Origin: Patescibacteria group bacterium | GTDB lineage: Bacteria; Patescibacteriota; Patescibacteriia; JAGPKW01 | Assembly: GCA_021734125.1 (NCBI GenBank) | Contig: JAIPJN010000001.1 | Coordinates: 26,957 to 90,956, forward strand | Length of the DNA: 64,000 nt | Direction of reading: 5' to 3' | Shown here: positions 1 through 64,000 of the stretch, in pieces | How positions within the stretch are numbered: the stretch's first letter is position 1 | Layout: the number at the start of each line of letters is the position of its first letter | The notes under the pieces: generated by a model | The model's database searches: none | What the model saw: the letters and a program-made list of their open reading frames with translations, nothing else | Told to the model about the DNA's origin: nothing | Position numbers and translations under genes: made by a program

Positions 1-1162
1 ACATCTTTTGACTATGACAGCTACTCCTATTCCTAGGACATTAAATTTATCACTTTCTGGAATAAGAGATATTTCTGTTATAGAAACTCCTCCTTCAGGA
101 AGAAAAAATATTGATACTTATGTTCTACAATTTAATGAAGAAGAATTAAAAAAATGTATTTTAAAAGAGAAAAATAGATCTGGACAATGTTATTATTTAT
201 TTAATAAAGTTGAAAAAATTTATTATAAAAAAAGAGAATTAGAAAAATTATTACCAAATATTTCATTTGGGGTTTTACATGGTAAAATGTCAAATTCTGA
301 AATTTCTAAAACAATTTCTAAATTTGATAATAAAAAAATAGATGTTTTAATTTGTTCTACTATTGTAGAAAATGGAATAGATATGCCTAATGTTAATACT
401 CTTATAGTAGAAAATTCTCCTAAATTTGGACTTTCTCAACTTCACCAAATAAGGGGAAGAATTGGAAGGTCCAATAAAAAAGGTTATGCATATTTTTTCT
501 ATAAAAACAAAGAAAATTTATCTGAAACAGCAAGAAAAAGATTGCAAATACTTTTAGAAAAGAGTGAACTTGGAGATGGTTATAAAATTGCATCCTCTGA
601 TATGGAAATAAGAGGGGTTGGAAATATTTTAGGGAAAAGTCAGCATGGTAATGTTAATTATATAGGAATTAATTTATATACTAGATTATTAAATCAATCT
701 ATTAATGAATTAAAATCTGGTGAAAATGAAGATGATATAGATTTCAAAACTAATATTAATTTACCTATAGATTATAATCTTCCAGAAAATATTATCCCCT
801 TAGAAAATAAAATTAATATTTATCAAGAAATGTTATTTTTAAATAATGAAGAAGAAGTTGATGATTATATTAAAGATAAAATTATTAAAAATAAAAAAAT
901 TGATAGTTTAAATTTAAAAAAATTAAATAATTTAAAATATATTATATTATTAAAAATAATTTCTTATAATTTAAAAATTACTGATATTAATTATTATAAA
1001 AATAAAATTTCTATAATATTTGAAGATAAAATAGATAAAAATCTAAAAGATAAAATATTAAATAATCACAAAAATTTTATTATTAAAGATAAAGAAATAA
1101 AAATAAAAATAAATAATTTAGAAAAAAATTATTTAAAAAACCTTGTTGAGATATTGTCTTAA
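1..1162 (+). CDS. mfd: Transcription-repair coupling factor Mfd, C-terminal part. The ORF is open to the window start, so the 5' end is truncated.
   Basis: Translation contains the helicase-C motifs VLHGKMS...VLICSTIVENGID...LHQIRGRIGRS followed by a TRCF-type domain (LQILLEKSELGDGYKIASSDMEIRGVGNILG). There is no in-frame stop between position 2 and the annotated start. Confidence 0.8.
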   Translation, partial: HLLTMTATPIPRTLNLSLSGIRDISVIETPPSGRKNIDTYVLQFNEEELKKCILKEKNRSGQCYYLFNKVEKIYYKKRELEKLLPNISFGVLHGKMSNSEISKTISKFDNKKIDVLICSTIVENGIDMPNVNTLIVENSPKFGLSQLHQIRGRIGRSNKKGYAYFFYKNKENLSETARKRLQILLEKSELGDGYKIASSDMEIRGVGNILGKSQHGNVNYIGINLYTRLLNQSINELKSGENEDDIDFKTNINLPIDYNLPENIIPLENKINIYQEMLFLNNEEEVDDYIKDKIIKNKKIDSLNLKKLNNLKYIILLKIISYNLKITDINYYKNKISIIFEDKIDKNLKDKILNNHKNFIIKDKEIKIKINNLEKNYLKNLVEILS

Positions 1163-1173
1163 AAAAATATTTA

Positions 1174-1198
1174 GGCCAACCGTGGTTGGTCACTACAT
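1174..1198. repeat. GC-rich palindromic element, degenerate copy: GGCCAACCGTGGTTGGTCAC then TACAT. It sits between the convergent mfd and trmH-like genes.
   Basis: Imperfect inverted repeat GCCAACC/GGTTGG with the CTACA-like tail read directly from the sequence. It belongs to the same family as 1949, 5553, 17388, 36642 and 61815. Confidence 0.6.
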
Positions 1199-1199
1199 A

Positions 1200-1928
1200 T
1201 TACATATTTGAAAATGCCATTATAATTCCTGCAGTAACTCCAGCATTTAATGATTCTATATTTTTTGATATTGGGATACTAATAATTTCTTCAGAATTTT
1301 TAATTATATCTTCTGACAAACCATTTCCTTCATTCCCTACTGCTAAAATAAAGTTTTTAGGAAATTTAAATTTATTTATATTTTTACCATTCATATCAGC
1401 AGATAATAAATTATTTTTATATAATATTTTTTCATCTTCTATAAAATATATTTTTATTTTTTCTATTGATCCAGCAGAACTTCTTATCGTTTTTTCATTA
1501 TAAATATCACAAGTCCCCTTTCCAAAAATAATTCCATCAAAATTAAATGCAACAGCTGATCTTATTATTGTTCCTATATTTCCTGGATCTTGTATATTAT
1601 CTAAATAAATAAATTTACCTAATTTAATTTTTTCTGAATTTTTTAATATTTCATAATTCATTTTTGAAATACTTATAATTCCTTGAGTATTTTTTGTTTC
1701 TTTTATTTTATTAAAAATATTATTAGAAATTATTTCTAAATTTAAATTACTATTTTTTAATTTAGAGATATTAAATTTTTCATTTACATATATTTCTTTA
1801 ATATTTTTAGAATCATTAATAAATTTTTCACCTTCTAAAATATATTCTTTATTATCATATCTATATTTTTTTGAAGATAATAATTTTTTTATATGTTTTA
1901 TTTTTTTGTTTTCTTTTGAAATAATCAT
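1200..1928 (-). CDS. SpoU/TrmH-family RNA 2'-O-methyltransferase
   Basis: C-terminal SPOUT motifs GNEGNGLS...SLNAGVTAGIIMAF in the 242-aa ORF. Confidence 0.6.
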   Translation of the reverse strand: MIISKENKKIKHIKKLLSSKKYRYDNKEYILEGEKFINDSKNIKEIYVNEKFNISKLKNSNLNLEIISNNIFNKIKETKNTQGIISISKMNYEILKNSEKIKLGKFIYLDNIQDPGNIGTIIRSAVAFNFDGIIFGKGTCDIYNEKTIRSSAGSIEKIKIYFIEDEKILYKNNLLSADMNGKNINKFKFPKNFILAVGNEGNGLSEDIIKNSEEIISIPISKNIESLNAGVTAGIIMAFSNM

Positions 1929-1948
1929 TTTATTTGATTTATATATTA

Positions 1949-1974
1949 GGGTCAGCCATGGCTGACCCCTACAT
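1949..1974. repeat. GC-rich perfect palindrome GGGTCAGCCATGGCTGACCC followed by CTACAT
   Basis: Perfect 20-nt palindrome in the AT-rich spacer between the ppsA stop and the trmH-like start. Confidence 0.85.
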
Positions 1975-1996
1975 TTTATTTTTAATACATTTCAAT

Positions 1997-4465
1997 TTAT
2001 TTCTTTCCAAAAACTTTTTTCTTTTTAGATAACATTAATTTTGTTTTTATTACTGTATCTGGATTTAATGAAATAGAATCTATTTTATTTTTTACTAAAA
2101 ATTCTGCAAAATCTGGAAAATCTGAAGGAGCTTGACCACAAATTCCTATTTTCTTTTTATTCTTTTTAGCAATTTCTATAGCTTGTTTAATTAATGTTTT
2201 AACTGCATCATTTCTTTCATCATATACATGTGCTACTAAAGAAGAATCTCTATCTACTCCTAATGTAAGTTGAGTTAAATCATTAGATCCAATTGAAAAT
2301 CCATCAAATATTTTAGAAAATTCATTCATTAATATTATGTTAGAAGGTATTTCTACCATCATATAAATTTCCAACTTATTTTCACCCCTTTTTAATCCAT
2401 ATTTTTCCATTATTTCTACAACTTTTTTACCCTCTTCTACTGTTCTGCAAAATGGAATCATTACTAATATATTATCGAGTCCCATTTCTTCTCTAGCTTT
2501 TTTAATAGCTTTACATTCTAATCCAAATTCTTTTTCAAATTCAGGGTCATAATATCTAGAAGCCCCTCTCCATCCTATCATAGGATTATGCTCTACTGGT
2601 TCATATTCTGTTCCACCTATTAAATTAGCATATTCATTTGTTTTAAAATCAGAAAATCTTACTATAACTGGTTTTGGATAAAATGCAGCTCCTAATCTAG
2701 CTACACCTTCTGCTAATTTATCTACATAGAAAGATGATTTAGATTTATATCCTTTTGTTATTTCTTCTATTTGTTTTTTTACTTCTTTATCTTTTAGTTT
2801 AGAAAAATTAAGTAATGCTTTTGGATGTGCTTTTATATAAGTATTTATAATAAATTCTTCTCTTGCTAGTCCAACTCCATCATTTGGTATAAAAGATGTT
2901 GAAAAAGCTATTTCAGGATTAGCAATATTTAACATTACTTTTGTTTTTGTATCTTTTATTTTTTTTAAATTCGTTTTTTTGATTGAAAATTTTAATTCAT
3001 CTTTATATACTTTTCCTTTTTCTCCTTCTGCACAAGATACTGTTATTTTTTGGTTATTTTTTATTTTTTCAGTTCCATCTACTGTTCCAACGATACAAGG
3101 TATTCCTAATTCTCTAGAGATTATAGCAGCATGGCAAGTTCTACCTCCTGAATTTGTAACTATTGCTGATGCAATTTTCATAATTGGTTCCCAATCTGGA
3201 TCCGTCATTTCAGTAACTAAAACCTCGCCTTTTTTAAAACTAGTTATTTGACTTACATCTTTTATCATATGAGCTTTTCCTGAACCTATTTTTGATCCAA
3301 CTGAAGCTCCTGAAGCTAATATCTCTCCTTTTTCTTCTAAAATATATTCTTCTAAAACATTTTTATTTTTTTGAGATTGAACAGTTTCTGGTCTAGCTTG
3401 AACTATAAATAATTTTCCTGTTTCACCATCTTTAGCCCATTCCATATCCATTGGTTTTTTATAATGATCTTCTATAATACAAGCCCATTTAGCAAGTTTT
3501 AATACTTCTTTATCAGTAATAGAAAATTCGTCCTGATCTGATTTTGATACTTTTATGTCTTTAGTTTGAGTTTTTGCTCCATCTTCTGAATAAATCATTT
3601 TTATTTCTTTTGATCCAATACTTTTTCCTATTATAGATTTTTTATTTTCTTTTAAGCCTTTTTTCCAAACATAAAATTCATCTGGTGAAACCTTTCCTTG
3701 AACTATATTTTCTCCAAGCCCATAAATTGAGTTTATAATAACAGCATTTTCAAATCCTGATTCTGTATCTATCGAAAACATAACACCTGAAGAAGATAAA
3801 TCAGAACGCACCATTTTCTGAACAGTTATAGATAATCCAACTTTAAAGTCAGAAAATCCCTTTTCATGTCTATAAGATATTGCCCTATTAGTAAATAATG
3901 AAGCAAAACATTTTTTACAAGCTTCTAATAATTCTTCTTCTCCTTTTATATTTAAATATGTTTCTTGTTGACCAGCAAAGGAAGCATCAGGCAAATCTTC
4001 TGCTGTTGCTGATGATCTAACCGCAACGTCTATTTCTTTTGTTTTATATTGTTTACAAAGTTTTCTATAAGAATCACAAATTGATTCTTCTAATTCTTTT
4101 GGAAATTTTAAATTAAGTATTATATTTCTAGCCTTTCTTCCTTTACTCATTAGCTCTCTAATATTGTGAGTATCTATTTTATCTAAAGTACTTTTTATTT
4201 TAGCTTTTGCTCCTGTTTTTTCTAAAAGGTAAAAATAAGAATAAGCAGATATAGCAAATCCCCCTGGAACTTCAACTCCTTTTGGTTTTAATTTTCTATA
4301 CATTTCTCCTAAAGATGCATTTTTTCCTCCAACTAACGGTACATCTTTTATAGAAATATCATCAAACCAAAGAATAAATTCTTTTTCTTTTTTTATTTTT
4401 TTGTCTTTAAAAGAAGCATCCTTTTTTTCTAAGGATTTTTTTTGAACCTTTTTTTTATTTGCCAT
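1997..4465 (-). CDS. ppsA: Phosphoenolpyruvate synthase (pyruvate, water dikinase)
   Basis: 822 aa. Phospho-histidine swivel motif GGRTCHAAIISRELGIPCIVGT. N-terminal ATP-grasp-like and C-terminal PEP-utilising barrel regions are present. Confidence 0.75.
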   Translation of the reverse strand: MANKKKVQKKSLEKKDASFKDKKIKKEKEFILWFDDISIKDVPLVGGKNASLGEMYRKLKPKGVEVPGGFAISAYSYFYLLEKTGAKAKIKSTLDKIDTHNIRELMSKGRKARNIILNLKFPKELEESICDSYRKLCKQYKTKEIDVAVRSSATAEDLPDASFAGQQETYLNIKGEEELLEACKKCFASLFTNRAISYRHEKGFSDFKVGLSITVQKMVRSDLSSSGVMFSIDTESGFENAVIINSIYGLGENIVQGKVSPDEFYVWKKGLKENKKSIIGKSIGSKEIKMIYSEDGAKTQTKDIKVSKSDQDEFSITDKEVLKLAKWACIIEDHYKKPMDMEWAKDGETGKLFIVQARPETVQSQKNKNVLEEYILEEKGEILASGASVGSKIGSGKAHMIKDVSQITSFKKGEVLVTEMTDPDWEPIMKIASAIVTNSGGRTCHAAIISRELGIPCIVGTVDGTEKIKNNQKITVSCAEGEKGKVYKDELKFSIKKTNLKKIKDTKTKVMLNIANPEIAFSTSFIPNDGVGLAREEFIINTYIKAHPKALLNFSKLKDKEVKKQIEEITKGYKSKSSFYVDKLAEGVARLGAAFYPKPVIVRFSDFKTNEYANLIGGTEYEPVEHNPMIGWRGASRYYDPEFEKEFGLECKAIKKAREEMGLDNILVMIPFCRTVEEGKKVVEIMEKYGLKRGENKLEIYMMVEIPSNIILMNEFSKIFDGFSIGSNDLTQLTLGVDRDSSLVAHVYDERNDAVKTLIKQAIEIAKKNKKKIGICGQAPSDFPDFAEFLVKNKIDSISLNPDTVIKTKLMLSKKKKVFGKK

Positions 4466-4514
4466 AAAAAATATTTTACCTTTTTAAAATTATTTTCTTT
4501 ATTATAACATTTTT

Positions 4515-5432
4515 TTATTTTGTTTTTAAATATTTGTTTGCATAGGTAGCTGAAACAGCACCCATAGCTTCTGCAGTTATTACTTGTTTTAATTCACAAA
4601 AACCAGTAGTTATATCCCCTGCTGCAAAAACACCTTTTTTAGAGGTTTCACAATATTTATTTATTTTTATAAAATTATTTTCAAATTCTATATTTAAATT
4701 TTGAAATAAAACTGATTGAGGTATTAATCCAATTTCTATAAAAACTCCAGAAACTTCAATTTCTTCTTTTTTATTTGTAATAATTTTTTCAACCATTTTT
4801 TCTCCTTTTATTTCTTCTACTTCTGTTTCATATAATATTTCTATTTTTTCGTTTTCTTCTACTTTTTCTATAAGATTTTTATTTTCTGTTGATGGAGAAC
4901 ATTTTCTACAAATTAAATAAACTTTTTCTGCAATATTTGATAAATATAATGCAGAATTAAATGCAGAATCGCCACTCCCTAATACAACAACTTTTTTATT
5001 TTTATATAAAAAACCATCACACGTTGTACAATATGTAACTCCTTTTCCTATAAATTCTTTTTCACCTTTTATATTTGCTTTTCTTTTTTCAGTTCCTGTT
5101 GCAATTATTAAACTTTTAGATTTTATATTTTCACCATCTTTTGTCGAAATAAAAAAATTATTATCTATTTCAGATATTCCAATCACTTCATCTTCTTTTA
5201 TTTTACATTCTTTGTATTTTTCTAAATGTTTTACAATTTTGTCTGTAAAATCTATACCACTTACATCTTCTATCCCAGGATAATTATCCATTAAATGTGC
5301 AGTAGTGATCATTCCTCCTTTTGTTTTTCCAATGATCATACTATTTAATTTATATCTAGAAGCATAAATTCCAGCAGTAATTGCAGCTGGGCCAAAACCT
5401 ATAATTGCTAAATCAAAAATTTTTTCTTCCAT
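4515..5432 (-). CDS. trxB: Thioredoxin reductase
   Basis: FAD motif LAIIGFGPAAITAG, redox CxxC as CTTCDG, and a second NAD(P)-binding GSGDSA motif. Confidence 0.8.
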   Translation of the reverse strand: MEEKIFDLAIIGFGPAAITAGIYASRYKLNSMIIGKTKGGMITTAHLMDNYPGIEDVSGIDFTDKIVKHLEKYKECKIKEDEVIGISEIDNNFFISTKDGENIKSKSLIIATGTEKRKANIKGEKEFIGKGVTYCTTCDGFLYKNKKVVVLGSGDSAFNSALYLSNIAEKVYLICRKCSPSTENKNLIEKVEENEKIEILYETEVEEIKGEKMVEKIITNKKEEIEVSGVFIEIGLIPQSVLFQNLNIEFENNFIKINKYCETSKKGVFAAGDITTGFCELKQVITAEAMGAVSATYANKYLKTK

Positions 5433-5469
5433 AATAATTTAAATTTATTTATCAATTATTATATTGATT

Positions 5470-5579
5470 TATTGTATTTTTAATTAAATAATTGTTTTAT
5501 ATAAACACACCACGTCGGGTTCCTACATTTTTAATTAAATAATTATTTTTATTGGTCAGCGATCGCTAACCACTACAAT
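5470..5579. repeat. Tandem pair of palindromic-element units. Each unit is an AT-rich leader (tttttaattaaataatt..) plus a GC-rich core ending in CTACA. The first core is degenerate (CACCACGTCGGGTTCCTACAT). The second is TGGTCAGCGATCGCTAACCA then CTACAAT.
   Basis: Direct repeat of the leader at about 5478-5500 and 5528-5550. Near-perfect palindrome at 5553-5572 containing GCGATCGC. Confidence 0.7.
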
Positions 5580-5619
5580 TACCTTTAAAATGGTTTTTGT
5601 AAAATACAAATATTTTAAA

Positions 5620-5931
5620 TTAAATAATCGTGTTTATAACTTCTAATATTCTTTCTTTTGAGGTTAAACCAATTATTTCTTCTTTTACTTCTCCATCTTT
5701 TATAATTTTAAGACAAGGAATACTCATAATATTAAATTCTGCTCCTAATTCTTGTTCTTGATCTACATTAACCTTAAACACTTTAAAATTAGTAGCTTCT
5801 TCTGATAAATTTTGTAATATAGGCGTCATCATATTGCAAGGAGCACACCAAGGAGCCCAAAAATCAACAACAGAAACACCCTCTTTTACTGATTCTTTAA
5901 AATTTTCTTTTGTAAGTTCTGTAATATTCAT
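5620..5931 (-). CDS. trxA: Thioredoxin
   Basis: 103 aa with the WAPWCAPC active site. Confidence 0.8.
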   Translation of the reverse strand: MNITELTKENFKESVKEGVSVVDFWAPWCAPCNMMTPILQNLSEEATNFKVFKVNVDQEQELGAEFNIMSIPCLKIIKDGEVKEEIIGLTSKERILEVINTII

Positions 5932-6054
5932 ATTTTTATATTTAAAAATTATTTGTCTATCATATCATATATTTTTATATATTAACACATTTGACTTAAT
6001 CATGAGTTAATACTATAATTTTTTATTACACTATAAATAATTTAAAAGTTTTTT

Positions 6055-7191
6055 ATGAATAATAATAAAATAAATAATCTTTCTGAAATTTTAAAAACTC
6101 TAGATATTAGTAAAAATATTTTAATTATTTTTAATAATGATGATTCTGATATTTTGATGTCTTCAATTTGTTTATCTTATTATTTAAAAAAAACACAAAA
6201 AAATGTTGATTTAGTTTCTGAAAATACAGCTATAAATTCTAAATATAATTTTTTAAATATTGAAGATACTATAAAAGATACTTTAAAATCTGATAATAAA
6301 TTTACTATTATTATAGATACTAAAGAAAATAAAGCTAAAGAATTAAGTTATGAACCAAAAGAAAACTCAATAGAAATTTATTTATCTGGAGAAAATAGAA
6401 ATTTTAAAGAAAGTGATATCACTTTTTTGAAAGACTCTAAAAGTTATGATCTTATTATTACTTTAGGAATTTTAGATATAAAAAATTTATCTAAAATATA
6501 TAATGAAAATGTTGATTTGTTTTATAATACTCCAATAATAAATATAGATAATAATATTTCTAATGAAAGATTTGGGCAAATAAATATAATAGAAGCTCAA
6601 TATAGAACTATGTCTGAACTTATTTTTGATATAATGTCTCAAAATAATCCTGATATTATTGATTCAAAAATTTCTAATTTATTATTAACAGGAATTATAG
6701 ATAAAACCTCTGGATTTAAATTTTCTTCTATAAGTCCAAATATTATGTCTACTTCATCTATGCTTATAGAAATTGGAGCAGATAGAGAAAATATTATAAA
6801 AAATTTATATAGAACTAAAACTGTAAATTCTTTAAAATTATGGGGTAAAGTTTTATCCAACATGAAACATAAAGACAATGGAATTGTTTGGTCTTATTTA
6901 GTTGAGGATGATAAAAATTACGAAAATATTTTAAACTTTAAATTTAGTGATATTTTTAATGAATTAGTTTCTGAAATACCAAAAATTAAAATTGCATTAC
7001 TTTTTATAAAAAAAGAAAATATAATAGAGGTTCAAATAATTACTACTAAAAAATATAATGCTTTTGAATTAACTGAAGAATTTAAAGCTTCTGGAAATGA
7101 TAACGAAGCTAATTTTGCAATATCTAGCAATGATTTAGATCAAGTTATTTCTATAATAATAGATAAATTAAATAAAAAAATTAGTAATTAA
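6055..7191 (+). CDS. NrnA-like DHH/DHHA1 family protein whose catalytic motifs are substituted, so it is probably non-catalytic
   Basis: Motif order matches NrnA: NDDSD (motif I), IIIDTKE (motif II), INIDNN where DHH is expected, TGIIDKTSGF (motif IV), and GNDNEA where the DHHA1 GGGH is expected. Confidence 0.4.
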   Translation: MNNNKINNLSEILKTLDISKNILIIFNNDDSDILMSSICLSYYLKKTQKNVDLVSENTAINSKYNFLNIEDTIKDTLKSDNKFTIIIDTKENKAKELSYEPKENSIEIYLSGENRNFKESDITFLKDSKSYDLIITLGILDIKNLSKIYNENVDLFYNTPIINIDNNISNERFGQINIIEAQYRTMSELIFDIMSQNNPDIIDSKISNLLLTGIIDKTSGFKFSSISPNIMSTSSMLIEIGADRENIIKNLYRTKTVNSLKLWGKVLSNMKHKDNGIVWSYLVEDDKNYENILNFKFSDIFNELVSEIPKIKIALLFIKKENIIEVQIITTKKYNAFELTEEFKASGNDNEANFAISSNDLDQVISIIIDKLNKKISN

Positions 7192-7432
7192 GAGAAGAAA
7201 AGAATTTTCCAAAATTTGCCATAAAAGATGGGCCCAATAGATTAGCAAATATTAAAATTCCTACTATTATAAGCATTAAACCTAATAATTTATATATTAA
7301 ATTACTTGCCCCTGGTCCCCATTTTTCTTCTGCCCAGTCTATTCTTCCAAAAGTTTTCAATAAAGATAAACTTTTCCATACCATAAAAAATCCCCCTACT
7401 ATCATTAAAATACCTATTATTTTATTTCCCAT
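7181..7432 (-). CDS. Small membrane protein of 83 aa with 2 predicted TM helices; hypothetical
   Basis: Hydrophobic segments IIGILMIVGGFFMVW and LGLMLIIVGILIFANLL. Confidence 0.3.
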   Translation of the reverse strand: MGNKIIGILMIVGGFFMVWKSLSLLKTFGRIDWAEEKWGPGASNLIYKLLGLMLIIVGILIFANLLGPSFMANFGKFFSSLNY

Positions 7433-7479
7433 AATTTTTGTTGTTTTATTTTATTTTATTTAAATATTATAGCATTTTC

Positions 7480-7508
7480 TTGTATTTTTATTAAAAATGT
7501 TTTATAAT
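7480..7508 (+). promoter_or_regulatory. Sigma70-like promoter upstream of tRNA-Ile: TTGTAT, 17-nt spacer, TATAAT
   Basis: -35 at 7480-7485 and -10 at 7503-7508. The tRNA starts at 7526. Confidence 0.4.
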
Positions 7509-7525
7509 TTTTTATATATTTTAAA

Positions 7526-7601
7526 GGGTGTATAGCTCAGTTGGTTAGAGCGCGACTCTTATAAAGTCGAGGTCCCTGGTTCAAGTCCAGGTACACCCAC
7601 C
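7526..7601 (+). tRNA. tRNA-Ile with anticodon UAU, which decodes AUA
   Basis: Cloverleaf read by hand. Acceptor GGGTGTA/TACACCC; D-arm GCTC-AGTTGGTTA-GAGC; anticodon stem CGACT/AGTCG with loop CTTATAA, giving U33 and anticodon TAT; T-arm CCTGG-TTCAAGT-CCAGG. The body closely resembles the spacer-type tRNA-Ile(GAU). Confidence 0.7.
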
Positions 7602-7657
7602 GATATCGATATTATTGCTTTTATTTTTTCTCTGTGATAATATTTTATCATAAATTT

Positions 7658-7733
7658 GGGCCCTTAGCTCAGTTGGCTAGAGCGCCTCGTTTGCACCGAG
7701 GAGGTCGCAGGTTCAACTCCTGTAGGGTCCACC
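7658..7733 (+). tRNA. tRNA-Ala (UGC)
   Basis: GGGCCCT acceptor with the G3:U70 alanine identity pair. Anticodon stem CCTCG/CGAGG with loop TTTGCAC. T-loop TTCAACT. Confidence 0.85.
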
Positions 7734-7737
7734 GAAA

Positions 7738-7762
7738 ATCCCAGTTTACTGGGACTTTTTAT
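7738..7762 (+). terminator. Intrinsic terminator after tRNA-Ala
   Basis: Hairpin TCCCAG-TTTA-CTGGGA followed by TTTTTATTT. Confidence 0.6.
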
Positions 7763-7799
7763 TTGTATTTTTTTATTTTTTATTTTATTATGAATTTAT

Positions 7800-8237
7800 A
7801 TGCAATATATAGACAAAAATAAAATAAATATTTCATTAAAAAAAGCTTTAAAAACAATAATAAGCATATTGCCTATTTTTTTAGGAACTATTTTATTAAT
7901 TTCTCTACTAAATTCTATTATTTCAAAAGAGTTTTATTTAGAAATATTTCAAAAAGGAAATTTAATTACAAATTCTTTTTTAGGATCAATAATTGGGGGT
8001 ATTTCTATAGGAACTCCTGTTCTTAGTTATATAATAGGTGGAGAATTATTAAATAATGGTATTCACATATCCGCAATAACGGCTTTTTTAGTATCCTGGG
8101 TAACTATAGGTGTAATACAAATACCACTTGAAGCATCTATTTTTGGAAAAAGATTTACTATTTATAGAAATTTATTTGCATTTTTATTTTCTATTTTAAT
8201 AGGTATTTTAATTTATTTAATATTAAGTATCTTATGA
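7800..8237 (+). CDS. Polytopic membrane protein, possibly the first half of a split DUF318-like permease
   Basis: 4-5 predicted TM helices. Overlaps the next ORF with ATGA. Confidence 0.3.
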   Translation: MQYIDKNKINISLKKALKTIISILPIFLGTILLISLLNSIISKEFYLEIFQKGNLITNSFLGSIIGGISIGTPVLSYIIGGELLNNGIHISAITAFLVSWVTIGVIQIPLEASIFGKRFTIYRNLFAFLFSILIGILIYLILSIL

Positions 8238-8731
8238 AAATAAATAAAAAAATAAAACCTTATATTTTTTTAATTTTTGTTATTTTTATATATTTAATAT
8301 TTTTTATTTTTAATAAAAGTATATTTTTTACAAGTTTAGATTTTTTAAAAAATACTCTAATAAAAATTTTACCTGCTTTTGCTTTTGTTTTTGTTTTAAT
8401 GTTTCTTAGTAATTATTTTATAGATAGAAAATTTATTATTAAACATTTTGAAAATTCTGGAATTAAAAAATGGATATTTATAATTTTAGGAGGAATTTTA
8501 TCAACAGGGCCAATATACATTTGGTATCCATTATTAAAAGATTTAAGAACTAAAGGTTTTAGTAATGGAATAATAGCTTGTTTTTTGTATAATAGAGGTA
8601 TTAAATTACCTTTTATACCTATAGCTATTTATTATTTTGGACTTAAATATATAGTTATTTTAACTTTATTAATGATTATTTTTTCTATTATACAAGGTCT
8701 TATTATAAATAAAACTTTAAAAGAAAATTAA
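8234..8731 (+). CDS. Polytopic membrane protein, possibly the second half of a split permease
   Basis: Hydrophobic 165-aa ORF translationally coupled to the upstream one. Confidence 0.3.
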   Translation: MKINKKIKPYIFLIFVIFIYLIFFIFNKSIFFTSLDFLKNTLIKILPAFAFVFVLMFLSNYFIDRKFIIKHFENSGIKKWIFIILGGILSTGPIYIWYPLLKDLRTKGFSNGIIACFLYNRGIKLPFIPIAIYYFGLKYIVILTLLMIIFSIIQGLIINKTLKEN

Positions 8732-8733
8732 TT

Positions 8734-9399
8734 TTAATTTTTTATTTCCACACCACCAAAAGCTATACTTCCTTTTATATATATTTCATATTCTGTCTCT
8801 TTTTTATTTTTTGTTAAATCTTCAAATCCTCCAAATATTGGAGTATTTTTATATATAACTTTAGTATTCTTAGGTATTAGAATTTCTATTCCAGCAAAAG
8901 CACAATCAATATCTATAACAGCTCCTTCTTTATTTATTTTGCAATCTCTTAAATCAACTTTTACACCACCAAAATAAGAACTTATTCTTCCACTTTTAAA
9001 ATTATTATTTTTTATTTTTTGTGAAGTTCCAGAAAATAATGCTGATGCATCTAAATCTTTTTTTTCTGAATAAAAATATTTATCTTTTTTATTTCTTTTT
9101 TTTGTAATTTTATTATTTTTATGAGAATAGATAATAGAAAAACCAAAAAATATTAATAATAAAGGCCAAAAAAATTCATCTAATTTTTTAAATATATTTA
9201 ATTGGTTTATTTGAATAAAAGAACCTATTATTAATAATATATAACTAAATTTTTTATTTTTATATAAAGTTAATATTCCTGGTATTATTAAAAATAAAGT
9301 TGGCCAAAAAATATTTATAATATTATTAAGGTCTAAATATCCTAAATTTTGTATTAAAAATAATATACCAAATGCAATTAAATAAAATCCAATTATCAT
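8734..9399 (-). CDS. LiaF-like membrane protein with a DUF2154/DUF4097-type C-terminal beta domain
   Basis: N-terminal TM helices, then GGVKVDLRDCKINKEGAVIDIDCAFAGIEILIP...GSIAFGGVEIKN, which resembles the LiaF C-terminal domain. Confidence 0.4.
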   Translation of the reverse strand: MIIGFYLIAFGILFLIQNLGYLDLNNIINIFWPTLFLIIPGILTLYKNKKFSYILLIIGSFIQINQLNIFKKLDEFFWPLLLIFFGFSIIYSHKNNKITKKRNKKDKYFYSEKKDLDASALFSGTSQKIKNNNFKSGRISSYFGGVKVDLRDCKINKEGAVIDIDCAFAGIEILIPKNTKVIYKNTPIFGGFEDLTKNKKETEYEIYIKGSIAFGGVEIKN

Positions 9400-9506
9400 A
9401 TTTATTTTAAGTTATTTTCATTAGTTTAGAATATTATATCATATTTTTATGTTAGAATATAATTATGTTAATAAAAAAATAAAAAAATATAATTTAATTT
9501 TATAAA

Positions 9507-10214
9507 ATGGATATAATAGAAAATTTAATTAAATTAAAAAATCCTGAAAAATCTAAAATTTTACAAAAATTTTTTAAAACAGGAATTGGAGAATATGGAG
9601 AAGGAGATATTTTTTTAGGAATTAAATCTCCCGATTTAAGAAAAATAGCAAAAGAAAATCTAGATTTAGAGTTTGGTAAAATACAAAAATTAATATCTTC
9701 AAAATATCATGAATCAAGACTTTTAGCTGTTATGATTCTAGTTTATAAATATGAAAAAACAAAAAAATTAAAATATAAAAAAGATATTTTTAATTTTTAT
9801 TTAAAAAATATTAAATATATAAATAATTGGGATATTGTTGATATTAGTTGTTATAAAATTGTTGGAAATTATATTTATAACTTTGAACCAGAAAAAGTAA
9901 AAATATTATATAAATTTTCTAATTCTAAAAATCTTTGGGAGAGAAGAATATCTATAGTATCTTTATTTTATTTTATAAAAAATAATAATTTTTCTGATAC
10001 TCTAAAAATTTGTAAAATTTTAATTAATGATAAAGAAGATTTAATAAATAAAGCTTGTGGGTGGATGCTTAGAGAAATAGGAAAAAGAGATATTAAAATT
10101 TTATATGACTTTTTAGATAAATATGCTAATATTATGCCTAGAGTAGAGCTTAGATACTCTATTGAAAAGTTAGAGAAACAAAATAGATTAAAATATTTAA
10201 ATAAAAAATGTTAA
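9507..10214 (+). CDS. DNA alkylation repair protein (AlkC/AlkD-like HEAT-repeat glycosylase family)
   Basis: Family-typical motifs NLWERRISIVSLFYF and KACGWMLREIGKRD. Confidence 0.55.
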   Translation: MDIIENLIKLKNPEKSKILQKFFKTGIGEYGEGDIFLGIKSPDLRKIAKENLDLEFGKIQKLISSKYHESRLLAVMILVYKYEKTKKLKYKKDIFNFYLKNIKYINNWDIVDISCYKIVGNYIYNFEPEKVKILYKFSNSKNLWERRISIVSLFYFIKNNNFSDTLKICKILINDKEDLINKACGWMLREIGKRDIKILYDFLDKYANIMPRVELRYSIEKLEKQNRLKYLNKKC

Positions 10215-11464
10215 CAAATATTATTTTAATTTTTACGATCTTATTATTTGCTTTTTTATATTTTAAATACTCTAAAATAACTCTTTTATTTTTTGTATCA
10301 ATTTTACCGTCTTATCTTTTAAGATTTTCTTTTTTTAATTTTCCTACCACTTTTTTAGAAATAGTTTTTTTAGGAATTTTTTTAGGATTTATAATTAAAT
10401 GGTTTTTTTATAGGTTTGATGTACGAACTGGAGGCTGGTCTATTTTTATTGTTTTATTATTTTTAATTTCAATAATACAAATAAAAATTTCACCAGATTC
10501 TTTTTCTGCATTAGGAATTTGGAGAGCATATTTTTTAGAGCCTATAATATTTTTTATTATTTCCCTATCAACTTTTGAATATAAAGATTTTGAAAAAATA
10601 ATTAATTCTTTGGGAATAACTGCTTTTTTAATTTCTATTTATTCTATATTTCAAAAAATTACAGGGATTGGAATATCTAATATAGATAGTTCTTGGGTTA
10701 TTTCTGAAACTAGAAGGGTAACTAGTTTATTCCCCTATCCAAATGCTTTAGCTTTATTTTTAGTACCTATTTCAATTTTATTTTTTGGAATGTTTATAAA
10801 AAAAATAAAAGAAAAAAAATATTTCAATTCTTTTATTTATTTTTTTATTTTTATAATAAGTTTTTTATCTGTGTTTTTTGCAAAAAGTGATGCAGGAATT
10901 ATTTCTATAATTATATCTTTATTATTATTCCCTGTTTTTTATTTTAAAAAAGGATTTAATTTATTATTTTTATATATTCCTATTTTAACCTCACTATTTA
11001 TAATACAAAATCCTATAAAAGAAAAAATAAATTTTCAAGATTATTCAGGAAGTATAAGAATAGAAATGTGGGAAGAAACAAAAGAAATGTTAAATGATAA
11101 TTTTATTTTCGGATCAGGAATAAATGGATATCAGAAAATTATGGAAAAATATCATGAAAATGATTATTTTGAAATATATTTATATCCTCATAATTTATTT
11201 TTAAATTTTTGGGTTGAAATAGGTTTATTTGGTTTGATTATTTTTATGTTTATATTTTTTAAATTTTTTAAAAATTGTTATAAATATAAAAAGAATAAAG
11301 ACTATTCTATTTTTTTAAGTCTTTCTTTAGTTTCTATAATAATACACGGGCTTGTTGACGTTCCTTATTTTAAAAATGATTTATCTATGCTATTTTGGAT
11401 TATTATTATGCTTTCTTGTCTTTTAGATTTGAAAAAAAATGTTTTATTATATACAAATCAATAA
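10208..11464 (+). CDS. Polytopic membrane protein, O-antigen ligase/polymerase-like (Wzy_C-type)
   Basis: About 10 TM helices with a large loop in the second half. Assigned from topology only. Confidence 0.35.
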   Translation: MLTNIILIFTILLFAFLYFKYSKITLLFFVSILPSYLLRFSFFNFPTTFLEIVFLGIFLGFIIKWFFYRFDVRTGGWSIFIVLLFLISIIQIKISPDSFSALGIWRAYFLEPIIFFIISLSTFEYKDFEKIINSLGITAFLISIYSIFQKITGIGISNIDSSWVISETRRVTSLFPYPNALALFLVPISILFFGMFIKKIKEKKYFNSFIYFFIFIISFLSVFFAKSDAGIISIIISLLLFPVFYFKKGFNLLFLYIPILTSLFIIQNPIKEKINFQDYSGSIRIEMWEETKEMLNDNFIFGSGINGYQKIMEKYHENDYFEIYLYPHNLFLNFWVEIGLFGLIIFMFIFFKFFKNCYKYKKNKDYSIFLSLSLVSIIIHGLVDVPYFKNDLSMLFWIIIMLSCLLDLKKNVLLYTNQ

Positions 11465-11514
11465 AAATTTTATAAAATACATCTTAAGGTTAAATTTCTT
11501 TAATTATTTACTTT

Positions 11515-14148
11515 ATGGATAAAACATACGAATCAAAAAAATACGAAAAAAATATTTATTTATCTTGGGAAAAAAATAATTTTTTCAAACCAAAAAGTAA
11601 CGAAAATAATGATTTTTTTTCTATAATATTACCTCCTCCAAATGTTACTGGAGCTCTTCATCTTGGTCATGCTGCCATGATAGCTATTGAAGATATTATT
11701 GTTAGATTTAAAAGAATGAATTCTTTTGAAACTTTATGGCTTCCAGGAACTGATCATGCAGCTATTGCTACTCAAAATGTAGTTGAAAAAAAACTTAAAT
11801 TAGAAAATAAAAAAATTAAAGATTTAACAAGAGATGAATTTATAAAGGAATGTTATAAATGGACTGAAGAATATCATGATAAAATTGTTTCTCAAATTAA
11901 AGTAATGGGTGGAAGTTTAGATTGGTCAAGAGAAAGATTTACTATGGATGAACATTCTTCAAAAGCTGTTTATGAATTTTTTGAAAGAATGTATAATGAC
12001 GGCTTAATATACAAAGGAGCAAGAATGGTTAACTGGTGTCCTAGATGTATGTCTACCCTATCAGATGATGAAGTTGAACATAAAAATATTAAAGGAAATT
12101 TTTATTATATAAAATATAAGATAAAAGATTCTGAAGATTTTTTAGAAATTGCTACTACAAGACCTGAAACTATGTTTGGAGATACTGCTATTGCTGTTTC
12201 TCCTAAAGATGATAGATATAAAGATTTTATTGGTAAAACTGCTATTTTACCTATTTTAGGAAGAGAATTAAAAATTATAGCTGATGAATATGTTTCTTTA
12301 GATATAGGAACTGGAGCATTAAAAATAACTCCAGCTCATGATCCTAATGATTATGAAATAGGAAAAAAACATAATTTAGAATTTATAAATATTTTTGATA
12401 AAAATGGAAATTTGAATGAAAATGCAGGAAGAGATTTTAAAGGAATGCAAAGAGAAGAAGCTAGAGAAAAAATTATAAAATTATTAGAAAAAAATGGTGA
12501 TTTATTAAAAACAGAGAAAATGGAACACTCTGTAGGAACTTGTTATAGATGTTCTTCTTTAGTTGAACCTTCTATTTCTGAACAGTGGTTTGTTGATGTT
12601 AATAAAAAAATTAAAAATAGAGAAAATAAAAGTTTAAAAGAGTTGATGAAAGAAGCTGTAGAAAATAAAGAAATAGAAATAATACCGAAAAGGTTTGAAA
12701 AAAATTATTTTATGTGGATTGATAATCTTAAAGATTGGTGTATTTCCAGACAGATTATTTGGGGTCATAGGCTACCTGTTTATTACTGTTTAGATTGTGG
12801 AGAAATTATAGTTTCTCAAGAAAAAGTTAAAGAATGTAAATCTTGTAAGTCTAAAAATATAAAACAAGATAAAGACACTTTAGATACTTGGTTTAGTTCT
12901 GCTCTCTGGCCTTTTTCAACAATGGGTTGGCCAGATAATGATAGAGGTTTAGATTTTGAAAAATTTTTTCCTAATACATTGCTTGAAACTGGTTATGATA
13001 TATTATTTTTTTGGGTTGCAAGAATGATACTTGCTAGTAAATATTTATTTGGATTTTCTCCTTTTAAAAAAGTTTACTTACATGGGCTAGTATGTGATAA
13101 AAATAGTAAAAAAATGAGTAAATCTAAAGGAAATGGTATAGATCCTATAAATATGGTTGAAAAATATGGTGCTGATGCAGTTAGAATGAGTTTAATTAGC
13201 GGAACTACTCCTGGAAATAATATAAATCTTTATGAAGAGAAAATAGAAGGTTATAGGAATTTTATAAATAAATTATGGAATATTTTTAGATTTATATATG
13301 ATTTTGAAAATATTTTTTCTGATGTAAAAATTAATGAAATGGACAAATTAGAAAATACGTATGATATCGAAAATATAGAGAGTCTTGCTGATAAGTGGAT
13401 TATTACTAGATTAAATAATGTTATTTCACAAGTAACCAAAAAAATTAATAATTATAAATTTGGAGAAGCGTCTGATATTTTATATGACTTTGTTTGGAAG
13501 GATTTTGCATCTTGGTATATAGAAATTTATAAATTAGATAATTATCTAAATAATAAAGAATTATTAAGATATGTTACTGTAAATATTTTAAAATTATTAC
13601 ATCCTTTTTCTCCATTTATAACAGAAAATTTATGGCAAAATATTTTTAATAATTATTTAATCTCTTCATCTTGGCCATCTTTAAATAAAAATATATATAA
13701 AGAATCTGAAAAAGATTTTAATATATTAAAAAATATTATTTCTTCTATAAGAAATACAAAAAATCAAATAAAAATAAATAAAAAATTAAATATTTTATTT
13801 TTAGAAAATAAAGATATAAATACTATAAAAGATAATTTAGAAATAATAAAAAGTTTATCTGGTTTGGAAAAAATAGAATTTATAAAAAGTATTCCTGAAA
13901 ATATTAATGATTATATTAAGGTAGTATCTTCTAATTTTGTAATGTTTTTAGAAATTGGTTTCTCTGATATAGAAAAGATAAAAAAAGAAAGAGAAAAAGA
14001 AATAAAAATAATAAAAAATTCTATAAAAAATATAGAAAATAAATTAAATAATAAAAATTTTATTTTAAAAGCACCTGAAGAAATAATAAATAAAGAAAAA
14101 GAAAAATATAATTATTTAAATGAAAAATTAAATAAAATATTAAATTAA
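11515..14148 (+). CDS. valS: Valyl-tRNA synthetase
   Basis: HIGH motif PPPNVTGALHLGHA, KMSKS motif KMSKSKGN, and a C-terminal coiled-coil. Confidence 0.9.
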   Translation: MDKTYESKKYEKNIYLSWEKNNFFKPKSNENNDFFSIILPPPNVTGALHLGHAAMIAIEDIIVRFKRMNSFETLWLPGTDHAAIATQNVVEKKLKLENKKIKDLTRDEFIKECYKWTEEYHDKIVSQIKVMGGSLDWSRERFTMDEHSSKAVYEFFERMYNDGLIYKGARMVNWCPRCMSTLSDDEVEHKNIKGNFYYIKYKIKDSEDFLEIATTRPETMFGDTAIAVSPKDDRYKDFIGKTAILPILGRELKIIADEYVSLDIGTGALKITPAHDPNDYEIGKKHNLEFINIFDKNGNLNENAGRDFKGMQREEAREKIIKLLEKNGDLLKTEKMEHSVGTCYRCSSLVEPSISEQWFVDVNKKIKNRENKSLKELMKEAVENKEIEIIPKRFEKNYFMWIDNLKDWCISRQIIWGHRLPVYYCLDCGEIIVSQEKVKECKSCKSKNIKQDKDTLDTWFSSALWPFSTMGWPDNDRGLDFEKFFPNTLLETGYDILFFWVARMILASKYLFGFSPFKKVYLHGLVCDKNSKKMSKSKGNGIDPINMVEKYGADAVRMSLISGTTPGNNINLYEEKIEGYRNFINKLWNIFRFIYDFENIFSDVKINEMDKLENTYDIENIESLADKWIITRLNNVISQVTKKINNYKFGEASDILYDFVWKDFASWYIEIYKLDNYLNNKELLRYVTVNILKLLHPFSPFITENLWQNIFNNYLISSSWPSLNKNIYKESEKDFNILKNIISSIRNTKNQIKINKKLNILFLENKDINTIKDNLEIIKSLSGLEKIEFIKSIPENINDYIKVVSSNFVMFLEIGFSDIEKIKKEREKEIKIIKNSIKNIENKLNNKNFILKAPEEIINKEKEKYNYLNEKLNKILN

Positions 14149-14371
14149 AGTTATTAACAAGTCTTATTATTTACTTGTATTAGCTATAAAAAATTATTTG
14201 ATATATATTATTATTTTTTATATAATATTTTTAAAACAAGGATTAAATTTGAGGGTTATTTAAAAAAAGGTTTCTATATTTTTTCTTATATTATCAAAAC
14301 AAAATTAAAAAAATTGTTTTAGAAAATTATATTTTCCTAAAATTACTCTCTAATATTAATTCTTAGTTATT

Positions 14372-14408
14372 AAAAAAGAAAGCTTTTTTATAAGCTTTCT
14401 TTTTTTTA
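14372..14408. terminator. Bidirectional intrinsic terminator between the convergent valS and uvrA
   Basis: Perfect 10-bp stem AAGAAAGCTT/AAGCTTTCTT flanked by an A-run and a T-run. Confidence 0.6.
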
Positions 14409-14417
14409 TTTATATTA

Positions 14418-17264
14418 TTAAATTATTTTACTTAAATAATTTCCAGTATAAGATTTTTTATTTTTTACTATTTCTTCTGGACTTCCTTCTGCTATTATAT
14501 TTCCGCCTAAATCTCCCCCATCAGGACCTAGATCAATTATCCAATCTGCTGTTTTAATTATATCTAAATTATGTTCTATTACTATTACAGAATTTCCTTT
14601 ATCTACTAATTTATGTAAAATTTTTAATAATTTATTAATATCTTCAAAATGTAATCCTGTTGTTGGCTCATCTAATAAATATAATGTTTTTGTTGTAGAT
14701 TTTTTAGATAATTCTGTTGCTAATTTTATCCTTTGAGCCTCACCCCCAGAAAGAGTAGTTGCTGATTGTCCTAATTTTATATATCCCAAACCAACTTCTT
14801 TTAATATTTTTAATTTTCTTTCTATAGGAGCTAAATCTTTAAAAAATAAATAAGCTTCATCTATTGTCATATCTAATACATCAGAAATATTTTTATTTTT
14901 GTAATGAACTTCTAAAGTAGCTTCATTATATCTTTTTCCTTTACATTTATCACATTCAATATAAACATCAGGTAAAAATTGCATTTCTATTTTTAAATAT
15001 CCATCTCCTTTACATTTTTCACATCTTCCACCATTAACATTAAAACTAAATCTACCACTTTTATACCCTTTAATTTTTGATTCTTTAGTATTGGCAAATA
15101 TATCTCTAATATTTGAAAATATTCCAGTATAGGTCGCTGGATTAGACCTGGGTGTTCTACCTATTGGTGATTGATCTATATTAATTATTTTATCAACATT
15201 TTCTATTCCATTAATTTTTTGATGCTTTCCTGGAATAGCTTTTGCTCTGTAAAATTTTTTTAATAATGCTTTTGCTAAAATATCTATCATTATTGTTGAT
15301 TTTCCAGAACCAGAAACTCCTGTAAAACAAACAAATTTCTCAAGAGGAATTTTTATATCTAAATTTTTTAAATTATGTTCTTCGGCTTTTATAATTTCTA
15401 TAAATTTATTAGTTTTTCCTCTTCTTTTTTTAGGAATTTCTATTTTTTTTCTATTAAATAGATAGTCTGAGGTTAAAGAATTTTCACATTTTTTAAAATC
15501 AGAAAAATTACCTTCATACATTAAGTAACCACCATTTTTACCTGCTTTTGGACCTATATCTATAAAATAATCTGCTGACTTTATAACTTCTTCATCATGC
15601 TCTACAACTATAACTGTGTTACCTATATCCCTTAAATCTATTAAACTTTTTATAAGTCTATCATTATCTTTTTGATGAAGTCCTATTGTAGGTTCATCTA
15701 AAACATAAATAACGCCTGTTAATTTTGATCCTATTTGGGTAGCTAATCTTATTCTTTGAATTTCCCCACCAGAAAGGGTAACTGCACTTCTATCTAGTGT
15801 CATATAATCCAATCCTACATTATTTAAAAAATTTAATCTGTCTAAAATTTCAGAAATTAATTTTTCAGATATTTTAGTTTCTGTTTTATTTAATTTATCT
15901 TTTAATTCTTCAAAAAATAAAATGGCTTTTTTTGTATTCATTTCAGTAACTTCTATAATATTTTTTGAATTTAATAAAACTGATAAAGATTCTTTTCTTA
16001 ATTTCTTCCCATTACATAAAGGACATCTATCAATCCTCATATATTTTTCTATATCTTTTCTAGAATATTCTGATGAAGTTTCCTTATATCTTCTTTCCAT
16101 ATTAGGAATAACTCCTTCAAAGGAGGTATGATAACCATTAACTTTATATAATTTATCTTTTACTCCATATAAAATTTTATCTAAATCTTTTTCGGAAATT
16201 TTAGAAATTGGAATATTTAAATTAATTTTTTCTTCTTTTGCAACTTCTTGTAATAATCTATAATACCAACCTTCTCCTGATATAATTTTTTGCCAAGGAA
16301 CTATTGCTCCTTCTAATATACTTAATTTTTTATTTGGCATAATCAGGTCTTTATCTATTTCTTGTAAATATCCAAGACCATTGCATTTAGGACAAGCCCC
16401 AAATGGACTATTAAAAGAAAAACTTCTTGCTGTAATTTCAGAAAAATTAAAATCACATTCTGGACATGCAAAATTTTTACTAAAAAATACATCTTTATTT
16501 TCTTCTGTAAAATTTATTATTATTACACCATCACCTAATTCTAACGCAGTTTCTACTGAATTTCTTATTCTTTCTTTTTCTTCTTTTTCTTCTTCTTTAG
16601 TTATATTTTCTTCTAATATTAATCTATCTATAACTATCTCTAAAAAATGTTTTTTATTTTTTTCTATATTTATATTTAATGCTTCTTCTATATCATAAAT
16701 TACAGAATCTATTCTTACTCTTACATATCCTTCTTTTTTTATTTTTTCTAAAGTACCTCTATATTCACCTTTTTTTCCTCTTATTATAGGGGCTAAGATT
16801 AAAAATTTTTTATTTTTTTCTATTTTTAAAATTTTATTAATAATTTCATCTGTTGTTTGCTTTTTTACTGGTTTATTATCATTTGGACAATAAGGAATAC
16901 CTATACTAGCCCATAAAACTCTCATATAATCATATATTTCTGTAACAGTTCCTACTGTTGATCTAGGGTTTTTAGATATGCTTCTTTGATTTATAGCAAT
17001 TGTAGGAGAAAGTCCTTCTATTGAATCTACATCAGGTTTATCTTGTATGCCTAAAAATTGCCTTGCATAAGATGAAAGACTATCTATATATCTCCTTCTA
17101 CCTTCAACATATATAGTATCAAAAACTAGTGAAGATTTCCCTGATCCAGAGAGTCCAGTAACTACTGTTAATTTATTTTTTGGTACAGTTACAGAGATAT
17201 TTTTTAAATTATGAACTCTAGCATTTTTTATTTTGATAATTTCTTTATTTAATTCAAGAGGCAT
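14418..17264 (-). CDS. uvrA: Excinuclease ABC subunit A
   Basis: 948 aa. Two ABC ATPase modules ([19 protein letters not shown]), Zn-finger cysteine clusters, and two LSGGE signatures. Confidence 0.9.
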
Positions 17265-17387
17265 AATATTTATTTATGTATAGTTTGACTATTATACATG
17301 ATTTTAGATAAATTATCAATAATGATATGCAATGTTTATATATTTGAAAAATAATTTTAATAATTAAATAAAAAACATTTTAGTTAG

Positions 17388-17412
17388 GGCCAGCGATCGC
17401 TGGCCCCTACAA
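17388..17412. repeat. GC-rich perfect palindrome GGGCCAGCGATCGCTGGCCC followed by CTACAA. The nth stop codon lies inside the tail.
   Basis: Perfect 20-nt palindrome. On the minus strand it reads TGTAGGGGCCAGCG..., and the TAG in that string is the nth stop (17407-17409). Confidence 0.85.
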
Positions 17413-18045
17413 ATTATTATTTTTATAATAATTACATAGCTCTTTTAATGAACATTTTCTACATTTTGGATTTTTAACACACTTATCTCTTCCTAAACCT
17501 ATAATTAGGTTAGTATAATTACCCCAATATTTTTTCGGTAATATATTTTTTAAATATTTTTCTATAATTATTGGATTTTTTGTTTTTACAAAACCTAATC
17601 TATTATTAATTCTTATCATGTGAGTATCAATAGCTACCCCCTCATTAATATTGTGAGCTTTATTTAAAACTACATTTGCAGTTTTTCTTCCAACTCCATT
17701 TAATTTCATTAAATCTGTTATATTGTCTGGAATTTTAGAATTAAATTCTTTTTTTAATTTTTGACAAGTATTTTTTATATTTTTTGCTTTTGTTTTATAT
17801 AAACCTATACTTCTTATATCATTTTCTAATTCAGTTATATCAACTTTAATATAATCATCTATTATTTTATACTTTTTAAATAAATTTTCTGTAACTTTAT
17901 TAACTTGTTTGTCTGTTGTTTGAGCAGATAAAATTACCGAAATTAATAATTCTAAATTATTATTATAATTTAAAATTACAATTTTATTATTGTATATTTC
18001 ATATAAAATTTTATATATTTTAATAATTTTTTCTGAATTTTTCAT
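17407..18045 (-). CDS. nth: Endonuclease III
   Basis: HhH-GPD motif LNGVGRKTANVVL and the C-terminal Fe-S cluster CxxxxxxCxxCxxxxxC. Confidence 0.8.
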   Translation of the reverse strand: MKNSEKIIKIYKILYEIYNNKIVILNYNNNLELLISVILSAQTTDKQVNKVTENLFKKYKIIDDYIKVDITELENDIRSIGLYKTKAKNIKNTCQKLKKEFNSKIPDNITDLMKLNGVGRKTANVVLNKAHNINEGVAIDTHMIRINNRLGFVKTKNPIIIEKYLKNILPKKYWGNYTNLIIGLGRDKCVKNPKCRKCSLKELCNYYKNNNL

Positions 18046-18210
18046 ACCTTATTTTAGATAAAAAATATGTTCTACAACTTGTTCTATATAAGTACTTTTA
18101 TTTAAAAAATATCTTAAATAATACATTACACTAACTTCTTTAAATTTGCAATTTTTATCATTTTATTATATAATTTTTTCTATATAATAAGTAATTATAA
18201 ATATTGAAAA

Positions 18211-18492
18211 ATGCCTAATAAAAAATCTGCTATTAAAGATTTGAAACAAAACGCAAAAAGAAAGTTAGTAAATGATTCTGTTTTACATCAATTAAAAGAT
18301 GTTTTAAGAAAAGTTAGAAAATCTATAGAAGATGGAGCGTCTAAAACTGAATTAGATAAATTATATAAAGAAGCTCAAAAAGTATTAGATAAAGCTTCAA
18401 AAAATAATGTAATTAAAAAAAATACTGCTTCCAGAAAAAAAAGTTCACTCGCCTCTTCTATTTCTGAATCTCAAAAAAAATCTAAAAAATAA
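18211..18492 (+). CDS. rpsT: 30S ribosomal protein S20
   Basis: Basic 93-aa protein. N-terminus MPNKKSAIKDLKQNAKRK matches the bS20 pattern. Confidence 0.6.
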   Translation: MPNKKSAIKDLKQNAKRKLVNDSVLHQLKDVLRKVRKSIEDGASKTELDKLYKEAQKVLDKASKNNVIKKNTASRKKSSLASSISESQKKSKK

Positions 18493-18500
18493 AATATAAA

Positions 18501-18530
18501 ATAAGCTTTCTTTTGAAGAGAGCTTATTTT
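18501..18530 (+). terminator. Intrinsic terminator after rpsT
   Basis: ATAAGCT...AGCTTAT stem followed by TTTTT. Confidence 0.5.
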
Positions 18531-18543
18531 TAATGTTTAAAAT

Positions 18544-19620
18544 ATGTCTTTTTCTATAGGAATAGTTGGATTACCTAATGTTGGTAAATCTACAATATTC
18601 AAAGCATTAACTAAAAAAAATATTGATATAGCAAATTATCCTTTTTGCACTATTGATCCTAATATAGGTATTGTTGAAATACCTGATTCTAGATTAAAAA
18701 AACTATCCGAAATTTCAAAATCCAAAAAAATCATACCAACTGTTATAGAATTTTTTGATATTGCAGGGCTTGTTAAAGGTGCATCAAAAGGTGAAGGTTT
18801 GGGTAATAAATTTTTATCTAATATAAAACAAGTTGACGCTATTTGTCATGTTGTTAGATTTTTTGATGGAGATACTACTCATGTTTCTGGTGAAAAAGAC
18901 CCAAAAAGAGATGCTGATGTTATAAATTTAGAACTTATATTATCTGATCTAGAATTAATAAATAAAAGATTACAAGCAGAAATAAAAAATTCTAAAAGTG
19001 GTAATAAAGAGGTACTTTTTAGAATTCAAGTGTATAAAAAAATTAAAGATATATTAGAAAATGAAGAAATGTTAAATAGACATAAAAATGATTTTAGTGA
19101 AGATGAATTAAAAGAAATAAATCTTCTTAATTTACTTACTATAAAACCTATGTTTTTTGTTGCTAATATTTCTGAAGATATGATAGGAAAAGAATTAGCT
19201 ATAGAAGGTTATGATTATAAAATATTCCCTATTTCTGCAAAAATAGAATCAGAAATTTCCGAAATAGAAAATGAAGAAGAAAAAAATATATTTTTAGAAG
19301 AATTAGGTTTAAAAGAATCAGGTTTATCTAGAATAATAAAATTTTCTTATGATTTATTAAATCTTATAACTTATTTTACATCTGGAGAACAAGAAACAAG
19401 AGCTTGGACTATAGAAAATGGAATAAATGCAAAAAAATCTGCTTCTAAAATTCATTCTGATATTGAAGAAGGGTTTATAAGAGCAGAAATTGTATCTTAT
19501 AAAGATTTTGTAAATAATGACGGATGGAGTGGAGTTAAAAATGCTGGAGTATGCAGAACTGAAGGTAAAGATTATATTGTAAAAGATGGAGATGTTATAT
19601 TTTTCTTATTTAAAAAATAA
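18544..19620 (+). CDS. ychF: Ribosome-binding ATPase YchF (Obg-like)
   Basis: G1 motif GIVGLPNVGKST and a C-terminal TGS-like domain. Confidence 0.85.
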   Translation: MSFSIGIVGLPNVGKSTIFKALTKKNIDIANYPFCTIDPNIGIVEIPDSRLKKLSEISKSKKIIPTVIEFFDIAGLVKGASKGEGLGNKFLSNIKQVDAICHVVRFFDGDTTHVSGEKDPKRDADVINLELILSDLELINKRLQAEIKNSKSGNKEVLFRIQVYKKIKDILENEEMLNRHKNDFSEDELKEINLLNLLTIKPMFFVANISEDMIGKELAIEGYDYKIFPISAKIESEISEIENEEEKNIFLEELGLKESGLSRIIKFSYDLLNLITYFTSGEQETRAWTIENGINAKKSASKIHSDIEEGFIRAEIVSYKDFVNNDGWSGVKNAGVCRTEGKDYIVKDGDVIFFLFKK

Positions 19621-19986
19621 GATATAAAATTTAGGACCAAAAACTATAGCCCCTATAATAATAGAATAAATGGATGCTAATAATACTGCCCCTGCAGATG
19701 AATCTTTTGATATCATAAAACCTCTTTTAAATTCTTTTGTATAACCATTTATACTTTCTTCTATTGCTGTATTTATTAATTCTGTTATTAAAACAATAAA
19801 AATAGCAGATATAACAAACATTAACTCTATTGAGCTTATTCTAAAATAAGTTGCTAAAAAACAAACTAAAAAACTGATTATTATATGGGTTACAAAGCTA
19901 GTATGTCTAGTTACTGCTAACTTTATACCATTTATTGCATACCCAAATTTTTTTAATAATTTATAAAGCCTTTTATTTTTGTTCAT
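19606..19986 (-). CDS. dgkA: Diacylglycerol/undecaprenol kinase, DgkA family
   Basis: 126 aa with 3 TM helices and the motif ELINTAIEESINGYTKEF...DSSAGAVL. Confidence 0.6.
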   Translation of the reverse strand: MNKNKRLYKLLKKFGYAINGIKLAVTRHTSFVTHIIISFLVCFLATYFRISSIELMFVISAIFIVLITELINTAIEESINGYTKEFKRGFMISKDSSAGAVLLASIYSIIIGAIVFGPKFYILFFK

Positions 19987-19987
19987 T

Positions 19988-21169
19988 TTAATTTTTTATA
20001 AATTTGTGTATTTCTCTATATATATTTTGACTTTCTCTAGAATATACAAAATCTTTTAAATTTAAATCAAACTCTTTATTAAAATTATTTTCATAAAAAC
20101 CAATATTTTCTATGTTTTTTAATAAATCTAAATGTATAAGTTTTATTTCATTATGTATATTTTTAAATATAGGAAATACTATAATTACTTCCCCACCCTT
20201 TTTTAGAACTTTTTTAAAATTTTTAAATGCTTCAGTATATAAATCCTCAATATCTCTTTTTATTTCCATTATCTCTTTAATATTTTTTGGATTAAAATCA
20301 TTAGGTCCTAAATAAGGCTCTGTTATTATTATATCTATACTTTCTTTTTCAAAATCTAAATTTCTTACATCTTTTTTTTCTATTTTTGGATTTATTTTTA
20401 TTTCTGTATTATCTTTTAACCATTCTAAATTTTTTTTAGTATCTTCTATAGCCTTATCTGATATATCTGTTCCAATTATATTTTTATAATTTAATAAAAT
20501 TAATTCTTGTATTAAAGAACCACTACCACAAAATGGGTCTAGGATAATTCTGTCTTTCTTAGTGTTTGATATATTTATCATTATTTTACATAATTTTGGG
20601 GGCAACATTCCTGATTTAGAGTCTCTATTTGGTCTTCCGAAATCAAAATATGAATATTTTTCAAAATCTTGTACAGATTCCGTTTTTGCAATTAAATATT
20701 TATTTTGAAACTCAATAATTACAAATTCAAATCCCCTGTTTGATAATAATTTATTTTTTTGAACCACAACAGAAGATAAATTTTTTTGAGTTGATGTAAC
20801 AAATCTAGATGATATATTATTTCTTTTTAATTCATTTTTTACCTGTAACCCTATTTTATTAATATTAGTATCAAAATTATAAATACTTATTCCAAAAAAT
20901 ATTTTTTCATTTATATTATAATCTTTTATTAGATTAACCAATTTTTCTGAATTTATTTTTTTTGTTTCTTCTATAAATTTACAAAATTTTATTACTCCCC
21001 CAAAATTTTCAATAATTTCTTTTTTAATAATCTCTTCTGTTTCTATAATTAAAAAAATATTACTATAAATTTTATTTATAATTGTAATATTATTTTTTTT
21101 AAAATAATTTAAAATTTCTATAAGAGATAATTCATAATTATTTCCTAGTATAAATAGATATTTATTCAT
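19988..21169 (-). CDS. THUMP/UPF0020-type SAM-dependent RNA methyltransferase
   Basis: SAM motif I ILDPFCGSGSLIQE and motif IV ITEPYLG in the C-terminal half. Confidence 0.45.
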   Translation of the reverse strand: MNKYLFILGNNYELSLIEILNYFKKNNITIINKIYSNIFLIIETEEIIKKEIIENFGGVIKFCKFIEETKKINSEKLVNLIKDYNINEKIFFGISIYNFDTNINKIGLQVKNELKRNNISSRFVTSTQKNLSSVVVQKNKLLSNRGFEFVIIEFQNKYLIAKTESVQDFEKYSYFDFGRPNRDSKSGMLPPKLCKIMINISNTKKDRIILDPFCGSGSLIQELILLNYKNIIGTDISDKAIEDTKKNLEWLKDNTEIKINPKIEKKDVRNLDFEKESIDIIITEPYLGPNDFNPKNIKEIMEIKRDIEDLYTEAFKNFKKVLKKGGEVIIVFPIFKNIHNEIKLIHLDLLKNIENIGFYENNFNKEFDLNLKDFVYSRESQNIYREIHKFIKN

Positions 21170-22037
21170 TTATTTTTTGTTTGAGATATTTTTTAAATTC
21201 CTCTTTTATATCTTCCCTTTTTAATGCATAATCAACATTGGTTTTTAACCAAGATAATGGATTTCCTGTGTCATTATACTCTCCTTCTATTTTTTTTGCA
21301 TAAACATCATTTTTTTGAGAATAAATAGCTATTGAATCTGCAAGACATAATTCATTTTTACTATTTAATGGAGTTTTTTCTAAAACTTTAAAAATATCTG
21401 GTGTTAATATATATCCACCCAAAGATCCTACTCTTGATTTTGTTTTTTTAGGACCTGGTTTTTCAGTTAATTTTTCTACTTTAATAATCCCCTCTTTTAT
21501 TTTTTCACCTTCTATAACTCCATATTTTTTAGTCCCCTCTTCGCTTATATCCATAGCGGTTATAATTGGACTATTATATTCATAATATGCTTCTAAAAGT
21601 TGTTTTAAATGTGGTTTTTTGTTATTTAAAAACAAGTCATCTCCCCATAAAACAGCAAACGGTTCATCCCCTATAATATGTTTTGCGTCTAGTACTGGTG
21701 ATCCATTTCCATATCCACTTTTTTGTCTAACAAATATAAAATTCGCTAAATTAGGTATATTTTTAATTTCTTTTAAAAATTTTATTTTTCCTTGTTCTTC
21801 AAGATGAGATTCTAATTCTTTTGAAATTCCAAAATGATCTTCTATAGATCTTTTATTATAGTTTGTTACTAATATAATATCTTCTATTCCTGATTTCACT
21901 GCTTCTTCAACTATATACTGTATTATAGGTTTATCTATTATAGGTAGCATTTCTTTAGGTTGTGCTTTTGTTGCAGGTAAAAATCTAGTACCAAACCCAG
22001 CAACTGCTATAATAGCTTTTTTTACTTTTTTTTGCAT
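21162..22037 (-). CDS. galU: UTP--glucose-1-phosphate uridylyltransferase
   Basis: N-terminal KAIIAVAGFGTRFLPATKAQPKEMLPI. Confidence 0.8.
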   Translation of the reverse strand: MQKKVKKAIIAVAGFGTRFLPATKAQPKEMLPIIDKPIIQYIVEEAVKSGIEDIILVTNYNKRSIEDHFGISKELESHLEEQGKIKFLKEIKNIPNLANFIFVRQKSGYGNGSPVLDAKHIIGDEPFAVLWGDDLFLNNKKPHLKQLLEAYYEYNSPIITAMDISEEGTKKYGVIEGEKIKEGIIKVEKLTEKPGPKKTKSRVGSLGGYILTPDIFKVLEKTPLNSKNELCLADSIAIYSQKNDVYAKKIEGEYNDTGNPLSWLKTNVDYALKREDIKEEFKKYLKQKINE

Positions 22038-22040
22038 ATT

Positions 22041-23567
22041 TTATTTTAATTGATTTTTATATTCTTTTGCTATTTTTTTCTTTCTAAAAGACAAATAAAT
22101 TCCAAATGAAGATATTAATAAAGTTGGGATTACTATATTTACAAATTTTATTATATTTTTTTCTTTATTATCTAATTCTTTTATAGGATATGAGGCAATA
22201 TTTTTTGTTCTTATACTTATTAGAGCTTCCCCTTCTGTTAAATAATCAATTAAATTTTCAAAAAATACCATATTTTCTGAATTTGTTTGCATTATTGAGT
22301 CAGTTATTACTCTTGAACTTCCAAATACTACTAAATTGGATTTTATTATTTCCGTATTTTCAACTTCTGTTTCAGTTTCTGTTTCATTCTCAATATTTAT
22401 TTCATTTTGCATACTAGAAAAAACTGCAAGATTATATCTTTTTAAATCTTCGCCTTCTTCTATTGAATTAGGGTCTAAATTAAATTCTTCTTTTTGTTCC
22501 CAGGCATGACTTGTAGTTTTTATAAAACTTTTAGTATCATCATTTTCCTCTAAAATTTTTACAGAGGAACTCCAAGGAAATAATAATGAATTTAAGTTTT
22601 CAAAAATTGGATTATTTGTTTGAAAACCTGTTTCTTTAGCTTCTATCCAAAATGGATATGGAAGATAATAGCTTAAAAATCCACCACCAAAAGGTATTTT
22701 CATATTAGATTTATCTAATATTAAATTTTTATCAATTTCAATATTATACTTTTCTAAAAATTTATTTATTCCATGAGTATTTTCTACAGGTTCTAATCCT
22801 TCGCCAATATCATAATTATTTACTAAAACAGCTAAATTACCTCCATTTTCTAAATAATTATCTAATTTTTTTATATCTTCTTCTTGCAATTCTTCTTTAG
22901 GAGATGGGAATATTAAAGTATCTGTATTTTTTATATTCTCAACTTCCTTTAAAGAAATATCAGAAGTTTCATAATTTTCTGAAAGCTTTTCTTTTATTAT
23001 TGAATAATCTGATTCAACTCCATAATCAGATATAAATCCTACTGTCTTAGATTCTTCTCTTGTTAATCTTAATATTATTGAAGTTATATCATATTCTAAA
23101 TTAGAAATATCTTGAACGACAGGTATTACTTCTTGTTTTTCTTTGTATGAAATTTGGATTCCTAAATAACCTTTTTTAATAGCAAATTCATCTTTTTTTA
23201 TATCATTCAATTGTAATTCTTGAATTCCAAGATTTTTTGCTTCTTCTGCTATTTTTTCATCAGTATTTGGATCTAAAAATTTTATATTAACTTTACCTTT
23301 CGAATAAGCTTCATATTCTTTTAAAATATCTTCTGTATATTGGTATAATCCAACTAAATTAGCTGGTAAATCTTTAGTAAAAAATACTTTTATATTTACA
23401 TTATCTTCTATATTTTTTAATATTTTAACAGTTGAATCTGAAACTGAATATTGTTTTGTTTTTGTAAAATCAAATCTTAAAAAAAGATTAAAAGCTACTA
23501 AATTAATAGTAATTAAAAGTATTGCTATTATTATATTTTGTGTTCTTTTTGAAATTTTTTGTTTCAT
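22041..23567 (-). CDS. GldG-like ABC-transporter auxiliary component (ABC_transp_aux type)
   Basis: 508 aa with N- and C-terminal TM anchors and a large extracytoplasmic domain, encoded directly upstream of an ABC-2 permease and ATPase. Confidence 0.4.
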   Translation of the reverse strand: MKQKISKRTQNIIIAILLITINLVAFNLFLRFDFTKTKQYSVSDSTVKILKNIEDNVNIKVFFTKDLPANLVGLYQYTEDILKEYEAYSKGKVNIKFLDPNTDEKIAEEAKNLGIQELQLNDIKKDEFAIKKGYLGIQISYKEKQEVIPVVQDISNLEYDITSIILRLTREESKTVGFISDYGVESDYSIIKEKLSENYETSDISLKEVENIKNTDTLIFPSPKEELQEEDIKKLDNYLENGGNLAVLVNNYDIGEGLEPVENTHGINKFLEKYNIEIDKNLILDKSNMKIPFGGGFLSYYLPYPFWIEAKETGFQTNNPIFENLNSLLFPWSSSVKILEENDDTKSFIKTTSHAWEQKEEFNLDPNSIEEGEDLKRYNLAVFSSMQNEINIENETETETEVENTEIIKSNLVVFGSSRVITDSIMQTNSENMVFFENLIDYLTEGEALISIRTKNIASYPIKELDNKEKNIIKFVNIVIPTLLISSFGIYLSFRKKKIAKEYKNQLK

Positions 23568-23571
23568 ATAT

Positions 23572-24165
23572 TTATATTTCTTTCAAGTATGTTAAAACTT
23601 TTTTTATATCTTCCCAAACATCTTTTTTAAGTGGTGATTTTTCTCCACCATTTCTTAAAATGTATGAAGGATGATAAATAGGCATTACCTTAATATTTTT
23701 ATATTCACCAAATATACCATGTATTTTAGTAATCCCCTGTTTTGTATTTAATATAAATTTTGTTGCAGGATTTCCTAATGTTACGATAACTTTTGGTTTT
23801 ATAATTTCTATTTGTTTTTCAAGTATAAAACAACAATTATTTATTTCATCTTTTTCTGGTGCTCTGTCTGTTTTACCTTCTAAATTTATTGTTGGTCTAC
23901 ATTTTACTATATTTGATATATATACATCATCTCTTTTTATTTGCATTCCTTTTTCTATAATTCCAGTAAGTAATTTACCAGAGCGTCCTACAAATGGTTT
24001 TCCAATCTCATCCTCTTCTCTTCCGGGAGCTTCTCCTATAAACATTATTTTTGCGTCTGGACTACCTTCTCCAAAAACATAATTTTTTCTAGTTGTACAT
24101 AATTTGCAATTCATACAATCGCATGTTTCTTCATATAAAACTTCTAATTTTTCTTTTTTTGTCAT
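23572..24165 (-). CDS. Uracil-DNA glycosylase, family 4
   Basis: Motif [23 protein letters not shown] plus N-terminal Cys ligands for an Fe-S cluster. Confidence 0.7.
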
Positions 24166-24194
24166 AATAAATTATATAAATATTTATATGAAAA

Positions 24195-24268
24195 CGGCTA
24201 CGAGACCTGGATTCGAACCAGGATAAACAGGTCCAGAACCTGTTGTCCTACCATTAGACGATCTCGTA
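24195..24268 (-). tRNA. tRNA-Gln (CUG)
   Basis: The reverse complement folds as UACGAGA-UC-GUCU-AAUGGUA-GGAC-A-ACAGG-UUCUGGA-CCUGU-UUAU-CCUGG-UUCGAAU-CCAGG-UCUCGUA-G. It has the U1:A72 pair typical of bacterial tRNA-Gln and the anticodon CUG. Confidence 0.75.
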
Positions 24269-24272
24269 AACA

Positions 24273-24974
24273 TTAATTATCTATTTTTCTAATTGCTAAA
24301 TAATTAAATAAAGAAATTATACTGAAATAATAAACTAAATTTTTTATATCAATAACTCCTTTTATTAAATTATTATAGTGTTCTATACTTCCTAAATATT
24401 TAAAAGGTATAATGAGCCAATTTGGAAGCATAAAAGTTATATAGGGTTGTCCAATTAGAAGTAATAAAAACAATATAACAACTGTAGTTAAAAATGCTAC
24501 TATTTGATTTTTTGTAAAAGAAGAAATAAAAATTCCTATTGCTATATATGATGCTCCTAATAAAAAAGCACCTAAATAACTACTTATTATAACACCTAAA
24601 TCCAATCCTCCTGTATAAGATAATGTTATTGGTATAGTTAATGATAATAATAGTATTATTGACAAAAACATAAGTGCACCTAGAAATTTTCCAAATATAA
24701 TATCAAAACCTGTAATGGGAGAGGTTTTTAAAATTTCTTGAGTACCTGATTTTTTTTCTTCAGATATACTTCTCATGGTTATTGCAGGAAGTAAAAATAA
24801 AAAAGTATAAGGTATTAATCCAAAAAATTCTCTCATATTATTTTGCCCTACTAGAAAAAATGTTCTAAAGAATAAAAATGAAGTTAGAACTAAAAATAAT
24901 CCTATTACAATATAAGCCATTATTGAATTAAAGTAAGAAAATAATTCTTTTTTTGTTATAGTCCAAAATTTCAT
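24273..24974 (-). CDS. ABC-2 type permease (GldF-like)
   Basis: 6 TM helices, adjacent to and co-oriented with the ABC ATPase. Confidence 0.5.
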   Translation of the reverse strand: MKFWTITKKELFSYFNSIMAYIVIGLFLVLTSFLFFRTFFLVGQNNMREFFGLIPYTFLFLLPAITMRSISEEKKSGTQEILKTSPITGFDIIFGKFLGALMFLSIILLLSLTIPITLSYTGGLDLGVIISSYLGAFLLGASYIAIGIFISSFTKNQIVAFLTTVVILFLLLLIGQPYITFMLPNWLIIPFKYLGSIEHYNNLIKGVIDIKNLVYYFSIISLFNYLAIRKIDN

Positions 24975-24978
24975 AAGT

Positions 24979-25911
24979 CTATTTTGTTAATTTTTTGAAA
25001 ATATCTTCTAATGTAGATTCTTTTTTAATAATTTCTAATAAATCATAATTATGAATTTGTATATATTTCATAAAATCATGTCTTAAATCAACATCAGAAT
25101 CAGCTTTTATTTCTATATTTATTTCTCCTGAATCAAAACTAGCACTAACCTCTAAAACATTATTTATTGTTGATATTTCATCTTTTACTCTGTCTGATAT
25201 ATTTTCTTCAGCTTTTATTTTTGCTTTTAATATATTATTTTCTGTTTTAGCTTTTATTTCTTTTATATTTGAAGATAATACTATTTCCCCTTTATCTATA
25301 ATAATTACTCTATCACATATAGCTTCTACTTCTTGCATTATATGGGTTGATATCATTATAGTTTTATCTTTTGATATTTTTTTTATTAATTCTCTAATTT
25401 CTAAAATTTGATTTGGATCTAAGCCAGTAGTAGGTTCATCTAAAATCAATATTTTAGGATTATGTATTAAAGCTCCTGCAAGTCCAACTCTTTGTTGTAA
25501 ACCTTTAGATAAGGTTTTTATATCATCTTTTAATCTATCTTTTATTGAACAAGATTCTATTACTTCTTTTATTTTTAATGCTTGTTCTTCTTTTTTAATA
25601 TTATGAATACTTAAACAAAATTTAAGATATTCTTCAACTGTCATATCTTCGTATAAAGGATTGTTTTCAGGTAAATATCCTATTTGTTTTTTTAAGAATT
25701 CTATATTTTGATTATTAATTATTTTATCATCAAGTATTACTTCACCAGTATTTTTACTATAATAACCAGTAATAATTCTCATAAGAGTAGTTTTACCTGC
25801 TCCATTTGGACCTAATAGCCCTAATATTTCTCCATCATTTAATTCTAAATTAATATTTTTTAGAATTTTTGTATTATTTATTGATTTTGATATATTTTCT
25901 ATTTTTAACAT
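24979..25911 (-). CDS. ABC transporter ATP-binding protein (GldA-like)
   Basis: Walker A GPNGAGKTT, signature LSKGLQQR, and Walker B ILILDEPT. Confidence 0.8.
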   Translation of the reverse strand: MLKIENISKSINNTKILKNINLELNDGEILGLLGPNGAGKTTLMRIITGYYSKNTGEVILDDKIINNQNIEFLKKQIGYLPENNPLYEDMTVEEYLKFCLSIHNIKKEEQALKIKEVIESCSIKDRLKDDIKTLSKGLQQRVGLAGALIHNPKILILDEPTTGLDPNQILEIRELIKKISKDKTIMISTHIMQEVEAICDRVIIIDKGEIVLSSNIKEIKAKTENNILKAKIKAEENISDRVKDEISTINNVLEVSASFDSGEINIEIKADSDVDLRHDFMKYIQIHNYDLLEIIKKESTLEDIFKKLTK

Positions 25912-25960
25912 TTTTACTTTAATTTACTTTCTTTTAAAACATTTTAACGTTATTTTTTTA

Positions 25961-27301
25961 TTATTTCAAGTCATTTTTAACTTCCCTTGCAAGATATAAT
26001 GAGCCTGTTATTAATAATGGTAAATTTTCGTCTTTACCCTTTTTCTTACCCATTTTAATGGCTTTTTTTAAATTTTTCCTTTTTGAAAAATTTTCTATTT
26101 CCAAATCTTTTGCTATATTTCCCAAATCTTTTACAGTAAAACTTTTTGTTGTACTAAATTCTGTAAATATAAATTTATCAACTATTGGTTTTATTTTTTT
26201 TAATATTTTTTTTGCATCTTTGTTTGATTTTAAAGCCAATATACATAAAAATTTTCTGCTTCCATATATTTTTTTAAGGGATTTATAAAGGGCCCCCATT
26301 TTGTGTTCATTGTGGGCGCCATCTACTATAATTAAAGGTTTTTTATTTACTATTTCAAGTCTTGCTCCAAAAAAACAACTATTTAAAGCTTCTTTTATTT
26401 TATTTTCATTAATTTTTTTATTTAATATCCCTAATTCTTTTAATTTAAAATATGTTTTTAGTGCTATTGTTGCATTTATTGCTTGAAATTTACCTAATAA
26501 ATCTAGTTTTATATTTTTTATATTATATTTTTTATCTACATAATCAAATTTTGTATTTAATTCTGTTAAAAATATATTTTCTGGATAAAAATTATCTTTA
26601 ATAAAAAAAACTTCTTTATTATTTATTAAACAATGTTCTATTAATATTTCTTTTAATATTTTTTGAGTTATTCCTGAAATTATATATTTTGAATTTTCTG
26701 CTCCTAACATTTTATCCCTTAAAATTGTTGGTTTAGTTTTCCCTAAAAAAGCAGTATGATCTATTCCAACATTTGTAATGACTGTTATTATATTATTGCA
26801 AACTCTGGAATAATCATATTTTCCTCCCATGCCAGCTTCTAAAACAAGAAACTTTACATCTTTTTTTACAAAATAATATAATCCTACAAAATACATCATT
26901 TCAAAATCTGATATAGCATAATTTTCTTCTTTTAATTCATTTAAAATAGGGATAATCTTATTTACACAATCTATTAAATCGTCTTTTGATATTAATTCAT
27001 CATTAATTTTTATTCTTTCTCGTATATCCATTAGATGTGGAGAAGTTATCATTCCAATCTTTATGTTTTCTGTTTTTAATAAATTAAATAAAAAATTAGA
27101 GGTTGACCCCTTTCCTGAGGTTCCTATTACATTAACTGATTTTATCTTTTTTTCAGGATGTCCTAATTTTTCTAATATATATTCATTTTTTTTAAAACCA
27201 ACTCCGGTTTTCCCATATTTTGGAGAATTATTTTGATATAAATTATAATAATTTTTTAAAAATTCTTCTAAATCTTTATAATTTTTGATCTTTTTTTCCA
27301 T
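25961..27301 (-). CDS. folC: Folylpolyglutamate synthase / dihydrofolate synthase (Mur ligase family)
   Basis: P-loop VIGTSGKGST and the DGAHN motif. Confidence 0.65.
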   Translation of the reverse strand: MEKKIKNYKDLEEFLKNYYNLYQNNSPKYGKTGVGFKKNEYILEKLGHPEKKIKSVNVIGTSGKGSTSNFLFNLLKTENIKIGMITSPHLMDIRERIKINDELISKDDLIDCVNKIIPILNELKEENYAISDFEMMYFVGLYYFVKKDVKFLVLEAGMGGKYDYSRVCNNIITVITNVGIDHTAFLGKTKPTILRDKMLGAENSKYIISGITQKILKEILIEHCLINNKEVFFIKDNFYPENIFLTELNTKFDYVDKKYNIKNIKLDLLGKFQAINATIALKTYFKLKELGILNKKINENKIKEALNSCFFGARLEIVNKKPLIIVDGAHNEHKMGALYKSLKKIYGSRKFLCILALKSNKDAKKILKKIKPIVDKFIFTEFSTTKSFTVKDLGNIAKDLEIENFSKRKNLKKAIKMGKKKGKDENLPLLITGSLYLAREVKNDLK

Positions 27302-27303
27302 AA

Positions 27304-27729
27304 TTATTTATGATATTTTTTATTATTTATAACCATAAAACTTCTATAAATCTGTTCAAATAAAAATAACCTTGTCATATCGTGAATCATGGTCATTTGT
27401 GATAAAGAAATTTTATCTAATTTTTTCTTTATTTCAGAATTAAAACCTTCTGCACCACCTATTATAAATATGGGGTTTTGATGTAAATTTTTTATAAATT
27501 CTGAAAAAGAAATAGAATTATATTCCTTTCCTTCTTCATCTAATAGAAAAGTATTTTTATTTATATACCTTTCTAAAGTTTTAGAATTATTTTCTCTTCC
27601 TTTATCTTTTAATTCTATTGTCTCTATTTTACAAAACATTTGCAATCTTTGGCAATACTGAGAAATACCATCTTTAATATATTTTTCCTTTATTTTACCA
27701 AAGGTAACTACTTTTATCTTACTTATCAT
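27304..27729 (-). CDS. rlmH: 23S rRNA (pseudouridine1915-N3)-methyltransferase RlmH
   Basis: IIGGAEGF and LSLSQMTMIHDMTRLFLFEQIYRSFMV align with the RlmH SPOUT motifs. Confidence 0.75.
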   Translation of the reverse strand: MISKIKVVTFGKIKEKYIKDGISQYCQRLQMFCKIETIELKDKGRENNSKTLERYINKNTFLLDEEGKEYNSISFSEFIKNLHQNPIFIIGGAEGFNSEIKKKLDKISLSQMTMIHDMTRLFLFEQIYRSFMVINNKKYHK

Positions 27730-28162
27730 TATTTTTTAAAATTTTAAATATAAGTATTCCTGTTAAGATAATAATAAATATATCTACTAAGTTAAAAATG
27801 ACTAAGTTAAAAACATTAAAATAATCTATAACATAGCCATAATATAATCTATCATAAAGATTTGATGTTGATATTAATATAAGAATTAATAATATATTGT
27901 TTATATTATACTTATTTTTTTTATTTAAGATTAAAAATAAAATTAATATTATAAAAAAAGACACAGAAAATAATATTGATAACCAATTTTCTGTGCTTAT
28001 ACCAAAACTTAAACCATAATTTTTAAATGTCTCTAAAGAAATGTAATTATTTAAAATAATATTTTTTGGAACTTTTAAAAAATAGTATTTAATAAGTCTA
28101 TCAAATATTAATACAATAAAAAAAGAAACAAAAATTATTTGTTTTTTTGTTTTAGATAACAT
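27719..28162 (-). CDS. lspA: Lipoprotein signal peptidase II
   Basis: 4 TM helices. NYGLSFGI matches the LspA N(T)GAAF box, and VIDYF matches the downstream Asp box. Confidence 0.5.
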   Translation of the reverse strand: MLSKTKKQIIFVSFFIVLIFDRLIKYYFLKVPKNIILNNYISLETFKNYGLSFGISTENWLSILFSVSFFIILILFLILNKKNKYNINNILLILILISTSNLYDRLYYGYVIDYFNVFNLVIFNLVDIFIIILTGILIFKILKNNDK

Positions 28163-28520
28163 CTTTTTCTATTTTTCTTTGGCATTCAGAACAATATAAC
28201 GCACTAGGAAAATATTCTAGCCTTTTTTTATCTATTTTTTTTGAACAATGGTCACATTTACCATATGTTCCTTTTTCTATTTTATTTAAAGCTTTTTCAT
28301 ATTGCTTTAAATCTTTTACAAAAGAATTTATAAGTGAATTTTTATCTAATTGATCAGATAATTCTGTTGCATTATCTTCATCTGCTGAACCATATTCTTC
28401 ATGAAGAGCTGTATAATCTCCATCACTATCTTTTGTAGCTATTTGAGACAACTTTTCTATTGTCTCCTCTTTTTGTTTAATAAGGATTTCTTTAAATTTT
28501 TTTAATTCTGCTTTATTCAT
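28152..28520 (-). CDS. DksA/TraR-family C4 zinc-finger protein
   Basis: C-terminal CDHC...CSEC zinc ribbon in the 122-aa ORF. Confidence 0.6.
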   Translation of the reverse strand: MNKAELKKFKEILIKQKEETIEKLSQIATKDSDGDYTALHEEYGSADEDNATELSDQLDKNSLINSFVKDLKQYEKALNKIEKGTYGKCDHCSKKIDKKRLEYFPSALYCSECQRKIEKDVI

Positions 28521-28627
28521 TTTTAGTGAATTAATTTTAAAATACTATATAAAAAATAGTAAACACACTATATCATTTTTATAATAAGTTTACAATATTA
28601 ATCTAATAAATTTTCTTAATAAAAAAA

Positions 28628-28754
28628 GGCCGAGAGATTTTACCCTTAGCTTCGGAACTTGCTTATACTAGGATTACTCATTAATTGAATTAATAAATTA
28701 TCACTAGTATGAGTAAGTTCCGAAAATTATTATTTTTTAAAGGGCCTCTCGGCT
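28628..28754 (+). ncRNA. Candidate structured RNA, or an unusually long bidirectional terminator. It is a 127-nt extended hairpin made of an 8-bp GC clamp, an asymmetric internal loop (14 versus 21 nt), a 21-bp stem, and an apical mini-palindrome TTAATTGAATTAA.
   Basis: GGCCGAGAG...CTCTCGGC for the outer clamp. TTCGGAACTTGCTTATACTAG pairs with CTAGTATGAGTAAGTTCCGAA. The two mismatches are G·U and U·G on the plus strand only. U-rich tracts lie on both sides. Confidence 0.3.
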
Positions 28755-28972
28755 ATTTATTTTTGTTATCAATTATTTCTTATAAGAATTAATTGAAATT
28801 TTCGTTGCTACATCAACTTTTTTCTTACCATTTCTAATGGTTAAACTCATAAATTTTACCCCAGATAAATTTTTTATTTTTATCTTGGAACTTATAAATT
28901 TCTCCTTTTTATTTTTATTATCTATTGTTTTAAATACTTAAAGTAGAAGTATTTGTATAAAACAGTAAGAAT

Positions 28973-29012
28973 GGAACTTATATGAAAGAATATTTCATAT
29001 AAGATCTATTCC
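28973..29012. terminator. Hairpin downstream of the minus-strand gene 29153..30475
   Basis: Stem CTTATATGAAA, loop GAATA, stem TTTCATATAAG (11 bp), extended by GGAA/TTCC. Confidence 0.4.
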
Positions 29013-29152
29013 TTGATAACCTTTTATTTTTTATGAACCTTTACTTTATTACAATTCTATTATATCACTTATTTTACTTATATGCAATATCTTAGTTATA
29101 TTTATTTAATTTTTTTTGCTAATTTTAGGGTTTAAATAATTGAACAATATTT

Positions 29153-30475
29153 TTATTCAAATATTATTTTTATGTTATTATCGCTATTTATAATGTTTAT
29201 GTATATGTTTTTAAGGCTTATTTTTAAGACATTATTATTTTTTCTTTCTTCAATACTATTTATTAATTTTAAATCATTGGCAATTGAAAAATATCTACCA
29301 TCTATAAGAGAATAATATACTTCCCCATTATTCTCTATTTTTAGACCAAAAATTTCTTTATTTTTATCTTTATATAGTTCTTTAAATTGAACATTTTTTA
29401 TATTCATTATTAATTCTTTTACATATGTTCCATCTTCTAGTTTAATTTCTTTAATTTCTGGAGATTCCATTGCAGCATGTTGTAAAAAAATATCTTTTAC
29501 ATTTATAATTTCATTTATATAATGGTTTAAATTTTTTAAATCAAATAATATACAAAATTTGTTTATTTTTTTATCCTCAATGTTTATATAAACATCAGAA
29601 TTATTATTTAGCAGAGTATCTATTTTTTCTTGATTAAATTTATATTTATCTTCAAAATTAGCTTTTAAATCCATAAACCATTTAAATTGTTCATTATTTT
29701 TTGAAAGTTTATATAATTTTTGATAAAAATTTAGTAAATTTATTTCATTTAATAAAATATAATTTTCATCAGCTTTTGATATATTATATTTTATCTCATC
29801 TTCTTCTATTTTTTTATAATTTGAATTTTTTATATTAAATTCTAAATCCTTAGAATCGTTTATAAAAGCAGTTATTTTAGTTTTTTTGTCTTTAAAATTA
29901 ATATTGTTTAAGATATTTTCAAATTCTGAATTAGTAATTAATCCTTTTATAAAATTTTGGTTTTTAAATAAATAGATAGATAAATAATCTTTATAATTAT
30001 CTTTAAAATACTTATATTTTTCAATTTCTAAATTAGGAGTATTGGATATATAAACTATTGAATTAACTTCTTTTACATATAATTTACTATTTATTGATAA
30101 ATTATTATTTATAATTCTCTCTAAAACTTCTATATTTGTATTAATATTTTTGCCTATTCTGTTCTTTCTTAAAATAAATCCAAAATTATTGTTTTTGTTA
30201 TAAAAAAAGCTAATTTCTTTTTGATAATATTTTTTAATATTTTCTAATTCCTTTATATTTAAAAAATCTTTGTCTTTTAAAAATTTTAAGAAATTATTCC
30301 CAGGTTTAGTATAGTTACTATAATTTAAATTTAAATAAATATCTGTATTTTTTGGAGTATAAAAAATTAAACTATCAAATCCTTTTTGATATAAAAATAA
30401 TATAATTAAAAATAATATTATAAATATAATTTCAAATATTATAAGTAATATTTTAGTACTTTTTTTAATCTTCAT
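29153..30475 (-). CDS. Hypothetical N-terminally membrane-anchored protein (440 aa)
   Basis: One N-terminal TM helix. The rest is low-complexity and Lys/Asn-rich with no recognisable motif. Confidence 0.4.
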   Translation of the reverse strand: MKIKKSTKILLIIFEIIFIILFLIILFLYQKGFDSLIFYTPKNTDIYLNLNYSNYTKPGNNFLKFLKDKDFLNIKELENIKKYYQKEISFFYNKNNNFGFILRKNRIGKNINTNIEVLERIINNNLSINSKLYVKEVNSIVYISNTPNLEIEKYKYFKDNYKDYLSIYLFKNQNFIKGLITNSEFENILNNINFKDKKTKITAFINDSKDLEFNIKNSNYKKIEEDEIKYNISKADENYILLNEINLLNFYQKLYKLSKNNEQFKWFMDLKANFEDKYKFNQEKIDTLLNNNSDVYINIEDKKINKFCILFDLKNLNHYINEIINVKDIFLQHAAMESPEIKEIKLEDGTYVKELIMNIKNVQFKELYKDKNKEIFGLKIENNGEVYYSLIDGRYFSIANDLKLINSIEERKNNNVLKISLKNIYINIINSDNNIKIIFE

Positions 30476-30537
30476 TTGTTAATTATATCACAAAATTTAA
30501 GGGTTAACGATTATTAGCCCTTAAAAACTTATTTATT

Positions 30538-32733
30538 TTATTTTTCTCTTCTAGGTATTGGCTTTTTTTCAAAACTTTTTCTTTCGTTTTCTTTATTTTC
30601 CTTTAATTGTTTCACAGATAAACCTAATTTTCCATTAGTCTTATCTTTTTCTATAACTTTTACTTTTACTTCATCCCCTACTTTAAAATAATCTGAAACA
30701 TTATTTACTCTTTTATGATCTATTTCAGAAATATGTAATAAACCATCTTTACTTGAACTTAACTCTATAAAAGCTCCAAAATCTAATATTTTAACAACTT
30801 TACCATTTACTATATCTCCAACTTCAAATTCTCTTATTAAATTTTCTATTGTTTTCTGTGCCAATTCTACAGATTTACTATCTTTTGCAAATAGAAATGT
30901 GGTTCCATCATCTTCTATATTAATATCAGAACCTGTTTTTTCTATAATTTCTTTTATAGTTTTACCCCCAGGACCAATAACTAGACCTATTTTTTCAGGA
31001 TCTATATTCATTTTTTTAATTCTAGGAGCATGTTCAGATAATTCTTTTCTAGGTTCTTCTATAATATTTGGAAATACCTCTTTTAATATTTGTAATCTTG
31101 CTTTTTTGGCTCTTTCTAATACTTCTTTTATAATTTTTGTATCTATACCTTCTGTTTTTGTATCCATTTGCATAGCTGTTATTCCAACTTCACTTCCCCC
31201 AACTTTAAAGTCCATACCACCTTCTCCATCTTCCATGTCTTGTATATCTGTTAATATTTTATAATTACCATTTTTATCATTTGCCATTCCAATTGCTATA
31301 CCCGCAACTGGTCTTTTAATTTTAATACCAGCATCCATTAAAGCTAAAGATGATCCACATATAGAAGCCATAGAACTTGAACCATTTGAACCCATAACTT
31401 CACTTACTACAAGTATTGTATACGGAAAATTTTCCTTTTCTGGAATAACTCCTTCTAATGCTTTTTCAGCTAATCTTCCATGTCCAATTCCTCTATTATT
31501 AGTTCCTCTTATAGGAGCTGCTTCATGATAAGCAAATGGAGCATCGCTATAATAATGTATGTATCTTTTTGTAGAGTCTTCTTCCATTGTATCAATAGTT
31601 TGTTCGTCAGATGGAGAACCTAATGTAACTACTGATAATACTTGAGTTTCTCCTCTTTGAAATATAGCAGAACCATGAGTTCTAGGAAGTAAACCAACTT
31701 CCCCATCTAATTTTCTTATTTGATCTATTTTTCTTCCATCAACTCTTTTTTCTTCTTTTAATATTGCTTCTGTAACTTTTTCTTCAATAAATTCATCAAA
31801 AAAAGAATTTATTATCTTTTTCGAATAATTTTCTTTATCTTCTATTTCTTCTTCTATTTTTGTTACTAGAAATGAAATAACTTCATTTTTTAGAGTTTTT
31901 AAAATTTCTTTTCTTTCTCTTTTTGTTCCAATAGGTATATTAAAAAGATATTTTTCGTGATTTTTATTTATATAATCTTTAGCAATATTTACTAAATCTT
32001 CATCTACTTCTTCTGTATTATATAATTCTTCAATATTAATTTTTTCTTTTCCTATTTCTTTTTGTATAGAATTTAAAAATTCTACAACAGGAGACATTTC
32101 TTTCATTGCTAACTCAAAAGCTTTTTCTGCTATATCTTCTGTTATTTCTTTTGAACCTGATTCTATCATAGTTATTTTTTCACCTGTTCCTGAAACAGTT
32201 AATTCTAAATCTAAATTTTCTCTAACTTCATAACTAGGATTTATTATATAATCACCATTTTTATACCCTATTCTAATACCTGCTAATGGACCATTCCATG
32301 GAATATCTGAAATACTTAAAGCACAAGAAGCTCCTATTATACCTAAAATATCTGGAGAATTTTCTTCATCTATAGATAAACAAGTTATAACTATTTGGAT
32401 ATCATTTCTTATTTTTTGATCAAATAAAGGCCTTATCCCTCTATCTATAAATCTTCCAGATAATATCCCTTCATCTGAAGGTCTTCCATCTCTTTTTATA
32501 AATCTTGATCCTTTTATTTTCCCAGAAGCATACATTTTTTCTTGAAAATTTACCATAAGAGGCATAAAATCAACACCTTCTCTTTGTTCTTTATTTATAA
32601 CTGCAGTCGCTAAAATAACTGTTTCTCCATATTGTACTAAACAGCTAGAATTAGTTTGATGAGCTATTTTATTTGGAGTTATTTTAAGTTTTTTACCGGC
32701 AAACTCCATCTCAAAACTTTTAATATCGTTCAT
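30538..32733 (-). CDS. pnp: Polynucleotide phosphorylase
   Basis: Two RNase PH domains, a KH domain (GLVIGPGGKTIKEI) and an S1 domain. Sits in the classical rpsO-pnp arrangement. Confidence 0.9.
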   Translation of the reverse strand: MNDIKSFEMEFAGKKLKITPNKIAHQTNSSCLVQYGETVILATAVINKEQREGVDFMPLMVNFQEKMYASGKIKGSRFIKRDGRPSDEGILSGRFIDRGIRPLFDQKIRNDIQIVITCLSIDEENSPDILGIIGASCALSISDIPWNGPLAGIRIGYKNGDYIINPSYEVRENLDLELTVSGTGEKITMIESGSKEITEDIAEKAFELAMKEMSPVVEFLNSIQKEIGKEKINIEELYNTEEVDEDLVNIAKDYINKNHEKYLFNIPIGTKRERKEILKTLKNEVISFLVTKIEEEIEDKENYSKKIINSFFDEFIEEKVTEAILKEEKRVDGRKIDQIRKLDGEVGLLPRTHGSAIFQRGETQVLSVVTLGSPSDEQTIDTMEEDSTKRYIHYYSDAPFAYHEAAPIRGTNNRGIGHGRLAEKALEGVIPEKENFPYTILVVSEVMGSNGSSSMASICGSSLALMDAGIKIKRPVAGIAIGMANDKNGNYKILTDIQDMEDGEGGMDFKVGGSEVGITAMQMDTKTEGIDTKIIKEVLERAKKARLQILKEVFPNIIEEPRKELSEHAPRIKKMNIDPEKIGLVIGPGGKTIKEIIEKTGSDINIEDDGTTFLFAKDSKSVELAQKTIENLIREFEVGDIVNGKVVKILDFGAFIELSSSKDGLLHISEIDHKRVNNVSDYFKVGDEVKVKVIEKDKTNGKLGLSVKQLKENKENERKSFEKKPIPRREK

Positions 32734-32849
32734 TTTTGATATTTCCTTTTGAGGCTAATAAATATACTCCAGACTAGAATTTTTATTCTAAGCCTAACTG
32801 TATATTTATTAACCTTATTAATAATAAATTATTTTATATTGTTTATTTT

Positions 32850-32886
32850 AAAAAAAGCGTAACTTATAAAAAATCACGCCTTTTTA
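32850..32886 (-). terminator. Hairpin plus U-tract between rpsO and pnp
   Basis: Minus strand reads GGCGUGA...UUACGC followed by UUUUUUUU. Confidence 0.4.
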
Positions 32887-32888
32887 TA

Positions 32889-33155
32889 TTAACCTCTAAT
32901 ACCCAATTCTTTTACTAGTTTTAAATAACTTTCTGGATTTTCTACTTTTAATTTCTTTAACATTCTTTTTCTTTGGCCTATTTTCCTTATAAGACCTCTT
33001 TTAGAAGAAAAATCCTGTTTGTGTTCTTGTAAATGTTTTGTAACTTGTTTGATTTCTTCTGTTAAGATAGCAATTTGAACTTCTGCTGATCCTGTATCAT
33101 TTTCATGGGTAGCAAATTTTTTAATTATTTCTTGTTTTTTGTTTATTTCTAGCAT
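32889..33155 (-). CDS. rpsO: 30S ribosomal protein S15
   Basis: Motif GSAEVQIAILTEEIKQVTKHLQEHKQDFSSKRGL...GQRKRMLKYLK. Confidence 0.85.
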   Translation of the reverse strand: MLEINKKQEIIKKFATHENDTGSAEVQIAILTEEIKQVTKHLQEHKQDFSSKRGLIRKIGQRKRMLKKLKVENPESYLKLVKELGIRG

Positions 33156-33463
33156 ATTTTTTTCCTTTCGATATCCAAGTATAATTTTTATATTAATACC
33201 TAGGTATCGGACTTAAAGCTTAATTAAATTTAGAGTTATACTAACAAAAAAAAAGCTTTTAGTCAAAGTTTATATAAAAAAATAGATTAATGTATTTTTT
33301 AGGGTGTGTATAAGTACTTTTTAGCCAATTTTAGGAAATATGTTATTTGCTAATATTAGTCATTTTTTATTTTATCCCCTTATATCCCTTGTTTTCATTG
33401 CATTTACTTATTAAAGATGATACATTGTTAATGTATCTAATTAATAGGTTTTAATTTAAACTT

Positions 33464-33736
33464 ATGAATAAAAGTGAATTAGTTGCTGCTATAGCTAGCG
33501 ACGCAAATTTATCTAAAAAAAGTGCAGAAGAAGCATTAAACTCTTTTATGGGTAATGTTAAAACTTCTCTTAAGAAGGGAGATTCAGTAGTTCTTACAGG
33601 ATTTGGAACTTTTTCAGTTTCAAAAAGAGCTGCTAGAAATGGAAGAAACCCTCAAACAGGTGCTACTATTAAAATCCCTGCTTGTAAGGTTCCTAAGTTT
33701 AAGGCTGGTAAAGGATTAAAAGAAGTTGTTAGATAA
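33464..33736 (+). CDS. hup: DNA-binding protein HU
   Basis: 90 aa with [21 protein letters not shown] and [12 protein letters not shown]. Confidence 0.85.
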
Positions 33737-33754
33737 TATATCTCGATAAAGAAA

Positions 33755-33789
33755 AAGACCATTCTTTTGCCAGAATGGTCTTTTATTTT
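33755..33789 (+). terminator. Intrinsic terminator after hup
   Basis: AAGACCATTCT-TTTGCC-AGAATGGTCTT followed by TTATTTT. Confidence 0.7.
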
Positions 33790-33822
33790 ATATAATGTAT
33801 TTATAATGAATAAAATTAAAAA

Positions 33823-35322
33823 ATGTTTAAATTATATAATACTAAAACTAAAAAGAAAGAAATTTTTAAAACTAAAAATAAAATTTTAAAAATTTACTCT
33901 TGTGGGCCTACTGTTTATAATTATGCTCATATAGGAAATTTCTCTACTTATATTTCTGTTGATTTTTTAAGAAGATATCTTATTTATTTAGGTTATAAAT
34001 TAGAACAAGTAATGAATATAACTGACGTTGGTCATCTTAAAGTATCTTCTGATAATGATTATGATCTAGATTCTAAAGGAGATAAAATTGAAATTCAAGC
34101 AAAAAAAGAAAGTGTTGATCCATATAAAATAGTAAAAAAATATACGGATGCTTTTTTATCTGACATGAAATCTTTACATATTTCTAAACCAGAGTATTTA
34201 GTTAAAGCTTCTTCTAATATAGAAGAAATGCAAACTATAATTTTAGAGCTATTAAAAAGTGGGTATGCGTATATTAGTAAAAATGAAAATATATATTTTG
34301 ATGTATCTAAATTTAAAGATTATGGTAAATTATCTGGTAAAAATTTAGATGATTTAATAGCTGGTGCTGGTGGTAGAATTAATGTTTCAAATTTAAAAGA
34401 TGAGAAAAAAAATATATTTGATTTTTCTTTATGGATAACTGATGAAAATCATATTATGAAATGGCCATTTAAAGAAGCTATAAAAAGCGGAAAAAGTGGT
34501 TATCCTGGTTGGCACATAGAATGTACTGCTATGAGTATGAAATATTTAACAAAGGCTTTAAATGGTAAAAAATTAGCTAAAGAAAAGTTTTATACAATAG
34601 ATATACATACAGGTGGTGAAGATAATATTTTTCCTCATCATGAAGATGAAATTGCCCAAACCGAAGCTTGCACCGGAAAAGAATTCTCTAATTTTTGGTT
34701 CCATAGATCACACATATTAGTAAATGAAGAAAAAATGAGTAAATCTAAAGGTAATTTTTATACTATGTCAGATTTAAAAGAAAAAGGATTTTCACCTCTT
34801 GATTATAGGTTTTTAGTTTTATCTGCTCATTATAAATCAAATTTAAATTTTACTTTAAAATCATTAAAGCAAATTAGAGAAACTAGATTAAAAATAGAAA
34901 AATGTTATAAAAATATTTTAGAAATAAAAGAAAATAATAATTTTAAAAAATTAAATATTAAAAAATATAAATCTGATTTTAATAAAGCTTTAGAAGATGA
35001 TTTAAATACCCCTTTGGCCTTGTCTATATTTTTAGAATTAGTTAAAAATATAAATAAATTAAATTTTGAAATTTATAATAAAGACGAAATAATAAAGTTT
35101 TTTTCTGATTTTGATTCTATATTTAAAATTATTGAATATAATAACGAGAAAGAAATACCAAAAAAAATATTAGATCTTGCAAATAAAAGGTTAATATTAA
35201 AAAATGAAAGAAATTACCAAGAAGCTGATATTTTAAGAAATGAAATAGATAAACTTGGTTATGAAATTTTTGATAAAAAAAATGGCTTTGAATTAAAAAA
35301 GAAAGAAAAAATAGAAGTTTAA
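33823..35322 (+). CDS. cysS: Cysteinyl-tRNA synthetase
   Basis: HIGH motif CGPTVYNYAHIGN and KMSKS motif KMSKSKGN. Confidence 0.9.
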   Translation: MFKLYNTKTKKKEIFKTKNKILKIYSCGPTVYNYAHIGNFSTYISVDFLRRYLIYLGYKLEQVMNITDVGHLKVSSDNDYDLDSKGDKIEIQAKKESVDPYKIVKKYTDAFLSDMKSLHISKPEYLVKASSNIEEMQTIILELLKSGYAYISKNENIYFDVSKFKDYGKLSGKNLDDLIAGAGGRINVSNLKDEKKNIFDFSLWITDENHIMKWPFKEAIKSGKSGYPGWHIECTAMSMKYLTKALNGKKLAKEKFYTIDIHTGGEDNIFPHHEDEIAQTEACTGKEFSNFWFHRSHILVNEEKMSKSKGNFYTMSDLKEKGFSPLDYRFLVLSAHYKSNLNFTLKSLKQIRETRLKIEKCYKNILEIKENNNFKKLNIKKYKSDFNKALEDDLNTPLALSIFLELVKNINKLNFEIYNKDEIIKFFSDFDSIFKIIEYNNEKEIPKKILDLANKRLILKNERNYQEADILRNEIDKLGYEIFDKKNGFELKKKEKIEV

Positions 35323-35327
35323 AGCTT

Positions 35328-36320
35328 CTATTTTTTTATATGTTCTGTTCCTAATTTTGTAATAGTTCTACCTCTTGGAGTTCTTTCTAAAAATCCCATT
35401 TGTATTAAAAATGGTTCATAAACATCTTCTATTGTAGACATTTCTTCACTAGTTGCGGCTGATAGCGTATTTAATCCCACTGGACCGCCTGCAAATTTAT
35501 AATAAATAGTTTCTAATATATTTCTATCAACTTGATCTAATCCAAAATTATCTATTTTTAATTTATTTAAAGCTTCTTTCGCATTTTCTTTATTAATCCC
35601 CTTTTCATTTAATACGCAACAATAATCTCTTACTCTTCTCAAAAGTCTATTTGCTATTCTTGGAGTTTTTCTAGATCTTTTTGCTATTTCTTCTGCCCCA
35701 TCATTATCTATATTTACATCTAAAATATTAGATGATCTTTTTATGATTTCTGTCATTTCATCTTTTGTATAAAATTGTAATCTAAAAATATTCCCAAATC
35801 TATCTCTCATAGGTGCTGATAATAAGCTTATTCTTGTAGTTGCTCCTATTATTGTAAATTTTGGTAAATTTATTCTTATTGTTTTTGCTGATGGCCCCTT
35901 CCCTACTATTATATCTAAAGCATAATCTTCCATTGCAGGATAAAGCATTTCTTCTACTGATTTATTTAATCTATGTATTTCATCAATAAAAAGAACATCT
36001 CCATCTTCTAAATTTGTTAATATTGCAGCTAAATCTCCTGTTTTTTCTAATATTGGACCTGATGTAATTTTTATATTAACATCCATTTCATTAGCTATTA
36101 TATGAGCTAATGTTGTTTTTCCTAGACCAGGAGGGCCATATAAAAGAACATGTTCTATATTTTCATTTCTTTTTTTAGCAGCTTTCATGAAAATATCTAA
36201 ATTTTCTTTAATGTCTTTTTGACCTATATATTCATCTAATTTTCTAGGTCTTAAACTATTTTCTTGGTTTATGTCTTCTATTTTTTCTTCATTTGTAATA
36301 ATTCTTTCTTCTTTTTCCAT
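35328..36320 (-). CDS. ruvB: Holliday junction branch-migration ATPase RuvB
   Basis: Walker [15 protein letters not shown] and the RuvB C-terminal winged-helix domain. Confidence 0.9.
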
Positions 36321-36583
36321 TTTTTATTTAATTTTAAATATTACTATTTAAGTTTACCAAAAAGTCCTCTAATTAACAATCTAAATAGCTATTGACATAT
36401 TATAATAAACATGATATTATCTAGTATACCTTAAAAAAATAATGCTTATAAATCTGTGGGCACGACAAGCGGGAGATTATTTTAGTAGGATAAAATGGAT
36501 AACTCTATTTTATATCTGCCTGTGATCTTTTTGCTCACAGTTTTATGTGCATTATTTTTTTTATTTAAAAAAATATATTTTTT

Positions 36584-36667
36584 ATTTTTTTATTTTTATA
36601 AAGGACCAACGGTTGTTGGTTTTTATTTTTATTTTTATAAAGGGCCAGCGATCGCTGGCCCCTACCT
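36584..36667. repeat. Tandem pair of palindromic-element units. Unit 1 has the degenerate core GGACCAACGGTTGTTGGT. Unit 2 has the perfect core GGGCCAGCGATCGCTGGCCC then CTACCT. The two units share the leader tttttatttttataaagg.
   Basis: Direct duplication visible in the sequence. The spurious ORF 36495..36749 translates both copies as FYFYKGPTVVGF and FYFYKGPAIAGP. Confidence 0.8.
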
Positions 36668-36670
36668 TTT

Positions 36671-38479
36671 TTATTCATTTTCATTAGCTTCTTGCTCACA
36701 AATTTCTTCAGATTTTCCCCTTAAACATACTTGTTGCCAAGGTACATAGTGACTTTTAAAAGTTACTTCTTTTTTTTCTCCATCTTTATATTCAACTATA
36801 TAATCAAATTCAGCATCTGCTCCGTTATGTGCTAATTCAGTACATTTAACTTCTCCTTCTTCTAAATCACAAGTATCAGTCCATTTTGTTGGAGGCGGTG
36901 ATACTATATTTTTTATTATAGGTTCTGTTATTGTAATTTTCCTATCATCATATGTGCCCCAAATTGTATATTTTAAATCATAATCATCTATTTCAGTCAT
37001 TATTAAAATATAATTTGGAGTATCATTTAAAAATCTCATATCAGGTTTAGGATAATATATAGTTGCATCCGTTCCTGCGGGTTCATAAAAACTTACTCTA
37101 TATGAATGATTTCTTCTTTCTATTATGGGAAGCCCCGCAGAAAGAGCCACCCTAAATGTTGTTGTTCCGACTTGACATAATCCTCCACCATATTCTTTTA
37201 TTGTTTCATTTCCTTTTATAACTAATTCTGGTAAATATCCTTTTTCTGAACTTATTACTCCTAACGTATTAATGAGAGAAAATTCTTCCCCTGGTTTTAC
37301 TAGTGTTCCATTTACATAAGATGATCCTAATTCTATATTATGAATTCTATTTCTAGATGATCCATAAAAATTTGATTCTCCTTCTCCTAATTTATCTATT
37401 AGTCCATATTTTACTACTTCACTATTTGTAGCTTCTGGAATTATTTCTGTTATTATTAAATCAATTTCATTTTTTAAATCTAAAATTTTATTTTCAATAA
37501 TTTCAAAAGATGCTTCTTTATCTAAAGAATAACCATTTAAAATAGGTTTAAAACTTATTACTTTATCGTTTTCTATAATTAATTCTCCTTCTTCTACATT
37601 TTTATCATTTTCTTTTGCTATTCTATCTAAAATTTCAAACATTTTTACTTTATCAATTTTTATTATAACTTTTAAAAATTCTTCTTTTTCAAAAATATAA
37701 TCAAATTTAATTAAATCTAATAAATCTTCTTTATTTAATAAATACTCTGCTTCTTTATATTTTAATTTAATAGGATTATTATTTAATATTGAAGTTGCAT
37801 TATTAAAATAATTTTCTAAATCTTCTTTTTTTATTTTTGGATTTTTTATTTCTTTGTTTAAATTTATCTTTAAATTATAAAAATTATTTTCATTAAATTT
37901 TGATTTTAATTTTTCTTTTACTTCTCCCCATACAAAAATTCTTCCATTTTTATCTTCCGTTATACTATAATTTGAATCTTCTATTACTATTCTTGAATTT
38001 TCTATTTTTTCTTCATATGGTGAAAAAATAAATTTTAATGTATCTATAAAATTATCTTTTATTTCATAATCTAAATTATATTCTTTATTTTTAAATACAT
38101 TATTAAAAAAAAGATTTAGTGTATTTATTATTTTTAAATTTTTATTTTTTAAATTATTTATAATTTCTTCTTCATTTTTAATTAGAATAATATCTTTTAT
38201 TTTAATATCTTCTTTAAAATCATCATCTTTTGATTCAAATATTATACTAGAATTTTTTATATTTTTTATTTCATTTTCAATTATAAAAACTGACTCATCT
38301 ATTTTTCTAAAAGATAAATTTTTATCTAAAAAAGTAGTTTTTGGTGGAGTATATATTAAAAATATTTTATTAATCAAAAATAATAATGTAAAAATAAAAA
38401 ATAATACTATAAAAATTTTTAATATTCTTTTATTTATTTTTTTAATATTCTTTTTATTTTTTATTTTTCTATTAAACAT
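36671..38479 (-). CDS. VanW-family protein with an N-terminal TM anchor and a Cys-rich C-terminal extension
   Basis: VanW core GGGLCQVGTTTFRVALSAGLPIIERRNHSYRVSFYEPAGTDATIYYP. Confidence 0.6.
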   Translation of the reverse strand: MFNRKIKNKKNIKKINKRILKIFIVLFFIFTLLFLINKIFLIYTPPKTTFLDKNLSFRKIDESVFIIENEIKNIKNSSIIFESKDDDFKEDIKIKDIILIKNEEEIINNLKNKNLKIINTLNLFFNNVFKNKEYNLDYEIKDNFIDTLKFIFSPYEEKIENSRIVIEDSNYSITEDKNGRIFVWGEVKEKLKSKFNENNFYNLKINLNKEIKNPKIKKEDLENYFNNATSILNNNPIKLKYKEAEYLLNKEDLLDLIKFDYIFEKEEFLKVIIKIDKVKMFEILDRIAKENDKNVEEGELIIENDKVISFKPILNGYSLDKEASFEIIENKILDLKNEIDLIITEIIPEATNSEVVKYGLIDKLGEGESNFYGSSRNRIHNIELGSSYVNGTLVKPGEEFSLINTLGVISSEKGYLPELVIKGNETIKEYGGGLCQVGTTTFRVALSAGLPIIERRNHSYRVSFYEPAGTDATIYYPKPDMRFLNDTPNYILIMTEIDDYDLKYTIWGTYDDRKITITEPIIKNIVSPPPTKWTDTCDLEEGEVKCTELAHNGADAEFDYIVEYKDGEKKEVTFKSHYVPWQQVCLRGKSEEICEQEANENE

Positions 38480-40344
38480 CGTAAATTTCTATTTATTATT
38501 TCTTCTAGATTCTCTGGTTTAAATTCTATTTTTGAAATATATTCAGAAGCACCCATATCTAATGCTTTTTTTCTATCTCCTGTTGTATTTAAATTTGTTA
38601 AAAATATAAAAGGTATATTAATTTTTTTATTATTTTTATATTCTAATAAAGAATAGCCTTGTTCTGCTATTGTATTTACCATTTTATTTTTGTCTTCTTT
38701 ATATATTATAATACCTGAAAATATTATATTAGGTTTTTTTTCTGAAATAATTTTTTTAGCTTCACCTAATTTATTTGTATAATAATATTCATAATTATTA
38801 TTTTTTATAATATTAGAACATGTATTTATTGTTTTTTTGTCATTTTGAAAAAATAAAATTTTTACATTTTTAATTTTTGTTTTTGTTTCTATATTTTTTT
38901 TATTTATAATATTACTCAAAGAGCTAATAGTATCTTCATCACATATTTCTAATTTAAAACTAAATTTACTACCCTTTTTACTAGTTTTTTCTAATTTTAA
39001 TTTGGAATTGTGCATTTCTATTATTTTTTTACTTAAATATAAACCTAAACCTGAGCCACTTGGTTTTAGTTTTATAGCATTTCCACCTCTTATAAATTTT
39101 TTAAATATTTTCGATTTATCTTTTTTTAATATACCTATACCTGTATCCTCTACTTCAATTTTTATATAATTCTTTCCTTTAATTTTTCTTTTATTTTTTG
39201 TTAATGAAATTTTTATATACCCCTTATCTGTATATCTTATAGAATTATCTAATAAATTTGATATTACATTAATAATTTTTTTATAATCACATAAAATTAA
39301 AGTATTATTATCTATATTATTTTCAAATATTAATTTAATTTTTTTATTTTTATCTATTAAAAATTTTTTTTCTTTTACTTGTTCATCTAATATTTTTATT
39401 ATATCTACACAATCTAATTTTAACTCATAATTTCCACCTTCTAATTCAAATATATCCCAAAATTCAGTTATTACATCATTTAATCTTTCAATTCCAGAAA
39501 AAGCTATATTTAAAGCTTTATCTTTTTTCATTAATCCTTCTTGAAGCATAAATAAAGAATTTTTTACTATAGAAATTGGAGTATTTAACTGATGATTTGC
39601 TATTCTCAAAAAATCAGATTTCATTTCTAATAGTTCTTCTAAATTTTTATTTTTCCCTTCTATATATTTTGTTTGTTCATTAATTTTATTTTCTAAATAT
39701 TTTTTAAATTTATCTAAAGTATTTTTTTGATTATTTATTTTGTTATATAAATGTAAATTATGTAAGGCTATAGATATTTTTTCCCTAAAATCCTCTAATG
39801 CTTTTAAATCTATTTTATTATATTTTCCATATTTTTCCCCTAGACAAAAAAATCCAATAAAACTTCTATTGAAAAATAAAGGAACTATAACTTTTGATTT
39901 TGTTTTTTTAAAATCTGATAATATTTTTTTATATAATTTTTTATTTCTTTTATTTTTTTTATTTAAATTATTTTCTGTTAATATTTCTTTATTATATTTT
40001 AAATATTTTATTAAATTATCTATTTTATATTCTTTTTTATTTTTGGTATATAAAGATAATACATATTTTTTATTATTAGAATCTAATAAAAATAATTTTA
40101 TATCTTCTATTTCTAGAATATTTAAAACTTCTTTTATTTTTTTATTCAATTCTGATTCTGTTGTATAATAATTTAATTTTGATATTTCTTCTTTAAATTT
40201 TTTATATTTATTTTTTTTAAATATAAAAATCTTCCCTTCATAAGGAATATTTTTTATATAATATAAAATACATACAAAAATAATTATTAATAAAAATAAT
40301 ATTATTAAATAATTACCGTAATATAATATAAAATTAATTATCAT
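38461..40344 (-). CDS. Hybrid sensor histidine kinase: TM, GAF-like domain, HisKA, HATPase, and a C-terminal receiver-like domain
   Basis: H-box FLRIANHQLNTPIS. ATPase G-boxes DTGIGI and GSGLGLYLSK. The C-terminal approximately 140 aa has a REC-like IPFIFLTN...ALDMGASEYISK but lacks a clear phospho-acceptor Asp. Confidence 0.75.
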   Translation of the reverse strand: MIINFILYYGNYLIILFLLIIIFVCILYYIKNIPYEGKIFIFKKNKYKKFKEEISKLNYYTTESELNKKIKEVLNILEIEDIKLFLLDSNNKKYVLSLYTKNKKEYKIDNLIKYLKYNKEILTENNLNKKNKRNKKLYKKILSDFKKTKSKVIVPLFFNRSFIGFFCLGEKYGKYNKIDLKALEDFREKISIALHNLHLYNKINNQKNTLDKFKKYLENKINEQTKYIEGKNKNLEELLEMKSDFLRIANHQLNTPISIVKNSLFMLQEGLMKKDKALNIAFSGIERLNDVITEFWDIFELEGGNYELKLDCVDIIKILDEQVKEKKFLIDKNKKIKLIFENNIDNNTLILCDYKKIINVISNLLDNSIRYTDKGYIKISLTKNKRKIKGKNYIKIEVEDTGIGILKKDKSKIFKKFIRGGNAIKLKPSGSGLGLYLSKKIIEMHNSKLKLEKTSKKGSKFSFKLEICDEDTISSLSNIINKKNIETKTKIKNVKILFFQNDKKTINTCSNIIKNNNYEYYYTNKLGEAKKIISEKKPNIIFSGIIIYKEDKNKMVNTIAEQGYSLLEYKNNKKINIPFIFLTNLNTTGDRKKALDMGASEYISKIEFKPENLEEIINRNLRCLIEK

Positions 40345-40718
40345 TTTTTATTTGTTGAATATTTATTTATTATATTTGATATATCTTTTAGATGAATATC
40401 TGATTTAACTAAGTAATCAGAAGCTCCTAAATCTAAGGCTTTTTCTATTTGATTTTTATCTGAAATATTTGAAAGTATAATTACAGGTATGTTTTTAGTT
40501 TTTGGATTACTTTTAATGTCTATTAAAACATCAATACCATCTTTTTTCGGCATCATTATGTCTAATAGAATTATATCTGGTAGATTCTCGATTATTTTTT
40601 TAATAACCTCTTCTCCATCTATAGCTTTAGTTATTTTATAATTCCCAGAATTTTCAACTATAGATGAGAACATTTCTAATAATGATATTTCATCTTCTGC
40701 TATTAATATTTTTTTCAT
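40341..40718 (-). CDS. Single-domain response regulator (CheY-like)
   Basis: ILIAEDE...ILLDIMMPKKDG...LDLGASDYLVK. Overlaps the kinase gene with ATGA. Confidence 0.75.
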   Translation of the reverse strand: MKKILIAEDEISLLEMFSSIVENSGNYKITKAIDGEEVIKKIIENLPDIILLDIMMPKKDGIDVLIDIKSNPKTKNIPVIILSNISDKNQIEKALDLGASDYLVKSDIHLKDISNIINKYSTNKK

Positions 40719-40720
40719 TT

Positions 40721-41722
40721 TTAGCTATAGATTATTTTATTAATTAGATTTGTAAATTTTGGTATAAATAAAGTATTATCACTTTTTAATATTTTATCTA
40801 ATTCTAATACACCTTTTTCTAAAAATTCTAAATCGATTCTACTTAAATTATACAATTTTTTTTTCATTATATAAAGTCTACCTGTTTTCCAATTTAATAT
40901 TTTGCAAATTTCTTCTTCTTTTGTTTTAGAATCTAATAATTTTTTTAAGAAAATATAATCTTTTACTTGATTAAATAATAATAAATTAAATCTTATACTC
41001 TCTCCATCTCTGTTTTTTATGTCACTTTGAAAATATTCTTCAAATTTTTTATAAAAAATTTTATTTTTATCAAATATTAAATTCATTAAATAAAATATAT
41101 CGTCATCTCTTTCTTTATTTATAATTTCATCTATTTTTTCTTTTGTAATATCTGTTTCACAAATATTAAATAATTTATTTAATTCATTTTCTATTTTTAA
41201 TGAATTTTTATTACCTTCTATTTCATTTCTATAATTTCTTTTTATATTTAATTTTTTTATTAAATAATTAAAATTATTATTATTTATCTTTAAATTATTT
41301 TCTTGTATTTTTTTTAATATCCATTTATCAGTTTCTACATATTTATCAAACTTTATTTCTTTTATTAAACAATTTTTTTCTTTATTTAAAAATTTAAAAA
41401 AACCATTCCTTTTGTCTATATTATTTTCATAAATTATTGTAAATATATTTTTATTTTCAATATTATTTTTTAATAAATTAGAAATAATTTCTAAATTTTC
41501 TTTATCTAATTGAAATAAGTTTTTTAAAATAATAAATTTATTGTTTGAAAAAAAAGATAAATTTTTATATATATTTAATATCTCTTCTAAATTTTTTATA
41601 TCTTCAGGAAAATTAAAAGAATAAATATTTTTATTTCCATATTTATCAATAAAAAAATCTTTTAATTTTTTTATATTATTTTCTATGTCTTTTTTTCTAT
41701 CTCCTGAATATAGATAAATCAT
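40721..41722 (-). CDS. Probable DNA polymerase III delta subunit (HolA-like); weak assignment
   Basis: Starts MIYLYSGD (compare the IYLLYGED type). C-terminal DIFYLMNLIFDKNK resembles the delta motif IFALVDAIL. Sits immediately downstream of polA. Confidence 0.4.
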   Translation of the reverse strand: MIYLYSGDRKKDIENNIKKLKDFFIDKYGNKNIYSFNFPEDIKNLEEILNIYKNLSFFSNNKFIILKNLFQLDKENLEIISNLLKNNIENKNIFTIIYENNIDKRNGFFKFLNKEKNCLIKEIKFDKYVETDKWILKKIQENNLKINNNNFNYLIKKLNIKRNYRNEIEGNKNSLKIENELNKLFNICETDITKEKIDEIINKERDDDIFYLMNLIFDKNKIFYKKFEEYFQSDIKNRDGESIRFNLLLFNQVKDYIFLKKLLDSKTKEEEICKILNWKTGRLYIMKKKLYNLSRIDLEFLEKGVLELDKILKSDNTLFIPKFTNLINKIIYS

Positions 41723-41725
41723 TTT

Positions 41726-44356
41726 TTAATATTTATTCATATTACATAAATCTTCACCAATCTTAACTTCTACTTTTAATTGAACATTTTCGAATTTGTG
41801 TGCTTGTTCCATTTTATTTATTAAAATTGGAATATATTTTTCTATTTTATTTTTTTCAATTTCAAATAAAAGTTCATCATGTATTTGTAATAACATTTTT
41901 ATATCTTCTTTTTCTTTTATATATTCATATATATCTATCATTGCAATTTTAATTATATCTGCAGCAGTTCCCTGTATTGGCATATTAACAGCCATTCTTT
42001 CATCTCTTGAAGAAATCATGGGATTTTTTGAATTTATATTTTTTAAATATCTTCTTCTTTTAAAAATATTTTCAACAAATTTATTTTTATGTGCAAATTT
42101 TTTTGTATCTTCTATATATTTTTTAATATTATTATTTACTTCAAAATATTTTTCTATATATTTTTTTCCTTCTTCTTGAGTTTTACCAGTTTCTCTAGAA
42201 AATTTTCTAGGACCCATACCATATAAAACACCAAAATTAATTGATTTTGCATCTCTTCTTTCTGTTTTTGTAACGTCTTCTATATTTTTATTATTTAGAA
42301 ATGCTGCCGTTGCGGTATGAATATCTAAATTTTTATTAAAAGAATCTATCATTTTTTCTTCTTTTGCCAAATTAGCAGCAATTCTTAATTCAATTTGAGA
42401 ATAATCTATTGAAACTAAAACTTTATTTTTTTCTGCAATAAAAATTTTTCTAATATTATTACCGTCCTCTGTTCTTTTTGGAATGTTTTGCATATTAGGA
42501 TCAGAAGAAGATAATCTTCCTGTTGCTGTTATTGATTGATTAAAATTACAATGAATTTTTCCATCATTTTTTATTAAATTTGGTAAATTATCTATATAAG
42601 TATTTTTTAATTTATCTGCTTCTCTAAAATTAATTAATAATTCTATTAATTCTTTATTTTTTGGATTATTTATTAAAATCTTTTTTAAATCATCTGTAGA
42701 AGTTGAATACCCGGTTTTTATTTTTTTGATACCTTTTTTATTTATTTTTAATTTTTCAAATAAAAGCTCTTGTATTTGTTTTGGAGAATTTAAATTTAAT
42801 TCATATCCAGAAATATTAAATGTTTCTTTTTTTAATTTATCAATTTTTATAGTATATTCTTTTTGTATTTTTTCTAAAAAATTTTTATCTATTAAAATTC
42901 CATTTAATTCCATATTTGATAAAACTTCTATTAATTTCATTTCTATATTTTCAAACAACTTTATTTGATTCCTTTTTATTAATTCTGTTCTATGTAATTC
43001 ATATATTTCTTTTATAAAATAAATTTCCTCTTTTTTAAATTCCATTTCTTCTTTAATATCATCAAAAAGAGTTTGTGTTTTATTTTCATTTTTTTGTTTT
43101 CTTTTTGTTTTATAATTAAAATTTTTTTCTATTATATCTTCTAACGTATTTATGTTCTCCCCTGAAAATAATATATAATTAGAAATTTTTATATCAAAAT
43201 ATATATTATTGATTTCTATGTTTATATTTTTTAATTTTTTAATTATATCTTTTAAATTGTATGATATTTTTTTAATATTTTTATCTTCAAATATTTTTTT
43301 ATATTTTTTTACATTATCTGAATAATGTATATTATTTTCAAAATAATATATAATACCCTTTAAATTCTCGTCTAATAAAAAAATAAATTCATCTTTAATA
43401 TTTTTTATATTTATATCTTTATCAAAGATAATATTTTCTTCTTTTTGTTTATTTTCATATTTTTCTTTTTCTAAATTTAGTTTTTTCACAAGAGAAAAAA
43501 AGTTTAAATATTCAAAAAGTTTTTTTAATTCTTTATTATTTCTTTCTATTAATTTAAAATCTTCTTTTTTATAATTAATTTTTAAATCACATTTTATTGT
43601 AGCCAATTTTTTTGATAAAAAAGCTTTTTCTTTTTCATCTTTTATTTTTTGCAATATTCTTTCTGAAAATAATTTTTCTTTTTTTAAATCTTCATAATTA
43701 TTTTCTATATTTTTATATAAATTTTCTAAATTATTAAATTCTTTTAATAATTTTATTGAAGTTATTTCACCTATACCAGATATTCCTGGAATATTATCAG
43801 ATGCATCTCCTCTTAAAGCTTTATAATTTATTATTTGTTCTGGATTTAGTTCTGTTTCATTTTTTATATTTGAAATATCATAAGTAAAAGTTTCACTTAT
43901 ACCTTTTTTAAAAGTTAATACAGATGTTTCATTATCAATAAGCTGGAAAGAGTCTTTATCTCCAGTTAATATTATTTTATCTATATTTTTTATTTTATAA
44001 ACCACACTTCCTATTAAATCATCAGCTTCATATCCCTCTTCTTCTAAAATTTTTATATTAAATGCTGATAATATTTTTTTAATATATGGAATTTGATCAT
44101 ATAATTCTTGAGGTTGTTTTTTTCTGTTTGCTTTATATTCTTTATATAAATCATTTCTAAAAGTTTTTTTCTTTATATCAAAACAAGCAACTACATGAGT
44201 TGGTTTTAATTTTTCTATTATTTTTATTAAAATATTTGTAAATCCGTAAATTGAATTAGTCTGTAATCCTTCACTATTTTGCATAGTATCAGGTAATGCA
44301 TGAAAAGCTCTATGTATTAATGCATTAGAATCTATTATTAAAAATTTTTCTTTCAT
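41726..44356 (-). CDS. polA: DNA polymerase I
   Basis: 5'-nuclease N-terminus LIIDSNALIHRAFHA. Polymerase motifs RRDAKSINFGVLYGMG and LLQIHDELLFE. Confidence 0.9.
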   Translation of the reverse strand: MKEKFLIIDSNALIHRAFHALPDTMQNSEGLQTNSIYGFTNILIKIIEKLKPTHVVACFDIKKKTFRNDLYKEYKANRKKQPQELYDQIPYIKKILSAFNIKILEEEGYEADDLIGSVVYKIKNIDKIILTGDKDSFQLIDNETSVLTFKKGISETFTYDISNIKNETELNPEQIINYKALRGDASDNIPGISGIGEITSIKLLKEFNNLENLYKNIENNYEDLKKEKLFSERILQKIKDEKEKAFLSKKLATIKCDLKINYKKEDFKLIERNNKELKKLFEYLNFFSLVKKLNLEKEKYENKQKEENIIFDKDINIKNIKDEFIFLLDENLKGIIYYFENNIHYSDNVKKYKKIFEDKNIKKISYNLKDIIKKLKNINIEINNIYFDIKISNYILFSGENINTLEDIIEKNFNYKTKRKQKNENKTQTLFDDIKEEMEFKKEEIYFIKEIYELHRTELIKRNQIKLFENIEMKLIEVLSNMELNGILIDKNFLEKIQKEYTIKIDKLKKETFNISGYELNLNSPKQIQELLFEKLKINKKGIKKIKTGYSTSTDDLKKILINNPKNKELIELLINFREADKLKNTYIDNLPNLIKNDGKIHCNFNQSITATGRLSSSDPNMQNIPKRTEDGNNIRKIFIAEKNKVLVSIDYSQIELRIAANLAKEEKMIDSFNKNLDIHTATAAFLNNKNIEDVTKTERRDAKSINFGVLYGMGPRKFSRETGKTQEEGKKYIEKYFEVNNNIKKYIEDTKKFAHKNKFVENIFKRRRYLKNINSKNPMISSRDERMAVNMPIQGTAADIIKIAMIDIYEYIKEKEDIKMLLQIHDELLFEIEKNKIEKYIPILINKMEQAHKFENVQLKVEVKIGEDLCNMNKY

Positions 44357-44404
44357 TAAAAAATTACTTATGTTTTACATAAGTAATTCTATCTTATTTT
44401 TGCT

Positions 44405-46120
44405 TTAATTTCTAGCCACTCTAAATACTTCTTCTATTGTTGTTTTACCTTCTATAGCTTTTATTAATCCATCTTGGATCATATTTACTATACCTTCATT
44501 TTTACATAATTCTTTTATTTCATATTCTGAAACTCCTCCCTTCATTATAACTTCTTCTAACTTATCCGTTATAGGTAAAACTTCATAAATACCTATTCTT
44601 CCTGAATATCCAATATTATTACATTTTTCACAACCTTTTCCTTTATAAAATTTTAGATTATCTAAATCTAAATCTACATCTATTTTTTCTTTAGCTTTTT
44701 CTGTTATTTCAGATAAATAAACCTTTGCTCTTTTTAGATTTTGTTCATCTGGTTTATATTCTTCAATACAATGAGGACATATCTTTCTTACTAATCTTTG
44801 TGAGAGAATAACATTTAAAGAAGGTGCAAGTAAAAAAGGCTTTACCCCCATTGCTAAAAATCTAGGAATAGCTGCAGAAGCACTATTTGCATGTATTGTA
44901 GATAGCACTACATGTCCAGTCAAAGATGCATTTATTGCAATTTCTGCTGTTTCTAAATCTCTTATTTCTCCTACCATTACAACATTTGGATCTTGTCTTA
45001 AAATTGCTCTTAATCCTGTAGCAAAATCATAATTTTTAGAATAATCTATTTGAGATTGATTTATACCTTTTAATTTATATTCTACTGGATCTTCTAATGT
45101 AATTATATTAACTTGGGGTTTATTTAATTCTTTTAACATTGCATAAAGAGTTGTAGTTTTACCTGCTCCAGTAGGACCTGTAGTTATAATCATCCCCATT
45201 GACTTGCTTAATTGATCTTTCATTACTTCTAAATTATTTTTTGAAAAACCTAATTCTTCAAAAGGCAAATCAACTGCTGAAGATTTTAAAAGACGCATTA
45301 CAGCAGACTCTCCAAATGTTGTAGGCAATGTAGATACTCTGACATCAACCCTATCTTTATCTAAAAATATAGTAAATCTTCCATCTTGAGGTATATTTTC
45401 TACATTCATTTTTAATCCAGCCAATAATTTAATTCTTGATATAATTTTAGGCCACAATTTTTTTTCCATTTTAGTTATTTCTTGTAACATTCCATCAATT
45501 CTAAACCTTACAGCAACTTTATTTTCTTCTGCTTCCACATGAATATCTGATGAATTAAATTTTATAGCAGACGCTATTAATACAGTTGTTATTTCAGTTA
45601 TATCTGTTTCTGCTATTTTTTGTTTCACATCTTCAAATTTTTCAACTTCTTTTAATATTTTTTCAAAAAATTCAGTTTTTATAGTTACACCACTAGAAAA
45701 TACCCTGCTTTTTGGTAGTTTTTCATAAAGTTTTAATGCATCTTTAAAACTTCCTTCTGAAATTAAAAAAAATTCTTTTTTTATTTCTCCTTCATCTGTT
45801 TTTATTGTGTCTATAAAATCTAAAGTATTATCATTATATTCAACAAATCCTACTTTTATTGCTTTATATTCTTTAAAAAAACATATTACTTTATATTTTT
45901 TACAATCATTTATACTTATAATTTTTAATGCTTCTGGTCCTATTGGAAAATTGTGTAAATCTATATATTCTATACCAAAAACTGAGGCTTGTTTTTCTGT
46001 AGCCTCTTCTTCTTGTTTTATTTGTATTTGCTTATATGTTTCTTTAAATTGTTCTTTTGTTTTGTCTGATGAAATATTTAAAGCAGAATACCCTCCATTT
46101 TTTGTCTGTGATATAGACAT
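44405..46120 (-). CDS. Type II/IV secretion (type IV pilus) assembly ATPase, GspE/PilB family
   Basis: Walker A IITTGPTGAGKTT, His/Asp boxes, and a C-terminal tetracysteine motif. Confidence 0.8.
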   Translation of the reverse strand: MSISQTKNGGYSALNISSDKTKEQFKETYKQIQIKQEEEATEKQASVFGIEYIDLHNFPIGPEALKIISINDCKKYKVICFFKEYKAIKVGFVEYNDNTLDFIDTIKTDEGEIKKEFFLISEGSFKDALKLYEKLPKSRVFSSGVTIKTEFFEKILKEVEKFEDVKQKIAETDITEITTVLIASAIKFNSSDIHVEAEENKVAVRFRIDGMLQEITKMEKKLWPKIISRIKLLAGLKMNVENIPQDGRFTIFLDKDRVDVRVSTLPTTFGESAVMRLLKSSAVDLPFEELGFSKNNLEVMKDQLSKSMGMIITTGPTGAGKTTTLYAMLKELNKPQVNIITLEDPVEYKLKGINQSQIDYSKNYDFATGLRAILRQDPNVVMVGEIRDLETAEIAINASLTGHVVLSTIHANSASAAIPRFLAMGVKPFLLAPSLNVILSQRLVRKICPHCIEEYKPDEQNLKRAKVYLSEITEKAKEKIDVDLDLDNLKFYKGKGCEKCNNIGYSGRIGIYEVLPITDKLEEVIMKGGVSEYEIKELCKNEGIVNMIQDGLIKAIEGKTTIEEVFRVARN

Positions 46121-46144
46121 GAATCTTTTTTTTATTTCTTTATA

Positions 46145-47302
46145 TTAACTATTATACATTAACTCTGTCATTTTTGAAATTTCTTGTTCCCATGATTTAT
46201 CTTGAACTGATTTTGTTCTTTTTAATTTTAAAGATTTATCATTTTCTATACATGCTTTTTCTATATAATTAGAAAATTCTAGTTTATTATCTGCTATATA
46301 TATTAAATTTTGAAATTCATTTATTTTTTCATTAATTTTTGTAGTTACTACAGGTTTTCCTAATGCTAAATATTCATACAGTTTCATAGGATCCATTGAT
46401 TTTATAAAATCTCCAGTTAGGTGAGGTATCAAACATACATCAAAAAATGAGTATAAATAAGGTTTTTCATTATTTTTTATAAAACTTAAATGAAGTTTTA
46501 CATTTTTATAATTATTTAAATTTTTTATTTTTATATCATCAAAAACTGGTCCTGTTATTAAAAATAATTTATCAGGATTATTTTTTATAGCAAATTCTAA
46601 TAAACTTAAATTAATTCTATCGCTTTTTAATATACCGCAATAACCTATTATTTTAGAATTTTTAAATTCAGAATTTTTGATTTCAGATATTATATTATCT
46701 ACTCTAAAAGATTTTATAGAATTATTAAAAAAATCTATATTAACTCCATTTGGAATTATATAAGTATTAAAATTAGAAAATATTGTTTCGTCTAAATTTT
46801 TTGAAACCACAAAAATTTTATCAGAATTATTTGCAATATAATTATATTTTTTTAATAATTTATTTTTATATTTTTTAAAAGTCCTATTTTCTGCCCAATT
46901 ATCATTTGCCTCAAAAAATAATTTATTTTTTTTGAACCATTTTATATATTTTGTAAAAAATGGATTATGATTTAATACTATAAAATTTTTATCTAAATTT
47001 ATTTTTTTTAATATTTTTTTTATAGATTTTGGATTTATAGTGTGAACTGAATATATTTTTTCACTTTTTTTATTAACTTTAAAAAATAAACCTCTCATTA
47101 TAGTTTCTGAATCTTTTTTATATATTTTTGCTTTTATATATTCTCTTATTAAGCTTTTAAAATTAAATGGTAAAAAATCTACAGAAATTATTTTATTTAT
47201 TCTATAATTTTTTTCCATTTCAAAAATAATATGATAATCTCTGCCTATCATATCATTTTCCCATTCAAACCAGGATGTCATATTAAAATTTAGAACATCC
47301 AT
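46145..47302 (-). CDS. Glycosyltransferase, probably family GT1/GT4
   Basis: C-terminal EYLALGKPVVTT, the E-x7-E-type signature of retaining GT-B glycosyltransferases. Confidence 0.45.
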   Translation of the reverse strand: MDVLNFNMTSWFEWENDMIGRDYHIIFEMEKNYRINKIISVDFLPFNFKSLIREYIKAKIYKKDSETIMRGLFFKVNKKSEKIYSVHTINPKSIKKILKKINLDKNFIVLNHNPFFTKYIKWFKKNKLFFEANDNWAENRTFKKYKNKLLKKYNYIANNSDKIFVVSKNLDETIFSNFNTYIIPNGVNIDFFNNSIKSFRVDNIISEIKNSEFKNSKIIGYCGILKSDRINLSLLEFAIKNNPDKLFLITGPVFDDIKIKNLNNYKNVKLHLSFIKNNEKPYLYSFFDVCLIPHLTGDFIKSMDPMKLYEYLALGKPVVTTKINEKINEFQNLIYIADNKLEFSNYIEKACIENDKSLKLKRTKSVQDKSWEQEISKMTELMYNS

Positions 47303-47323
47303 AAAATACCTTTTTATTAATTA

Positions 47324-48709
47324 TTATAAATAAAGTTTTTCTCTAATAAGCTCTACATCTTTTTGTATTTTATTGTTTTCAAGCATTTGTGTTCTTATTT
47401 TTTGATAAGAATGCATAGCTGTAGTATGATCTCTTCCACCAAGTTCTGCTCCAATATTAGGGAAAGAGCAGTCTAATTCTTCCCTTAATAAATACATAGA
47501 TATTTGTCTTGGAACAACTAATTCTCTTTTTCTAGATTTCCCTTTTAATTCTTCATCTGTAATATTATAAAAACTTGAAACTGATTTTATAATGTCTCTT
47601 ATACCAAAATTGGCATGCTTTTTTCTACTTTCTTTTAAAGCAAATATTGTTGTTTTTATATTATCTATTGTTGGTTCTATCATTCTAAGTTCGTATTGTG
47701 CTATTATTTTATTTAAAATTCCTTCAAGCTCTCTAACACTTTTTTGAATCATTGTAGCTATAAATTTTATAACTTCTGGTTTAAATTTATAACCTTTTTG
47801 ATTTAATTTTGATTCAACTATAGCAACTCTAGTTTCTAAATCTGGAATTGATATATCTGCTATCATTCCAGATTCTAATCTGGAAGTTAATCTTTCTTGA
47901 AAAGCAGATAAAGCTTGTGGTGGTCTATCTGATGTAATGACTATTTGTTTATTTTTTTGGTAATATTCATTGAAGGTATTAAAAAATTCTTCTTGAGTTC
48001 TATCTTTACCAGCCATAAACTGTATATCATCAATCAATAATATGTCATAAGATCTATATTTATCTCTAAATCCTTTCATTTTACCTGCTTGAATTGCTTC
48101 TATATAATCATTTACAAACTTTTCACAAGTTATGTAAAGGACTTTTTCTCCTTTAAATCTTTTATTAATTTCGTTCCCTATTGCTTGAGATAAATGAGTT
48201 TTACCTATACCTACATCTCCATATAAAAATAAAGGATTATATTTTTCTCCAGGATAAGTGGCAACACATTTTGCAGCGGCATATGCTAATTCATTTGTTT
48301 TCCCAACAATAAAATTCTCAAATGTGTATTTTTCATTTAAAGCAAATTCCCCCATTGGTAGAGAATCTTTATATCTGGTTTGATTAATATTGATTTCTGT
48401 TTTTTCTTTTTCTAATGTTTCTTCTTTTTCTTTTGGCTTTTCTTCATTTTTATGTATATTTAGATCTACTTCATACACAATTTTTTTAATTTTGCCCTCA
48501 GTAACTTCTTGTAAAGAATCTAATATTTCTTTATGGTACTTCTTTTTAAGCCAAGCCTTAGCAAAAGCGTGAGGAACGCCAAGAGTGACTTGTTCATCAT
48601 TTTCTATGTCTTTTATAAATGTATTTTCAAACCAAGTAGCAAAATTAGCTTTAGAAAGAGATAATTCTAACCTCGCTAAGGATGCTTCCCATATTTGTTC
48701 TTTATCCAT
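47324..48709 (-). CDS. dnaA: Chromosomal replication initiator DnaA
   Basis: AAA+ Walker A LFLYGDVGIGKTHL and domain IV VVPRQISMYLLREEL...GGRDHTTAMH. Confidence 0.9.
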   Translation of the reverse strand: MDKEQIWEASLARLELSLSKANFATWFENTFIKDIENDEQVTLGVPHAFAKAWLKKKYHKEILDSLQEVTEGKIKKIVYEVDLNIHKNEEKPKEKEETLEKEKTEININQTRYKDSLPMGEFALNEKYTFENFIVGKTNELAYAAAKCVATYPGEKYNPLFLYGDVGIGKTHLSQAIGNEINKRFKGEKVLYITCEKFVNDYIEAIQAGKMKGFRDKYRSYDILLIDDIQFMAGKDRTQEEFFNTFNEYYQKNKQIVITSDRPPQALSAFQERLTSRLESGMIADISIPDLETRVAIVESKLNQKGYKFKPEVIKFIATMIQKSVRELEGILNKIIAQYELRMIEPTIDNIKTTIFALKESRKKHANFGIRDIIKSVSSFYNITDEELKGKSRKRELVVPRQISMYLLREELDCSFPNIGAELGGRDHTTAMHSYQKIRTQMLENNKIQKDVELIREKLYL

Positions 48710-48773
48710 TTTGTGCCCTTTTAAAAAGATAAATTTTGTCGTGCTTGGTAATATATTAACATAATAATTAAAC

Positions 48774-48812
48774 TGTGGAAAACTTTTTTGCCTGTGTATA
48801 AACTGTGTATAA
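48774..48812. promoter_or_regulatory. Cluster of three DnaA-box-like 9-mers in the divergent dnaA/rpmF intergenic region; candidate dnaA promoter or oriC segment
   Basis: TGTGGAAAA (48774-48782), TGTGTATAA (48793-48801) and TGTGTATAA (48804-48812). Each is one mismatch from TGTGGATAA. Confidence 0.4.
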
Positions 48813-48915
48813 GTATATTGACAATATAATTATATGATGATATGAAAGCTTAATTCATTTGATTTATATTCCCTGTTATGTTATTATTTATCTATAATTT
48901 TTAATAATTTTTAAA

Positions 48916-49077
48916 ATGTCAGTTCCAGCAAAAAAAGCTTCAAGAACTCAAACTAGAGCTAGAAGAAAAACTAATATGAAAATAAAATTTACTAAAGATA
49001 ATATAGAAAATTGCCCTAAATGTAATAAAGTAAAATTACAACACAGGGCTTGTTCTTATTGTGGTTATTACAAATAA
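48916..49077 (+). CDS. rpmF: 50S ribosomal protein L32 (53 aa; absent from the supplied ORF track)
   Basis: Translated by hand: MSVPAKKASRTQTRARRKTNMKIKFTKDNIENCPKCNKVKLQHRACSYCGYYK. It has the CxxC...CxxC zinc ribbon and the basic N-terminus typical of bL32. Confidence 0.7.
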   Translation: MSVPAKKASRTQTRARRKTNMKIKFTKDNIENCPKCNKVKLQHRACSYCGYYK

Positions 49078-49083
49078 AATTTT

Positions 49084-49887
49084 ATGTCCAATAGACACCT
49101 TAGTCGTTCTATAGTATTACAATCTTTATATGAATGGGATTTTAATGATAGAAAATGCAATCTAAGTGATTGTATTTCTTATAATTCTTCTGAATTTGCT
49201 CCTGGAATGGAAAAAGATGATTTTATACAATCTTTATATAAAGGTGTTGTTAGAAATATAAAAAAAATAGATAAAATAATAAAAATTTACGCTACAGAAT
49301 GGCCAATTTCCCAAATTTCTATTGTTGATAGAAATATTTTAAGAATTGGTATTTATGAAATATTATTTGATATAAAAACTCATCCAAAAATAATAATAAA
49401 TGAATCAATAGAACTTGCTAAAAACTTTTCTGGTATTAATTCATCTAAATTTATTAATGGAGTTATTGGAGGTTTATATGAAAATTTAAAAGATAAAATA
49501 ATTAATAAAAATTTTATTTATTTTATAGTGAAATATAAAAATAACTATATTGATTTTTCGGATATTTTTTTGAAAAAAGAAATTGATTATAAAAAAAGTG
49601 ATGAAGTTGATAATAAAGAGTATATTAAAAATATCTCAGAAGATTTATTGAAAAAAGATTTTAAAGATAATATTTCAAAAATAGAATATTTTCATGATTT
49701 TTTTTATACAAAAAACAATATAAAAGAAATAAAAGAAGGTCTACCTGATATAATAAAGTTTAATTGTTATATTGTTATTTGTGAACTTAAAAATAAAGAT
49801 AATAATTATAAATATATAAATAAAGAAAGTTTTATAAATAAACAGGAATTTAATAATGTAAAAAAAATATTAAAAGAAAAATTATGA
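49084..49887 (+). CDS. NusB-family protein with a C-terminal extension of about 130 aa
   Basis: N-terminal HLSRSIVLQSLYEWDF and IVDRNILRIGIYEIL match NusB helices. Confidence 0.55.
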   Translation: MSNRHLSRSIVLQSLYEWDFNDRKCNLSDCISYNSSEFAPGMEKDDFIQSLYKGVVRNIKKIDKIIKIYATEWPISQISIVDRNILRIGIYEILFDIKTHPKIIINESIELAKNFSGINSSKFINGVIGGLYENLKDKIINKNFIYFIVKYKNNYIDFSDIFLKKEIDYKKSDEVDNKEYIKNISEDLLKKDFKDNISKIEYFHDFFYTKNNIKEIKEGLPDIIKFNCYIVICELKNKDNNYKYINKESFINKQEFNNVKKILKEKL

Positions 49888-50573
49888 TTAATTTAGATAA
49901 AATAGAAAAAAATATAGGAATAAGTTTTAAGAATAAAAGTCTTTTGCAAAATGCTCTTGTTCATAGATCTTATTTAAATGAAAATCCTGATTTTGAATAT
50001 TCTGATAATGAAAGATTGGAATTTTTAGGAGATGCTGTTTTAGAATTAATAGTAACGGATTTTTTATATAAAAATTCGAAAGAACCAGAAGGAATTTTAA
50101 CAAATTTTAGGGCTAGTTTAGTTAATACTAAAATGTTAGCTTCTGTTTCTGAAAAATTAAATATAAAAGATTATTTATATTTAAGTAAGGGTGAAAAAAA
50201 TAGTATAGATGAAAGATCTAAAATAGGAATTCTTGCTGATTCGTGTGAATCAATAATAGGAGCTATATATTTAGATCAAGGTTTAAATACTGCAGAAAAA
50301 TTTATAAAAGAAAATATACTTATAAATTTTGATAATATAGTTAAAGAAAAATCTTATGTAGATTATAAAACATATTTTCAGGAAGCAGCTCAAGCAAAAC
50401 TTGGTATTACTCCTACTTATGAAGTAATGAAGGAATCTGGACCTGATCATGACAAAGAATTTGAAATAGGAGTTTATTTAAATGAAGATTTAATATCTGT
50501 TGGAAAAGGTAAAAATAAACAATCTGCTCAAGAAGAAGCTGCTAAAAATGCTACAGCTTTGAAAGATTGGTAA
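49884..50573 (+). CDS. rnc: Ribonuclease III
   Basis: Signature ERLEFLGDAVLELIV and a C-terminal dsRBD. Confidence 0.85.
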   Translation: MINLDKIEKNIGISFKNKSLLQNALVHRSYLNENPDFEYSDNERLEFLGDAVLELIVTDFLYKNSKEPEGILTNFRASLVNTKMLASVSEKLNIKDYLYLSKGEKNSIDERSKIGILADSCESIIGAIYLDQGLNTAEKFIKENILINFDNIVKEKSYVDYKTYFQEAAQAKLGITPTYEVMKESGPDHDKEFEIGVYLNEDLISVGKGKNKQSAQEEAAKNATALKDW

Positions 50574-50595
50574 ATATTAAATTTATATATAAAAA

Positions 50596-50625
50596 AAGAA
50601 CGTTTTTAAAGGCGTTCTTTTTTTA
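50596..50625. terminator. Bidirectional intrinsic terminator shared by rnc (plus) and 5S rRNA (minus)
   Basis: AAGAACG...CGTTCTT stem followed by T7 on the plus strand and T-rich on the minus strand. Confidence 0.6.
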
Positions 50626-50650
50626 TGCAAAAAAAATAGAGTAAATTATT

Positions 50651-50768
50651 GTTCTGGCGATGACCTACTTTTCAACCTTGAAAAAGGCGTATCATCGGTG
50701 CTAAAAGGCTTAACTTCTGTGTTCGGTATGGGAACAGGTGTTACACTTTTGCTATTAATCACCAGAAC
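50651..50768 (-). rRNA. rrf: 5S rRNA
   Basis: The reverse complement contains CCCATACCGAACACAGAAGTTAAGC. Confidence 0.85.
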
Positions 50769-50864
50769 AATAATTTACTCTATCTTATCTAGTATAAGTA
50801 AAATAAATTAAAGAAAAGAATAAAGTTTCTAATATTCTAATTACATTTTAATTACATTATAAAT

Positions 50865-53845
<2,981 letters not shown>

Positions 53846-54105
53846 ATTAATAATGAAATTAACATGAGTAAATTGCAATTATAATATTTTGGACTTTATT
53901 CTCCTTTTATTTTCTAATTTTTAAATATCTACTTTAACAACTAGCAAAAATTCTTGTTTTTAAGAACTCATGTAAATTGTTAAAAGGCAATAAAAAAAAC
54001 AACCCCGAAAAAATAACTAAACAAAAACAGTATTTAATATATTGGATATATAACTTAAGTCTTCAAATTAGCTTAGAGGTTATCTAAATTTTTATGATGT
54101 TGTAA

Positions 54106-54134
54106 ATTGTATCTCATTTTTTTTTATGTGTCAA
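54106..54134 (-). promoter_or_regulatory. Consensus sigma70-type promoter on the minus strand (TTGACA, 17-nt spacer, TACAAT), about 250 nt upstream of the 23S 5' end
   Basis: Reverse complement of 54129-54134 is TTGACA and of 54106-54111 is TACAAT. It overlaps the stop of the upstream membrane-protein gene. Confidence 0.35.
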
Positions 54135-55416
54135 GAGACAAATTATTTTTTAAATACATTGTATAAATAATCCCCAAAAACAGTAATCCCGTATTTTCGG
54201 TTATTAAAAAATGCTCAAAAAATCCATTTATTATAAATAATGAATATATAAATATTATTATAATACCTTCTTTATCTTGTTTTTTTATATTTTTTAAAAA
54301 TAAATAATAAGGAAAAAATAATATTAATAAAAATATAAAAAAGATAAAAATACCTGACTCTATTATTGTTAAAAGATATATATTATGAATGGGATTTAAT
54401 TCCCATATTTTAATTTCTGGATTTTTATTAAATAGATTAAATGTATAATTTCTAACTCCTACACCTTTTAATATATTAAGCTCATTAAAATCCATATTAT
54501 TATATTCTAAAACTCTTTCAGAATTAGAATTAATATTTAATCTACTTTCTGGATTTATTCTTATTTTTATAAAATTAAAATTAATAAAAATTAAAGATAA
54601 AAATATAATTAATATAATCGCCTTTTCTTTTAAATTTTTCTTATAAAAAATTAAGCTAAAAAATATAATAATTAATAAAAAAATATAAATTAATCTAGAA
54701 AATGAATATATAATTCCTATTATATTTAAACCTAATAAAAAATAATATAAATTTTTGTATTTAGTATTTTTAAATATAAAATATATTAATAATATACTTC
54801 CTAAAATTAAATAAAGACCTAAAATATTTGGATGTGTAAATAATCCATAACTTCTTAAAATTCTTAATCCATTTCCTTCTATTATTGAGGGTCCCAAGTC
54901 AGATGCAAATTTTCCAGCTAGACCTAAATATTTACTTGAGATAATATTTTGTTTATAAAATTGAAATATTGATATTATTGCTTGTATTGTAGATGAATAT
55001 ATTAAAGTTAAATATATTTTTTCTTTTATTTTTTCTTTAAAAATTATAATAAAAAACAAAAATAAATAAAATATTCTAACAATCCAATATATACTTATAA
55101 TTTTATTATTTAATAATATTAATATTGTAAATAAACTTAAAAATAAAATAATAAATTTTAAATTATTTTTGTTTTTTATTATTTTTATTAATTTTTTAAA
55201 ATTAAATAAAATATAAAATAGAATTAATATATCTATTATGTATATTGATATATTTCCATATTCAAAATATTGATTATTAATTCCCATTATTTCAAATATA
55301 TATCTTGTCTGAAAAGGTATTAAAAATATTATTAATAATAATAAAAAATTATTTATTTTATTTTTAGTAAAAATTTTTTTGATTTGTGATATAATTGTAT
55401 TATGTTTGAATATCAT
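54124..55416 (-). CDS. Polytopic membrane protein (430 aa), O-antigen ligase/Wzy-like
   Basis: About 11 TM helices. Similar in architecture to the protein at 10208..11464. Confidence 0.35.
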   Translation of the reverse strand: MIFKHNTIISQIKKIFTKNKINNFLLLLIIFLIPFQTRYIFEIMGINNQYFEYGNISIYIIDILILFYILFNFKKLIKIIKNKNNLKFIILFLSLFTILILLNNKIISIYWIVRIFYLFLFFIIIFKEKIKEKIYLTLIYSSTIQAIISIFQFYKQNIISSKYLGLAGKFASDLGPSIIEGNGLRILRSYGLFTHPNILGLYLILGSILLIYFIFKNTKYKNLYYFLLGLNIIGIIYSFSRLIYIFLLIIIFFSLIFYKKNLKEKAIILIIFLSLIFINFNFIKIRINPESRLNINSNSERVLEYNNMDFNELNILKGVGVRNYTFNLFNKNPEIKIWELNPIHNIYLLTIIESGIFIFFIFLLILFFPYYLFLKNIKKQDKEGIIIIFIYSLFIINGFFEHFLITENTGLLFLGIIYTMYLKNNLSLDT

Positions 55417-56097
55417 AATAAATTTAAGAAATATTTTAATATAAAGGAAAAACCTTCAAAAAAGGAGGAAATTTTATATAAAAAAGTTTTAAAATATACT
55501 AAACCTATATCTAGAATTCCTTGTATTAAGGGTATTTTTGTTTGTAATTCTTTATCTATGAACGCAACTAATGAAAATTCTGATATAGATTTATTTATTG
55601 TATCATCAAACAATAGGTTATGGATAGTCAGAATATTAACTACTTTATATTTTCAGTTTTTAGGAAATAGAAGAACTTCTAATAAAATAAAAAATAATTT
55701 TTGTCTTTCTTTTTTTTGTACAGAAAATGGGATTTCTGATTTTAATAAAATAAAAATAGAAAATGACATTTATCTATTTTTTTGGGTGTATTATTTAAAA
55801 ACTATAGTAGATAAAAATAATATATATAAAGATTTATTAAATTTATTTAATATAGAAAAAGAAAATCCAAATTTTGATAAATATAAATTAAATTTAAAAT
55901 ACAAAAAATCTAATAAAAAAAATAAATTTTTTGACTTTTTTGACTTTTTATTAAAGAAAATATTTATTAAAAAAACTATAAATCATAAAAAAAGATTAGA
56001 AAATCCTTGGGGTGTAATTATTAATAATGATATGTTAAAATTTCATGACAATGATATTAGAAAGAAAGTTAGAAATAAAATAATAAATGATAAATAA
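55402..56097 (+). CDS. Putative nucleotidyltransferase-fold protein
   Basis: Pol-beta-type motif [24 protein letters not shown], with G[GS] then a spacer then DID. Confidence 0.35.
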
Positions 56098-57805
56098 GGC
56101 AAAAAGAACACTTAAAGAATATTTTGGTTATGAATCCTTTCGCCCTGGGCAAGAGGATATTATTTTGAATATATTAGAAAAAAAAGAGGTTCTAGGTATT
56201 CTTCCAACTGGTGCTGGTAAATCTATTTGTTATCAAATACCTGCAATTCTTTTTGAAGGTCTTACTATAGTTATATCCCCTCTTATAGCATTAATGAAAG
56301 ACCAAGTTGATAATTTAAATAGTAAAAATATAAAATCTGCTTATTTAAATAGTAGTCTTACCCCTTCTCAATCTACTAGAATTTTACAAGATTTAAAATC
56401 TGGTATTTATAAAATATTATATGTAGCTCCAGAAAGACTTGCTATGAAAAAATTTCAAGAAGAAATGAAAAAAATTGATATATCTATGATAGCAATTGAT
56501 GAAGCACATTGTATATCAGAATGGGGTCATGATTTTAGACCTAGTTATACAAAAATAAAAGATTCTATAAATAATATTTTTGAAAATAAAAATTATCCAG
56601 CTGTTGTAGCTCTTACTGCAACAGCAACTCCTTCTGTTAAAGATGATATTATTAAACAATTAAATTTTAAAGATCCAAAAATTTTTGTTTCTGGATTTAA
56701 AAGAGAAAATTTAGAATTGGTTTGTATAAAAACAAAAAATGATGAAGAAAAAAAAGAAAGGTTATTAAAATTAATAAAAAATATAAGAGGATCAAAATTA
56801 ATTTATACTTCTACAAGAAAAGCAGCTGAAGAAATAACTTTATTTTTAAGATCAAATAATATAAAAGCTTTGTGTTATCATGGTGCTTTAGATAGTCATA
56901 CTAGAAAAGGAATGCAAGAAAAATTTATAAATGAACAATATATTACAATGGTTGCGACTTCTGCTTTTGGTATGGGTATAGATAAATCAGATATTAGATT
57001 AATAGTTCATTATACTATGTCTGGGTCTATAGAAGCTTATTATCAAGAAATAGGAAGAGCTGGAAGAGATGGTAAAAAATCTAGTTGTGTTTTATTTTAT
57101 TCTCCTAAAGATAGAAAAGTTCATGATTTTTTTGTTTTATCCGGAAATCCAGGAATAAATATTGTAAAAAAAATATATTTAAAAATTTTGGAAAAATCTA
57201 ATATATTAGATAAAGATATAGTTCCAATATCAAATTATGATATTATGTCTTCTTATATTTATATAAATGAAATGCAAATATCTTCCTCAATTAAAGTTTT
57301 AGAAGAACAAGGTTTTATAAGTAAAGATACAGAAGCAAATTCAAATATAAAAATAAAATTAAATGAAGATTTTGATGCTATACTTAAGCAACTAAGTCCA
57401 AGGGCTAGAGCTCAAAAAGATTTGCTTTTTACTTTAAAAAGAGATTTAAATTTAGAAAAGAAAGGAGATTCTCAAGAATTTAGTATTGATGAATTTTGTA
57501 TTGCTTATAATATTCAAAGAAATAATATAAATAGAGTTTTAAATATTTTAGATAAAAAAGGTTTTATAAAATATATACCCCCAATAAAAGGTAGGGTTGT
57601 AAAAATATTATATAAAGACAAAAATATTGAAATAGATACCACTCATATAAATAAAAAAAAGAAAGATTCATTATCTAAAATAAATATAATGGAAGAATAT
57701 ATTTTAACTAAAATATGCAGACATAAATTTATATTAAATTATTTTGGAGAAGAATCTCATGAAGATTATTGTGGAATTTGTGATAATTGTTTATATAAAA
57801 AATAG
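56087..57805 (+). CDS. recQ: ATP-dependent DNA helicase RecQ
   Basis: [30 protein letters not shown] box [19 protein letters not shown], and an RQC/Zn region. Confidence 0.85.
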
Positions 57806-57806
57806 A

Positions 57807-58382
57807 ATGTTTGACAAAAATATTCAAAATAAAATATCGGAAATTAGAAAATTTGGAAAAGAAAACAATATACCAAATGTTACTGAAAATGTTGGTCTTT
57901 TTTTAAATTTTATAATAAAAAATAATAAAAATATAAAAAATGTTTTAGAAATAGGTTCATGTAATGGTTTATCTTCTATTTATATGATTTCTGAATTATC
58001 TAAAAGAAATGGTAAATTAAATACTATAGAATATGTTCCCCACTCAATTTTAAGGCTTAAAAAAAATATTAATTCTTTAAACTTTGATAAGTATACAAAT
58101 ATTATTTCTTCTGATGCTATTTTATATTTAAATAAGTTAAATAAAAAAATAATAAAACCTAAATATGATTTAATATTTATTGATGCTATGAAAAAACAAT
58201 ATTTAGATTATTATCTAAATATAATAAATCTTATAAAAAAAGGTTCTGTTATTATATTTGACGATGTTATTAAATATAAATATAAAATGCAAAATTTATA
58301 TGATTATTTAGAAAAAGAAAATATAAAATATACTATAATAAATATAGATTTTGATGATGGGATTATGATTTTAAAAAAATAA
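57807..58382 (+). CDS. Class I SAM-dependent O-methyltransferase (family 3, caffeoyl-CoA OMT-like)
   Basis: VLEIGSCNGLSSIYM and DLIFIDAMKKQYLDYY. The start is moved to the ATG at 57807, just after the recQ stop. Confidence 0.6.
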   Translation: MFDKNIQNKISEIRKFGKENNIPNVTENVGLFLNFIIKNNKNIKNVLEIGSCNGLSSIYMISELSKRNGKLNTIEYVPHSILRLKKNINSLNFDKYTNIISSDAILYLNKLNKKIIKPKYDLIFIDAMKKQYLDYYLNIINLIKKGSVIIFDDVIKYKYKMQNLYDYLEKENIKYTIINIDFDDGIMILKK

Positions 58383-58396
58383 GGTATTTAAATACC

Positions 58397-58687
58397 CTAT
58401 TTTTTATTTTTCATATTTTTAATATATTTTTCAGCTTCTTCCTTTAAGGTCATTAAACTTTTTAATTCTCCCCAAGTTATTTCTTCTTTTTTATTATATA
58501 CTTTATCTTTTAAGTTTTCAGCAATTTTATTTATTTCTGATATAAGGTCCTCTATTTTTTTATCTTTCTTTTTGTATTCATCTTTATACCAAAAATAGCC
58601 ATTAAAGTTTAAAGCTGAATTTATTTTTCCTTCTATTTCTTCATGCAATATTTTTACATCATCTGATAACAGATCTAATATGTTCAT
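58397..58687 (-). CDS. Hypothetical 96-aa protein
   Basis: ORF only. Coupled to the leuS stop. Confidence 0.3.
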   Translation of the reverse strand: MNILDLLSDDVKILHEEIEGKINSALNFNGYFWYKDEYKKKDKKIEDLISEINKIAENLKDKVYNKKEEITWGELKSLMTLKEEAEKYIKNMKNKK

Positions 58688-61650
58688 TATATTATAATAT
58701 TTAGTAATTTATTTTCTATAAAGATAGTTTTTCTAATTTCTTTATTTTCAATATATTTTTTTAATTTAGCAGAAGAAATTGCCCTTTCTAATACCTCTTT
58801 TTGAGTTGAATCAATATTCATTTCTATAATTTCTCTTGGCTTTCCATTTATAGATATAACAAATTTTATAATATCATCTTTTATTAGTTTTTTATCATAA
58901 GTAGGCCAATTTACATCTCTTGTAATAATGTTTTTGTTGCCTATTTGACTCCATAATTCTTCTGTTATATGCGGAGCAAATGGGTTTAAAATTATTAAAA
59001 ATTTTTCAAATAAATCTTTTGATATTTCTTTTTCTTTTTTCATGTTATTTGAAAGAATCATCAAACTAGAAATTGCTGTATTAAATGAAAAATTATCTAT
59101 ATCTTCACCAACTTTTTTTATTGTTTTATTTGCTAACTTTTCTATATTTTTATGTTCTACATCATGTTCTACAACTTTATCTTTTAGCTGATAAACTCTT
59201 TCTAAAAATTTTCTCATTCCCAAAACTCCACCCTGACTCCATGATGCACTTTGTGAAAATGGCCCCATAAACATTTCAAATAATCTTAGAGAATCTGCTC
59301 CAAATTCTTCTACTATATTATTTGGATCTATACCATTCCCTTTCCTTTTAGAAATTTTTGTTCCATCTTCTGCCATTACTAAACCAACGTGTAATAATTT
59401 CTGAAAAGGTTCTTTAGTAGAAACCACCCCAAGGTCATACAAAAATTTATGCCAAAATCTGGCATATATTAAATGCCTTGTTGCATGTTCAGCTCCCCCA
59501 ACATATAAATCAACATTCATCCAATATTTTTCTTTTTCTGGATCAACCATTAACTCTTCATTTTTTGGATCTATATATCTCAAATAGTACCAACAAGAAC
59601 CTGCCCATTGTGGCATTGTATTGGTTTCTCTTTTTGCCTCTTCTCCGCATATCGGACATTTAACATTAACCCATTCTTTTATATTTACAAGAGGAGATTC
59701 TCCGGTTCCTGATGGTTCATAATTTTCTACATTTGGTAATTTAAGCGGTAAATCTTTTTTATTAAGTGATACTATTCCACATTTTGGACAGTGTATTATT
59801 GGAATAGGCTCCCCCCAATATCTTTGTCTAGAAAAAACCCAATCTTTTAATTTATAATTAACTTTTTTTCTACCAAATCCTTTATTTTTTGCAAATTCCA
59901 TCATTTTTTCTATAGCATCTTTAGTTTTAAGACCTGAAAACTCACCTGAATTAATAGTAATTCCATGTTCTGTAATAACTTTTCCATTTAAAAATTCTAA
60001 ATCCCTATAATCCTTTTCATACCCTCTTGTTTTTACTTGTTTTTCTTTAAATGCTTTTACAAATCTTTTAGAAATAATAAAATTATCATTAAAGTCTTCT
60101 TCTTTTGTTTCTATAAAATTATTATTAGAGTCTATATCTTTTATACTTATTTCTACTTCTATGTCAGAAAATACACATTTTATTTTTTTATCAGATTCTT
60201 CTTGTATCTTAAAATTTAATTTTTCAATTAATAAATTTTTTATTTGTTTTAAATTATTTTTTTCTACAAATAAATCAATATCCTCATGTTTTCTATATAC
60301 AACTGAAGAATAAATACTACAAGCTAATCCTCCAATTAGCCACATATTTATACTTTCTTTATCTAAAACTTCTTTTATTTTATATAATATATTGAATATA
60401 TTATTAGTTATATTATAATCATCAATATTATATACAACACTTTGTTTTATAGGTAAATTATATTTCTTAGCAAATTCAAAATCTCTAAAATCATGAGCAG
60501 GAACAGCCATTACAGAGCCTGTTCCGTATGAATTTAATACATAATCAGCGATAAAAACTTCTATTTTTTCATTATTAAAAGGATTTATAGCATATATACC
60601 CTCTAGTTTTACTCCATTTTTATCTTTATTTAGATCTGTTCTTTCTAATTCACTTTTATTTTTAATTTTTTTTATATATTCTTCTACTTCTTCTATATTT
60701 TCTATTTTCTCTTTTATTTCTGAAATTATTTTATTTTCTGGAGAAATAACAATATATGTACAACCAAAAATAGTATCTAATCTTGTTGTAAATACTGATA
60801 TTTTATTTAAATTTTTATTGTCTTTTACTATACTAAAATCTATCTCAGACCCCTCGCTTCTTCCTATCCAATTCTTTTGCATTTCAATTATCATATTCTC
60901 CCAGTCTAGAAGTTTTAAATCTTCTAACATTCTGTCTGCATATTTTGTAATTTTTAAAACCCATTGTCTCATAGGTTTTAATTCTGTTTCAGAACCACAT
61001 CTTTCACATTTTCCATTTTCTAAATCTTCATTTGCTAGACCAGTTTTACAAGAGGGACACCAAATTATAGGTTCAAAACTTTCAAATGCAAGTCTATTTG
61101 AATCAATATATTTTTTATCTTCGTTAGATAAAGAATAATAATCTTCTGTTTGAAATTTTTCTTTAATTAATTCTTTAATATCTCGAGCTTTATCTAATTT
61201 TTCATCGTAATAAGAATTATATAGTTTAATAAAAATCCACTGAGTCCATTTGTAATAATCAGGGTTTATTGTCATTATTTCCTTATCCCAATCATAACTT
61301 AATCCTATATTTTTTAATTGATTTTTAAATTTTTCAATATTTTCTAAAGTTGCTTTTTCTGGATGAATTTTATTTTTTATAGCATAATTTTCTGCCGGAA
61401 GTCCAAAAGCATCCCAACCCATAGGATGTAAAACATTATAACCTTGTAAATTTTTATATCTTGAATAAATATCTGTTGCTGCATATCCTTTAGGATGACC
61501 TATATGGAGTCCAGATCCAGAAGGATAAGGAAACATATCTAAAATATAAAATTTTTCCTTATTTTTTTCTTCTTTTGTTTTATAGACATTATTATCTTCC
61601 CAAATTTTTTGCCACTTTTTTTCAATTTCTTTATGTTTATATTCACTCAT
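58687..61650 (-). CDS. leuS: Leucyl-tRNA synthetase carrying an extra nucleotidyltransferase-like insertion
   Basis: HIGH motif PYPSGSGLHIGHP, editing-domain TTRLDT, and KMSKS as KISKRKGN. About 120-130 extra residues (approximately aa 431-560, nt 59970-60360) contain the motif MWLIGGLACSIYSSVVYRKHEDIDLFV. Confidence 0.9.
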   Translation of the reverse strand: MSEYKHKEIEKKWQKIWEDNNVYKTKEEKNKEKFYILDMFPYPSGSGLHIGHPKGYAATDIYSRYKNLQGYNVLHPMGWDAFGLPAENYAIKNKIHPEKATLENIEKFKNQLKNIGLSYDWDKEIMTINPDYYKWTQWIFIKLYNSYYDEKLDKARDIKELIKEKFQTEDYYSLSNEDKKYIDSNRLAFESFEPIIWCPSCKTGLANEDLENGKCERCGSETELKPMRQWVLKITKYADRMLEDLKLLDWENMIIEMQKNWIGRSEGSEIDFSIVKDNKNLNKISVFTTRLDTIFGCTYIVISPENKIISEIKEKIENIEEVEEYIKKIKNKSELERTDLNKDKNGVKLEGIYAINPFNNEKIEVFIADYVLNSYGTGSVMAVPAHDFRDFEFAKKYNLPIKQSVVYNIDDYNITNNIFNILYKIKEVLDKESINMWLIGGLACSIYSSVVYRKHEDIDLFVEKNNLKQIKNLLIEKLNFKIQEESDKKIKCVFSDIEVEISIKDIDSNNNFIETKEEDFNDNFIISKRFVKAFKEKQVKTRGYEKDYRDLEFLNGKVITEHGITINSGEFSGLKTKDAIEKMMEFAKNKGFGRKKVNYKLKDWVFSRQRYWGEPIPIIHCPKCGIVSLNKKDLPLKLPNVENYEPSGTGESPLVNIKEWVNVKCPICGEEAKRETNTMPQWAGSCWYYLRYIDPKNEELMVDPEKEKYWMNVDLYVGGAEHATRHLIYARFWHKFLYDLGVVSTKEPFQKLLHVGLVMAEDGTKISKRKGNGIDPNNIVEEFGADSLRLFEMFMGPFSQSASWSQGGVLGMRKFLERVYQLKDKVVEHDVEHKNIEKLANKTIKKVGEDIDNFSFNTAISSLMILSNNMKKEKEISKDLFEKFLIILNPFAPHITEELWSQIGNKNIITRDVNWPTYDKKLIKDDIIKFVISINGKPREIIEMNIDSTQKEVLERAISSAKLKKYIENKEIRKTIFIENKLLNIII

Positions 61651-61750
61651 TTTTTTATGTTACTTTTTTCTAAGAATACCATCAAATATAGACTTTTTCA
61701 AATTTTTGTATTTAATTAAAAAATATTTTATAAATAAAAAGAAACATGAT

Positions 61751-61840
61751 AAATAAAAAAGAACGCGCCGCGGCGCGTTCCCACAAAAATTTATTTTCTA
61801 TTTGTAAAATAAAAGGGCCAACGATCGTTGGCCCCTACAT
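61751..61840. repeat. Tandem pair of palindromic-element units: GAACGCGCCGCGGCGCGTTC-CCACA and GGGCCAACGATCGTTGGCCC-CTACAT. Each is followed by the same tttattttctatttgtaaaa flank.
   Basis: Two perfect 20-nt palindromes 44 nt apart with a duplicated 3' flank. On the minus strand each is followed by a U-tract, so both are terminator-like for the upstream oxidoreductase operon. Confidence 0.85.
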
Positions 61841-61844
61841 AATT

Positions 61845-62816
61845 TTATTTTCTATTTGTAAAAATTTCTAATTCTTGTAATTCTTCCCATCTTCTATCAA
61901 CTTCTTTTTGAGTTTTTTCTATTATTTTTTTACCCTTAGCATTTTTAAATAAATGCTTAAATCTTCCTTGTGGTTTTAAGAATTCTTCTACTTTTAATTT
62001 CTTGGAAGGTTTATATGTTATTTTATATTTTCCTTCATCAACTTCATATAAAGGCCAAAAACATGTATTTGCAGCTATTCTAGATATTTCCATTGTAGTT
62101 CCTGGGGCTATTTTCCAGTTTACACAAGGAGATAAAACATCTATTACTGCTGGCCCCTTTTTAGAAAAAGCTTTTTCTGCTTTATTATATAAATCTATTA
62201 AATCATGAACAGCTCCTTGAGCTACATAAGGAATATTATGAGCTAAAGCTATTTTTAATAAATCCTTTCTAAGTTCTTCTTTACCTAAATGCTCTTTACC
62301 TGCAGGTGCTGTTGTGGTACTAGATCCTAATGGACTAGCTGATGATCTTTGATTCCCTGTATTCATATAAGCTCCATTATCATAACAAACATAAACAAAA
62401 TCATCACCTCTTTCTAAAGCACCTGATAATGATTGAAGCCCTATATCATAAGTTCCCCCATCTCCTCCAAATGCCACAAATTTTACTTTTTTATTTTTTA
62501 ATTCTTTTCCAAATTTTGGCAAATTCTTTTCGTCTTGTTTTTGGATAAAATCATAAGCAGCCTCTGCTCCACTTAATGTTGCAGCAGCATTTTCAAAAGT
62601 ATTATGGATCCATGGAACACCCCATGAAGTATATGGATAAATAGTAGATGTTACTTCTAAACATCCTGTTGCATTAGAAACTACTACATTTTCACCAGCT
62701 GCTGCTAATATAGTTCTTACAATCATAGGAAAAGCACATCCAGCACACCATCTGCCACCTGAAGCAAAAGCTTCTTGCTTTTGAATTTTTTTTGCTAATT
62801 CTTTTGGTGTAATCAT
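61845..62816 (-). CDS. 2-oxoacid:ferredoxin oxidoreductase, beta (TPP-binding) subunit
   Basis: GGDGGTYDIGLQSLSGALERGDDFVYVCYDNGAYMNTGNQ TPP motif, and a Cys-containing N-terminus. Confidence 0.75.
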   Translation of the reverse strand: MITPKELAKKIQKQEAFASGGRWCAGCAFPMIVRTILAAAGENVVVSNATGCLEVTSTIYPYTSWGVPWIHNTFENAAATLSGAEAAYDFIQKQDEKNLPKFGKELKNKKVKFVAFGGDGGTYDIGLQSLSGALERGDDFVYVCYDNGAYMNTGNQRSSASPLGSSTTTAPAGKEHLGKEELRKDLLKIALAHNIPYVAQGAVHDLIDLYNKAEKAFSKKGPAVIDVLSPCVNWKIAPGTTMEISRIAANTCFWPLYEVDEGKYKITYKPSKKLKVEEFLKPQGRFKHLFKNAKGKKIIEKTQKEVDRRWEELQELEIFTNRK

Positions 62817-62818
62817 AT

Positions 62819-63979
62819 TTATTTTCTTACTCCAATATAATCAATTTTTGTTATATTGTATTTATTATTAAGTAAACTATCAAAAATACTTTCTATATCT
62901 TTTTTAAATAAATCTCTTCCTCCTAATCCGAATACATAAGAAGCTACGTCTGGAATTTTTTTACCTTCTTTGTGTGTATTAATTGCTATTTTTATATCAC
63001 TTGCAAGCGGAGGAAAAGCTCCTCTAGACATTGATCTGTCCATTACTCCAATAACCTTTGCATGGGAAATTGCTTTATATATTTCTTTATAAGGAAATGG
63101 TCTAAATAATTTTGGTTTTAAAATTCCAACTTTTTTACCTTCTTTTCTATATTTTTCAACAACTTCTTTTGCTGTCCCAGCTGATGAACTAAGAACAATT
63201 AAAATAGCTTCAGCATCTTTAATTTTATAACCTTCAAATAATGGATAATTATTTCCAGTAACTTCTGATAATTCTTTTCCTATTTTTGTATATTCATCAA
63301 TAATACATTCAAATCCTTCTGCTTCTTGAAATTTAGTTTCAAAATAATAGTCTGTAAGTTCTAAAGGACCATAAGTTAAAGGCTTATCAAGATTTAATAA
63401 TGGATTTTTTGGAGTATATTTACCTATAAATTTTCTGATTTTTGAATCACTAAATATTTCAACATTTTCAACTGAATGTGATGTTATAAATCCATCTTGC
63501 ATCACCATAGAAGGAAATAAACATTTTTCTGATAATCTAAGCGCAAGTAATGTATTTTCATACGCTTCTTGTGCTGTTTCTGAAAAAATTTGTATCCATC
63601 CAAGATCACGACAAGCCATAGAATCTGAATGATCACAGTGTATATTTATGGGAGATGAAACAGCTCTATTTACAACAGGCATTACAACAGGAAGTCTCAT
63701 CCCTGGGGTTGCTGCAACTACTTCATGCATAAGTTCTAATCCATTTGATGAAGTTGCTGTCATAGATCTAACCCCTGATGCACTAGCTCCTAAAACCGCG
63801 CTCATGGCTGAATGTTCTGATTCCACTCTTATTATTTCTGTATCTACTAGGCCATCTGAATGATATTTTGCAAAAGTCTCTACAATTGGAGTTTGTGGGG
63901 TTATTGGATACATTGCTACTACTCCGGGATTTATTTGTCTCATAGCTTCAGCAACGGCTTGTGAACCTGTAAGTGGCAA
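62819..63979 (-). CDS. 2-oxoacid:ferredoxin oxidoreductase, alpha subunit
   Basis: N-terminal TGSQAVAEAMRQINPGVVAMYPITPQT, typical of the PFOR/KOR alpha domain. Confidence 0.7.
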   Translation of the reverse strand: MPLTGSQAVAEAMRQINPGVVAMYPITPQTPIVETFAKYHSDGLVDTEIIRVESEHSAMSAVLGASASGVRSMTATSSNGLELMHEVVAATPGMRLPVVMPVVNRAVSSPINIHCDHSDSMACRDLGWIQIFSETAQEAYENTLLALRLSEKCLFPSMVMQDGFITSHSVENVEIFSDSKIRKFIGKYTPKNPLLNLDKPLTYGPLELTDYYFETKFQEAEGFECIIDEYTKIGKELSEVTGNNYPLFEGYKIKDAEAILIVLSSSAGTAKEVVEKYRKEGKKVGILKPKLFRPFPYKEIYKAISHAKVIGVMDRSMSRGAFPPLASDIKIAINTHKEGKKIPDVASYVFGLGGRDLFKKDIESIFDSLLNNKYNITKIDYIGVRK

Positions 63980-64000
63980 TATATTTTTATTATTTTTAGC

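Follow-up and report, generated by a model that had tools for sequence, protein, structure and literature searches.

We identified a family of oriented, GC-rich palindromes in the 64-kb stretch of DNA analysed here (the window, 23 % GC), comprising seven strong copies, which occupy six intergenic loci, and two decayed copies (Table 1). These repeats are probably a lineage-specific, GTAG-tagged REP family residing in a small, 23 % GC genome of the Patescibacteria (CPR). The most likely role of the copies, as we infer it, is that of transcribed 3'-UTR hairpins that serve as partial terminators or exonuclease barriers. Elements of this type are ordinary and well known, and what appears to be new is their host: the REP literature searched included no Patescibacteria or CPR host, and we found no earlier report for this group.

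Anatomy and significance of the repeats

On the plus strand, each unit is a 20-nt GC-rich palindrome followed by C(T/C)AC-A, and the minus strand accordingly reads (T)GTAG followed by the hairpin. Written in the direction of the upstream gene, the unit consists of (W)TGTAG and then a GC-rich stem of 8-10 bp around a 4-nt, usually self-complementary centre, and 11 of 15 copies have a CT dinucleotide at the stem end. GTAG is present in seven of the nine window copies (six strong copies and the decayed copy at 5503-5527) and in all eight copies from related and other contigs; the tag is GTGG at 61761 and is missing only from the decayed unit at 36603. Segments of 57 nt carrying intact copies have predicted RNA minimum free energies of -15 to -20 kcal/mol.

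Both a palindrome scan and a covariance model bore out the existence of the family described in the original prediction. Five copies are perfect palindromes of 20 nt with a GC fraction of at least 0.7 (1949, 17387, 36642, 61761 and 61815). A scan for GC-rich hairpins followed by CTAC returned six true copies on the plus strand and none on the minus strand; it also gave one chance match within the 23S rRNA. The covariance model recovered the same seven strong copies, scored the minus orientation 18-21 bits better for each of them, and placed no copy inside genes and none in the opposite orientation within the window. Rfam at gathering thresholds matched only rRNA and tRNA, with no curated RNA family for the repeats. 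The octamer GCGATCGC occurs three times in the window against 0.00 expected in 100 shuffles, which agrees with the claim that its recurrence is beyond chance. Of the positions first reported, 17388 and 61751 are really 17387 and 61761. The statement that the cores are always perfectly self-complementary was too strong, since the core CAACCGTGGTTG is not; the palindromes at 1173-1192 and 5553-5572 are also imperfect.

Local reiteration in tandem, flanking DNA included, occurs at three loci; each of the three doublets is a head-to-tail tandem (39-54 nt). The direct repeats beside trxA represent a hairpin and its flank reiterated locally, head to tail. The duplication at porB, which is missing in a 92 %-identical relative, repeats the gene's final codons and stop along with the tag and a hairpin. 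No inverted (HH/TT, REPIN-type) pair was found in the window or its relatives.

Table 1. Repeat copies and associated local features in the window (sequences are those of the minus strand).
Position	Feature	Palindrome or hairpin	Strand	Sequence	Score	Context
1173..1197	Imperfect copy, 2 broken pairs	1173-1192	-	TGTAG-TGACCAACCACGGTTGGCCT	34 bits	6 nt past trmH-like stop (1200-1202), between convergent mfd (+) and trmH-like (-)
1949..1973	Perfect copy	1949-1968	-	TGTAG-GGGTCAGCCATGGCTGACCC	41.7 bits	28 nt past ppsA stop, upstream of trmH-like gene
5476..5634	Three direct 23-nt repeats (5476-5498, 5527-5549, 5612-5634)					Last repeat overlaps trxA 3' end and stop codon
5503..5527	Decayed copy, weak hairpin	~5504-5522	-	TGTAG-GAACCCGACGTGGTGTGTT	10 bits, E 2.2	Second unit of trxA-trxB doublet; carries CTACA
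5553..5577	Copy with 1 mismatch	5553-5572	-	TGTAG-TGGTTAGCGATCGCTGACCA	36.3 bits	47 nt past trxA stop (5620-5622)
17387..17411	Perfect copy	17387-17406	-	TGTAG-GGGCCAGCGATCGCTGGCCC	43.2 bits	nth stop codon is TAG of the tag (17407-17409); distance 0 (overlap)
36603..36622	Decayed untagged unit		-	AAACCAACAACCGTTGGTCC	about 10-12 bits	Second unit of 39-nt tandem (36581-36619 / 36620-36658)
36642..36666	Perfect copy	36642-36661	-	GGTAG-GGGCCAGCGATCGCTGGCCC	41.9 bits	9 nt past VanW-like stop (36671-36673)
61761..61785	GTGG-tag variant, perfect	61761-61780	-	TGTGG-GAACGCGCCGCGGCGCGTTC	32.3 bits	Followed by terminator-like TTTTTTATTT
61780..61863	54-nt head-to-tail duplication (30-nt repeats 61780-61809 / 61834-61863)					At porB
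61815..61839	Perfect copy	61815-61834	-	TGTAG-GGGCCAACGATCGTTGGCCC	45.8 bits	10 nt past porB stop (61845-61847); followed by TTTTATTTT

Covariation and conservation in related genomes

The compensatory change proposed from the window copies proved strong when copies were compared with one another and also at orthologous loci. Within the family, 96.7 % of cells are paired and both sides have changed in nine of ten pairs; none of 500 shuffles scored as high, and slid controls were 17-46 % paired. Of 12 aligned copies, 10 also have a palindromic 4-nt 'loop' centre. An RNA hairpin needs no such symmetry, and the centre therefore points to a process or constraint at the level of DNA.

Relatives with 87-92 % nucleotide identity carry orthologous copies at four loci, namely ppsA and trmH (contig L121), porB (L131/L132, whose single element is the ortholog of the 61761 copy) and nth (L134/L135), with stems that differ and are still complementary. 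Stem changes at these loci are double-sided in 12 cases and single-sided in two, so the orthologous copies do show structural covariation, and the ppsA-locus ortholog of the 1949 copy alone has four double compensatory changes. Orthologous cores are 20-40 % diverged as against about 8-13 % for the flanks, and all three genomes (the window, L134 and L135) take the nth stop codon from the TAG of the tag. The retention of the same positions across relatives, together with the compensatory changes in the stems, argues that they have long resided there and that pairing is under selection. The comparison of related genomes also revealed one presence/absence difference, the trxA-trxB site being empty in relative L120. 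Beyond these orthologs, an identical element was found at unrelated loci of two other AT-rich contigs (L127 and L129).

Relationship to known REP systems

The 'CTACA tail' noted originally is the reverse complement of the GTAG tag, the hallmark of the GTAG-tagged REP superfamily (Di Nocera, De Gregorio & Rocco 2013, PMC3733652). In the superfamily and the window family alike, one end of a GC-rich stem (6-10 bp in the superfamily) carries an unpaired GTAG or, occasionally, GTGG, and the 8-10 bp stems of the window copies fall within the 20-40 bp palindromic unit and 5-13 bp stem by which the superfamily is recognised. Published REPs include complementary stem variants and GTGG variants, take stop codons from the TAG of the tag, lie <20 bp from ORF 3' ends and form clusters reiterated along with flanking DNA (PMC3733652). 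The window family has the same features, with subfamilies that carry alternative complementary stem residues, an extragenic location mostly <20 nt past the 3' ends of unidirectional or convergent genes, a TAG usable as a stop codon, clusters reiterated with their flanks and a CT adjoining the stem. In a perfect-palindrome group of REPs, whose RAYT partners have been studied in Stenotrophomonas and Marinomonas, cleavage by RAYT requires GTAG and cuts at CT (Corneloup et al. 2021, PMC8266576).

There are also differences. In the superfamily a cognate RAYT is flanked by repeats (the REPtron), although it may be lost in some strains, and none was found in the ~213 kb surveyed for the window family. 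Superfamily repeats are dispersed in multiple copies through their genomes; the 64 kb covered here hold the seven strong copies at six loci, and related contigs have copies at further loci. Unlike published REPs, the window family has only singletons and head-to-tail tandems, an arrangement that the literature calls under-represented for REP pairs, and no HH/TT dimers; its 4-nt centre is usually palindromic, whereas most published REP loops are of 2-3 nt and non-complementary. The E. coli REP/BIME elements (e.g. REP325) are likewise GC-rich hairpins just past stop codons, where the gene pairs are tandem or convergent, with locations that vary between relatives. A double role, partly terminating transcription and also stabilising mRNA, is reported for an E. 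coli REP (bioRxiv 10.64898/2026.03.23.713779) and is plausible for both; however, E. coli REPs are imperfect, bulged and alternate in orientation within BIMEs, whereas the window copies are perfect or near-perfect, single or tandem, and in one orientation. REPIN-RAYT systems (Bertels & Rainey 2011, PMC3116915) share with the window family short hairpin repeats that are persistent and vertically inherited, but a REPIN is two inverted REPs moving as a unit. A BIME or REPIN reading is ruled out by the single orientation and the head-to-tail structure of every doublet. The REP-like half of the original comparison is upheld by the GTAG tag and the covariation, and its BIME half is not.

Origin and evolution of the repeats

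Judging from REPs that have been characterised, a RAYT-type HUH tyrosine transposase probably seeded the copies in the form of single-stranded DNA hairpins. Characterised RAYTs need the GTAG tag and cut at the CT adjoining the stem. Pfam detected no RAYT/Y1 transposase among the 49 window ORFs, NCBIfam detected none in five otherwise unassigned ORFs, and tblastn searches of ~213 kb (the window and L120-L136), with E. coli RayT and a RAYT-like ORF as queries, had no match below E = 2.7. Most copies would now be vertically inherited.

It is possible, though rather unlikely, that the repeats are nothing but selfish miniature elements, mobilised by RAYT and serving no function in the host, tolerated only in the few non-essential nucleotides that a compact genome has past its stop codons. 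The combination of GTAG, perfect palindrome and CT junction (PMC8266576), the presence/absence polymorphism between trxA and trxB and the identical copies at unrelated loci of other contigs would all be expected of such elements, and the L120 contig ends exactly at an element. Against this, four loci retain the element in the same position in relatives, its stem changing in a compensatory manner; the copies point strictly in the sense direction and at nth the tag supplies the stop codon, both of which suggest that they have become part of gene expression; and the searches above found no transposase.

The stems change both fast and symmetrically, which is best explained by two processes acting together, selection for pairing and a palindrome-templated correction of, or conversion between, the copies. 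An improbable variant of this scheme dispenses with RAYT altogether: the hairpins would be vertically inherited, and the oriented 5'-GUAG-hairpin would be an RNA-level 3'-end signal. If so, this signal would serve about one quarter of the sampled gene 3' ends in an ultra-small CPR genome, palindrome-templated (template-switch) correction would keep the perfect symmetry, including that of the 4-nt centre, and the stems would evolve 2-4 times faster than their flanks yet stay paired.

Transcription context and possible function

As predicted, all window copies share one orientation and follow the stops of minus-strand genes, at distances of 0 (overlap), 6, 9, 10, 28 and 47 nt. These genes encode a SpoU/TrmH-like protein (trmH-like), PEP synthase (ppsA), thioredoxin (trxA), endonuclease III (nth), a VanW-like protein and PFOR beta (porB), as originally named. 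Copies occupy five of 16 tandem-minus and one of three convergent intergenic regions in the window, and none of the six divergent or five tandem-plus regions; outside the window, the L129 copy lies in a divergent intergenic (promoter) region. The window repeats have a single polarity relative to the neighbouring gene, which is not cleanly separable from replication direction. Downstream of the nth copy there is a good match to a promoter, TTGATA-17-TATAAT (17319-17291).

Under the REP reading, the copies would be transcribed in the 3' UTR of the upstream gene as a 5'-GUAG-hairpin. There they would probably stop transcription, depending on context, wherever a U-tract follows, or hold back 3'-5' exonucleases (PNPase, for example), or both. 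A PNPase gene is encoded in the window. The U-tracts reported for several copies were found on the gene strand directly past the stem at 61815 and 61761, weakly at 36642 and after a delay at 1174, and there is none next to the stem at 1949, 5553 or 17387, or at the L127 copy. Only three to four of the nine window copies have a U-tract directly past the stem, and the label of intrinsic terminator, also suggested originally, suits about half of the copies.

That the copies are simply intrinsic (Rho-independent) terminators, alike through local duplication or convergence on the few stable GC-rich stems that a 23 % GC genome allows and with an incidental GTAG, is unlikely. Every window copy lies past a gene 3' end in the sense orientation, T-runs directly follow the stems of the 61761, 61815 and L131 copies as they do in canonical terminators, and in a more distant relative (L122) the corresponding place after ppsA is taken by an ordinary terminator. 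However, the ppsA, trxA and nth copies lack a T-run next to the stem, and the L127 element precedes a separate hairpin and T-run, while the L129 element is in the promoter region noted above. Other window genes use terminators of unique sequence (A-tract, hairpin and T-tract) without GTAG, whereas the tag and stem sequences of the family are common to unrelated loci and different organisms, and the tag is kept in nearly all copies.

A signal in double-stranded DNA, whether a palindromic binding, methylation or restriction site, a gyrase or cruciform site, or a DNA-uptake sequence pair, is highly unlikely. The centres considered were CGATCG (containing GATC), CCATGG and CCGCGG. The self-complementary central 4 nt, which an RNA loop would not need, speak for such a signal, and CPR bacteria rely on DNA uptake. 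It is the complementarity that is conserved and not the sequence, however; central hexamers differ among copies, and the one-sided tag and strict orientation are needed by no symmetric site. For uptake, seven copies in 64 kb, all intergenic, are few; a DNA uptake sequence pair is a strictly conserved 9-12-mer, common throughout the genome and often paired in inverted orientation, and we rejected it here, as no 10-mer is conserved and the arms vary with compensatory changes.

Finally, a relation to the cyanobacterial highly iterated palindrome HIP1 (GCGATCGC), raised by the three exact octamers and by a family-pattern genome scan that matched mainly cyanobacteria, is effectively refuted: HIP1 is defined as over-represented in coding and non-coding DNA, whereas no free-standing octamer occurs in the window, all three being centres of REP copies alongside others with CCATGG, CCGTGG or CCGCGG, and the cyanobacterial matches are not HIP1 but GTAG-flanked, REP-type palindromes with a CGGCCG centre.

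A GTAG-tagged family of hairpin repeats

We identified a genuine repeat family of the GTAG-tagged repetitive extragenic palindrome (REP) kind in the window (23% GC), in a host group for which we found none described. Its members are oriented, structure-constrained, extragenic hairpins. Exhaustive palindrome, octamer and hairpin-plus-CTAC scans agreed on the existence of the family, which had been proposed from sequence reading; two of the predicted coordinates contained small errors (17388 is 17387, and 61751 is 61761), and the flanking genes had been named correctly. The octamer GCGATCGC occurs three times against an expectation of 0.00, each time as the centre of one copy. On the minus strand, which is that of the neighbouring gene, every good copy consists of (A/T)TGTAG and then a 20-nt palindrome, for example TGTAG-GGGCCAGCGATCGCTGGCCC and TGTAG-GGGTCAGCCATGGCTGACCC. 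The predicted CCCCTACA tail is present and is the reverse complement of this tag, which in copy 61761 is GTGG, not GTAG. Across all sources, a CT dinucleotide closes the stem in 11 of 15 copies.

The original prediction of a single orientation held within the window, where the scan for a GC-rich hairpin with CTAC found six true copies on the plus strand and none on the minus strand. A covariance model built from 12 copies recovered the seven strong copies of the window, each scoring 18-21 bits better in the minus orientation; beyond these it found solely the two decayed units, with no match inside genes of the window. RNA folding of 57-nt segments with intact copies gave minimum free energies of -15 to -20 kcal/mol.

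Coordinates of the repeat copies and other features, with the related contigs compared
Feature	Position or source	Strand	Remarks
Perfect 20-nt palindromes, GC >= 0.7	1949, 17387, 36642, 61761, 61815		exhaustive palindrome scan
Imperfect copies	1173-1192, 5553-5572		direct sequence reading
Decayed copies	~5504-5522, 36603-36622		direct sequence reading
tRNA-Ile	7526-7601		anticodon UAU, adjoins tRNA-Ala(UGC)
Gene-free spacer	28521-29152		632 nt
PNPase gene	30538-32733
GC-rich island	36453-36477	-	ATCTCCCGCTTGTCGTGCCCACAGAT, ~130 nt upstream of ruvB
dnaA	47324-48709	-
Three DnaA-box-like 9-mers	48774-48812		TTTTCCACA, TTATACACA twice; within 40 nt, upstream of dnaA
rpmF	48917-49078	+	divergent from dnaA, next to DnaA-box-like 9-mers
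23S and 5S rRNA genes	50652-53844		Wzy-like gene 279 nt on
leuS	58687-61650	-
Extra LeuRS segment	59974-60454		~144 aa, ...WLIGGLACSIY...HEDIDLFV...
Direct repeat, L121	2874-2910		AAATTATATTAAAT twice
Contig end, L120	3965-3980		...AAAAATGTA
RAYT-like ORF holding the search pattern, L098	3872-4441	-	GTAGGGGCCAACGGCTGTTGGCCC
RAYT-like ORF holding the search pattern, L004	1436-1777	-	GTAGGGGCCAACGGCTGTTGGCCC
Related contig L120	GCA_964431815.1		87-92% nucleotide identity range of set
Related contig L121	GCA_009930055.1		87-92% nucleotide identity range of set
Related contigs L131, L135	JGI 3300001335, contig ML8_10000261		87-92% nucleotide identity range of set
Related contig L132	SRR1179181		87-92% nucleotide identity range of set
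Related contig L134	GCA_021735565.1		87-92% nucleotide identity range of set

The defining features match those of the GTAG-tagged REPs described by Di Nocera et al. (PMC3733652), in which a 5-13 bp stem with complementary variants is bordered on one side by an unpaired GTAG, sometimes GTGG; these REPs lie mostly <=20 bp from the 3' ends of ORFs, between unidirectional or convergent genes, and the tag often supplies a TAG stop codon. A REP group with perfect palindromes has also been reported, with GTAG required for cleavage and the cut made at the CT beside the stem (Corneloup et al., PMC8266576). Unlike the published GTAG-REPs, the window family lacks inverted dimers and comprises singletons and head-to-tail tandems alone; its centre is 4 nt long and usually palindromic, and its host has an extremely AT-rich, reduced genome.

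Readings as HIP1, DNA uptake sequences or restriction/methylation sites were rejected. An AT-rich flank belonging to the mobile unit was rejected since flanks differ from locus to locus. We also rejected a long target-site duplication at each insertion, since no direct repeats flank the singletons 1174 and 17387; the sole direct-repeat pair near 1949, its members 108 nt apart, falls within the flanking genes, and at porB the alignment with L131 shows a simple tandem duplication of 54 nt. An isolated GC-rich island upstream of ruvB adjoins a small hairpin (CTGTGA...TCACAG) and does not belong to the GTAG family.

Conservation of pairing

In the 12-sequence alignment, 96.7% of cells were paired and nine of ten symmetric position-pairs had changed on both sides, a degree of covariation matched by 0 of 500 shuffles. 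Sliding the partner column by 1-3 positions reduced pairing to 17-46%. Contrary to the earlier claim, the copies are not always perfectly self-complementary: imperfect copies are present, and CAACCGTGGTTG lacks self-complementarity. The central 4 nt are self-complementary in 10 of 12 copies, which is more than an RNA loop would need.

Position relative to genes, terminators and the putative origin

By the curated gene list, an element is present in 5 of the window's 16 minus-minus tandem intergenic regions and in one of its three convergent ones, and in none of the six divergent or five plus-plus regions. The stem begins 0, 6, 9, 10, 28 or 47 nt from the stop codon, and the nth stop codon is the TAG of the tag. 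All window copies are downstream of genes, as predicted, but a copy in a related contig (L129) lies in the divergent tsaD-efp spacer, so the rule is not absolute.

Gene ends that lack an element, for example those of uvrA, rpsT, rpsO, HU, the T2SSE ATPase and the rnc/5S pair, have ordinary A-tract/hairpin/T-tract terminators, each unique in sequence. U-tracts, which had been expected after several copies, follow the stem directly only at 61761, 61815 and, weakly, 36642. Unique terminators elsewhere and few U-tracts here set the GTAG family apart as a class from the normal terminators of this genome. A simple terminator scan flagged 1949 alone among the copies, on the wrong strand, and so gave no information on the family. 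A strong promoter match for uvrA was found just downstream of the nth copy. The gene-free spacer listed in the table is unusually long for so compact a genome and gave no credible Rfam match, relaxed thresholds included.

The region upstream of dnaA is a candidate oriC, judging from its DnaA-box-like 9-mers. GC skew follows the gene strand with no switch at dnaA and gives no replication direction. If the origin is at dnaA, the porB copies and the other five loci would fall on different replichores, yet the porB copies keep their gene-sense orientation; polarity would then follow transcription and not replication. This argument is suggestive only, as GC skew does not confirm the origin. The 23S and 5S rRNA genes have no upstream 16S gene and the rRNA operon appears unlinked; with oriC at dnaA they would be transcribed head-on to replication. 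A tRNA-Ile(UAU), an uncommon bacterial way of reading AUA, is plausible in a genome of 23% GC.

Comparison with related genomes

The 23S and 5S rRNAs of the host are bacterial and the window has three tRNAs; the closest named relatives of its PEP synthase, PFOR-beta and endonuclease III are in 'Patescibacteria group bacterium' metagenome-assembled genomes (MAGs). Look-ups with HU and S15 returned one same-species contig of 6.5 kb. A more distant relative, L122, whose ppsA product is 74% identical in amino acids, ends ppsA with an ordinary terminator and carries no family member there.

Between nth and uvrA the element is at the same place, with its TAG as the nth stop, in all three genomes compared; its core is identical in L134, and in L135 it is GGGCAAGCCATAGCTTGCCC, with one C-G to A-T double change and changes at the centre. 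Between ppsA and trmH, GGGTCAGCCATGGCTGACCC of the window corresponds to GGACCAACGATCGTTGGTCC in L121, with four double and no single changes, and the L121 copy has GTAG on both sides. An imperfect copy is kept between trmH and mfd in both the window and L121. Between porB and leuS, L131 and L132 carry a single element, GGTAG-GGGCGCACATTGTGCGCCC-TTTTATTT; copy 61761 is its ortholog, with four double changes. Alignment with L131 revealed an additional 54-nt tandem duplication in the window, comprising the last porB codons and stop, the tag and a main-type hairpin (61815). The trxA-trxB spacer is 67 nt long with no element in L120 and 187 nt in the window, where two units are found together with a 23-nt repeat of the trxA end in three copies.

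In total, orthologous cores show 12 double-sided against two single-sided changes and differ at 20-40% of positions, compared with about 8-13% in the flanks. This structural covariation at orthologous positions bears out the predicted constraint on pairing. As to whether copies are insertions, the trxA-trxB site is empty in L120, and the nth, ppsA, trmH and porB copies are kept at the same loci. The orthologous comparison thus identifies the elements as old residents at several loci, constrained to stay paired and variable in number: copies persist vertically and are occasionally gained, lost or grown in tandem.

In L121, a 14-nt direct repeat just before the trmH-downstream element, starting within the trmH stop codon, is a further local reiteration beside a hairpin. 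Contig L120 ends at a TGTAG tag, immediately ahead of the hairpin in its ppsA-downstream element, suggesting that REP copies break short-read assemblies of these genomes. LeuRS has 987 aa in the window and 843 aa in the 92%-identical L131; the extra segment, inside the synthetase, resembles a nucleotidyltransferase-type motif.

Proposed origin, role and significance

GTAG-type REPs are thought to be mobilised by REP-associated tyrosine transposases (RAYTs), an association that defines the type. No Y1 transposase was detected by Pfam in 49 window ORFs or by NCBIfam in five otherwise unassigned window ORFs, and tblastn with E. coli RayT and a RAYT-like ORF against ~213 kb of window and fetched loci gave nothing below E = 2.7. 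We consider it unlikely that the family is a 3'-end signal acting at the RNA level, independent of any transposase and held symmetric through templated correction. The tag, perfect stem and CT junction suggest that a RAYT-type enzyme seeded the copies from single-stranded hairpins. Symmetric change in the stems would reflect selection on pairing, perhaps with a contribution from templated correction inside the palindrome or from conversion among copies; in E. coli, correction of quasipalindromes is an established process. At present, the copies may act as transcribed 3'-UTR hairpins, terminating where a U-tract follows and otherwise blocking 3'-5' decay; a PNPase gene is present in the window. 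An E. coli REP has been described as a partial terminator and stabiliser of upstream mRNA (2026 preprint, bioRxiv 10.64898/2026.03.23.713779).

The family is tidy, well supported and unsurprising to a specialist, and leaves the current understanding of REPs unchanged. Existing REP catalogues cover chiefly Proteobacteria, along with a few other phyla. In the candidate phyla radiation, little selfish DNA is expected and intergenic space is minimal. A GTAG-tagged family in a reduced Patescibacteria genome of 23% GC extends the REP range to this radiation. Our full-text literature search found no paper tying REPs to Patescibacteria, and a 2025 survey tool paper has no mention of them there. At the orthologous loci one can follow with unusual clarity how REP stems change in situ through paired substitutions, and how clusters expand by tandem reiteration that takes the end of the neighbouring gene along. 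Annotators of MAGs from the candidate phyla radiation should know these repeats, because they seem to break assemblies and they supply stop codons.

Wider distribution

A metagenome scan with a CGATCG-centred pattern returned five short contigs, two of them AT-rich relatives, and a viral scan gave no match. The same element, with 28-34 nt identical, occurs in AT-rich contigs L127 and L129. In L127 it lies 12 nt past a stop codon, before a separate hairpin with a T-run; the spacer that holds it in L129 is empty in L132.

The matches listed from a scan of the genome collection with GGGYCARCNNNNGYTGRCCCCTAC were cyanobacterial and Chloroflexota REP families. Crocosphaera, Cyanothece and Oscillatoria have GTAG-GGGTCAACGGCCGTTGACCC-CTAC at least ~100 times, on both strands, and among the matches listed Phototrophicaceae (Chloroflexota) have the stem GGGTCAGCC/GGCTGACCC, the arms of window copy 1949. 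These matches, which are probably published cyanobacterial GTAG families, indicate that GTAG with GGG(Y)CA(R)C stems is a recurrent REP design across phyla. The matched loci (L001-L119; for example L028, 3732-3755 and 5417-5440) contain large REP-type families flanked by GTAG at both ends, including GTAGGGGTCAACGGCCGTTGACCCCTAC in the three cyanobacterial genera and the GGGTCAGCCAAGGCTGACCC family in Phototrophicaceae.

In MAGs of Omnitrophota and Planctomycetia, a RAYT-like ORF with HUH and Y..NP motifs contained the search pattern; the ORF matched the NCBIfam REP-associated tyrosine transposase in two stretches (E 7e-18, below the family cut-off). The hairpin encodes ...VGANGCWP...; apparently a REP-like hairpin lies within the very gene for the transposase.

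Follow-up and report, generated by a model that had tools for sequence, protein, structure and literature searches.

How AUA can be read without AUG being read too is a classic question of decoding; according to textbooks and current papers, nearly all bacteria rely on lysidine for this purpose, a genomically encoded UAU anticodon being a rare exception. The stretch of Patescibacteria DNA analyzed here (64,000 nt, referred to below as the window) contains a gene that was proposed to encode a tRNA-Ile with this anticodon. This raises the question of whether the gene is a functional decoder of AUA, and whether it is peculiar to one genome or a regular component of its phylum.

The gene was called by ARAGORN as tRNA-Ile with the anticodon tat (7526-7601, plus strand; anticodon from tRNA position 35, at 7560-7562), and nucleotides 7526-7599 scored 74.6 bits against the Rfam tRNA model (gathering score 29; E = 1.6e-14 for the whole window). 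When the gene was aligned to this model with Infernal, the seven-base loop of its anticodon arm (GCGCGACT CTTATAA AGTCGAGGTC) was read as C-U-U-A-U-A-A. Because every loop posterior in this alignment is maximal, the register of the tRNA-Ile is unambiguous. Both methods thus agree on the UAU anticodon that the original prediction had placed in the loop CTTATAA, and their concordant calls leave no sign of the different register that would have overturned it. The acceptor stem is GGGTGTA/TACACCC, followed by the discriminator A73 and then CC, such that the last A of CCA is not encoded, and the gene is without an intron. From these results, we conclude that the window tRNA is a real, canonical tRNA with UAU in the standard register, and that it must read AUA.

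Outside position 34, the identity set of E. coli IleRS comprises A35, U36, A37, A38, A73, U12:A23, C4:G69, and C29:G41. The window tRNA contains A35, U36, A37, A38, A73, and U12:A23; its 4:69 and 29:41 pairs are U:A and A:U, respectively, both of which vary across the UAU family described below, and a set based on E. coli may not be the one used by this phylum.

The features of the locus are collected in Table 1.

Table 1. Features in and around the tRNA-Ile(UAU) gene (positions within the window)
Feature	Position	Strand	Evidence and remarks
DHH-family protein gene, 378 aa, degenerate DHH motif	6055..7191	+	Pfam DHH, 28.0 bits, borderline; marks the orthologous locus
Small hydrophobic ORF, 83 aa	7181..7432	-	ORF list; flanked by the DHH and tRNA-Ile genes; not known to be linked to the latter
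Candidate promoter (TTGTAT, 17 nt, TATAAT)	7480..7508	+	Predicted by reading the sequence; ends 18 nt 5' of the tRNA
tRNA-Ile(UAU) gene	7526..7601	+	ARAGORN; Rfam tRNA model with alignment; fits the family cloverleaf
Anticodon loop CTTATAA	7558..7564	+	C32, U33, U34-A35-U36 (7560-7562), A37, A38; sequence and Infernal alignment
tRNA-Ala(UGC) gene, second of the two-tRNA unit	7658..7733	+	ARAGORN; Rfam, 67.4 bits; 56 nt 3' of tRNA-Ile(UAU); G3:U70
Hairpin resembling an intrinsic terminator, TCCCAGTTTACTGGGA then T-run	7739..7764	+	Terminator scan; closes the tRNA unit

The predicted DHH-family protein is 100% identical to NCBI K9M42_00175 (Patescibacteria group bacterium), and its gene is separated from the tRNA-Ile(UAU) gene on the same strand by 335 nt. 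The window has a G+C content of 17-30% and an ordinary chromosomal gene set (dnaA, polA, uvrA, ruvB, pnp, valS, leuS, cysS, a type IV pilus ATPase, pyruvate:ferredoxin oxidoreductase, and others). An O-methyltransferase gene at 57744-58382 matches PF01596, a Pfam family that also includes B. subtilis TrmR, and is without a specific NCBIfam match; no action of the gene product on tRNA-Ile(UAU) is claimed. The third tRNA found by ARAGORN in the window is a tRNA-Gln(ctg) at 24196-24268(-).

Codon usage in this genome is strongly weighted toward AUA. Among the 18,344 codons of the long ORFs in the window, the isoleucine and methionine codons occur at 76.6 (ATA), 47.6 (ATT), 2.8 (ATC), and 17.7 (ATG) per 1000; AUA is therefore the main isoleucine codon, and the expectation that it would be very frequent was borne out. 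The published values for AUA are 4.9 per 1000 in E. coli and, as an upper end, 39 per 1000 in Borrelia burgdorferi (PMC12514573), which makes the window an extreme case, with about twice the usage of the latter.

A UAU anticodon does not by itself fix the amino acid, and the isotype reported by ARAGORN comes from the anticodon only, so it was conceivable that AUA is read as Met or another residue, as in many mitochondria, and that the tRNA is not charged by IleRS. We therefore aligned 39 window proteins to homologs in the fetched loci, leaving out subject residues that are themselves encoded by ATA. The ATA codons aligned to I (34.7%), L (18.5%), V (18.1%), and M (2.3%). This profile is like that of ATT, which aligned to I in 33.2% of cases, whereas ATG aligned to M in 23.6%. 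These alignments, and the presence in the tRNA of A73, U12:A23, A37, and A38, indicate that AUA is isoleucine in this organism and not Met, and make a reassigned codon extremely improbable.

To ask whether related genomes carry the same gene, one genome per species was scanned with a pattern that describes an Ile-like tRNA body and fixes the loop as CTTATAA. At least 120 stretches matched, and ARAGORN called tRNA-Ile(tat) in 118 of the 120 listed. Because the loop was fixed and the count is a minimum, this survey is a lower bound and not a frequency. The matches listed are mostly from Patescibacteria (Parcubacteria, Paceibacteria, Falkow-, Kuenen-, Komeili-, Magasanik-, Dojka-, Shapiro-, and Woesebacteria, and others), and the remainder include planctomycete tRNA arrays and scattered members of other phyla; some taxon titles of the records, such as "uncultured Candidatus Saccharibacteria" and "uncultured Gammaproteobacteria", are unreliable.

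When the 118 tRNA(UAU) genes were compared with the cloverleaf, 99.0% of the cells were paired, versus 70.2% in shuffled alignments, and changes on both sides of a pair were found in 621 cells versus 153. None of 500 shuffles attained the observed value for either measure, and slid registers paired just 24-43%; the search pattern had fixed the loop plus parts of the D, variable, and T regions, a constraint with which these values are to be read. All four stems have been kept through hundreds of compensatory changes, and the anticodon stays UAU in a loop that was set by the pattern. This covariation of the stems in 118 sequences argues that the genes of the UAU family are selected and functional. 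Among the matches listed, the nearest to the window tRNA are the UAU genes of loci L012 (72/76 bases) and L121 (69/76), both of which share its anticodon stem, CGACT/AGTCG.

Only one base separates UAU from GAU, and a single G34-to-U change is how a tRNA-Ile(UAU) arose in a B. subtilis suppressor strain (PMC3919564). The window gene could, in principle, be a sequencing or assembly error, a pseudogene, or a fresh mutation of this kind in a spacer-type tRNA-Ile(GAU). Close relatives allowed us to assess this. The nearest homologs of the DHH-family protein are 82-90% identical, and two loci from independent assemblies, L207 (GCA_021735565.1) and L208 (JGI 3300001335), encode neighboring proteins 89-90% identical to those of the window. 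Both loci have the same gene order, including the 83-aa gene called at the matching site and the tandem of Ile(UAU) and Ala(UGC). Over 285 nt, the window, L207, and L208 have a mean column identity of 96%, and the anticodon stem-loop is invariant. A family-level relative (L209, DHH-family protein 46% identical) also has the loop CTTATAA, in a tRNA-Ile(UAU) with a compensated D stem that lies 390 nt from a divergently oriented Ala(UGC) gene. Since L207 and L208 keep both the stem-loop and the tandem, U34 is neither an assembly or sequencing error nor a fresh mutation; the identical loop in two independent assemblies and a family-level relative refutes that account. In addition, the window gene has its anticodon stem in common with other UAU genes but not with the relatives' tRNA-Ile(GAU) genes, and it lies outside an rRNA spacer at a locus that is conserved across the phylum. 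We regard an artefact or accident as barely credible.

The same relatives bear on the flanking signals. In L207 and L208 the terminator-like hairpin reads TCCTAGTTTTCTAGGA; because the changes relative to TCCCAGTTTACTGGGA in the window fall on both sides, the stem of the putative terminator is conserved. The -35-like hexamer of the candidate promoter, TTGTAT, matches 3 of 6 consensus bases, which is why this element is absent from the output of the consensus scan. Positions 7483-7522, an AT-rich stretch including TATAAT, are invariant in L207 and L208, and since the aligned segments of these loci start three bases inside the hexamer, only the last three bases of TTGTAT can be compared.

The position of the gene provides an independent line of evidence. 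In 31 genome loci among the matches listed, a DHH ortholog ends 42-1129 nt 5' of a tRNA-Ile(tat) on the same strand. These loci had been chosen on their anticodon, so metagenome contigs were searched with a 12-sequence alignment of the DHH-family protein alone, which returned 80 loci. This search is blind to the anticodon and therefore removes the bias of choosing on it. A tRNA-Ile(UAU) was present in 54 of the 80; it is usually the first tRNA to follow the gene, with Val(GAC) usually next, and in 16 of the 26 loci without it the downstream sequence is shorter than 1 kb. No CAU tRNA was found downstream of the DHH gene in these 80 loci. In another part of Patescibacteria, tRNA-Ile(UAU) follows ftsH: a second anticodon-blind sample, anchored on FtsH and picked solely for the length of the contigs, had the order S1-domain protein, FtsH, Ile(UAU), Val(GAC), RluA-like protein, and L19 in 3/3 loci.

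Conservation of gene order thus indicates that the window tRNA-Ile(UAU) is the positional ortholog of a gene conserved widely in Patescibacteria, and that it is normal for its organism. The proposed survey of the orthologous tRNA in related genomes returned U34 in 54/80 and 3/3 loci chosen without regard to the anticodon, besides the 31 genome loci among the matches listed that had been selected on it. The original prediction called such a tRNA rare in bacteria. This describes how the published literature treats it, but it does not describe Patescibacteria, to which most of the at least 120 survey matches belong and in which 54/80 and 3/3 loci carry UAU.

The accompanying description of the gene as a "spacer-type" tRNA-Ile was not sustained. 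The gene sits in its own two-tRNA unit, an Rfam scan found neither a 16S gene nor a spacer tRNA in the 64-kb window, and the 23S-5S pair (50652-53844(-)) is 43 kb away on the opposite strand; its orthologs are the DHH-linked UAU genes. The unit differs from the Ile(GAU)-Ala(UGC) pair of an rRNA spacer in its anticodon, which is UAU and not GAU, and in having its own terminator and promoter-like sequence. Its encoded UAU likewise sets the tRNA apart from tRNA-Ile2(CAU), the lysidine substrate. The body of the tRNA does resemble the relatives' tRNA-Ile(GAU), with 65/76 bases identical to that of L064.

The partner of tRNA-Ile(UAU) in the window, L207, and L208 is tRNA-Ala(UGC) instead of tRNA-Val(GAC), an adjacency that occurs in none of the 118 other genome loci among the matches listed. 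The comparison of these loci indicates that the Ile(UAU)/Ala(UGC) association is a trait of the window lineage. In this lineage tRNA-Ala(UGC) has replaced the usual partner, tRNA-Val(GAC), by a local rearrangement, which is not a sign of rRNA-spacer origin. The same adjacency nevertheless looks like the usual pairing of Ile(GAU) with Ala(UGC), and it could be taken to mean that Ile(GAU) was lost in the window lineage and that the UAU tRNA, as the sole Ile tRNA, reads AUU, AUC, and AUA by expanded wobble. Consistent with this idea, AUC is almost unused (2.8 per 1000), and the tRNA body (G26, A44, and the T stem CCTGG) is nearer to the relatives' Ile(GAU) than that of most UAU genes. However, AUU is still used at 47.6 per 1000, and a U34 that reads U would be expected to read G too, so that AUG would be misread. 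G26, A44, or the CCTGG T stem also occur in other UAU genes without Ala downstream (for example, L012, L121, L099, and L076). Furthermore, in relatives with the conserved locus, a separate Ile(GAU) occurs without Ala(UGC) as its partner, and for this reason the adjacency of Ile(UAU) and Ala(UGC) does not imply a replacement. We consider a sole Ile tRNA very unlikely. A recombination hybrid joining a UAU 5' half to a GAU 3' half was also considered and rejected: this T stem is common to UAU genes without Ala, and G26 lies in the 5' half.

Separate tRNA-Ile(GAU) genes share a locus with Ile(UAU) in six of the fetched loci (L064, L084, L130, L178, L179, and L181), from which it follows that UAU is an additional isoacceptor in these relatives. 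As regards a separate Ile(GAU), related genomes thus show the minor-isoacceptor outcome for which the original prediction had foreseen less interest. Based on the above results, we conclude, with a probability of about 0.8, that the window encodes a functional tRNA-Ile(UAU) that reads AUA directly as isoleucine, and that this is an old gene, conserved in Patescibacteria and accompanied in relatives by a separate Ile(GAU).

This reading leaves room for a variant in which the genome also contains tilS together with a tRNA-Ile(CAU) whose anticodon becomes LAU, with the UAU tRNA supplementing the lysidine system. A model of the TilS N-terminal domain is among the GTDB bacterial marker genes, so tilS is very widespread. 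Within the same phylum, at least Southlakia epibionticum carries a gene annotated as tilS immediately 5' of ftsH (supplement of PMC10633639), and bacteria with both a tilS homologue and a TAT gene have been listed: Lactobacillus casei, L. plantarum, Cyanothece, and Ferrimonas, in which UAU and LAU might coexist and for which such a supplementary role of UAU has been proposed (PMC3575796).

Several observations point the other way. A phmmer search with E. coli TilS found no homolog in the window or 120 loci, nor in 1.45 Mb of loci around UAU genes; about one match would be expected by chance placement, and this null result is consequently weak and only suggestive. No PP-loop/TilS protein was found among the ORFs of the 64-kb window, and a search for the SGGxDS motif returned only two irrelevant ORFs. 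In UAU-bearing loci with ftsH, the place upstream of ftsH is taken by a gene for an S1-domain protein instead of tilS, and within 10 kb no gene was assigned to PF01171. ARAGORN found neither tRNA-Ile(CAU) nor tRNA-Ile(GAU) in the 64-kb window, and no Ile2-type CAU tRNA was recognised near the UAU genes. Two systems would also be unexpected in genomes so streamlined. Weighing both sides, we regard a redundant decoder as quite possible, if somewhat short of even odds, and give the absence of tilS from the window genome an even chance at best. The wider proposal, that both the window genome and the large Patescibacteria lineages sharing the gene lack the lysidine system (tilS and tRNA-Ile(CAU)) and that UAU is their only AUA decoder, is put forward tentatively and is rather doubtful.

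The synthetase that would charge the tRNA was sought in the same sequences. No ileS was found in the 64-kb window, where the class I synthetases are ValRS, LeuRS, and CysRS; the 987-aa synthetase among them is LeuRS and not IleRS. In the fetched loci, an E. coli IleRS query gave only matches at the level of ValRS. Of the components of the decoding centre, the window contains neither the 16S gene nor S12.

Two bacterial systems suggest how a directly encoded UAU could work. In Mycoplasma mobile, tRNA-Ile2(UAU) has an unmodified U34 and t6A37, its IleRS reads UAU via Arg865 (W905 in E. coli), and its ribosome accepts AUA and rejects AUG with this tRNA (Taniguchi et al. 2013, PMC3575796). In a suppressor of a B. 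subtilis tilS deletion, tRNA-Ile1 carries a G34U change; U34 is unmodified, and on the organism's own ribosomes AUA is bound strongly and AUG weakly (Kohrer et al. 2014, PMC3919564). This case demonstrates that a cell can live without lysidine if an Ile1 body carries U34. It had been proposed that the U34 of the window tRNA would need a modification to avoid AUG. As U34 is unmodified in both bacterial cases studied and AUG is discriminated against on the ribosome (PMC3575796, PMC3919564), what is known does not require one.

In our reading, tRNA-Ile(UAU) reads AUA, and the separate tRNA-Ile(GAU) of relatives reads AUU and AUC. By analogy with the two cases above, U34 of the former is probably unmodified and A37 probably t6A. 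The organism's IleRS would have to accept a pyrimidine at position 34, perhaps through a basic residue at the site equivalent to W905 of E. coli or because it is an IleRS of the eukaryote type. Misreading of AUG would be held down at the ribosomal A site and through competition by tRNA-Met.

A gene for an RluA-family pseudouridine synthase adjoins the tRNA in some related loci and not in the window; action of this enzyme on the tRNA-Ile(UAU) anticodon is a weaker lead.

Bacterial tRNA-Ile(UAU) is already known as a kind. Nine species without tilS were cited in 2013 (PMC3575796), 19 species with a TAT anticodon were found in tRNADB-CE (PMC4013482), and a 2026 preprint still writes of "rare cases" (10.64898/2026.02.03.703510). 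A paper on CPR ribosomes does not discuss decoding (PMC9297842), and the genome Ch65, which is different from that of the window, has trnI-GAU (PMC7143001). In our literature search, no paper was found that ties lysidine, tilS, or UAU/AUA decoding to Patescibacteria or the candidate phyla radiation. The phylum-wide conservation and the synteny of the gene, seen here through samples that set lower bounds, appear to be unreported, and the interest of the finding rests on this pattern rather than on the single gene, which is ordinary for its phylum.

Should these Patescibacteria prove to lack tilS, the M. mobile solution would be at work in a large part of bacterial diversity. Decoding of AUA without lysidine would then be normal for a substantial share of bacteria rather than an oddity confined to a few reduced genomes. 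IleRS and the decoding centre would have to be adapted throughout the phylum, and the safety features of both IleRS and the ribosome could be sought by comparing thousands of genomes. If tilS proves to be present, Patescibacteria would be a natural system with two redundant AUA decoders. On the practical side, Ile(TAT) should be treated as a regular Patescibacteria gene both in annotation pipelines and when tRNA sets or codon usage are studied.

Among known systems, canonical tRNA-Ile2 (CAU converted to LAU) with TilS does the same job, that is, it reads AUA as isoleucine without reading AUG. This tRNA needs TilS and a lysidine-modified C34, whereas U34 is encoded in the window tRNA and no TilS step is needed. 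The cytosolic tRNA-Ile(UAU) of eukaryotes is also encoded with UAU and is a minor Ile tRNA that reads AUA; however, its anticodon is Psi-A-Psi, with Psi34 and Psi36 made on an intron-containing precursor, and it works with an IleRS of the eukaryote type, whereas the window gene has no intron. The bacteria that combine tilS with tRNA-Ile(TAT), such as Lactobacillus, are isolated cases.

The B. subtilis suppressor is like the window tRNA in having a tRNA-Ile1-type body that carries UAU, but it is a laboratory mutation in one of several copies, whereas the window gene is old and separately maintained, with its own anticodon stem and locus. A close parallel is M. mobile, in which a genomically encoded UAU is likewise dedicated to AUA in a small, AT-rich genome. 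In that species the absence of tilS, the unmodified U34, Arg865, and the rejection of AUG have been shown, whereas the window tRNA is known here from its sequence. The M. mobile UAU tRNA coexists with a tRNA-Ile(GAU), which in the present case is known from relatives only. The origins also differ, as the presumed ancestor of the M. mobile gene is tRNA-Ile(CAU), whereas the Patescibacteria genes have a body like that of tRNA-Ile(GAU). Finally, unlike the single-species case of M. mobile, the Patescibacteria genes are conserved across a phylum-level group in a fixed genomic neighbourhood.

The upstream gene that marks the AUA-reading tRNA-Ile(UAU) locus across Patescibacteria encodes a DHH-family protein whose match to the Pfam model falls just short of the cut-off. 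In the window protein the DHH motif has been lost and the site reads NIDNN, and in its orthologs, which the source records name RecJ-like phosphoesterase or NrnA, the same site reads DHH, DHL, DNQ, DRG, DQS or SCR. Many members of the family may thus lack enzymatic activity. Despite the degenerate motif, the association of this gene with the tRNA-Ile(UAU) gene is strongly conserved.

Within the 987-residue leucyl-tRNA synthetase of the window, an insert (residues 422-502) scores 29.8 bits (cut-off 21) against Pfam Aminoglyc_resit (PF10706) and also matches, weakly, the model of the lincosamide nucleotidyltransferase Lnu(D). The O-methyltransferase belongs to a family that also contains the Bacillus subtilis tRNA ho5U34 methyltransferase TrmR, and no specific match to it was found among the NCBIfam models. 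In the RecQ-type helicase, the helicase C-terminal domain ends at residue 329 and the zinc-binding domain match spans residues 522-569, leaving ∼190 residues between them without a Pfam match. The 23S and 5S rRNA genes stand alone; neither a 16S gene nor spacer tRNAs are present anywhere in the 64 kb, and the rRNA operon is therefore split.

Features of the window and of the compared loci (L numbers, other genome or metagenome loci, most with tRNA-Ile(UAU); L204-L206 were picked via FtsH regardless of anticodon)
Feature	Location	Strand	Evidence
DHH-family protein gene, marker of the tRNA-Ile(UAU) locus	6055-7191	+	Pfam DHH, 28.0 bits (cut-off 28.1)
23S and 5S rRNA genes	50652-53844	-	
RecQ-type helicase	56087-57805	+	Pfam matches
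O-methyltransferase	57744-58382	+	Pfam PF01596, 76.7 bits
Leucyl-tRNA synthetase	58687-61650	-	TIGR00396, 996 bits
RluA-family pseudouridine synthase gene	L204:12998-13714		
RluA-family pseudouridine synthase gene	L205:12154-12783		
RluA-family pseudouridine synthase gene	L206:12284-12907		
RluA-family gene near tRNA-Ile(UAU), further loci	L021, L026, L051, L055, L073, L080, L085, L086, L088, L089, L102, L111, L114		
Array-borne tRNA(UAU)	L008, L011, L013, L071, L107, L108		
S1-domain gene-ftsH-tRNA-Ile(UAU)	L029, L040, L067, L075, L085, L100, L121, L204-L206		

Of the 179 UAU-bearing loci compared, 18 have a gene for an RluA-family pseudouridine synthase no more than 300 nt away from tRNA-Ile(UAU); no such gene is present in the 64-kb window. 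It occurs in two distinct contexts: a short form located between the tRNA pair Ile(UAU)-Val(GAC), which it follows, and rplS, and a longer form that adjoins tRNA-Ile(UAU) in Magasanikbacteria-type loci. Because the eukaryotic tRNA-Ile(UAU) has pseudouridine at positions 34 and 36, we regard this adjacency as a lead only, and not as a finding.

Some high-G+C genomes, those of planctomycetes and one Chloroflexales MAG, hold tRNA(UAU) within arrays of 17-35 tRNA genes, with Lys(ctt) and Lys(ttt) on either side. The setting differs from that seen in Patescibacteria, and tRNA arrays that are mobile or have been duplicated are probably involved.

The titles of some records ("uncultured Candidatus Saccharibacteria bacterium" or "uncultured Gammaproteobacteria bacterium") are at odds with their content, as in L040 and other loci from MAGs with binchicken or SRP names. 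The nearest relatives of the L040 FtsH are Wildermuthbacteria proteins, and several loci titled "Gammaproteobacteria" contain the Patescibacteria DHH-tRNA locus.

tRNA-Ile(UAU) also has a second conserved neighbourhood, in which an S1-domain protein gene is followed by ftsH, directly 5' of the tRNA. In Southlakia epibionticum, the position 5' of ftsH is occupied by tilS, which encodes the lysidine enzyme of the alternative AUA-decoding system, whereas the UAU-bearing ftsH loci have the S1-domain protein gene there. Across these few loci, the contrast hints at replacement.

Follow-up and report, generated by a model that had tools for sequence, protein, structure and literature searches.

What does a 632-nt gap between two genes hold in a genome that has hardly any room for it? 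Bacteria of the candidate phyla radiation have tiny genomes with almost no spare DNA, and to our knowledge very few non-coding RNAs are known from them. The window (the whole stretch of DNA that was analysed, 64 kb, with positions counted from its first letter) has a G+C content of about 22% and a coding share of 93%. It belongs, judging by its proteins, to the Patescibacteria (candidate phyla radiation); NCBI lists the 440-aa ORF beside the gap as a 'Patescibacteria group bacterium' protein, and among GTDB species the closest PNPase shares only 51% identity. The genes run, on the minus strand, in the order rpsO, pnp, a gene for a 440-aa hypothetical protein, the gap, a DksA/TraR zinc-finger gene, lspA, rlmH and a Mur ligase gene. 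The gap spans 28521-29152, between ORFs at 28152-28520 and 29153-30475, both on the minus strand. A first-pass annotation, made from the sequence alone, had called this stretch of about 630 nt the largest non-coding gap, and rightly: among stretches without ORFs of at least 70 aa and without RNA genes, it is the longest of the window, the runner-up having 374 nt.

We consider it moderately probable that the gap encodes a clade-specific non-coding RNA on the minus strand, about 430 nt long and ending, at its 3' side, in a composite intrinsic terminator. The features on which the argument draws are as follows, in the order of the minus strand.

29153..30475, minus strand: upstream gene for the 440-aa hypothetical protein, with an N-terminal transmembrane anchor and no family match
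29059..29087, minus strand: promoter-like site P1, with -35 TTGCAT (29087-29082), a 17-nt spacer and extended -10 TGATATAAT (29067-29059)
28763..29052, minus strand: conserved 5' domain, in which invariant A-rich linkers connect six short hairpins of the proposed RNA; a conserved ORF on neither strand
28967..29013, minus strand: hairpin H1, an 11-bp core (CUUAUAUGAAA/UUUCAUAUAAG) with an outer extension
28926..28964, minus strand: hairpin H2
28902..28909, minus strand: invariant Shine-Dalgarno-like AAAAGGAG, inside a 27-nt invariant A-rich stretch and with no conserved start codon downstream
28843..28901, minus strand: hairpin H3, a 12-bp helix and a distal UCCA/UGGR helix
28827..28841, minus strand: hairpin H4 (ACCAUU-NGA-AAUGGU), whose loop holds the position that breaks a small ORF in relatives
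28804..28817, minus strand: hairpin H5 (GUUG-N6-CAAC), with an invariant stem and a variable loop
28769..28796, minus strand: hairpin H6 (UCAAUUAAUUCU...AGAAAUAAUUGA)
28628..28754, minus strand: composite 3' hairpin in four parts, drawn from folding, alignment and pair changes on both sides
28745-28753 with 28629-28637, minus strand: basal GC clamp
28739-28743 with 28643-28647, minus strand: helix 2
within the composite hairpin, 5' side, minus strand: A-rich bulge of about 13 nt
28704-28725 with 28650-28671, minus strand: long stem
28672-28702, minus strand: variable apical helix
28621..28627, minus strand: U7 tract, invariant in every lineage, separated by one nucleotide (C28628) from the last Watson-Crick pair of the clamp; the RNA is predicted to have its 3' end here
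28567..28595, minus strand: promoter-like site P2 of the dksA-lspA-rlmH-mur operon, TTGTAA, 17 nt, TG-extended TATAGT
28152..28520, minus strand: downstream gene for a DksA/TraR-type C4 zinc-finger protein

The flanking genes show features of their own. An extended -10 TGATATAAT at 30482-30490 (minus strand), preceded by a small pnp terminator-like hairpin (AAGGG...CCCUU), ends 6 nt ahead of the ATG of the 440-aa gene, a spacing that suggests a leaderless mRNA. The 5' UTR of the dksA-type gene (about 45 nt; 28521-28566, minus strand) is highly conserved yet lacks a Shine-Dalgarno sequence, which rpsO has (AAAGGA). The sole strong AAGGAG of the gap sits within the proposed non-coding RNA, again with no conserved start codon downstream.

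Conservation of the gap in six lineages

Relatives were recovered through the two flanking proteins and RlmH, and form six lineages with the window itself: the window; L017/L022/L025; L019/L020; L021/L023/L024; L026-L028; and L031. The gap is kept at one locus in all six, between the gene for the membrane-anchored 440-aa protein and the dksA-type gene; it measures about 620-670 nt in the relatives and is 82-93% identical to the window over its length. The element that the first-pass annotation proposed to look for in related genomes is present and structured at this same position in every lineage.

The most constrained part of the gap is the stretch of about 290 nt adjoining the hairpin, rather than the hairpin. 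The block 28757-29040 is 97.5, 95.8 and 91.2% identical to L017, L019 and L021, respectively, and the hairpin region (28621-28762) 88.7, 85.2 and 83.8%. The corresponding ranges in nine flanking genes are 88-99% for second codon positions and 70-87% for third positions, and other spacers reach 65-91%. Since the block is as well conserved as the second codon positions of housekeeping genes, and far above third positions and most spacers, these comparisons indicate that it is under strong purifying selection at nearly every base. In addition, its divergence scales with that of the genome, which argues against a recent sweep.

By the same comparisons, selection is clear within one genus-level clade only. 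Among GTDB relatives found through PNPase (36-51% identity), neither nhmmer nor a covariance model gave a match, and known RNAs in their pnp neighbourhoods were limited to tRNA and rRNA. A DksA search retrieved only this clade, with seven candidates in all; the next RlmH relatives (47-56% identity) had unrelated neighbourhoods, one of them on an archaeal contig, and intermediate relatives were absent from the searched collections. Pattern scans of metagenome and viral collections gave zero matches, in a metagenome set that also missed the known JGI loci and does not sample the clade.

Structure of the 127-nt hairpin

The hairpin had been described as near-perfect, with an 8-bp clamp, a 21-bp stem and an apical palindrome, and it reads so in the sequence. 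The clamp (28629-28636/28746-28753) has eight Watson-Crick pairs, plus G28628·T28754, and the 21-bp stem (28651-28671/28704-28724) has two non-Watson-Crick positions, where the plus strand gives G·U and the minus strand A·C. Folding yields a minimum free energy of -52.3 kcal/mol (z = -9.2) for the plus strand and of -51.9 kcal/mol (z = -8.9) for the minus strand, and none of 200 shuffled sequences was equally stable. In a 150-nt sliding fold of the whole window the hairpin ranked third, with the other top-eight windows all inside the 23S rRNA gene; it is the most stable structure of the window outside rRNA. The asymmetric internal loop of 14 versus 21 nt that had been placed above the clamp is unpaired only in part, because a helix of 5-6 bp (CCUUU/AAGGG) is retained within it in every lineage. 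What stays unpaired is mainly a one-sided A-rich bulge of 13 nt close to the base. In total, the hairpin measures 127-142 nt.

The paired positions evolve as a structure would. Canonical pairs fill 97.7% of the cells across lineages, and four pairs (11 cells) are changed on both sides, versus 0-1 pairs in slid controls. A clamp G-C pair is A-U in three lineages, for example, and one stem pair is G-C in the window, G·U on the minus strand in L031 and A-U in L026. The other changes are concentrated in the apical helix and the bulges. The covariation that the first-pass annotation suggested seeking in the stem has thus been found, and conserved pairing with compensatory changes bears out its view of a selected, structured element as opposed to a chance palindrome.

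Two observations concern the DNA of the hairpin. In L017 (7867-7905) and L025 (about 512-551), the 3' half of the putative terminator is tandemly duplicated; the repeated unit of about 37 nt comprises the helix 2 strand, the clamp strand, U7 and nine further nucleotides, and L022, of the same lineage, has no duplication. The Logan assembly of SRR12088348 breaks on either side of the inverted repeat, with L001 starting at window position 28660 and L016 ending near 28755. These breaks look like an artefact of the near-perfect hairpin, and the locus may be under-represented in automated assemblies.

The conserved 5' domain and its coding potential

Variation in the 5' domain falls mostly in hairpin loops. 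H1 is the second 11-bp hairpin that had been noticed at 28973-29012; its core is invariant, and one outer pair is broken in L031. The 12-bp helix of H3 contains two invariant U·G pairs and a third position that is G·U or A-U, all canonical on the minus strand only, and its distal UCCA/UGGR helix shows one compensatory change, C-G to U-A, in L021. The folding z-score of the domain is -4.4 on the minus strand versus -4.9 on the plus strand. The secondary structure drawn here must be taken as tentative, with 2-3 covarying pairs among relatives that are all close (82-93% identical).

The small minus-strand ORF that the first-pass annotation examined and discarded is indeed no gene, although its coordinates are 28773-28850 and its length 25 codons, not 28783-28861 and 26 codons. 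In every relative, codon 6 is a stop (TGA or TAA) and a 1-nt indel follows further on; the changes cluster in one codon, which is a hairpin loop, and the other indels are not multiples of three. In the window, at least one long ORF uses TGA as its stop. Small proteins were rejected for this ORF, its upstream extension and the plus-strand ORFs, all of which meet stops or frame-shifting indels in relatives.

Separately, a five-codon mini-ORF (MSLTI/MSLTT; 28827-28850, minus strand) is common to five of the six lineages. A GGAG lies 8 nt upstream of it in three lineages, and the others have GGA only or nothing. Its stop (TGA; TAA in L031) falls in the H4 loop, and the window copy has lost it. The mini-ORF is probably a coincidence; a regulatory mini-ORF is possible.

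Searches for known RNA families and elements

Searches against Rfam 15, at the gathering score for the whole window and at E up to 10 for the gap and four relatives, returned only chance miRNA-like matches and a partial tmRNA fragment in an A-rich stretch (8.9 bits, E = 0.3). The family scan that the first-pass annotation had proposed identified neither 6S RNA nor any other family at E up to 10, with no 6S hit on either strand of the window or of the relatives, and ARAGORN found no tmRNA. Housekeeping RNAs (RNase P RNA, tmRNA and SRP RNA) were rejected on the negative Rfam and ARAGORN results and on the absence, by eye, of a GAGGAAAGUCC-type P4 motif and of a T-arm/ACCA end. A literature search found no description of the proposed RNA.

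Several other kinds of element were considered and set aside. A TnpB/Cas12-like guide RNA does not fit the neighbouring 440-aa protein, which is membrane-anchored, has a single cysteine and matches no family, and a retron lacks a reverse transcriptase nearby. A replication origin or dif site was rejected, there being neither a skew turn nor a switch of gene orientation, and the likeness of H1 to a Xer site being lost on alignment by eye. Dispersed copies, which would have marked the hairpin as a MITE, did not appear: the 64-kb window and about 310 kb of other loci hold no second copy, and the repeat scan, nhmmer and covariance model R1 all gave one copy per genome fragment, present in six of six lineages.

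The ARAGORN scan also placed a tRNA-Ile with anticodon UAU next to tRNA-Ala(UGC), at 7526-7601 and 7658-7733 (both plus strand). An Ile/Ala tRNA pair usually lies in the 16S-23S spacer and has Ile(GAU), and Ile(UAU) tRNA is rare in bacteria. This pair stands alone, far from the 23S/5S genes (50652-53844, minus strand), and its Ile(UAU) tRNA may be related to heavy AUA use in a genome of 22% G+C.

Promoter-like sites and terminator features

The conserved 5' domain is preceded on the minus strand by P1. Apart from one T-to-C change in L022, every lineage essentially retains the -10 hexamer of P1 and the TTGC of its -35, amid a spacer and flanks that vary. Its predicted start lies near 29052. 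The -35 has three of six consensus bases, and a generic promoter scan missed the site; the TGNTATAAT motif is not enriched in the window (14 found versus 11 expected). The hexamers of P2 are largely retained as well (-35 TTGTAA, TTGTAT or TTGTGT), and the stretch upstream of them is poorly conserved. The layout TTGxxx-17-TAxxxT, which in P1 and P2 takes the form TTGnnn-17-TGnTAnnnT, also occurs upstream of the 23S rRNA and rpsO genes.

At the other end, the minus-strand clamp (GCCGAGAG/CUCUCGGC) leads through a single C into U7. U-rich tracts had been noted after the clamp on both strands; the one on the minus strand is the invariant U7, and the one on the plus strand is present but interrupted (UAUUUAUUUUUG). 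The ordinary terminators of the window consist of GC stems of 9-10 bp with 4-nt loops, followed by a U-run. The hairpin lies downstream of the 440-aa gene and P1, in the same orientation, with the separate promoter-like site P2 after it and 100 nt from U7 to the dksA ATG. Among the suggestions of the first-pass annotation, that of an oversized terminator was close to the mark.

Elsewhere in the window, tandem pairs of canonical GC-rich terminators (GGGGCCAACG..., GGGAACGCGCC..., GGGGCCAGCG...) at 61700-61844 and 36560-36700 (minus strand) contrast sharply with the 22% G+C background and set the normal terminator design of this genome.

These features would also serve a long 3' UTR of the 440-aa gene (or of a pnp/440-aa transcript) that contains the conserved block and ends at the hairpin, a reading we regard as unlikely. 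The block does share its orientation with the 440-aa gene, which has no GC-rich terminator of its own but only a weak AU-rich inverted repeat spanning the stop codon, and the terminator features of the hairpin suit either reading equally. Against such a UTR, the P1 hexamers are nearly constant amid a variable spacer and flanks, and conservation jumps only about 15 nt downstream of P1. For a 3' UTR, conservation like that of second codon positions would be out of the ordinary in itself, and it would imply a functional RNA all the same. If P1 is inactive, the block is possibly the 3' UTR of the 440-aa gene.

A structured, conserved RNA and a terminator ahead of a same-strand operon form the classic layout of riboswitches and T-boxes. 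The order of domain, predicted terminator and operon seen here would fit this layout, and synteny with dksA is fixed in six of six lineages, as for a cis-acting leader or attenuator of the dksA-lspA-rlmH operon in which the domain of about 290 nt would sense a signal and the hairpin would be the regulated terminator. We nevertheless consider this quite unlikely. P2, predicted as a promoter from its largely conserved hexamers, lies between U7 and dksA, within the 100 nt that separate U7 from the ATG; the hairpin is extremely stable (-52 kcal/mol); inspection of the 5' domain by eye showed no conserved alternative partner for either clamp strand; and Rfam gave no leader or riboswitch match.

RNA or DNA, and which strand

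All of the hairpins are strand-symmetric inverted repeats with similar z-scores on both strands, and the assemblies of the source sample break exactly at the large one. A DNA-level element, such as clustered palindromes for protein binding, a recombination site or a relic of a mobile palindromic element, would account for these facts, and is in our judgement very unlikely. H3 needs G·U pairs, which are meaningless in duplex DNA, and the invariant A-rich linkers are not palindromic. The element is also single-copy over the 64 kb of the window and some 310 kb from other loci, its position is fixed in six lineages, and the GC-skew turn and the gene-orientation switch that an origin or terminus would show are both absent.

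For an RNA, the strand has to be chosen. The first-pass annotation favoured a plus-strand RNA of about 130 nt, 6S-like or otherwise regulatory and consisting of the hairpin alone, on the ground that the two mismatches of the long stem are G·U-compatible only on that strand. This argument fails in the relatives. The two positions do remain C·A or A·C on the minus strand in four and three of the first five lineages, but they become A-U or U-A in L017 and L019, and the stems of L019, L021, L022 and L031 contain G·U pairs available to the minus strand alone. Over the strand-symmetric helices, nine G·U pairs are minus-only versus three plus-only, a count that leaves out the two A·C positions of the long stem; with these included, the comparison is suggestive of the minus strand, not decisive. 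A strand argument from G·U and A·C positions in a single sequence is unreliable.

Folding models barely separate the strands. The consensus folding energy is -85.1 kcal/mol on the minus strand versus -77.1 kcal/mol on the plus strand (-87.8 versus -83.6 with L031), and single sequences fold better on the minus strand in five of seven cases and on the plus strand in two lineages. The sole plus-strand -10-like hexamer upstream of the hairpin lies in the P2 spacer and is not conserved (TATAAC in L019, TAAGAT in L031). The choice of the minus strand rests on context: the flanking genes, the U·G pairs of H3, P1 and P2, the invariant U7 and the non-conserved plus-strand hexamer. It is from such features that we infer transcription of the RNA, its strand, its ends and its termination.

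Although the plus strand folds equally well and also has a U-rich tract after the clamp, the plus-strand RNA is less likely still than a DNA-level element: its mismatches turn Watson-Crick in L017 and L019, minus-only G·U pairs occur in four relatives, no conserved promoter precedes it, no 6S family matches, its 'bubble' is largely paired and lies near the base instead of centrally, its 127-142 nt fall below known 6S RNA lengths, and the more conserved 290 nt beside it would be left unexplained.

Proposed RNA and its possible roles

The locus shows conservation, pairing with compensatory changes, a single copy, no conserved ORF and no Rfam match. The minus-strand RNA of about 430 nt that we prefer would be driven by a sigma-70-type promoter with an extended -10 (29087-29059). 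Its first 290 nt or so (about 29052-28763) would fold into six short hairpins with A-rich linkers, and the last 135 nt or so would form the region of the 127-nt hairpin. There the basal GC-rich clamp of 8-9 bp, with U7, would act as a rho-independent terminator and set the 3' end of the RNA at about 28621, insulating the downstream dksA-lspA-rlmH operon, which would start from its own promoter (28595-28567). The inner 21-bp stem and the apical helix would take the place of the usual 4-nt terminator loop. Compensatory substitutions keep this inner rod paired, and it therefore appears to be selected for itself, beyond termination. The rod might block 3' exonucleases, stabilise the 3' end or bind a protein, such as one that recognises double-stranded RNA, and is probably a functional part of the RNA.

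This RNA appears to be previously undescribed, and the most fitting label for it is that of a candidate bacterial non-coding RNA, as yet unclassified, whose composite terminator is unusual. A stronger version, which we hold to be unlikely, is that the gap encodes an abundant structured RNA of housekeeping grade that represents a new class in a deep-branching, very AT-rich lineage of the candidate phyla radiation; of its roughly 430 nt, the 5' domain would be under the same constraint as second codon positions, and the 3' rod would serve at once as terminator and as protein-binding platform. If that were so, the RNA, encoded beside dksA, might regulate RNA polymerase or scaffold a ribonucleoprotein. 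In either form, the locus makes a strong candidate for a functional RNA in organisms that cannot as yet be cultured alone: six lineages retain a gap of 630 nt, and some 290 nt of it evolve at the slow pace of second codon positions. The locus also illustrates that the constraint on a larger element can be weakest in the very hairpin that catches the eye.

Comparison with known systems

6S RNA (ssrS; RF00013 and related families) is, like the hairpin described here, a rod in which an unpaired internal region separates a closed basal stem from a long distal one; the hairpin in addition adjoins the gene for a factor of the RNA-polymerase-binding DksA type. 6S RNAs measure about 150-200 nt and have a large two-sided central bubble between long closing and terminal stems. 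The hairpin, in contrast, has 127-142 nt and a one-sided 13-nt bulge near its base, and is apparently the 3' domain of a longer RNA; the 6S covariance model did not match, and helix 2, with covariation, pairs the internal region. The 6S-like reading of the first-pass annotation is accordingly not supported, either by Rfam, by geometry and size, or by a conserved plus-strand promoter.

Large orphan RNAs of bacteria that were discovered through intergenic conservation, such as OLE, raiA, ROOL and GOLLD, resemble the locus, which is an unusually long, highly conserved and ORF-free gap with several hairpins in a compact genome. The RNA proposed here differs from them in having no match in Rfam 15 and in coming from a single genus-level clade with thin covariation. 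MITE and REP palindromes are likewise long, near-perfect intergenic inverted repeats; unlike them, the hairpin is single-copy, evolves by compensation and occupies one fixed locus in six lineages, and neither a target-site duplication nor a terminal-repeat signature was noticed at it.

The rpsO-pnp leader of E. coli contains an autoregulatory hairpin that is cleaved by RNase III. The present hairpin likewise has a long, perfect double-stranded stem, exceeding 20 bp, in the neighbourhood of pnp. It closes a separate unit, however, two genes downstream, and its cleavage by RNase III is, by this analogy, only a possibility. The rpsO-pnp spacer of the window itself (32738-32887, minus strand; total minimum free energy -43.3 kcal/mol, z = -7.9) has an rpsO terminator (AAAAAGGCGUGA...ACGCUUUUUUU) followed, just upstream of pnp, by a hairpin of about 30 bp that recalls the E. 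coli pnp leader.

Intrinsic terminators typically have stems of 5-14 bp and loops of 3-8 nt. The hairpin agrees with them in its GC-rich basal stem directly before U7, in its position downstream of a same-strand unit and in a build like that of the other terminators of the genome; it lacks their compact size, with 127 nt, and was missed by a generic terminator scan. Where they have a loop, it has a structure of about 110 nt, comprising helix 2, the A-rich bulge, the 21-bp stem and the apical helix, that is maintained by compensatory changes. The inner hairpin is unnecessary for termination and therefore probably has a second role, and a terminator with a selected 110-nt insert offers a test case for how much structure intrinsic terminators tolerate.
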